From: a virus
IMG/VR virus record: IMGVR_UViG_3300006639_000058
Reading direction: 5' to 3' (one strand)
Length of the DNA stretch: 16,958 nt
The notes beneath the pieces are model-generated. The model worked only from the letters and a program-made list of their open reading frames with translations. It was not told the DNA's origin and did not search any database. Both the position numbers and the translations under genes were made by a program. Position 1 is the stretch's first letter. Each line of letters opens with the position of its first letter. Shown here one piece after another: positions 1-16,958 of the stretch.

Positions 1-100
1 CGCGCGGGGCCGCGGTAGTGCGGGCACTTGTCGCACTGCTCGGCGGTCGGCCGGAGCGGCGCGAGCTCGGGGTGCGTGCATTGCGAATGAACCAGGCGGG
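1..100. repeat. Left copy of an exact 100-bp terminal direct repeat (identical to 16859-16958)
   Basis: Base-by-base comparison of the first and last 100 nt shows identity. The repeat is bounded only by the window edges. Confidence 0.97.
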
Positions 101-110
101 TGCAGCTCAT
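1..110 (-). CDS. 5' portion (ATG at 110-108) of the wrap-around 74-aa CxxC protein gene. It continues at 16858 after circularisation.
   Basis: ATG 110-108 overlaps the TGA stop (109-107) of the upstream Cys-rich gene as ATGA. The frame runs off the left edge and continues in phase at 16858 down to the TGA at 16746-16744. Confidence 0.65.
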   Translation of the reverse strand, partial: MSCTRLVHSQCTHPELAPLRPTAEQCDKCPHYRGPA

Positions 111-1033
111 GGGATTTGCAGCGTGACGGTATGCGTGCGGGTCCACTCCTCGTAGCACAATCCCGAGCCGGGGCCCGGACTATTCACGTCGCCGCAGGGG
201 CAAGAGAACGTCGGCGCGTATGGCGGCGTAGCCGCGTAGCAGATGTGGCCATCGATGCAGCAGAACTCGCTGCACGTCTTCGCGTACTGACTCGACTCGT
301 AATTCGGCACGACGTTGATGGGCGTACCGAAGCCGCCGACGCATACCCATCCGTATGGGTTCTGCGCGCCCTTGCACACGTCGGTCGAATTGAACACGGT
401 TCCGATCGTGGGCCACCGCAGGCCGCGCGTGTCGAAACTGTGGATGTCGAGACACTCGAGCTCGGCGATAAACACGCCCTCGAGGATCAGGTTTAGCGTG
501 TACGGAGGCGGCGGCGAGCCGTAAATCGGGACGCATATCGCCGACACGCTTTCGGTGACGGTGACGGTGGCGACGACCTCGAACTCGAGTAGCAAATGCT
601 CGTCGACGACGGGCGTCCCGAATTGCTCCGCGCATGGGTCGCCACATCGGATACGGATTGAGTCGGTCGTCACGTTCCCAGTTCCGACCATGGTCACGCC
701 CAGGCACGGTTGCGGCGGGTCTTTGCAGGTATGCGGGCACCCCGGATCGGTGCCGTCGAGGGTCGCGGTCGGCTGGTCGTTCGACCGGCTGAACGACCAC
801 GTGCCGTTCCCCGCGCCGCCGATCGCGGATAGCCGGCAGAGCACGGCATCGAAGGCGAGCCGTGCGTTCGTCACCGTCAGCGTCTCGGTCACCTCGGTGT
901 AGACGTCGGCGTCCTTGTATTGCTTGCGCGTCTGCGTGATCGTGAACGACACGCGGACGATACCCGGCGCGCATTCGCACCACTCCTCGCAGGTGACGCC
1001 GGGGCCGCAGCAGCACAGGCGGTGCGTGCTCAC
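107..1033 (-). CDS. Cysteine-rich protein of unknown function (308 aa from GTG 1033; 321 aa if GTG 1072 is used)
   Basis: The frame is open over 107-1072. The likely start is GTG 1033-1031, which forms a GTGA overlap with the upstream stop and is preceded by GGAGGGG. There are 23 Cys, including the clusters CCCGPGVTCEEWCEC (N-terminal) and CSEFCCIDGHIC...SCPCGD (C-terminal). I see no signal peptide and recognise no family. Confidence 0.7.
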   Translation of the reverse strand: MSTHRLCCCGPGVTCEEWCECAPGIVRVSFTITQTRKQYKDADVYTEVTETLTVTNARLAFDAVLCRLSAIGGAGNGTWSFSRSNDQPTATLDGTDPGCPHTCKDPPQPCLGVTMVGTGNVTTDSIRIRCGDPCAEQFGTPVVDEHLLLEFEVVATVTVTESVSAICVPIYGSPPPPYTLNLILEGVFIAELECLDIHSFDTRGLRWPTIGTVFNSTDVCKGAQNPYGWVCVGGFGTPINVVPNYESSQYAKTCSEFCCIDGHICYAATPPYAPTFSCPCGDVNSPGPGSGLCYEEWTRTHTVTLQIP

Positions 1034-1335
1034 GGCCCCTCCGCGACATACGACGGCGGGACGAGGTACCACCCCTCGGGAATCTCGATGCGGTTCTCAG
1101 ACAGCGTCCACGTCCCGTCGATCCGGTGGTACACGCGCAGGCGGCTCGAGGGGCCGACCCGCATCGGGCTCTCCTCCGGCACGAACACCGTTCGGCTCGC
1201 GCATCCACTCGCGCAGGCGAGAACCAGCGCGAGCCAGGCGATCACGGTCGGGATCGGCGTCTCGAGCAGTCGATACGCCGCGGCGCTCGAGGTAGCCCAA
1301 CAGCGCGAGCACGATCGCGACGAGGGCACGATCAA
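1030..1335 (-). CDS. Putative lipoprotein, o-spanin-like by position (101 aa)
   Basis: TTG start at 1335-1333 (TTGA overlap with the upstream stop), or GTG at 1329. A hydrophobic stretch IPTVIAWLALVLA is followed by a lipobox-like VLAC/ASGC. The mature part is short and Pro-containing. The gene follows a holin-like gene. Confidence 0.5.
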   Translation of the reverse strand: MIVPSSRSCSRCWATSSAAAYRLLETPIPTVIAWLALVLACASGCASRTVFVPEESPMRVGPSSRLRVYHRIDGTWTLSENRIEIPEGWYLVPPSYVAEGP

Positions 1336-1514
1336 ACACTCGACCCCTTCGAGTCCTTCGCGAAGATGAGGCCCACGCCGGCAATCACGGCCGCGGCGGT
1401 GGTGCCCCAGTCGGCGACGGTCGCCGGGTCGGAGTCGAACATGGCGGTGAGCAGCGACCCCACGGCGGTGAGGATGGCGGCGATGCCCAGGACGGTCGTA
1501 TTACGGTCTTTCAC
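1332..1514 (-). CDS. Holin-like small membrane protein with two TM helices (60 aa)
   Basis: GTG start with GAGAGG about 8 nt upstream. Two hydrophobic helices (VLGIAAILTAVGSLLTAMF and AAAVIAGVGLIFA) and a charged C-terminus KDSKGSSV. Confidence 0.55.
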   Translation of the reverse strand: MKDRNTTVLGIAAILTAVGSLLTAMFDSDPATVADWGTTAAAVIAGVGLIFAKDSKGSSV

Positions 1515-1680
1515 GGTGGTGCCTCTCGAGCTCGGAGATTCGGTGTTCGAAATTGGCCATGCTCGCGCGGAGCTCGGCGAGCATGACCTCCACGCGGTTG
1601 ATCTTGCCGACGACGATCATGGTCGTCGAAACGACGGCGGCGATGATCCCGATGGCGGCGGCGAGAACGTCGACGGTCAT
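1501..1680 (-). CDS. Small protein with an N-terminal TM helix and an amphipathic/coiled-coil tail (59 aa); holin/antiholin or mini i-spanin-like
   Basis: ATG at 1680-1678. TM helix LAAAIGIIAAVVSTTMIVVG is followed by EVMLAELRASMANFEHRISELERHH. The gene overlaps the next gene by 14 nt. Confidence 0.5.
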   Translation of the reverse strand: MTVDVLAAAIGIIAAVVSTTMIVVGKINRVEVMLAELRASMANFEHRISELERHHRERP

Positions 1681-1684
1681 GGCG

Positions 1685-1972
1685 TCACCAGGTGGCGAAC
1701 GCGGTGACGTTCGTCGCCGTGCCGGCGGCGTTCGAACGGAACCACATGCGTGCAGGATTGCCGCGGACCGTGATCGGTCCGGGCGCCGCGAACGCAATGT
1801 ACGGAACGCCGTTAGCCGCGTCGGTTGCATTGGCAGCGTTGAAGATGCAGTTCGTGGTGCCCGTGAAACAGATCGTCACGTCAACGACGCCGCCGCCCCA
1901 GCCAGAGTCGAGCTGCTTGAAGGTGCTGCCTGAAAAGTTCGTGGTCATGTACGGCAGTTCTTTGCTTGGCAT
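1685..1972 (-). CDS. Hypothetical beta-rich protein (95 aa)
   Basis: ATG 1972 is preceded by a strong AGGAGGA 5 nt upstream. The composition is rich in Gly, Thr, Asn and Ala. I recognise no family. Confidence 0.6.
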   Translation of the reverse strand: MPSKELPYMTTNFSGSTFKQLDSGWGGGVVDVTICFTGTTNCIFNAANATDAANGVPYIAFAAPGPITVRGNPARMWFRSNAAGTATNVTAFATW

Positions 1973-1981
1973 TTGATCCTC

Positions 1982-2485
1982 CTACGCAATCTTGATCGCG
2001 ACGATGTTGGTGCAGTACGGGGCGCTCTGCGACGGCGTCGCAGCGCGGATTTGGGTGACGCTGCCACCGACGGTGGTGGCGGCCTCGAGGGAGATGTTCG
2101 TCGTGGCGGACAGCTGCACGATCGTGGTGAGGTTGACGGACAGCGCCGCCGTCGCGCGCGTGATCGCGCTCGCGGCCGAGCCGTAGACGGTGCCGAGCAG
2201 GGGCTCGGCGATGCGGATGTCGACGGTCGGCGTGCCGCTGGTCGAATAGGCGACGACGTTGCCGGACACAAGCCAATTGCCGGCGCCCAGGCTGATCGTC
2301 TTGACGGTGTACCACGTCGTGGCGTTCGCGAGCGTGATGTTGGACGCGATCACGTCGGCGGTGTAGGTGAGCGGCCAGCTGTCGATATCGACGATGAGCG
2401 CCGGCGCCGTCTCGATGGTCAGAGACTGCACCGTGGGGGTCACGGTGAGAGACTGCACGGTCGGCGAGACGGTCAGGTCGGGCAT
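1982..2485 (-). CDS. Putative tail fibre / receptor-binding protein (167 aa)
   Basis: ATG 2485 lies in a TAATG junction. The N-terminus carries a tandem peptide repeat (LTVSPTVQSLTVTPTVQSLT). The C-terminal half is rich in beta strands. The gene sits at the distal end of the tail module. Confidence 0.5.
   Translation of the reverse strand: MPDLTVSPTVQSLTVTPTVQSLTIETAPALIVDIDSWPLTYTADVIASNITLANATTWYTVKTISLGAGNWLVSGNVVAYSTSGTPTVDIRIAEPLLGTVYGSAASAITRATAALSVNLTTIVQLSATTNISLEAATTVGGSVTQIRAATPSQSAPYCTNIVAIKIA
2417..2470. repeat. Two tandem 27-bp units (21/27 identical), with a partial third, inside the fibre-like gene
   Basis: ggtcagagactgcaccgtgggggtcac (2417-2443) and ggtgagagactgcacggtcggcgagac (2444-2470). 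They encode the repeated TV(S/T)PTVQSL peptide. Confidence 0.8.
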
Positions 2486-2832
2486 TACCTGGTCACCTCC
2501 GGCGTGACGTAGAACGACCCCTCGAGGATGCGCGTCACGATGCCCGTGCTCGTCTCCTGGTACTCGATGTCATACACGCCGGCCATCGGCGCCGAGATCG
2601 CGGCGGTGGCGGTCGCCGAGATCACCGGGATGATGTGCGAATGCCCGGATCCGCTGTGCGTGAGCGTGATGCCGCTCGCGTTCGTCAGCGAGAACACGGT
2701 GCTGGTCGCGGCGTGCGAGGTGCGGCCCTGCATACGGACGGTGTATCCGGTGGTGAGGTTGATTCCCTGCACCTCGAGATCGAACGTAAACGTGGCGCCC
2801 TGCTCGATCGTGATGTCGTATCTCGCGGCCAT
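2485..2832 (-). CDS. Small beta-sandwich-like virion (minor tail) protein (115 aa)
   Basis: ATG 2832 lies in a TAATG junction. The pattern YDITIEQGATFTF ... GVYDIE ... RILEGSFYVTPEVT resembles, from my recollection only, a domain recurrent in phage minor tail proteins. Confidence 0.5.
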   Translation of the reverse strand: MAARYDITIEQGATFTFDLEVQGINLTTGYTVRMQGRTSHAATSTVFSLTNASGITLTHSGSGHSHIIPVISATATAAISAPMAGVYDIEYQETSTGIVTRILEGSFYVTPEVTR

Positions 2833-3257
2833 TAGGTGCACGCTCCATCGATTGCCTGGGTGTTGATGATGAGCCAAATGAGCGTACCCTCGGTGTTCCG
2901 GTACGGAACGACCCAAACGGGCGTGCCCACGGGAATCTGCTTCGGCTCAAATCCCGCCGGCAGGCCGGACGGGTTGACGCCGAACGACGCGTTCGTGGCG
3001 CTGTTGCCGAGCTCCGAGATCGAGATCGCGTAGTCGGACGTCGGGTAGGTCTTGACGGTCGGCTCGTAGTTCGGCGCGTCACCGATGTCAATCGAGTCGA
3101 ACGCGTAGCGCCACCGCCAGTCGCCCGCTGCGGTGCCGAGGGCGGTCGCCGCGGTGATCTTGACGAGCAGGCCGTGCAGGGGCACGTTCGGGTCGGGCGC
3201 GCGGGATGCGCGGTCGATGCCGCGCTCGCGGCGGTAGGCGGTGTCGGCGCCCCTCAA
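2832..3257 (-). CDS. Hypothetical tail-module protein (about 141 aa; start uncertain)
   Basis: The frame is open over 2832-3440. The best start is TTG 3257-3255 (TTGA overlap with the upstream stop, AAGGGGA 9 nt upstream). An alternative GTG lies further in. Confidence 0.5.
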   Translation of the reverse strand: MRGADTAYRRERGIDRASRAPDPNVPLHGLLVKITAATALGTAAGDWRWRYAFDSIDIGDAPNYEPTVKTYPTSDYAISISELGNSATNASFGVNPSGLPAGFEPKQIPVGTPVWVVPYRNTEGTLIWLIINTQAIDGACT

Positions 3258-4189
3258 AACCAAATCCCCTTGTAGCACTGCCACTTCTGGGATTCGCCGA
3301 GGGCGCCGGCCGGGAAGATGTCGTTGAAGTCGACCGCGCCGCGGACCTCGCGGACCCACCGGACGTCCTCGTAGTTCACGTCGTTCATCTTCGGTCGGCC
3401 GTCCGTGCCGAGCGCCGCCTCCTGCGAATGGAAGTACCACTCATCGGACGTGATGTCGAGCACGACCTCGTAGTACTCGTGCTCGAGGTGGTTCACGGAC
3501 ACGCCCTCGCATAGCAGCTGTCCGGTGGTGAATCCGAGGAACTCCTCGGTATTCCGCTTTCCGGAGTACTGCACGACGATTGCGGCGACGTCCTTCAGGT
3601 TCAGGCTCTCGACGTCGACGACGAGCCGCAGCTTCATCGCGACCTGCTTCACGTCGACGTCGACGTTCTTGATCGTGCCGCCGATGTGGGCCGCCGAGCG
3701 GTTGCCGGTGTCGGGCGGGTTCGCGGTGTAGTCGTCGTGCAGGAGGCGCGTGGACCGCGTGCGGATGACGGGGATCACGGACGCCGGCAGGATCAGGCCG
3801 AGCGGAAGCGTCGTCGCCGATGCCATGTTCTCGACGGTCGGTCCGAGCGCCTTCGCGGAATCGGTTTGGAAGTAGCGCGTCGAGAACTCGGCGGTGACTT
3901 CCATGCCGCGGCCGTTCGGGCGGAACGACAGGCGCCGGCACAGCGCCGATTCCATCCAGCTGGTCCCGGTGCCTCCCGTCACGAACCAGGCCGATCCGAT
4001 CTCGGGGATGACGGGACCTCCGGTCGTGCTGTCGGTGAGGATGAGCTCCGCCTCGTTCGGGGCCATCTCGGCGTCGTCGTTCCGCTCGACTTGGTAGACG
4101 TCCACGATCGTGTGGATGTCCCAAATCTCGCCGAAATTCGTGGTCACGCTCTTTCGGAACGAGGTGTAGTCGGTGCTCGAGCGGCTCAT
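3254..4189 (-). CDS. Hypothetical tail protein, distal-tail/baseplate-like by position (311 aa)
   Basis: ATG 4189 lies in an ATGA junction with GAGGGAG upstream. The composition looks globular. The gene lies directly after the tape-measure-like gene. Confidence 0.65.
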   Translation of the reverse strand: MSRSSTDYTSFRKSVTTNFGEIWDIHTIVDVYQVERNDDAEMAPNEAELILTDSTTGGPVIPEIGSAWFVTGGTGTSWMESALCRRLSFRPNGRGMEVTAEFSTRYFQTDSAKALGPTVENMASATTLPLGLILPASVIPVIRTRSTRLLHDDYTANPPDTGNRSAAHIGGTIKNVDVDVKQVAMKLRLVVDVESLNLKDVAAIVVQYSGKRNTEEFLGFTTGQLLCEGVSVNHLEHEYYEVVLDITSDEWYFHSQEAALGTDGRPKMNDVNYEDVRWVREVRGAVDFNDIFPAGALGESQKWQCYKGIWF

Positions 4190-4875
4190 GTGTTCTGCTC
4201 CCTCTGCTGCCGTGCGCGCTTCTCGTTCTCGATCGCCGCGCGGTCGATCTGCTCCTGCGTCAGATACGACTGCGCGCCGGCGGTCGAGCGGGCGGTGGCG
4301 ATGTCGGCGCCGAGGATCACCTCGTCGCCCGTCTTGCCGGCGAGCACGCCGCCCAGGGCGGCGACGAGCCACTTGCCGTTCTCGTTGATCGACCCCGCCC
4401 AGTCCTGGAAGAACCCGAGCACGCCGCCGACCTGGCCGCCCTCGGACATCGAGCCGGCGGTGAACGCGGCACCCCATCCGGTGTTCGCCGACTCGGCGAT
4501 CGCGGCGCGCTCGGCGCCCTGCGCGAGAATGCCCGCCTGCGCGGCGTTGATTCCCGTCGCCCGGATGTCGGCGCCCGTCTTGAACGCCTTCAGCGCCGAC
4601 TCGCCCGCTTTCACGGCGTCGGTGAACTGGGACACGATCGCGCCGGCGGCGGTGAAGGGCGCCGCGGCCGCGAGGGCGATGCCCGCGCCGCCGATCGCCA
4701 TCGAGCCGGCGCCGCCGCCGAGGGAGCCCAGGGCGCCGAACCGCCCGAAAGGCCCGCCGGCGAGGGCGAGCCCCTTGGCGCCGATCGACTGCACCTGCTT
4801 CTGGGCCTCGGCGATGCCCTTCTGCATCGTCTTGGCGTTCACGGCGACGTCGATGTTGAGCGTGGGAAGCTTCAT
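4186..4875 (-). CDS. Short Gly/Ala-rich tape-measure-like protein (229 aa)
   Basis: ATG 4875 lies in an ATGA junction with GGAGGAG 6 nt upstream. Hydrophobic Gly/Ala stretches (GGAGSMAIGGAGIALAAAAPFTAAGAIV) are flanked by helical charged regions. The position is downstream of the tail tube and chaperone genes. Confidence 0.45.
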   Translation of the reverse strand: MKLPTLNIDVAVNAKTMQKGIAEAQKQVQSIGAKGLALAGGPFGRFGALGSLGGGAGSMAIGGAGIALAAAAPFTAAGAIVSQFTDAVKAGESALKAFKTGADIRATGINAAQAGILAQGAERAAIAESANTGWGAAFTAGSMSEGGQVGGVLGFFQDWAGSINENGKWLVAALGGVLAGKTGDEVILGADIATARSTAGAQSYLTQEQIDRAAIENEKRARQQREQNT

Positions 4876-5450
4876 GTGAACTCCTCCACCCGGCGGAGCC
4901 GCGTGGTCTTTATCGACTCGTTGCGCGCGTCGACGGCGACGTTGATCGCGTTCGCGACGTAGCCGCGGAAGAGCGGTCCGAGCGCCGCGTGCGTGAGCTC
5001 GGATGCGTGCGTCCCGCGCAGGTATTGGCCGCGGCCGCGGTGGTACAGGCCGCGCTTCCACCCCTTGCCGCGCGCGAGCGGCGGTCGCCGCAGCGACTTC
5101 GACCACGAATGGGTGCCCAGTTCCGTGAAGTGCGAGCGCCATCCGGTGCCGGCCGCGTCGTAGGACGCGCGCAGCTTGCGGCCGCCGAGCCCCTTCGTGT
5201 CTGCCTTCCCGGTGCGGTATGCCACGGAGCCCCAGGCGGTGCCCTTGAAGTTCTTCATCTTGGCGCGCGCGTCGCGCGGCGGAAGCTTGTCGGCGTTGCG
5301 CGCGCGGATCGCGGCGAGCTCCTTCTTGAGGAACGGCCGGATGGCGTCCTTGACGATGCGATCCTGTATCGCGAGCGGGAACTGCTCGAGCGCCTTCACG
5401 ACGGCGCGAGTGTTCTCAGGTCGGACGGTTGCTGAGAATCCTGAGCTCAT
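4872..5450 (-). CDS. HK97-gp10-like head-tail/neck family protein candidate (192 aa)
   Basis: ATG 5450. The N-terminal part AVVKALEQFPLAIQDRIVKDAIRPFLKKELAAIRA and the later WRSHFTELGT resemble the gp10-family pattern (helical N-terminus, then y-a-x-f-v-E-f-G-T). The protein is very basic. Confidence 0.45.
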   Translation of the reverse strand: MSSGFSATVRPENTRAVVKALEQFPLAIQDRIVKDAIRPFLKKELAAIRARNADKLPPRDARAKMKNFKGTAWGSVAYRTGKADTKGLGGRKLRASYDAAGTGWRSHFTELGTHSWSKSLRRPPLARGKGWKRGLYHRGRGQYLRGTHASELTHAALGPLFRGYVANAINVAVDARNESIKTTRLRRVEEFT

Positions 5451-5579
5451 CGAGGCGCTTCCGTATCTTCGACCAGTCGGGCAAGTCGAGCTCCACGGCG
5501 AGCTCGACGATCGAACGCTCCCACGGCGCTGCATTCCGGCCTTTCAGGATCCGCGCGAGCAGCGCGCGCGAATCCCGTC
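5416..5579 (-). CDS. Start-less ORF in the -1 frame relative to the chaperone gene; probable gpGT-like frameshift extension (about 54 codons)
   Basis: Between 5579 and about 5500 the frame has no ATG, GTG or TTG. Third-position G+C is about 81 percent by my count (44/54), which is coding-like. The frame is open upstream to 5724, overlapping the chaperone ORF. Without this ORF there would be a 129-bp gap in an otherwise gap-free operon. Confidence 0.4.
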
Positions 5580-5864
5580 CTAGTCCCGCCCTTCGTTGTA
5601 CAGCCTCTCGATCGCGACGACGAGCGGCGCCGCGACGTGGGCCGGACACCTGCCGGCGTGCTCGAGGGAATCGAAGATCGGCACGCCCGCCTCGTCGTGC
5701 GCGTGGCGGTGGAGCGTGAAGCATCGCGCCTCCACGGGACCGCGCTCGGCGGCCTGCACGGCCTCGACGAGATCGACAAGCGTCGGCCTCGAGAGCATGA
5801 CGACCATGCCGTCGACCTCGACGCGGACGGGCTTGAGCGTGAGCATGTCGCGGAGCGAGGTCAT
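5580..5864 (-). CDS. Tail assembly chaperone, gpG-like by position (94 aa)
   Basis: ATG 5864 lies in an ATGA junction with the tail tube stop. It is a small acidic protein directly downstream of the tube gene and is followed by an overlapping -1-frame ORF. Confidence 0.55.
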   Translation of the reverse strand: MTSLRDMLTLKPVRVEVDGMVVMLSRPTLVDLVEAVQAAERGPVEARCFTLHRHAHDEAGVPIFDSLEHAGRCPAHVAAPLVVAIERLYNEGRD

Positions 5865-6253
5865 CCGATCGTGTACTCGCCGGTGATGCGGAGGGTGAAC
5901 GAGGCGCGGATCGCGTCGTTCACCGCGACCTCGGGGGACCAGTTCTCGACGATGCACGTTCCGGAGATCGTGGCGCTTGTGTGGAGAAACATGCTGAAAT
6001 AGAGCGTGGCGCCACTCTTCACGGCGCCCTCGACGAGCGCCTTCACCGCATTGCCCTGGTCGTAGTAGCAGCTCCCGGTGATCGAGCCGCCGCGGATGCC
6101 GGCGATGAACGAACGGTCGAGGCCGCCGATCTCGGTGACGTCGACGAGCTCGGTGTTTAGAGACACGCTGGCGGTGGCGATGCCGAGAGCGGTGGTCGGC
6201 GATGCCGTGGCGGCGACGTACAGGACGGCGTTGTTGGTGTTGTAGACGGCCAT
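5861..6253 (-). CDS. Major tail (tube) protein, small TP901-1/lambda-V-N-like type (130 aa)
   Basis: ATG 6253. The pattern ELVDVTEIGG..RSFIAGIRGGSITGSCYYD ... ATISGTCIVENWSPEVAVNDAIRASFTLRITG is typical of tube proteins. The position relative to the neck and chaperone genes also fits. Confidence 0.7.
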   Translation of the reverse strand: MAVYNTNNAVLYVAATASPTTALGIATASVSLNTELVDVTEIGGLDRSFIAGIRGGSITGSCYYDQGNAVKALVEGAVKSGATLYFSMFLHTSATISGTCIVENWSPEVAVNDAIRASFTLRITGEYTIG

Positions 6254-6254
6254 T

Positions 6255-6650
6255 TCACGGGCTCCAGTAGATGGTGGTGTTGATCGTGGCCATCGCGGGC
6301 TCCTGCTCGTCGCCCATGCCGATCGCCGGCGGGTTGAGGGTTTCGTCGTTCACGATCACCGCGTGGATGTCGATCGTGTTGAACGTGCCCGCGAGCAATC
6401 GCGACTTCACGGTCGAGACGAGGGTGCCGGCGTCGATGGTCGTCTCGGCGACGACGGTGAACACTGCGGTCGCCGAGTAGGTGTCCGAGAGCTCGGCGGT
6501 CATCGCCGCCTGCACCTCGAACGTCACCGCCGGCAGCGCGCTTTCCTGCAGGCGGTAGCCGTGGGTCACGCGCTCGTCGGGCACGCCGGCCGCCGACAGG
6601 GTCGAGCCGGTCGTGAGCATGGTGCGGATCGCCTCCTCGATGATCGCCAT
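6255..6650 (-). CDS. Tail completion / tail terminator-like protein (DUF3168-like, 131 aa)
   Basis: ATG 6650 lies in a TGATG junction. Size, position immediately upstream of the tube gene and general pattern fit. The family call is from memory only. Confidence 0.5.
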   Translation of the reverse strand: MAIIEEAIRTMLTTGSTLSAAGVPDERVTHGYRLQESALPAVTFEVQAAMTAELSDTYSATAVFTVVAETTIDAGTLVSTVKSRLLAGTFNTIDIHAVIVNDETLNPPAIGMGDEQEPAMATINTTIYWSP

Positions 6651-6982
6651 CAGTCGATCTCCTCGGCGGCGATCACCGCGACGCGGTCGGCCTCGTCGAG
6701 ATTGAGGATCGACTGGATGCGGAAGGTTCGCCCGCGAATCTCGAGCCGGTCGACCTCCGAGAGGCCCGTGTTCTGCACGGCCTGCCACCGGGCGCGTACC
6801 TCGACGTTGCGGCGGACGACGACGCCGTCCGCGTACGGCGTCTCGGTGGCCCCGCTCTCGCGCAGGTCGGCTCGGAACGTCCCGCCGGCGGTCCAAGTGT
6901 CGACGCGCATTCCGAGGCCGTCGCGCGTCGTGCTCGGCGCCATGCGCGTCGCGGTCCATCGGAGTAGGCCGCCGGAGATCAT
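6650..6982 (-). CDS. Head closure / head-tail joining protein (SPP1 gp16-like, 110 aa)
   Basis: ATG 6982 lies in an ATGA junction. The pattern W..GGTFRADLRE.....YADGVVV...VEVRARW......SEVDRLEIRGRTFRIQSILN.DE...VAVIAAEE matches the Phage_H_T_join type. Confidence 0.7.
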   Translation of the reverse strand: MISGGLLRWTATRMAPSTTRDGLGMRVDTWTAGGTFRADLRESGATETPYADGVVVRRNVEVRARWQAVQNTGLSEVDRLEIRGRTFRIQSILNLDEADRVAVIAAEEID

Positions 6983-7497
6983 CTGATCGGGCTCCTCGCC
7001 GCCACCTGCTCGAGGATGAACTCCACCGACATCGGCACGGGCGACAGGCCGACCGGTTGGAACGCCTCGGGATTCGAGTACCACCCGCCGACGAGGGCGA
7101 TCACGCAATGCACGATCTCGTTCGGGACGGCGCTGTAGCCGGCGGTGTAGTTCACCGAGATCGCCGTGCCCTCGTAGATGGCGGGCGCCTCGAGGAACCG
7201 GATGATCGGCATCGGGCCATCCGTGCGGTCGACCCAGTAGTCGCCGGCGGGCACGGTCGTGAGCACGTTCGACGCGTTGTAGTAGGTGACGTCCGTCAGC
7301 GAGACGAACGGGTAGCCGGGGATCAAGGTGTCCTTCCACCAGGCGAGGTACAGCGTCTGCGCCGATGGCGACAGCGACAGCTGCGTGCGGCGCTCGATCA
7401 GCGAAATCGCCGCCTCGCGCAGGCGCGTGAGGTCCGCGTCGTCGTCGCTGTAGTCGATCTTCAGCGCCGACTTGATCGTGGAGAGGGGAACCGTCAT
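6979..7497 (-). CDS. Head-tail connector/adaptor, gp6-like (172 aa)
   Basis: ATG 7497. The N-terminus LSTIKSALKIDYSDDDADLTRLREAAISLIERRT is the classic gp6-like connector signature. The gene follows the capsid gene. Confidence 0.75.
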   Translation of the reverse strand: MTVPLSTIKSALKIDYSDDDADLTRLREAAISLIERRTQLSLSPSAQTLYLAWWKDTLIPGYPFVSLTDVTYYNASNVLTTVPAGDYWVDRTDGPMPIIRFLEAPAIYEGTAISVNYTAGYSAVPNEIVHCVIALVGGWYSNPEAFQPVGLSPVPMSVEFILEQVAARSPIR

Positions 7498-7506
7498 GGA
7501 AAGCGA

Positions 7507-7528
7507 CCTGGGGGGTTTCCCCCCCAAG
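7507..7528 (-). terminator. GC-clamp hairpin with a GAAA tetraloop between the capsid and connector genes
   Basis: The minus strand reads CUUGGGGGG-GAAA-CCCCCCAGG (9 pairs including one G-U). It is followed by UCGCUUUCC and then the connector ATG. The U-tract is weak, so this may be an attenuating terminator or an RNA stabiliser. Confidence 0.4.
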
Positions 7529-7549
7529 CCACCGGAGACAAGAAAGAAA

Positions 7550-8839
7550 TCAGACGCGGATGGCCGCGAACGCCGCCGCGAGGGTCACGCGGGAGTCGGT
7601 GCGCGCGTACATGTACATCTTCACGGCGTTCTGCACCGCGTTGCTGTACGGGTCGACGAGCGTGGTCATGCCGGTGCGGTCGAAGACCTCGAAGTAGTTG
7701 AAGTCGCCGACGACGGCGTAGGTGGTGTTCTCGGTCGCCGAGCCGGAGCCGTTGTTGACCCACTCGCTGATCGAGTACGGCACGCCGTACAGGGTCGCGG
7801 GGACGCCACCGTTGAGCGTGCTGCCGGTCGCGCCGGGAGTCCAGATGAAGTCGGTCGCGAACGCGCCATTGGTGGTCGTGGTGCCGCCGTTCTTCAGCTT
7901 GCGGGCCACCTTGAGGAACTCGTCGTGGAAGAGCCACCGGAACCGCGGCGAGTTGCGGTACTGCGGGGCGACGGCGTGGACGGTGTCGATGATGTTGTCC
8001 GCGGTCACGTTTCCGATCACCTGCGGCTGAGAGCCGAGGTTGATGCCGGTCGTGATGCCGTTCGTGCGCGCGATGCCCTGCGGGCCGGACGAGCCGGCGC
8101 CGGTCACGAAATCGTTCTCCATCTTGCGCTGCAGGCCGAGCGCCAGGCGGGTCGCGACGTAGTCCATCGCGCTGCCGACGCCGCCCTGGCCGATCGCGTC
8201 CTCGATGAACTCCTGCGTGAGCTGCGTGGCGCACCCGTACTTGTACGGAGTCACCGAGACGGTGGCGAACGACGGGTCGGACAGGGTGACGTCCGCGCCT
8301 TCGGTGACGAGGTAGCCGGTCGGGATGTTGCCCTCGACGAGCAGGGTGCGACGGCTGTCGACGGTGTTCACCACCGCGATCTGCCGGATGACGCTGTTCT
8401 GATACAGCTTCTCGCGGATGCGGCGCTCCATGTCGGTCGGCACGTTGCCGCCGGCGGTGATGTCGAGCTGTCCGGAGGCGCCGGTGACGGTCGCGGTGCC
8501 GAGGGCGCGCAGCGACGCGGTGTCGCCGGACATGACGGCGCGGAGCCACGCGCGGCTCTCGCCATCGGTGTTCGGCTCGAACTTCGGCGCGCGCGACGCG
8601 AACGTCGGCTGAGCCTCGATCTTCGCGAGCCGATCCTCGGTTGCCTTCAACTGCGCGCGGAGCTCGATCGCGGTGAGGTCCGCGTCCATGCGGGCGAACG
8701 CCTGCTTCTCCTCGCCGGAGCCGCGGCTGTCGACCAGCTGCGGCGCGAGGCCGGTGCGCGCCTCGTAGGCGGCGAGCGACTTGCGGTACTGGTGCGTGAT
8801 GTTCTGGAGCTCGTGGAGCTCGTTCTGCTCAGCGGACAT
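7550..8839 (-). CDS. Major capsid protein, HK97 fold/family, with an N-terminal coiled-coil delta domain (429 aa)
   Basis: ATG 8839 with GAAGGATGG upstream. The N-terminal 100 aa or so look like a helical scaffold-type domain. The body resembles the HK97 MCP family and sits after an S78 protease. Confidence 0.9.
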   Translation of the reverse strand: MSAEQNELHELQNITHQYRKSLAAYEARTGLAPQLVDSRGSGEEKQAFARMDADLTAIELRAQLKATEDRLAKIEAQPTFASRAPKFEPNTDGESRAWLRAVMSGDTASLRALGTATVTGASGQLDITAGGNVPTDMERRIREKLYQNSVIRQIAVVNTVDSRRTLLVEGNIPTGYLVTEGADVTLSDPSFATVSVTPYKYGCATQLTQEFIEDAIGQGGVGSAMDYVATRLALGLQRKMENDFVTGAGSSGPQGIARTNGITTGINLGSQPQVIGNVTADNIIDTVHAVAPQYRNSPRFRWLFHDEFLKVARKLKNGGTTTTNGAFATDFIWTPGATGSTLNGGVPATLYGVPYSISEWVNNGSGSATENTTYAVVGDFNYFEVFDRTGMTTLVDPYSNAVQNAVKMYMYARTDSRVTLAAAFAAIRV

Positions 8840-9389
8840 GATCAGCCATCCTTCGGAAATGGAGTGCGAGCCGCGCGTGCGCGGCCTCGATTGCGGCCGC
8901 GGAAACACTCCGCAGGCTCGAACTGGTCTGTGGGTACGCGGCGTCCTGCACGATGCTGATCTCGACAAGCTTCGCGCGCTTGACGAGTCGCTCTGTGCGG
9001 TTCTTGTTCCAGCTGTCTTCCTCGACGTAGAACCCGAAAGACATCTCGCCAGTGAGATCGCCGCGCTCGAGGAGGGCGCGGACATCGTTGCCGAGGGTCG
9101 TCTCGGGCAGCGTCGCCGAGAACGCGAGGCCGGCGCGATCGCTCTTCAGCGTCAACGTCTTGGACTTCGTGCGCGCGAGCGGCATCGACACGTCGTGGTT
9201 GTAGAACAGCTTCACGTCGTCGCCGGCGGACAGCGTGCCGTTGAACGCGCCGGGGGCGATGCGCTCGGTGAACGCGCGCCCGCCCTCGACGATCTCGCGG
9301 CTGTCCTGGCCGTAGACGGCCGCGTAGCCGGCGAGCGTCCGCCCGTCGAGACTCTGCTCGGTCGCGTCAATCGCGCGTCTAGAAATCAT
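8829..9389 (-). CDS. Prohead maturation protease, HK97 family (Peptidase S78, 186 aa)
   Basis: ATG 9389. The pattern GYAAVYG......E.I.PGAF........DVKLFYNHD....LAR......L..D..GL.F.A.L..T..G.D...L..RGDL.GEMSFGF is characteristic of this family. Confidence 0.9.
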   Translation of the reverse strand: MISRRAIDATEQSLDGRTLAGYAAVYGQDSREIVEGGRAFTERIAPGAFNGTLSAGDDVKLFYNHDVSMPLARTKSKTLTLKSDRAGLAFSATLPETTLGNDVRALLERGDLTGEMSFGFYVEEDSWNKNRTERLVKRAKLVEISIVQDAAYPQTSSSLRSVSAAAIEAAHARLALHFRRMADHVR

Positions 9390-10533
9390 TCGGTGTGCCC
9401 TCCTGCGCGGACGTGTCGTCGCCGAGATTCGTCTGGCCGCCGCCCGTGCCCATGTTGAGCGCCACGATCGGCGCGTCGAGGCCGGGGAGCGGCTCGAGAT
9501 CGAGCTCCTCGCGGGCCTCGTTCCGCGTGATGATGCCGGCCTCGACGCCGGTCCGAAGGGCGGCCATGTGCTCGGCCATGCCCGGGCGGACCAGGTCGTC
9601 GGTGTCCCACACGACCGAATCGAACGGCGTCGCGAGCTTCGCGGTGATCTCGGAGGCCCACACCGCGAGCCAGGGCGCGAGACACGCGTCTGCGTACATG
9701 CGGGAGAGCCATTCCATCGAGCCGTACGACGTGCCGACGTTCTCGGAGAGATAGGACGCCGGCACGCCGTAGATGCGCGAGACGTCGCCGACGCTGTATC
9801 GGCGGGCGGCCTCGAGGCCGGTGTCGTCCATCGTGCTCGAGATGCGCTCGACCTTGGCGCCCTCCATCATGACGAGCGGGCGGCCCGCGTTCACGCTGCC
9901 GGCGTGGCGGTCCATGTAGTCGCGCTCGATCTTCTGCATCGCCTCGGCGGACAGCTTGCCTGGATGCACGATGGCGATCTTCGGGTTGCCGGCGTTCTCG
10001 AACGACTTGAGCGCCATCTGCTCCTGGGCGGCGAGCAACTGCAGCGACGTGCGGCACAGCGCCACCGGCGACTCTCCCCACAGGCCGTTGAGGCCGGGCG
10101 CGCGCAGGTGGAACATGTCCGACATCTGCACCTCGCCGTACACCGCGGTCTTGTAGACGGGCCGCGCGCCGGACGTGTCGAGGGACACGCTCTCGGGCTC
10201 GAGCGGGATCAGCTCGAGGAGCTCGCCGCCGCGCGTGCGGTTGATCGCCGCGAACGCGTTCCCGTAGAGCAGCACCTGCATGGTGAGCGTGCGCCGCAGC
10301 TCGAACGACGACATGTACGGGCTCGGCGAGCGGAGCAGCGAGTCGGCGCCGCTGTTCGACACCTCGAGCTCGATGCGGGCGATGTCGCCGGCGATCAGCG
10401 TCACCGCCCGGTAGACCGGCGTGTAGCGCAGCGCCGTCAGAGGCCCGATGTACGGCAGCGCCGAGGGCGCGCCCGACACATAGGTCGACGACCACGGACC
10501 GATGAACATGCGATTGAGGAGGGATCGCAGCAC
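9379..10533 (-). CDS. Portal protein, HK97 family (384 aa; start uncertain, GTG 10533 or ATG 10509)
   Basis: Size, the position between TerL and the protease, and the Phage_portal-like pattern (YRAVTLIAGDIA, LLYGNAFAAI, PVALCRTSLQL). Confidence 0.88.
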   Translation of the reverse strand: MLRSLLNRMFIGPWSSTYVSGAPSALPYIGPLTALRYTPVYRAVTLIAGDIARIELEVSNSGADSLLRSPSPYMSSFELRRTLTMQVLLYGNAFAAINRTRGGELLELIPLEPESVSLDTSGARPVYKTAVYGEVQMSDMFHLRAPGLNGLWGESPVALCRTSLQLLAAQEQMALKSFENAGNPKIAIVHPGKLSAEAMQKIERDYMDRHAGSVNAGRPLVMMEGAKVERISSTMDDTGLEAARRYSVGDVSRIYGVPASYLSENVGTSYGSMEWLSRMYADACLAPWLAVWASEITAKLATPFDSVVWDTDDLVRPGMAEHMAALRTGVEAGIITRNEAREELDLEPLPGLDAPIVALNMGTGGGQTNLGDDTSAQEGTPNDF

Positions 10534-10576
10534 GCGGTGATTGTCGCGCGCCCGTCAAACACGGGACCGATCCAAA

Positions 10577-12229
10577 TCAGAGATCCTCATATCCGCTTCG
10601 AGTCTGGCCACCCCACGCGTGCAGGCCCATGATCGCGGCGACGAGCGGGTCGACGATCGACTTGTTCTTCCGCTTGTCGACGCGGATGTTGCCGTTCGCG
10701 TCGCGGATCGCGATCGCCGTCCGGCACGCGTTCCGCATGATCGGGTCGTCGCCGATCACGATGCGCCCGCCGACGTAGTACTGCTGCCACAGCTGGCACC
10801 CGGGACCCATGGTCGAGATCCCCTGCGAATACGACTGGAGCGGGATGCCGTCGACATTCACCACCTGCTCGGAGAAGTACTTCGAGCCCCACTGGTCGAA
10901 CGCCACCGCCTGCAGCTGGAACTCCTCCGAGATCCGCCGCAGCTCCTCGCGGATCGCGTCGTAGCTGATCTCGCGGCCCGGCGTCAGGGTCAGGTGGCCG
11001 TTCGCCGCCCAGGCGCGGACGGGCACGCGGTAGTCCAGTTCCCGCTGCCTGATCTCGGCGTCCGGCCACCAGTAGTGGCCGCGGAGCGCCACCCGCCCGT
11101 CGTCGAGCGGGACGCAGACGACGAGGGCGGTCATGTCAAGGGATTTGGACAGGTCGAGGCCCGCCCAGGCGGCGCGCCCGCGCAGCGCCGGCCAGTCGAT
11201 GTCCGTGGGCTTCGGGTAGATCGACAGGTCGAGCCACCCGCCTCCACCCTCGGTCATCCGGCACGCGTGGTAGCGGGCGAACTCCGCCCGCCCCATCGCC
11301 GTCGTGCGGGCGGACGCCCAGGCGCGGCGGATGCTGCGGACGTCCGGCTGTCCGTGCTCGCTGCCGGGATTCGCCTTCGGCCAGACCTCCTCGTCGTCCA
11401 CCTGGTCGTCGGCGTCGATCCCGTACAGCATCGCCACCGTCGAGTCGTCCGTGATCTCGCCGGTGAGGATCGACTCGGCGTGGGCGATCTTCTCGCCGTA
11501 GATGTTGTCCGGGTTGTCGGACGGCGTCGAGATGATCACGCCGAGCGCCTCGCGCCGCTTCGCCATCGAGCTCGTCAGCTTCGACAGGAACCGCCCCCGG
11601 TACTCGGCGGCCTCGTCGGCGATCCACAGCGACGGCGTGAGGCCGTCGAGGGACGTCTCGCGCGCCGGCAGCGCCGTGAACATGCAGTCGGCCTCCTGCC
11701 GCAGGATCGAGTATTGCCGGATCACCATGTCCGTCTTCTCGCCCAGGCGACGCACCATGGTCTTGGCGCTGTCGAGGAGAATCTCGGCCTGCTCCTCGCG
11801 GTTCGCGATGACGTGCACGCGGCGGCCCGGCGCGGTCTGCATGTCGTACAGACAGAGGGCGGCCATCAGCGTGGTCTTGCCATTGCCGCGGCCGACCTGA
11901 AGGATGCCGTTCGTGACCCGCCGGCGGCGGTCGTCGGTCCACCGCCACCCCCACAGATTCGCAAGCGCCCACGCCTGCCACGGCGCCGGCACGAACGGGC
12001 GGTCGGAGTCGTCGCCGATGAGGGCTAGTGTCCCCATGAACACTAGCAGGCGGTCCACCTCCTCCCAGTCCATGTAGATGTCGGTGCGCTCGAGGTCCGT
12101 CAGGAACCGTTTCGCGGCCGCGTAGATCCACTTCCCCGCCGGCCGCGAGCCGTCGACGATCGACTCGGCGTACGCGGTCACGATCTGGCGCGCGTTTGTG
12201 TCGGTATTTTGGACGGTTACAGGCGGCAC
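10577..12229 (-). CDS. terL: Terminase large subunit (Terminase_1-like, 550 aa)
   Basis: GTG 12229 with AAAGGAG 8 nt upstream. Walker A-like QVGRGNGKTT, Walker B-like LWIADEAAE and a C-terminal nuclease-like region. The gene lies upstream of the portal gene. Confidence 0.9.
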   Translation of the reverse strand: MPPVTVQNTDTNARQIVTAYAESIVDGSRPAGKWIYAAAKRFLTDLERTDIYMDWEEVDRLLVFMGTLALIGDDSDRPFVPAPWQAWALANLWGWRWTDDRRRRVTNGILQVGRGNGKTTLMAALCLYDMQTAPGRRVHVIANREEQAEILLDSAKTMVRRLGEKTDMVIRQYSILRQEADCMFTALPARETSLDGLTPSLWIADEAAEYRGRFLSKLTSSMAKRREALGVIISTPSDNPDNIYGEKIAHAESILTGEITDDSTVAMLYGIDADDQVDDEEVWPKANPGSEHGQPDVRSIRRAWASARTTAMGRAEFARYHACRMTEGGGGWLDLSIYPKPTDIDWPALRGRAAWAGLDLSKSLDMTALVVCVPLDDGRVALRGHYWWPDAEIRQRELDYRVPVRAWAANGHLTLTPGREISYDAIREELRRISEEFQLQAVAFDQWGSKYFSEQVVNVDGIPLQSYSQGISTMGPGCQLWQQYYVGGRIVIGDDPIMRNACRTAIAIRDANGNIRVDKRKNKSIVDPLVAAIMGLHAWGGQTRSGYEDL

Positions 12230-12276
12230 CTTGGGGGCTCCTTTTTCCCTCGAAACCTACCCCCCCCATCCACCTG

Positions 12277-12310
12277 AGTTATCCACATTGTGGATAACTT
12301 GTGGATAACT
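12277..12310. promoter_or_regulatory. Array of three perfect consensus DnaA boxes: a 23-bp perfect palindrome plus an adjacent 11-bp direct repeat
   Basis: TTATCCACA at 12279-12287 (+). TGTGGATAA at 12289-12297 and 12300-12308, which is the same box on the minus strand. The 11-mer TGTGGATAACT occurs three times (12277-12287 inverted, 12289-12299, 12300-12310). A degenerate box CCATCCACC lies at 12266-12274 and a C8 run at 12260-12267. Confidence 0.6.
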
Positions 12311-12566
12311 AGGCGTGGCGCTTGCAATGGCAGTCCTTGCAAAGGGTTGCGAGGTTTGTCTTGTCGTAGGTGAGATCAGGTCGTTGCGCTCGAGGGATAA
12401 TGTGGTGCACCTCCTCGCCTGGGCGCCCACAGTCGACGCATCGAGGGTTTCGACGCATCCACTGATTGCGCATCCACGTCCATCGGCCCCCAGTGAGGCG
12501 CCGGCCGGACACGTTGAACGTCTTGGCGAATGCGGGCTTATGGGTGAATCGTGGGATCGATGCCAT
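12309..12566 (-). CDS. HNH endonuclease (85 aa), the packaging-associated type found next to terminase genes
   Basis: ATG 12566 with AAGGGG upstream. The motif CVDCGRPGEEVHHIIPRAQRPDLTYDKTNLATLCKDCHCKRH contains the Cys pairs and the H-N-H residues. Confidence 0.85.
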   Translation of the reverse strand: MASIPRFTHKPAFAKTFNVSGRRLTGGRWTWMRNQWMRRNPRCVDCGRPGEEVHHIIPRAQRPDLTYDKTNLATLCKDCHCKRHA

Positions 12567-12927
12567 GGGCACCCCTTGCGATGAGCTCCTGCCGGTAAGC
12601 GATGGCACCTTGGGCGGCCGTGCTGTCGCCGACCCACGTCTCGAGCGTCTGGATCACAAGCCATGGCCCGCGAGACTTGCGGTGGAAGATCACCCACGGT
12701 TGCCCTCGGGCGTCCCTCTGGACCTGCGCAAGGGTGTCATCCCACTTGAACGTCTCGGTGCGCTTGACCTCGACATGCAGGCCGAGGCCGTCGCACATGA
12801 TGTCCGCGGCGGTCCCAGGACGCCCGCTGTACTGCACGCTTCTCCTGCACAGGAGGCCCATGCTGTTCAGCCGGTCGACGATCTCCCTCTCTCCCACGGC
12901 TCCCTTTCGTCGTGACATGCCTCCCAT
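12538..12927 (-). CDS. Hjc-like PD-(D/E)xK Holliday junction resolvase / endonuclease (129 aa)
   Basis: ATG 12927 with GGAGG 5 nt upstream. RRKGAVGEREIVDRLNSMGLLCRRS..SG......DIMC.....HVEVKR aligns by eye with archaeal Hjc (KRKGSAVERNIV..L...GF.V.R...SG...DII.....IEMK). Confidence 0.75.
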   Translation of the reverse strand: MGGMSRRKGAVGEREIVDRLNSMGLLCRRSVQYSGRPGTAADIMCDGLGLHVEVKRTETFKWDDTLAQVQRDARGQPWVIFHRKSRGPWLVIQTLETWVGDSTAAQGAIAYRQELIARGAHGIDPTIHP

Positions 12928-12939
12928 AGGTGCCTCCGG

Positions 12940-12996
12940 GTTTCGGCTGATCGGGGCGAAACAATCCCGACGACCTTGGAGTCGGGATTAGTTTCG
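12940..12996 (-). promoter_or_regulatory. Long bulged hairpin (15 bp) with a competing short hairpin, just upstream of the resolvase RBS
   Basis: On the + strand: CGAAAC-AATCCCGAC (12957-12971), loop 12972-12980, GTCGGGATT-a-GTTTCG (12981-12996). A third hexamer, GTTTCG at 12940-12945, can pair with CGAAAC at 12957-12962 instead. The GGAGG RBS is at about 12933-12937. Confidence 0.5.
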
Positions 12997-13038
12997 TTCT
13001 CTCTCTTTATAGGCGGCCGAAATTAATTCCTGGCTGCA

Positions 13039-14043
13039 TTATACCCTCCTCACGACCATTCTCGGACGCCCTGCGGCACCCTCTCGGACGGTTTCCACCT
13101 CGCACATGTCGAGATCGATCGCGGCCTCAAGGAGCTCGCGGGCCTTCACCTTGGGGAGCATGTGCCCCATGGCGCGCTCGACCACCTCGCGCTTTGTGGC
13201 GGTGCCGTCGACGAACGCGGCGACGAACTCCTCGGTGGTCCATTCCCGGCGGCCCGTTTGGGCGGCCTTCTTGGGCGTCCACAGGTCATCCGGGTCGGCG
13301 TCGGGCTCGAGGGTCACCACGGGCGGCGAGACGCGCAGGACGGCCGCCTGGGGCGGCGGGAAGCTTCGGCACACCGCCCGCATGGTCACGCATCCTTCGG
13401 TGGCGTGCCGAAGGTAGACGATGTGCGTGTCGGTCGCCCTCGAGATCGCGCCAGCGCCGGAGCCGACGTCGGTCGTGCCCTTCTGACTTTGGTCGCCCTT
13501 GGAAGCATGGTGCACGTTGAGCACGGACGCGTTCGAGGCCGCCGCGATCCGGTCGAGGTGGTTGTACAGCTGCACCATGTCGCCGTTCGCGTTCTCGTCG
13601 GTGCCCTTCGGGATGAACCGGTAGAACGCGTCCAGGGCGATCAGGGTCCACGTCCCGCGCTCGCGCTCGCGGACGATCTCCTCGACCTGCTCGAGGCCGC
13701 TGGATGCCCCTCTGAGCCACGCGATGTCCATGGACCTGTCCACGGCCTCGAGATCGGCTCCGAGGGCTGTAGCGACCTTGTAGAGCCTCTGTAGGCCCGT
13801 CTCGGGGTGCAATTCGTTGTCGATCAGCAGGACGCGCCCTCGGGCGACGCGCCGGCCGAGCCATGGGGCGCCCGTGGCGATGGCGATGAGGAGGCCGTAC
13901 AGCATCCACGTCTTGCCGACCTTCGGCGACGCGATCCAGTTCACGACCTCGCCGCGGCGGAACAGGCCGTCGACGACCGGCTCGCGCAGGCTCGGCGGGC
14001 CCTTCGCCAGATCAGGACGGGTCAGATACAGTCGCTCACCCAC
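13039..14043 (-). CDS. RepA/DnaB-like RecA-fold P-loop ATPase (AAA_25-like replicative helicase candidate) with a C-terminal winged-helix-like domain (334 aa)
   Basis: GTG 14043. Walker A SPKVGKTW and Walker B LIALDAF. The pattern LLIDNE, LNVHHASKG and GSGAGAISRATD is typical of plasmid and phage RepA-like ATPases. Confidence 0.8.
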   Translation of the reverse strand: MGERLYLTRPDLAKGPPSLREPVVDGLFRRGEVVNWIASPKVGKTWMLYGLLIAIATGAPWLGRRVARGRVLLIDNELHPETGLQRLYKVATALGADLEAVDRSMDIAWLRGASSGLEQVEEIVRERERGTWTLIALDAFYRFIPKGTDENANGDMVQLYNHLDRIAAASNASVLNVHHASKGDQSQKGTTDVGSGAGAISRATDTHIVYLRHATEGCVTMRAVCRSFPPPQAAVLRVSPPVVTLEPDADPDDLWTPKKAAQTGRREWTTEEFVAAFVDGTATKREVVERAMGHMLPKVKARELLEAAIDLDMCEVETVREGAAGRPRMVVRRV

Positions 14044-14548
14044 GGGGCCACCACCTGTAGAACGGCGACGTCTGCAGGCTCGGCCACATGAACGAATCCC
14101 GCGTCACGTCGGTGCGTCGGGTCGGCCTAGGGTCGTACAGGGGCGGGAGGAGCGACCACAGGCGGTAGAGCTCCGCGAACGCCTGCGGGAGGGCGTCATC
14201 CTCGAGCGCCTCGGTGGCGTCGAGGAACTCGCGCCCGATGTTTCGTTCGTTTCGCGGGGAGGTAATCGTGTTGTAGAACACGCGGGCGACGGCACGGCGC
14301 ACGTCGCGGTCGATCTCCTCGCGGCCGGCGAGGTGCTCGCGCAGGAACCGGCGCGCGCTCTCCTGGGTGAACCGCCCGTCACGCTCACGGCGCTCCTCAT
14401 CCTGCCGGGCCTTGCGGAGGGCCGCGGCGCGCGCGACCTCCTCGCGCTCGAGCCCATACTCCTCCGCGGCGATCACTGCCGCCAGTGCGGGGAGCTTGCC
14501 CACCCCGATGAGGTAGGACATCCGATCCACTGCGTCGTCGATTTGCAT
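14036..14548 (-). CDS. Hypothetical protein in the replication module (170 aa)
   Basis: ATG 14548 with GGAGG 5 nt upstream. The protein is helical and charged with a Trp-rich C-terminus. It overlaps the ATPase gene start by 8 nt. I recognise no family. Confidence 0.6.
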   Translation of the reverse strand: MQIDDAVDRMSYLIGVGKLPALAAVIAAEEYGLEREEVARAAALRKARQDEERRERDGRFTQESARRFLREHLAGREEIDRDVRRAVARVFYNTITSPRNERNIGREFLDATEALEDDALPQAFAELYRLWSLLPPLYDPRPTRRTDVTRDSFMWPSLQTSPFYRWWPRG

Positions 14549-14560
14549 TCGTGCCTCCGT

Positions 14561-14593
14561 AAAAAGGGCAACGGCGCCCACGCGGACGCCGTC
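14561..14593 (-). terminator. Terminator-like hairpin followed by T5, immediately upstream of the 170-aa gene RBS
   Basis: The minus strand reads GACGGCG-UCCGCGUGGG-CGCCGU(U)-GCCC-UUUUU. An alternative fold is GGGC-GCCGUU-GCCC directly followed by U5. Confidence 0.35.
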
Positions 14594-14616
14594 ACCCCAG
14601 GACACGAATGGACCGG

Positions 14617-14655
14617 AAAGGGGACGGCGCGCTCGGATGCACACGCGCCGCCCCC
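14617..14655 (-). terminator. GC-rich 12-bp hairpin followed by UUU, just downstream of the SSB-like gene
   Basis: The minus strand reads GGGGGCGGCGCG-loop(12 nt)-CGCGCCGUCCCC (one G-U pair), then UUUCC. Confidence 0.4.
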
Positions 14656-14668
14656 CATGGGGGAAAGA

Positions 14669-15079
14669 TCAGAACGGGATTTCGTCCTCGCCGATGCCCG
14701 CGCTGCCGGCGGGCGCCGACGCGCCGACGCGCTCGAGGGCGTCGACGACGAACGTGTCGTTCCACGGGCGGATCGTAGCGCGCACGCGCTCGCCCTTCCG
14801 CAGGGGGTCGACCTTCAGGATCAGCTTCTCGTCGAACACGCGCCAGAAGACGCGCTCCTCGGAGTCGGTCTTCGGGGACAGCGACGCCATCGGCTTTCCG
14901 TTCTTGGTGTCCTTCACGCCCCAGTATCCGACCTCGATCTCGACGGTCTTGGCGCCGGCGGGCGCGGCGGCCTTGTAGCGGGCCTCGGCGACGGATTTCG
15001 TGGGGGCGGGAGTCTCGGTGTCGGCCTCGAGCTCGCGGATGAGCGCCCGCAGGCGGGCGACGATGGTTTCACTGGTCAT
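14669..15079 (-). CDS. Short SSB-like protein with a canonical acidic IPF tail (136 aa)
   Basis: ATG 15079 with GAGAGGAAA upstream. The C-terminus is ...GSAGIGEDEIPF, the bacterial SSB protein-interaction tip. The central part (EIEVGYWGVKD...VFWRVFDEKLILKV...ERVRATIRPW) is a beta-rich candidate OB fold. The N-terminal helix is atypical for an SSB. Confidence 0.55.
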   Translation of the reverse strand: MTSETIVARLRALIRELEADTETPAPTKSVAEARYKAAAPAGAKTVEIEVGYWGVKDTKNGKPMASLSPKTDSEERVFWRVFDEKLILKVDPLRKGERVRATIRPWNDTFVVDALERVGASAPAGSAGIGEDEIPF

Positions 15080-15536
15080 CGGGCATTTCCTCTCTTGTGA
15101 CGGTGGCGACGTTCTCGCCGAGCATGGGGAGCAGGTGTCCGAACAGGAGCCGCAGCGCGCGACCTGCGGCGCGCGTCGAGGCCATGGCACGGCGGGCGTA
15201 GAGCGGGCGCGACGACCACAGGCGCTCGTCGTCCATGCAGATCGCCGAGCCGCGGCCGACCACCTGGCCATCCTTCACGATCTCGCAGGTGGCGACGAAT
15301 CCGCCGACGCCGTCGATCTCGAGCCGGTCGGCGGACACCTCGCGAACGTGGTAGCCGAACATGCCCGCGAGCATGGTGGCGCCGGCCACGTGCACGTATC
15401 GGCGGTCGCCGATCATGCTCGAATGGTCGCGGATGATCCGAGGACCGAGCAGGGCGCACGCGTCGCGCTGCACGGTCATGGGGGCAAGCATCGCGGCGGC
15501 CTCGGGGGTGATGCGGCGGACGGTGATCTCGCTCAT
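15069..15536 (-). CDS. Candidate Rad52/Sak/ERF-like single-strand annealing protein (155 aa)
   Basis: ATG 15536 lies in an ATGA junction. The pattern RRYVHVAGATMLAGMFGY.V.EV ... FVATCEIVKDGQVVGRGSAIC ... ARRAMASTRAAGRALRLLFG resembles the beta-beta-beta-alpha core of Rad52-like SSAPs. The gene lies directly upstream of the SSB-like gene. The call is by eye only. Confidence 0.35.
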   Translation of the reverse strand: MSEITVRRITPEAAAMLAPMTVQRDACALLGPRIIRDHSSMIGDRRYVHVAGATMLAGMFGYHVREVSADRLEIDGVGGFVATCEIVKDGQVVGRGSAICMDDERLWSSRPLYARRAMASTRAAGRALRLLFGHLLPMLGENVATVTREEMPDDQ

Positions 15537-16090
15537 GCCTCGCCTTCCTTCCAGCAATCCCAGCCGCGCTCGGTCGCAAGGTCGCGGCCTCGCAGAGCGT
15601 AAGCCGAGCATGCAATGCGCCGCGCCTCGTCGCGCTCGGCGGAAATCACTCCACACTCAATGCGAAGCATCGAGCATTCCGTCTCAACTGTTCGGAGTTC
15701 CCGAATGGTTGAATCGCGCTCCGCCGTAAGACATTCGATGGTCCTGCGGTGCGCCGTAAGCGTTTCGCGGAACTCATCAGCGTTTCTTACAAGTTCCGCC
15801 TTCAGCGTCTCGGCATCGCGCTGCGCGTCGAGCGCCTCGTGGCAGAACTGCGTCGTACCTTGGTTCCGAGCGCAGCCCGTGTTTCGTCGCATCCGCTCGA
15901 TCTCGCGCCGCGCCCCGTCGCGCTCGGCCATGAGGCGTTCGATCCCGATGCGGCAGTCGGTGACGGTAGACCGCAGCATTTCGATCTCGTCGGCTGCGTC
16001 GCACAAATCTCGCGACCAAACCCCCATAGCTGGAGCGATACAACACTTCGAAAGAAGGACGCGCAGCCGCGTCACGATATCGACGCTCAC
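15533..16090 (-). CDS. Cys-containing coiled-coil protein with an internal AERD repeat (185 aa)
   Basis: GTG 16090 lies in a GTGA junction with GGGAGG upstream. Three repeats of the type C-x(6-9)-AERD-x-ARREI/IREL. There are 12 Cys. The G+C content of this gene looks lower than that of its neighbours. Confidence 0.65.
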   Translation of the reverse strand: MSVDIVTRLRVLLSKCCIAPAMGVWSRDLCDAADEIEMLRSTVTDCRIGIERLMAERDGARREIERMRRNTGCARNQGTTQFCHEALDAQRDAETLKAELVRNADEFRETLTAHRRTIECLTAERDSTIRELRTVETECSMLRIECGVISAERDEARRIACSAYALRGRDLATERGWDCWKEGEA

Positions 16091-16452
16091 AAAGCCTCCC
16101 TCGCGAGGTTGTCCCCGGCGCCCGGGGTAGTCTCGGGCGCCGGGGTGCGGCAACACGCCGCGATTTCGGTCCGCAGGCGGTAAATCTCCTGCCGGGCGTC
16201 GCACAGCTCGCCCCACACGCGGGCCTCCCGCCACCGTTGGTCGTGCAGGATGCCCGCCAGGGCGGTGAGCATGTCGGCGGTGGTGCGGTCGCCGGCGCGG
16301 ATCGCGTCGGCGCGCTCGAGGATGCGCGCGCGCATGCGGTGGTACGGCATTTCCGCGTGCAGGTTGTTCGGGTGGTACTCGCGCTCGAAGCGGTCCATGC
16401 CCGGCTGGGGCTCGTTCGCCTCGAACATCTCGCGCTCAGCTTCGCGGTTCAT
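16087..16452 (-). CDS. Hypothetical helical protein (121 aa)
   Basis: ATG 16452 is preceded by GGAGGTGACGA and forms an ATGA overlap with the upstream peptide stop. It shares the motif LCDAxxEIxxLRxxxxxC with the next gene. Confidence 0.7.
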   Translation of the reverse strand: MNREAEREMFEANEPQPGMDRFEREYHPNNLHAEMPYHRMRARILERADAIRAGDRTTADMLTALAGILHDQRWREARVWGELCDARQEIYRLRTEIAACCRTPAPETTPGAGDNLAREAL

Positions 16453-16705
16453 TCGTCACCTCCCTCAAGGAACAGCGGCGCGAGGGTCGCGCACAGCATG
16501 AACAGGACGGCGCTTCCGTAGATGAGGTATCCAAGCATGGTCGTGTCTCTTTCCTGCGTGCCGTCGTGCTCAGGTCGAGCAGGACGGCGTACCCACTGAT
16601 CGCCTCGCGCACGATGCGCCGGCGAGAGATTCCAAGGGCGGCGTGGAGGGCGTTGAGCGCCTCCGCGGTGGTGTCGTCGATGGCGACGGATTTGGTGGTT
16701 CGCAC
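16436..16705 (-). CDS. Ribbon-helix-helix (CopG/Arc/MetJ-like) DNA-binding protein (89 aa from GTG 16705)
   Basis: TKSVAIDD (beta strand), TTAEALNALHAALG (helix A) and ISRRRIVREAISGYA (helix B). It is the first gene after the only gap at the late-to-early junction. Its C-terminal 35 aa or so are low complexity and overlap the 29-aa peptide gene in another frame. Confidence 0.6.
   Translation of the reverse strand: MRTTKSVAIDDTTAEALNALHAALGISRRRIVREAISGYAVLLDLSTTARRKETRPCLDTSSTEAPSCSCCARPSRRCSLREVTNEPRS
16449..16538 (-). CDS. 29-aa hydrophobic membrane peptide (MLGYLIYGSAVLFMLCATLAPLFLEGGDE)
   Basis: ATG 16538 with AGGAAAGAG upstream. Its stop forms an ATGA junction with the next gene. The G+C pattern by codon position (about 66/38/76 percent) is coding-like in this frame. 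Confidence 0.45.
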   Translation of the reverse strand: MLGYLIYGSAVLFMLCATLAPLFLEGGDE

Positions 16706-16709
16706 GCCC

Positions 16710-16722
16710 TGTGTTATACACA
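16710..16722. promoter_or_regulatory. Small inverted repeat TGTGT-TAT-ACACA just upstream of the RHH gene; candidate operator
   Basis: Seen in the 38-bp gap between the CxxC gene stop (16744) and the RHH start (16705). RHH proteins typically autoregulate through short repeats. No convincing -35/-10 pair was found. Confidence 0.3.
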
Positions 16723-16743
16723 CTATCGGCGCGACGGGCGGCG

Positions 16744-16958
16744 TCACTTGATGAGATTCTTGGAAATCTCGTTGAGCGCCTCGCGGCGCTTCTGACACCC
16801 GCCGCAGGGGCGGATTCCCACGGCGTGCGTCACCGTGGCGACGACGTCGCCGAGGCCGCGCGCGGGGCCGCGGTAGTGCGGGCACTTGTCGCACTGCTCG
16901 GCGGTCGGCCGGAGCGGCGCGAGCTCGGGGTGCGTGCATTGCGAATGAACCAGGCGGG
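16744..16958 (-). CDS. Wrap-around small CxxC...CxxC zinc-ribbon-like protein. It is 74 aa once the ends are joined; the first 10 nt are present only at 101-110.
   Basis: Joined translation: MSCTRLVHSQCTHPELAPLRPTAEQCDKCPHYRGPARGLGDVVATVTHAVGIRPCGGCQKRREALNEISKNLIK. Third positions are G+C-rich. TGA stop at 16746-16744. The ATGA coupling to the upstream gene lies at the other end of the window. Confidence 0.65.
   Translation of the reverse strand, partial: RLVHSQCTHPELAPLRPTAEQCDKCPHYRGPARGLGDVVATVTHAVGIRPCGGCQKRREALNEISKNLIK
16859..16958. repeat. Right copy of the exact 100-bp terminal direct repeat (identical to 1-100)
   Basis: Base-by-base identity with 1-100. Confidence 0.97.

Follow-up and report, generated by a model that had tools for sequence, protein, structure and literature searches.

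Our analysis makes it highly probable that the window, a stretch of 16,958 nucleotides of viral DNA, represents the entire 16,858-bp genome of an HK97-like freshwater tailed phage, uncultured and probably virulent, whose predicted non-contractile tail is very compact, the assembler having worked on replicating DNA in circular or concatemeric form. The closed unit has a GC content of 67.4%, and the same 16,858-bp unit was recovered in an independent public assembly, ENA contig k141_480564 (hereafter L064, assembled with MEGAHIT), whose 16,999 bp correspond to 16,858 + 141 and which shows one mismatch to the window unit over 16,858 bp. The initial annotation's proposal of a complete, closed genome is thereby borne out. 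A frame plot of GC at the third codon position (GC3) gives a strong minus-strand coding signal almost everywhere, and our refined list contains 30-31 genes, all on the minus strand, that occupy 97.4% of the unit. The public collection's gene caller placed 30 of 30 genes of L064 on one strand with boundaries essentially as in our list, so that the earlier count of about 31 genes at about 97 percent coding density, all on the minus strand, is confirmed. All genes below are on that strand, and coordinates are those of the window.

The earlier remark that this size lies near the lower limit for tailed phages proved only loosely true. PhagesDB holds at least 109 cultured actinophages with genomes of 14,270-19,679 bp, and the genome of Rhodococcus phage RRH1 measures 14.3 kb; a genome of 16.9 kb is therefore small without being record-breaking. 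The genome is a genuine new lineage in a size range where tailed phages are already well known. Searches with TerL, which had been called for, and with other proteins found no close GenBank phage, the nearest being distant (TerL below 30% identity, any protein at most 31%). More than 80 related contigs are present in IMG/VR and in lake metagenome bins, almost all shorter than 18.5 kb. In IMG/VR, 14 + 46 + 20 loci have conserved gene order, on contigs of at most 18.5 kb except for one of 21.5 kb, which runs more than one turn round the gene circle and carries no host genes. The phage belongs to a sizeable group with genomes of ~14-18 kb, most of whose members come from lake metagenomes. Host flanks and integrase were absent from every one of these contigs (more than 80), and metagenome binning put two relatives with unrelated phyla.

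The replication genes claimed earlier include an AAA_25 ATPase of the RepA/primase-helicase type (g08, 13039-14043; Pfam AAA_25, 8.1e-31), which also matches PHROG DNA primase/helicase families, and recombination is represented by a RusA-like/PD-(D/E)XK nuclease and putative junction resolvase (g09, 12538-12927; phrog_244, 3e-14), for which the Pfam PDDEXK_15 match (2.6e-4) lies under the curated cutoff. The helicase has an upstream partner, g07 (170 aa, 14036-14548); in some relatives the counterpart of g07 forms a single protein with the helicase and has a RepB_primase_C domain. DNA replication would then depend on the phage's own helicase and primase-like proteins together with the host polymerase. 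The 136-aa g06 (14669-15079) is possibly SSB-like, its acidic EDEIPF end resembling that of bacterial SSB when read by eye; Pfam, NCBIfam and PDB gave no support for SSB. Further upstream lie g05 (155 aa, 15069-15536; phrog_19042, E=1.9e-16), the coiled-coil-like g04 (185 aa with 11 Cys, 15533-16090) and g03 (121 aa, 16087-16452), which has a GC3 signal and a GGAGG ribosome-binding site; both g04 and g03 are called on L064. A putative ribbon-helix-helix regulator of CopG/Arc-like type (g02, 16436-16747; RHH_3 4.4e-5, RHH_1 1.1e-4; start uncertain) is conserved in relatives and was missed by the collection's gene caller.

The full HK97-type head module described earlier is substantiated by Pfam matches to each of its components: the large terminase TerL (10577-12229; TerL_ATPase and TerL_nuclease, 1.7e-31 and 5e-20), the portal protein (9379-10533; Phage_portal, E=1.4e-64), the S78 prohead serine protease (8829-9389; E=4.6e-40), the 429-aa HK97-fold major capsid protein (7550-8839; Phage_capsid, E=1.5e-41), the gp6-like head-tail adaptor (6979-7527, start possibly at 7497; Phage_connect_1, 1.3e-5) and the head-completion (stopper) protein (6650-6982; Phage_HCP, 4.8e-8). 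The capsid protein has a delta-domain-like N-terminal region of ~130 aa before the capsid domain. We predict that the HK97-fold capsid is small, probably T=4; a model of T=4 capsids predicts a genome of 17.98 kb, with a range of 13.2-24.5 kb (PMC7762592). Directly upstream of TerL lies an HNH endonuclease gene (g10, 12309-12608; Pfam HNH, 1e-10), kept at the same position in relatives, and Pfam, PHROG and NCBIfam searches of the genome's proteins gave no recognisable candidate for a small terminase.

The 79-bp spacer between the HNH gene and TerL (12230-12308, minus strand) is a candidate cos site and/or origin. It contains three perfect DnaA boxes (12279-12287, 12289-12297, 12300-12308), followed by a G8 run and TAGGTTT. 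Of 84 contig ends of relatives, 12 fall in this spacer, against 1.2 expected, with exact positions spreading over ~150 nt around two G-runs; a break of the assembly at poly-G would explain this pattern as well as a cos site would. In HK97 the HNH protein promotes cleavage of cos by TerL (PMC9410871), and by analogy with HK97 gp74 and cos, TerL, aided by the HNH protein, may cut concatemers at a conserved G-rich site in the spacer. The genome would fill the predicted T=4 capsid. As for the host, the perfect TTATCCACA DnaA boxes and the best (weak) matches of TerL and portal, which are to phages of proteobacteria, hint that it is not an actinobacterium.

Could the circle be that of a phage-plasmid, a temperate phage kept as a circular extrachromosomal replicon? 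Such a life style would account for the circular assembly, for three perfect DnaA boxes within 30 bp and for RepA/RepB-like replication proteins, given the AAA_25/RepB_primase_C-type proteins of the relatives, and the genome does have an RHH regulator, while Pfam, PHROG and NCBIfam searches gave no integrase. However, Pfam and PHROG revealed no module for partition, toxin-antitoxin or repressor/antirepressor functions, PLSDB had no close relative (TerL at most 30% identical, one weak match for the helicase), and in many relatives the DnaA boxes are missing and a different motif occupies the same place. Moreover, replicating DNA of a lytic phage is equally expected to give circular assemblies. 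We consider a phage-plasmid unlikely, and a virulent phage remains the probable reading.

The siphovirus-type tail set of the initial annotation stands in part: the tube has a Pfam match and the chaperone frameshift is confirmed by comparison of relatives, whereas the tape-measure-like assignment comes from position and composition and lacks homology. The 131-aa g17 (6255-6650) holds the tail-terminator position, which is how it was assigned; synteny there is conserved, and Pfam and NCBIfam contain no family match. The 130-aa tail tube protein (5861-6253; Phage_tail_2, PF06199, E=1.7e-9) is similar by hhalign to the major tail protein of HK97 (91% probability). The tail assembly chaperone G (g19, 94 aa, 5580-5864), recognised from its position and frameshift architecture, is followed by a T extension (5416-5590), which is entered through a -1 frameshift in the final ~10 nt of g19. 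The -1 frame of the extension lacks a start codon, has high GC3 and is open in 29 of 29 distinct relatives, and the encoded peptide (GLGRD..PWERS..ELDLPDW..LDEL) is more conserved than G. Comparison of these sequences shows a -1 frameshifted chaperone of the G/GT type to be conserved across the phage family.

Beyond the chaperone the distal-tail genes are assigned by position and composition only. The basic, 192-aa g20 of the tail module (4872-5450) has 40 homologue clusters of 189-206 aa, and its AF2 model, like that of g22 of moderate confidence (pLDDT 64), gave no PDB match; identity as an HK97 gp10-like protein was not confirmed by hhalign. The tape-measure-like g21 (229 aa, 4186-4875), Gly/Ala-rich with a hydrophobic segment, has no family match in Pfam, PHROG or NCBIfam, and its length is conserved in relatives (223-250 aa); at 1.5 A per residue it would predict a short tail of roughly 35 nm. 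The conserved distal-tail protein g22 (311 aa, 3254-4189) belongs to an uncharacterised family that falls into about 200 clusters at 50% identity, all of them devoid of Pfam domains. Its AF2 model (pLDDT 70) matched in BFVD only uncharacterised proteins of uncultured phages (best E=6e-13) and in PDB gave only weak, non-significant matches, mostly to tail-tube or baseplate proteins. Next come g23 (~141 aa, 2832-3263), a conserved tail-module protein called on L064 and conserved in relatives, g24 (115 aa, 2485-2832; phrog_1084, PHROG 1e-17 and 4.2e-5, with a weak tail-fibre assembly match), and the Thr/Val-rich, repetitive, fibre-like g25 (167 aa, 1982-2485), which is poorly conserved, with homologues in few relatives only. 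The tail tip may be a set of small proteins from uncharacterised families.

After g26 (95 aa, 1685-1972; called on L064), three small proteins with predicted transmembrane segments, g27 (1501-1680), g28 (1332-1514) and g29 (1030-1335), are candidate holin-like or lysis-associated proteins by their position. The three proteins (1030-1680) contain hydrophobic segments and are conserved in relatives, and Pfam and PHROG gave no family matches. The lysis-like part of the earlier description is therefore left without homology support, and no endolysin candidate was recognisable in Pfam, PHROG and NCBIfam searches; lysis could rely on these small membrane proteins plus a lysin that escaped recognition. 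The last gene before the junction, g30 (308 aa with 23 Cys, 107-1033), represents in this genome a hypervariable family of Cys-rich proteins whose N-terminal CCC motif (MS..R.CCC) never varies; it had no Pfam, PHROG, NCBIfam or PDB matches.

A compact head module, a small size and a replication gene of the AAA_25 primase-helicase type such as PICIs have, together with the unrecognised TerS and endolysin, could also describe a helper-dependent satellite (a capsid-forming PICI-like element) or a GTA-like defective particle that borrows TerS, lysin and tail-tip parts from a helper or host; the PF06199 tube and the very short tape-measure-like protein indeed recall RcGTA. We think this quite improbable. 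The genome encodes a tube, a chaperone, a tape-measure-like protein and at least four conserved distal-tail proteins, its size agrees with what its own small capsid is predicted to hold, and with its own replication genes and circular closure it is unlike GTA clusters. Neither integrase nor chromosomal context appears in the more than 80 contigs, and divergent phages commonly have an unrecognised TerS and lysin.

Window positions 1-100 are, as first reported, an exact copy of 16859-16958, the identity going no further, and this is the sole long repeat of the window, the rest being short GC-rich similarity at the codon level. It lies inside the small gene g01, whose 5' part (1-110, ATG at 110-108, overlapping the stop of upstream g30 as ATGA) continues across the closure into its 3' part (16744-16858). 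The earlier observation that this frame is intact only after joining the ends holds: g01, cut in the window, is whole on L064 with an identical translation of 74 aa (6 Cys), and its homologues are contiguous in relatives. L064 crosses the window junction without interruption and overlaps elsewhere, by 141 bp at window position 11120 within TerL, and a relative's contig overlaps by 127 bp in the connector gene. Assembler k-mers typically have such sizes. The lengths of 100, 141 and 127 bp, found in three different genes of three different assemblies, therefore indicate assembler k-mer overlaps and not a biological direct terminal repeat, in agreement with the initial reading. A circular or concatemeric replicating template would lead an assembler to leave a 100-bp overlap at an arbitrary breakpoint, here within a small gene. 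Some phages with direct terminal repeats do have an exact repeat of ~100 bp, but that the virion genome is linear and ends in a true short repeat of the T7-like kind is scarcely credible given these overlaps, the position of the repeat within a conserved ORF, and the HNH gene beside an HK97-type TerL, which points to cos-type packaging. Equally far-fetched is a chimera closed through a repeat common to different genomes: although such joins occur in the group (relative contig L072 evidently joins two variants via a 1.1-kb shared segment), two assemblies from different pipelines and samples gave the same unit, another five contigs, each from a different sample than these, show 99.9-100% identity over 1.4-5.4 kb, and the gene order is that of the whole family.

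How does this genome compare with known systems? Capsid-forming PICIs are about 15 kb long, carry an HK97-type capsid, portal, protease and terminase module and a primase/helicase-type replication protein, and are integrated, with an integrase and without tail genes. The window resembles them in size, head/terminase module and primase/helicase-type gene, but has tube, chaperone and distal-tail genes, and lacks integrase and chromosomal context. RcGTA has its head and tail genes together on one strand in a compact module of ~15 kb, and the window shares with it this layout, the tube family PF06199, the gp6-like adaptor, the head-completion protein and a very short candidate for the determinant of tail length. 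RcGTA packages random fragments of ~4 kb; the window, by contrast, has a 16.9-kb genome that fits its own predicted capsid, carries genes for replication and for an HNH endonuclease as well as a conserved region resembling a packaging site, and forms a circle of its own that is found in no host chromosome. With the small actinobacteriophages (RRH1; Arthrobacter cluster AN, Microbacterium EE, Gordonia CW) it shares the size class of 14.3-19.7 kb and a siphovirus-type set of own head and tail genes, their capsids being predicted as T=4 (or T=3); nucleotide similarity to them is undetectable, however, and their proteins are no closer than those of other phages. Escherichia phage HK97 (Hendrixvirinae), an example of the cos siphoviruses whose HNH endonuclease gene neighbours the terminase, differs in genome size (39.7 kb against 16.9 kb) and in tape-measure length (1,089 aa against 229 aa), and the window has only the 79-bp spacer, with no recognisable TerS, between HNH and TerL, and is without lambda-type M/L/K/I/J tip proteins, integrase and immunity region. 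Yet the two have in common the order of TerL, portal, S78-type protease, HK97-fold capsid protein, gp6-like adaptor and head-completion protein, followed by the similar tube protein and, after it, the G/GT pair of chaperones linked by a -1 frameshift, and on the circular map an HNH gene stands in both just upstream of the packaging genes.

The genome in the window is complete: two assemblies made independently both close it. Its bases 1-100 recur as its last 100, the identity ending exactly at 100, and no other long repeat occurs within it; with one copy of the repeat removed, the unit measures 16,858 bp at 67.4% GC. The repeat sits within a 74-aa gene on the minus strand, g01 (1-110 + 16744-16858), whose ATG at 110 overlaps the stop codon of the gene before it; the frame leaves the window through base 1 and is taken up again at 16858-16744. 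The protein of a tail-region gene of the window, g22, is recorded on seven public contigs. One of these, L064, an independent copy of the genome (ena:ERZ27245772:k141_480564), is 16,999 bp long with a 141-bp terminal overlap, giving a unit of again 16,858 bp that differs from ours at 1 base. Since the breakpoint of this contig lies at window position 11120, inside TerL, it reads through the window junction, and on it g01 is intact, with 74 aa and a translation identical to the window's. A further five contigs, shorter and assembled from other samples, match the window genome at 99.9-100% identity along their length. The initial annotation had read the end repeat as an assembly overlap of a circular or concatemeric template and had held that the g01 frame is intact only after joining the ends; the second assembly bears out both statements. 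The annotation's overall observation is confirmed and its reading supported.

Could the repeat instead be a biological direct terminal repeat? A linear genome of that type would keep its repeat at a fixed position, and here both the site and the length of the overlap vary by assembly. In IMGVR_UViG_3300036770_002120, a relative whose TerL is 65% identical, the overlap is 127 bp long and falls in the connector gene. With 100, 141 and 127 bp in three different genes, these are overlaps left by the assembler on a circular path. Wherever the physical termini of the phage DNA are, they are not at the window ends. A larger genome might be suspected from L072 (IMGVR_UViG_3300042914_001976), which at 21,565 bp clearly exceeds one unit, as no other related contig does. 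Its order runs from tail genes through early genes, TerL and head genes to a second, divergent tail set, and the two tail-module variants meet in a 1.1-kb segment in which they are 95% identical. The contig is probably the chimeric product of an assembly that went round the circle, and such a join implies a circular map once more. A larger prophage with flanking host DNA, which the initial annotation had named as refuting its reading, would be recognised by an integrase and host flanks: Pfam, PHROG and NCBIfam searches found no integrase or recombinase among the window genes, and no host genes were found on the related contigs, L072 included. A gene transfer agent is at odds with the AAA_25 helicase, the HNH endonuclease, the RusA-like nuclease and the independent closed circle. 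The idea of a phage-plasmid was dropped, PLSDB holding no close relative.

Since the GC content makes raw ORF lists useless (138 ORFs of at least 40 aa on both strands of the window), we relied on GC at third codon positions, which gives a clear coding signal on the minus strand almost everywhere, and picked start sites via ribosome-binding sites and ATGA/GTGA overlaps. The resulting 30-31 tightly packed genes cover 97.4% of the 16,858-bp unit. The collection's own gene caller finds 30 genes on L064, on a single strand and with near-identical boundaries, in agreement with the estimate from sequence of about 31 genes, roughly 97% coding and all on the minus strand. Scans of the window for tRNAs, Rfam elements and sigma-70 promoters gave no matches. 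GC skew is shaped mainly by the one-strand coding and is therefore uninformative for the origin.

The head module proposed in the initial annotation is confirmed by Pfam throughout, with TerL (TerL_ATPase 5e-20, TerL_nuclease 1.7e-31), portal (Phage_portal 1.4e-64), S78 prohead protease (4.6e-40), HK97-fold major capsid protein (Phage_capsid, E=1.5e-41), gp6-like adaptor (1.3e-5) and head-completion protein (4.8e-8). The capsid protein, the portal and a TerL with both ATPase and nuclease domains place the phage in Caudoviricetes. An exact database look-up of the portal protein as first delimited found no entry, probably owing to the start choice. The HNH endonuclease (Pfam HNH 1e-10) lies 79 bp upstream of TerL, a place kept in relatives, and thus adjoins an HK97-type TerL in the arrangement of HNH/cos systems; no small-terminase family was matched in Pfam, PHROGs or NCBIfam, and the spacer between HNH gene and TerL holds no ORF. 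Replication and recombination genes, likewise anticipated, are represented by an AAA_25 ATPase (Pfam 8e-31; PHROGs primase/helicase families) and a RusA-like resolvase or nuclease (PHROGs 3e-14). Some relatives encode one 528-aa RepB_primase_C + AAA_25 fusion replication protein (L043 13805-15391, L048 5606-7195), the equivalent of which is split in the window into g07 (170 aa) and the ATPase gene g08 (334 aa). We rejected g06 as a single-stranded DNA-binding protein, its C-terminal EDEIPF being the sole support and no database match being found. A ribbon-helix-helix protein is recognised by Pfam; at the start of its gene lies a small palindrome, TGTGT-ATA-ACACA (16705-16723), which could be an operator, and the plus strand at 16714-16722 matches a DnaA box with one mismatch.

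The siphovirus-type tail set claimed earlier holds in part. The tail tube is supported by Pfam (PF06199, 1.7e-9) and by a tube-family profile, for which hhalign gives a 91% probability of a match to the HK97 major tail protein; no sheath protein was matched in Pfam, PHROGs or NCBIfam, and no unassigned ORF lies between the neck genes and the tube, as in a siphovirus. Downstream of the tube, the -1 frame past g19 (94 aa) is open in 29/29 distinct relatives; it begins at most 10-13 nt ahead of the g19 stop and extends 150-350 nt past it. The extension (5416..5590 in the window) lacks a start codon, and its peptide, GLGRDAR..PWERS..ELDVPDW..LDEL, shows stronger conservation than g19 does. An open frame in all 29, a conserved peptide and the lack of a start mark this as the G/GT chaperone arrangement, in which a -1 frameshift upstream of the tape-measure region would produce the longer product, again as in siphoviruses. 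Within 5416-5600 the shift must fall in the roughly 10 nt before the g19 stop, where the context GAA GGN NNG GAC TAG is conserved; no canonical slippery heptamer XXXYYYZ is present at the frameshift.

The best tape-measure candidate, by position and composition, is g21 (229 aa, minus strand), Gly/Ala-rich with a hydrophobic segment, which has no match in Pfam, PHROGs or NCBIfam. The tail is predicted to measure roughly 35-65 nm. Between g21 and the chaperone lies the unassigned g20 (192 aa, basic, minus strand). A sequence motif had led us to suspect an HK97-gp10-like neck protein here, an assignment we abandoned: when g20 was compared by hhalign with the structural proteins of HK97, gp10 included, nothing scored above 30%, and its AF2 model (pLDDT 64) has no match in the PDB. 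Next comes g22 (311 aa, minus strand), followed by four small proteins. The g22 family comprises about 200 clusters at 50% identity, with no Pfam domain in any of the 103 members scanned, no match in a PDB profile search and none in GenBank phages. Its AF2 model (pLDDT 70) matches in BFVD exclusively uncharacterised proteins of uncultured phages (best E=6e-13), and against the PDB Foldseek returns non-significant hits only (E at least 0.07), mostly tail-tube, tail-tip and baseplate proteins. In the distal-tail region, which in the window encodes small proteins only, one relative, L059, has a 394-aa protein (9027-10211) whose C-terminal domain is SO2946-like (Pfam E=3e-17).

Lysis-like genes, also predicted from the sequence, fare similarly: three small minus-strand proteins after the g22 block, upstream of g30 in gene order, have predicted membrane segments, and Pfam, PHROG and NCBIfam searches found no endolysin. 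The gene g30 itself (107-1033, minus strand) encodes a Cys-rich protein of 308 aa. At its position more than 20 relatives have hypervariable proteins of 196-680 aa with 5-9% Cys (for example L059 11193-12230, L043 10599-11528, L050 9889-11913 and L016 4088-5026), which all begin with MS..R.CCC and have a short C-terminal strand in common; outside these two conserved parts they cannot be aligned. This family has no Pfam, PHROG, NCBIfam or PDB match, and its profile, searched against 5.8 billion proteins, found close relatives and two weak matches only. The junction gene g01 has 6 Cys and the C-terminal motif GLGDxVAxVTHxxGIxPCGGCxxRxxxLN; most relatives encode a homologue, and the protein belongs to no known family.

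Three scans of IMG/VR yielded 80 loci with shared gene order, at 44-67% GC and on contigs of up to 18.5 kb, L072 excepted; related contigs total more than 80. About ten are near-complete, including L021+L012, L036, L043, L049, L058, L059 and L064. In GTDB we found two Lake Mendota MAG contigs, binned to unrelated phyla (Crocinitomicaceae, Pirellulales) and most simply explained as mis-binned phage contigs, together with two Solirubrobacterales matches at about 25%; none of these is informative, and we set aside a host assignment from GTDB genomes. A nucleotide search of GenBank phages gave no match. Protein searches against the same phages, of which the initial annotation had suggested those with TerL and the capsid protein, gave identities below 30% for TerL and of about 25% for the capsid protein, with at most 31% for the portal. 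With nothing close in GenBank or PLSDB, the lineage is new relative to described phages, yet it is present unannotated in public metagenome collections. The group also shows mosaicism. L001, a related contig, shares 96-99% identity with the window across the helicase, TerL, portal and protease genes and only about 51-55% in the capsid protein (L001 5591-7051 compared with window 7550-9085), as if members of the group had recently swapped capsid genes.

The 79-bp spacer between the HNH gene and TerL (12230..12308, minus strand) has the layout TAG-TTATCCACA-AG-TTATCCACA-A-TGTGGATAA...GGGGGGGG-TAGGTTT...GGAG...GTG. Directly 3' of the HNH stop codon, 30 bp (12279-12308) hold three DnaA boxes that match TTATCCACA perfectly, one of them inverted and the other two direct; the chance expectation for a box with at most one mismatch is 0.58 in the whole window. 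Tandem perfect boxes recur at the equivalent site in relatives with TerL only 56-59% identical (boxes at L016 9225-9263, L048 7966-7985 and L002 57-65), and other relatives have a different repeated motif there, AAACCGC..GAGCCAAAAAC. Going by sequence, the cluster may be an origin, a DnaA-assisted packaging site or an element of late-operon regulation. The box consensus TTATCCACA predicts a host whose DnaA uses it, and so one other than a typical high-GC actinobacterium. Beside the cluster, at 12245-12270, stands a run of G8-G11 followed by TA(G/A)GTTTT; of the relatives compared here (L001, L002, L004, L016, L021, L028, L036, L043 and L048), most share it.

The contig ends of relatives cluster in this spacer: a tail-protein query gave 42 whole contigs, and 12 of their 84 ends lie here where 1.2 would be expected (P~2e-9); three contigs of 15.8-16.3 kb begin at TerL and finish just past HNH. 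As the HNH protein of HK97 promotes cos cleavage by TerL (PMC9410871), a cos site would be the natural reading of this clustering. The ends, however, are spread over about 150 nt, flanking two G-runs on either side, and a break in sequencing or assembly at poly-G, which would give the same pattern, is equally possible.

More generally, the window contains the whole genome, verified independently, of a small HK97-like siphovirus-type phage belonging to an uncultured, mostly freshwater group. The phage seemingly builds head, neck and tail and replicates with about 31 genes, and more than half of its tail, lysis and early proteins fall in no described family. One can combine these observations further, in a joint reading that we consider improbable. 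The window phage would then typify a freshwater group of mini-siphoviruses, at the rank of a family and as yet undescribed, which have a head of about T=4 and, at 229 aa, one of the shortest tape-measure-like proteins; TerL and HNH would package DNA without a small terminase, host DnaA at three boxes beside a G-rich cleavage site supplying DNA recognition, or the site would double as replication origin; and the hypervariable CCC-motif Cys-rich family would serve host recognition or lysis. The window gives a reference point for a sizeable group that is uncultured, counts more than 80 contigs and about 200 clusters of a single tail protein, and has no cultured or GenBank-annotated relative; compact genomes such as this one are useful minimal models. 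What is of most interest in it is the set of compact tail, lysis and early genes, for the most part unannotated, and the packaging region with its DnaA boxes and G-run, not the genome size.

The view that this size is near the lower limit for tailed phages is true only in a loose sense, and what is known of that limit is unchanged by the window phage, which adds a verified complete genome, with two independent closures, to the small end of the size range. PhagesDB alone lists 109 phages of 14,270-19,679 bp, mostly siphoviruses (bioRxiv 10.1101/2022.02.05.479200). RRH1 has 14.3 kb and podoviruses reach down to 11.6 kb, and by a model of capsid geometry a T=4 head should take 17.98 kb (13.2-24.5 kb), a class with 77 isolated tailed phages (PMC7762592). 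By comparison with these systems, 16.9 kb is not close to the record; it is a small genome that fits a T=4 capsid.

Follow-up and report, generated by a model that had tools for sequence, protein, structure and literature searches.

The window analysed here, a 16,958-nt stretch of viral DNA, carries three perfect consensus DnaA boxes in the short non-coding gap between the genes for an HNH endonuclease and the large terminase (TerL), and by sequence comparison the same kind of array recurs across phages of 16-17 kb that form a widespread, uncultured family, one in which no small terminase (TerS) has been detected. Judged across that family, the box array is a recurring, selected and position-constrained, but labile, feature of these HK97-like phages. 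Chromosomes, plasmids and a few phages are established settings for DnaA boxes; no description of a conserved and repeatedly remodelled array within 100 bp of a cohesive end turned up in the searchable literature. We tentatively propose, with a probability of about 40%, that the boxes form a module which recruits DnaA so that phage replication can be initiated or a helicase loaded.

All three boxes lie in the 79 nt that separate the HNH stop codon (12309-12311) from the TerL GTG start (12229), a gap that holds no ORF, and their number, positions and strands agree with what had been reported in an earlier, sequence-only reading of this DNA, as does the length of the gap itself. On the minus strand, which is the gene strand, box 1 (12300-12308) reads TTATCCACA and begins at the base directly after the HNH stop codon; box 2 (12289-12297) has the same orientation, lies across a 2-bp spacer (AG) and is in 11-bp phase with box 1; and box 3 (12279-12287), which is inverted and therefore on the plus strand, pairs with box 2 in a palindrome spanning 12277-12299. 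The ‘perfect’ 23-bp palindrome described earlier takes the form 11+1+11, with the centre base unpaired, and the head-to-tail copy in 11-bp phase is likewise as described. Written on the gene strand, the whole gap runs TAG (stop) TTATCCACA AG TTATCCACA A TGTGGATAA CT CAGGTGGAT GGGGGGGG TAGGTTTCGAGGGAAAAAGGAGCCCCCAAG GTG, and the part that follows the third box can be set out as CT-CAGGTGGAT-G8-TAGGTTTCGAGGGAAAAAGGAG-C5-AAG-GTG. The flanking elements picked out in the same reading, a C8 run on the plus strand (12260-12267) and a degenerate box-like 9-mer (12266-12274, plus strand), are both present; the latter, CCATCCACC, matches the box at 6 of 9 positions and overlaps the homopolymer run, such that its significance is doubtful.

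Taking TTATCCACA, or the relaxed form TTWTNCACA, as the definition of a DnaA box, the stretch 12279-12308 contains three perfect matches, and a scan of the whole window returned no other perfect copy, as had been judged by eye; copies with a single mismatch occur at two further positions only (5980 and 16714). At a tolerance of one mismatch, shuffled sequence is expected to yield 0.58 matches, and the five present in the window were reached in none of 200 shuffles; for perfect boxes, the number expected by chance in 16.9 kb of this composition is ~0.04, as scaled from a family-wide estimate. The earlier contention that the motif exceeds chance is thus upheld. The array is also identical in four other assemblies, at least three of which come from separate samples, with SRR5691555, SRR31285107 and ERZ27245853 as runs behind the assemblies; one of the four is only ~95% identical overall, and in L298 the array is unchanged with substitutions on both flanks.

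Direct repeats of 100 bp at the termini of the window, and an independent contig that runs on from one end into the other, identify it as a complete, circularly assembled phage genome of 16,858 bp. As indicated by GC3 and family searches, every gene is carried on the minus strand. In gene order, with assignments from Pfam and PHROGs, the block of interest comprises a RepA-like AAA_25 protein related to the hexameric helicase RepA of RSF1010 (13039-14043), a gap of ~110 nt (12928-13038), a PDDEXK/RusA-like nuclease (12538-12927), the HNH endonuclease (12309-12608, with the ATG at 12566 as its probable start), the 79-nt gap and TerL (10577-12229); genes for portal, S78 protease, HK97-fold capsid, adaptor and tail proteins lie downstream of TerL. 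The RepA-PDDEXK gap contains the AT-richest 40-mer of the genome and a conserved hairpin, with no DnaA boxes in the window. No ORF of the window gave a family match to TerS or an integrase in Pfam, NCBIfam or PHROGs, and scanning the window for tRNAs and Rfam families gave no hits.

Cultured phages gave no DNA match to the region, and their TerL, RepA and portal proteins are only 25-34% similar; matches in genome collections consisted only of misbinned MAG contigs with contradictory taxa. RepA homologs in Planctomycetota give a hint as to the host. We considered and rejected an integrated prophage, the longest contig being a concatemer-type assembly without bacterial flank. Metagenomic homologs of TerL number in the hundreds, at 50-75% identity; the longest contigs among them cluster at 15-17.7 kb, which points to a large uncultured family of small HK97-like phages. 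Scanning IMG/VR with TerL and HNH alignments yielded about 150 loci.

The contig ends of these relatives support the earlier placement of cos in the HNH-TerL gap. Roughly 55 contigs start between a few nt and ~40 nt upstream of TerL, many independent ones sharing exactly the same first base and one carrying a leftover Illumina adapter sequence as a tail, and of those that stop after HNH, 11 of 12 end 30-32 nt past a conserved G7-10 run. Projected onto relatives whose contigs span the junction, the right ends map to +31/32 relative to the G-run and the left starts (nine of them) to +40 to +43; one lineage has its right end at +32 and its left start at +41, leaving a 9-nt gap. This pattern is a cos signature, with a cohesive segment of ~9-10 nt missing from both assembly ends, and does not in itself give the polarity of the overhang. 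By homology with these ends, the predicted cohesive-end segment of the window is CGCCTGTAA (12217-12225, minus strand), and the virion DNA is expected to have its right end near 12226 and its left end near 12216, to about ±2 nt; the boxes sit 53-82 bp inside the predicted right end.

No other element of the junction is as well conserved as the G8 run of the gene strand (12260-12267), already mentioned as the C8 run, and box-less relatives have it too; because it stands at a fixed distance, 31-32 nt, upstream of the virion right end, we take it as the putative cos recognition element. It pairs with a C5 run (12233-12237, minus strand), and in most lineages a G-run...C-run inverted repeat of this kind directly precedes the cut; in the window its loop contains the TerL ribosome-binding site, AAAGGAG (12238-12244, minus strand). 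Because the predicted cut leaves the TerL GTG with the right end, the gene would be intact only on circular or concatemeric DNA. Taken together, an HNH gene beside the terminase, HK97-type portal, S78 protease and capsid genes and defined cohesive ends make this an HK97-like cos packaging module. An overlap of the boxes with a packaging site had been raised in the sequence-only reading: they do adjoin cos but do not overlap it, since the cut falls beyond the G-run. The palindrome had also been entertained as simply the cos cleavage site, an outcome that would have counted against a role for DnaA; we reject this, as the contig ends place the cut about 55 bp downstream.

Conservation in related genomes, which the sequence-only reading had looked to as a check on the array, is evident well beyond the identical assemblies. 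The family loci, 650 kb in all, contain 50 distinct perfect boxes where chance would give 1.5, and all 50 are confined to two non-coding gaps, HNH-TerL and RepA-PDDEXK. Junction-spanning loci from at least four lineages (the fourth being L015/L039) have 1-5 perfect boxes between the HNH stop and the G-run, most commonly as the pair TTATCCACA-AG-TTATCCACA, with single inverted boxes and opposed 3+2 arrays as other forms; their orientation is not constant, and they are usually spaced by 11 bp. In some lineages a pair of boxes precedes the cut and a pair of inverted boxes follows it at ~55-65 nt. In six lineages boxes are found in the RepA-PDDEXK gap, in the opposite orientation, and when these are read on their own strand a G-run/C-run hairpin again follows. 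The conserved unit is AG-TTATCCACA-W, position -2 being A in 38, and position -1 being G in 35, of 40 contexts. As to lability, five boxes are present in the closest relative (RepA 83% identical) and none in one at 67%, which carries a palindrome in their place, and other box-less members show A-tract repeats or a GGCCTATTG...CAATAGGCC palindrome at the box position.

It is very likely that host DnaA binds these boxes. More than 120 viral contigs in IMG/VR, with GC contents of 26-68%, contain the tandem pair as exactly the same 20-mer, about 11 of them belonging to the family, and the 9-mer is invariant whilst family RepA falls to 36% and TerL to ~50-56% identity (36-60% for the proteins overall). 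It is this combination, a 20-mer common to diverse viruses and a 9-mer that withstands divergence of the phage proteins, that leads us to favour host DnaA over a phage-specific protein, with the proviso that the boxes were scored against the universal DnaA-box consensus and the preference of this phage's host was assumed to match. The sequence-only reading had also raised the converse, namely that the repeats are sites for a phage protein and merely resemble DnaA boxes; candidates for such a protein would be the C-terminal part of RepA or a small terminase that escaped recognition. Conserved flanks that extend the 9-mer to an 11-12-mer unit would suit such a protein, as would a position that matches the TerS sites of HK97/lambda-like phages; but the same exact 20-mer is common to over 100 unrelated viral contigs, the 9-mer stays constant across the divergence of RepA and TerL, and no ORF of the window matched TerS, an HTH or DnaA domain IV in Pfam, NCBIfam or PHROGs. 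The AG flank, moreover, is also present at R4 of E. coli oriC. We therefore hold a phage-protein site to be highly improbable.

How might bound DnaA be used? In the replication reading that we prefer, the three 9-mers would be genuine high-affinity sites for the host initiator, and their 2-bp spacers, 11-bp phase and opposed orientations would let DnaA oligomerise. Once the cohesive ends have annealed and the genome has circularised, box-bound DnaA may help to initiate phage DNA replication, by remodelling or opening nearby DNA and by helping to load the replicative helicase, be it the phage RSF1010-RepA-like protein or host DnaB. The module would be an evolutionarily labile one, housed in the non-coding gaps that end a replication block (RepA-like helicase, PDDEXK nuclease, HNH), and its position near the right end and the cos element would then mainly reflect genome compaction, with the replication block ending in that gap. 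What the analysis shows is the sites themselves, where they are placed and that this placement is not random, how they recur in relatives, the position of cos and the homology of the helicase; that DnaA binds, and that it takes part in initiation, is inferred.

Several observations speak for a link with the RepA-like protein, whose family assignment is firm (PF13481, E = 8e-31; PDB 1g8y, the RSF1010 RepA structure, E = 2.5e-6) and whose remote homologs carry a DnaB N-terminal domain. Amongst HNH-centred loci, a RepA gene is present in 16 of 16 with junction boxes, and a box (at up to one mismatch) in 0 of 13 that lack RepA; of the 30 that bear RepA, 24 have a box at this tolerance in one or other gap, about a quarter (7 of 30) have none, and 14 have none at the junction. 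TerL-centred loci agree with this co-occurrence, with one exception: the L015/L039 lineage has 5 boxes and no RepA homolog in the 5.4 kb upstream, which breaks any absolute rule that boxes require RepA. When counted by clade, the association between RepA and the boxes is only marginal. Where tandem boxes occur in unrelated phages, the annotated genes beside them belong most often to primase, pol-primase and AAA_25-type families, and the PHROGs matched by the RepA of the window are among them. The RepA-like ATPase invoked in the sequence-only reading is therefore relevant, in that boxes mostly accompany its gene.

Less easily accommodated is the lack of a clear unwinding element adjoining the boxes of the window, where the flank consists of the G-run and GC-rich sequence. 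The two gaps that flank PDDEXK-HNH hold the two AT-richest 40-mers of the genome; at the junction the only AT-rich stretch is the box array itself, and the other 40-mer is ~0.7 kb away in the RepA-PDDEXK gap. Some relatives do have A/T-rich tracts beside their boxes. DnaA-trios (scored as at least three, with the middle A on the bound strand and starting within ~16 nt of a box) are not enriched, being found in 5 of 39 unique contexts against ~9 expected from shuffles, with a single trio in the window, and on this count we reject a model based on the basal unwinding system (BUS) and its trios. There are no iterons near the boxes or elsewhere in the genome, and no Rep-type initiator was recognised in Pfam, NCBIfam or PHROGs. 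A 170-aa protein encoded upstream of RepA was considered as a DnaD/DnaB-type loader and set aside, its PDB match being non-significant (E = 0.35) and its homologs numbering two. Of the hypotheses put forward earlier, recruitment of DnaA as an initiator working with the RepA-like ATPase nonetheless has the most support, by virtue of the co-occurrence with RepA, the second box cluster directly after RepA in several lineages, and the primase and helicase neighbours elsewhere; what counts against it is the lack of an adjacent unwinding element and the box-bearing L015/L039 lineage without RepA.

Two rival accounts, a transcriptional gate and a role at cos, carry appreciable weight. In the first, DnaA on the boxes might block or modulate RNA polymerase as it leaves the early/replication genes, crosses the joined cos and moves on into TerL and the late operon; in E. 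coli, DnaA-box complexes do block RNA polymerase, and DnaA is known as both repressor and activator. Variants would have DnaA regulate a promoter at the G-run-TANNNT element, or have its titration by replicating phage genomes time late expression. In its favour, the genes are co-directional, the boxes lie exactly at the early-late boundary, 50-80 nt upstream of TerL, in other lineages they overlap the start region of PDDEXK, and box-less relatives have hairpins or palindromes at this point, as transcription-boundary elements would. A second, unrelated HNH-TerS-TerL family (TerL 25% identical) adds to this, since its four phased boxes end 13 nt before the TerS ATG, in the leader of that gene. 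On the other hand, no sigma-70-type promoter or canonical terminator was detected in the gap, the link with RepA and the primase/helicase neighbours in other phages go unexplained, and box orientation varies between lineages, when roadblocks are usually orientation-sensitive. We thus consider a transcriptional gate, its variants included, to be unlikely, albeit deserving of attention. We give far less credence to the boxes being no more than a ‘sink’, through which amplified phage genomes titrate DnaA and halt initiation on the host chromosome without any role in cis. High-affinity consensus sites, variable in number and easily gained and lost, would serve this end, and DnaA-titrating loci such as datA exist in bacteria; but confinement to two gaps and an 11-bp phase would be unnecessary, and 1-5 sites per 17-kb genome make for a weak sink. 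Such a role seems very unlikely.

The closeness of the boxes to terminase genes recurs, and could be functional and not incidental. DnaA may act as a host accessory factor at cos, shaping the DNA for the HNH-TerL nuclease in the manner of IHF at lambda cosB, or may bind the injected chromosome end, protecting it or helping the ends to meet. This would make sense of the spacing, with boxes 6-23 nt (mostly 6-8 nt) from a G-run that is itself fixed with respect to the cut, of the failure to find a TerS, of those lineages in which boxes are symmetric about cos and hence on both virion ends, and of the second family, where four boxes occupy a cosB-like position between the contig start and TerS; the phased A-tracts of box-less relatives could bend DNA intrinsically. 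Against it, the boxes of the RepA-PDDEXK gap are ~0.65 kb from cos yet keep the same box-to-G-run polarity, many family members package without boxes, the distance from box to cut is not fixed, tandem boxes elsewhere are mostly near replication genes and not terminase genes, and the searchable literature offers no precedent. We find an accessory role of either sort, taken jointly, rather improbable, and slightly more so its strongest form, in which host DnaA would be integral to the cos nucleoprotein complex of this TerS-less family, replacing small terminase or IHF, or would hold or protect the chromosome ends. Were that form true, it would tie the host replication initiator to packaging or to the handling of ends after injection.

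We would regard the array as of moderately high interest, since its location in the family and the TerS-less context are unusual, and since natural variants (with boxes, without boxes, and with boxes on one or both sides of cos) make the replication, gate and cos models directly testable. If DnaA is recruited to load an RSF1010-type phage helicase, the boxes would give a tiny phage a minimal means of exploiting the host initiator; were their role instead at cos, or in gating the late operon, a host replication-licensing protein would be coupled to virus assembly. The mapped cos element, with its G-run, cut at +31/32 and overhang of ~9 nt, should in any case be useful for annotating genomes of the family.

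Finally, it is instructive to set the array beside known systems. Lambda/HK97-type cos sites have a cosQ-cosN-cosB arrangement with sites for TerS and IHF, and cleavage in HK97 is HNH-assisted. What the family shares with them is the HNH-terminase gene order, a portal, protease and capsid of HK97 type, defined ends in which the cohesive segment is short and, ~30 nt before the cut, a conserved element positioned like cosQ, here the G-run (PMC10359639). It differs in having no detected small terminase gene and in that the repeats beside cos match the consensus of the host initiator and not a TerS site; furthermore, with the TerL start codon at the cut, there is no room for a cosB between cut and TerL, unlike in lambda and HK97. 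A literature search combining DnaA boxes with cos, pac or terminase returned a single parallel, a preprint on phage T5, whose injection-stop region contains paired DnaA boxes with a function that is put forward there as an untested hypothesis (bioRxiv 10.1101/866236). The likeness lies in conserved, paired consensus or near-consensus boxes in non-coding DNA near a chromosome end and away from the known origin; the T5 pairs, however, of which there are about eight, have a 3-bp spacing and are located within the terminal repeat, kilobases away from the end, whereas in the phages described here 1-5 boxes lie within ~100 bp of the cohesive end (bioRxiv 10.1101/866236).

Turning to origins, the basal unwinding system of bacterial oriC has in common with the array tandem boxes separated by a 2-bp spacer and, further along that strand, a GC-rich and then a T-rich element (PMC8287927, PMC10721633). 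The GC-rich element of the phage is the G7-10 run, which is much longer than that of oriC, at 8-10 nt plus a spacer of 6-23 nt; the phage also differs in lacking trios above chance and in keeping its GC-rich element at a fixed distance from the cos cut, even in box-less relatives. With IncQ RSF1010 the common ground is the helicase, which matches the RepA structure 1g8y, and in some lineages GC-rich hairpins on opposite strands that flank PDDEXK-HNH; in contrast, no RepB primase or RepC iteron-binding protein was recognised in the phage, and IncQ replication is DnaA-independent. The origins of P1 (oriR), RK2, pSC101 and F-type plasmids likewise have several consensus, often tandem, DnaA boxes, and they belong to mobile elements that use the host initiator together with replication proteins of their own. 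The phage, in contrast, showed neither iterons nor a Rep_3-type initiator, and no AT-rich unwinding element was found next to its boxes; its partner for DnaA would instead be a RecA-fold, RSF1010-RepA-like helicase, and its box cluster abuts the cohesive-end site.

The DNA ends of this family of uncultured 16-17 kb HK97-like phages can be placed within a common cos element, comprising a run of G7-10, an AT-rich stretch and a C-run, which occupies positions 12216-12267 of the window. Across the family, the right end of the virion DNA falls 31-32 nt past the G-run, with the left end lying approximately 9 nt beyond the right end. At the start of one contig (L092:1-38), the tail of an Illumina adapter, GCTCTTCCGATCT, is fused straight to phage sequence, and this join is direct evidence for a physical DNA end at that point. 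The GTG start codon of TerL and its ribosome-binding site both sit on the same side of the cut as the right end, and expression of TerL therefore requires DNA that is circular or concatemeric.

The termini of the window carry an exact direct repeat of 100 bp (1-100 = 16859-16958), and an independently assembled Logan contig (L018) runs across its ends; the window thus represents a whole genome of 16,858 bp, assembled as a circle, with every gene on the minus strand. The assembly of one relative (L174, the 23.9 kb contig of GCA_043534995.1) exceeds one genome length, its genes recurring with a period of ~17.2 kb, and no bacterial flank is present along those 23.9 kb; this contig fits replicative DNA in concatemeric or circular form, and a lifestyle that does not involve integration.

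In relatives that lack DnaA boxes, the position of the boxes at the HNH/TerL boundary is taken by different repeated elements, which are of two types: A-tract repeats (GAAAAACCGCGTTTTTG... CAAAAATGAGG), or a palindrome of the form GGCCTATTG-N8-CAATAGGCC (junctions covered: L104-L113, L115, L136 and L123-L125, L147-L167). The closest relative with boxes (L299), whose RSF1010-RepA-like protein is 83% identical, has 510 nt between the RusA-like (PDDEXK) nuclease gene and TerL (L299:4005-4515) without any called gene where HNH would be expected; HNH may have been degraded or replaced there.

The gap between the RepA-like and PDDEXK genes (window 12928-13038) contains the genome's AT-richest 40-mer along with a conserved hairpin, whose stem in relatives is long and of the TTACGC...GCGTAA type; GTCAAG and a C-run come after the hairpin. 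This gap has DnaA boxes of its own in several lineages, inverted and overlapping the PDDEXK start; in relatives (L114, L120, L133, L135, L136 and L144) it lies ~370-460 nt before HNH. A separate, tight hairpin (G6-TTT-C7, + strand, 7510-7525), found in the interval between the capsid and adaptor genes, looks like a terminator or attenuator past the major capsid gene.

Long contigs from MAGs assigned to Planctomycetota (Phycisphaerae, Thermoguttaceae) encode homologs of the RepA-like protein (window 13039-14043) with 42-48% identity (P0199, P0225, P0238 and P0240), and a Pirellulales bin includes one TerL relative; together, these homologs weakly hint at the phylum of the host.

The exact 20-mer TTATCCACAAGTTATCCACA, a tandem pair of DnaA boxes, is present in more than 120 viral contigs from IMG/VR spanning 26-68% GC (L178-L297), some with 2-3 copies ~41 nt apart; primase/helicase, Holliday-junction resolvase/endonuclease and ParB families are enriched among the genes nearby. 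Four perfect boxes in 11-bp phase are also carried by a second phage family, unrelated to the first (its TerL is 25% identical) and with the gene order VapE-like, VRR-NUC, SNF2, HNH (L238:3800-4520, minus strand; L203:1-330), where G5 stands ahead of the array, one contig starts 38 nt ahead of the boxes, and 13 nt separate the end of the last box from a gene for a P27-type small terminase.
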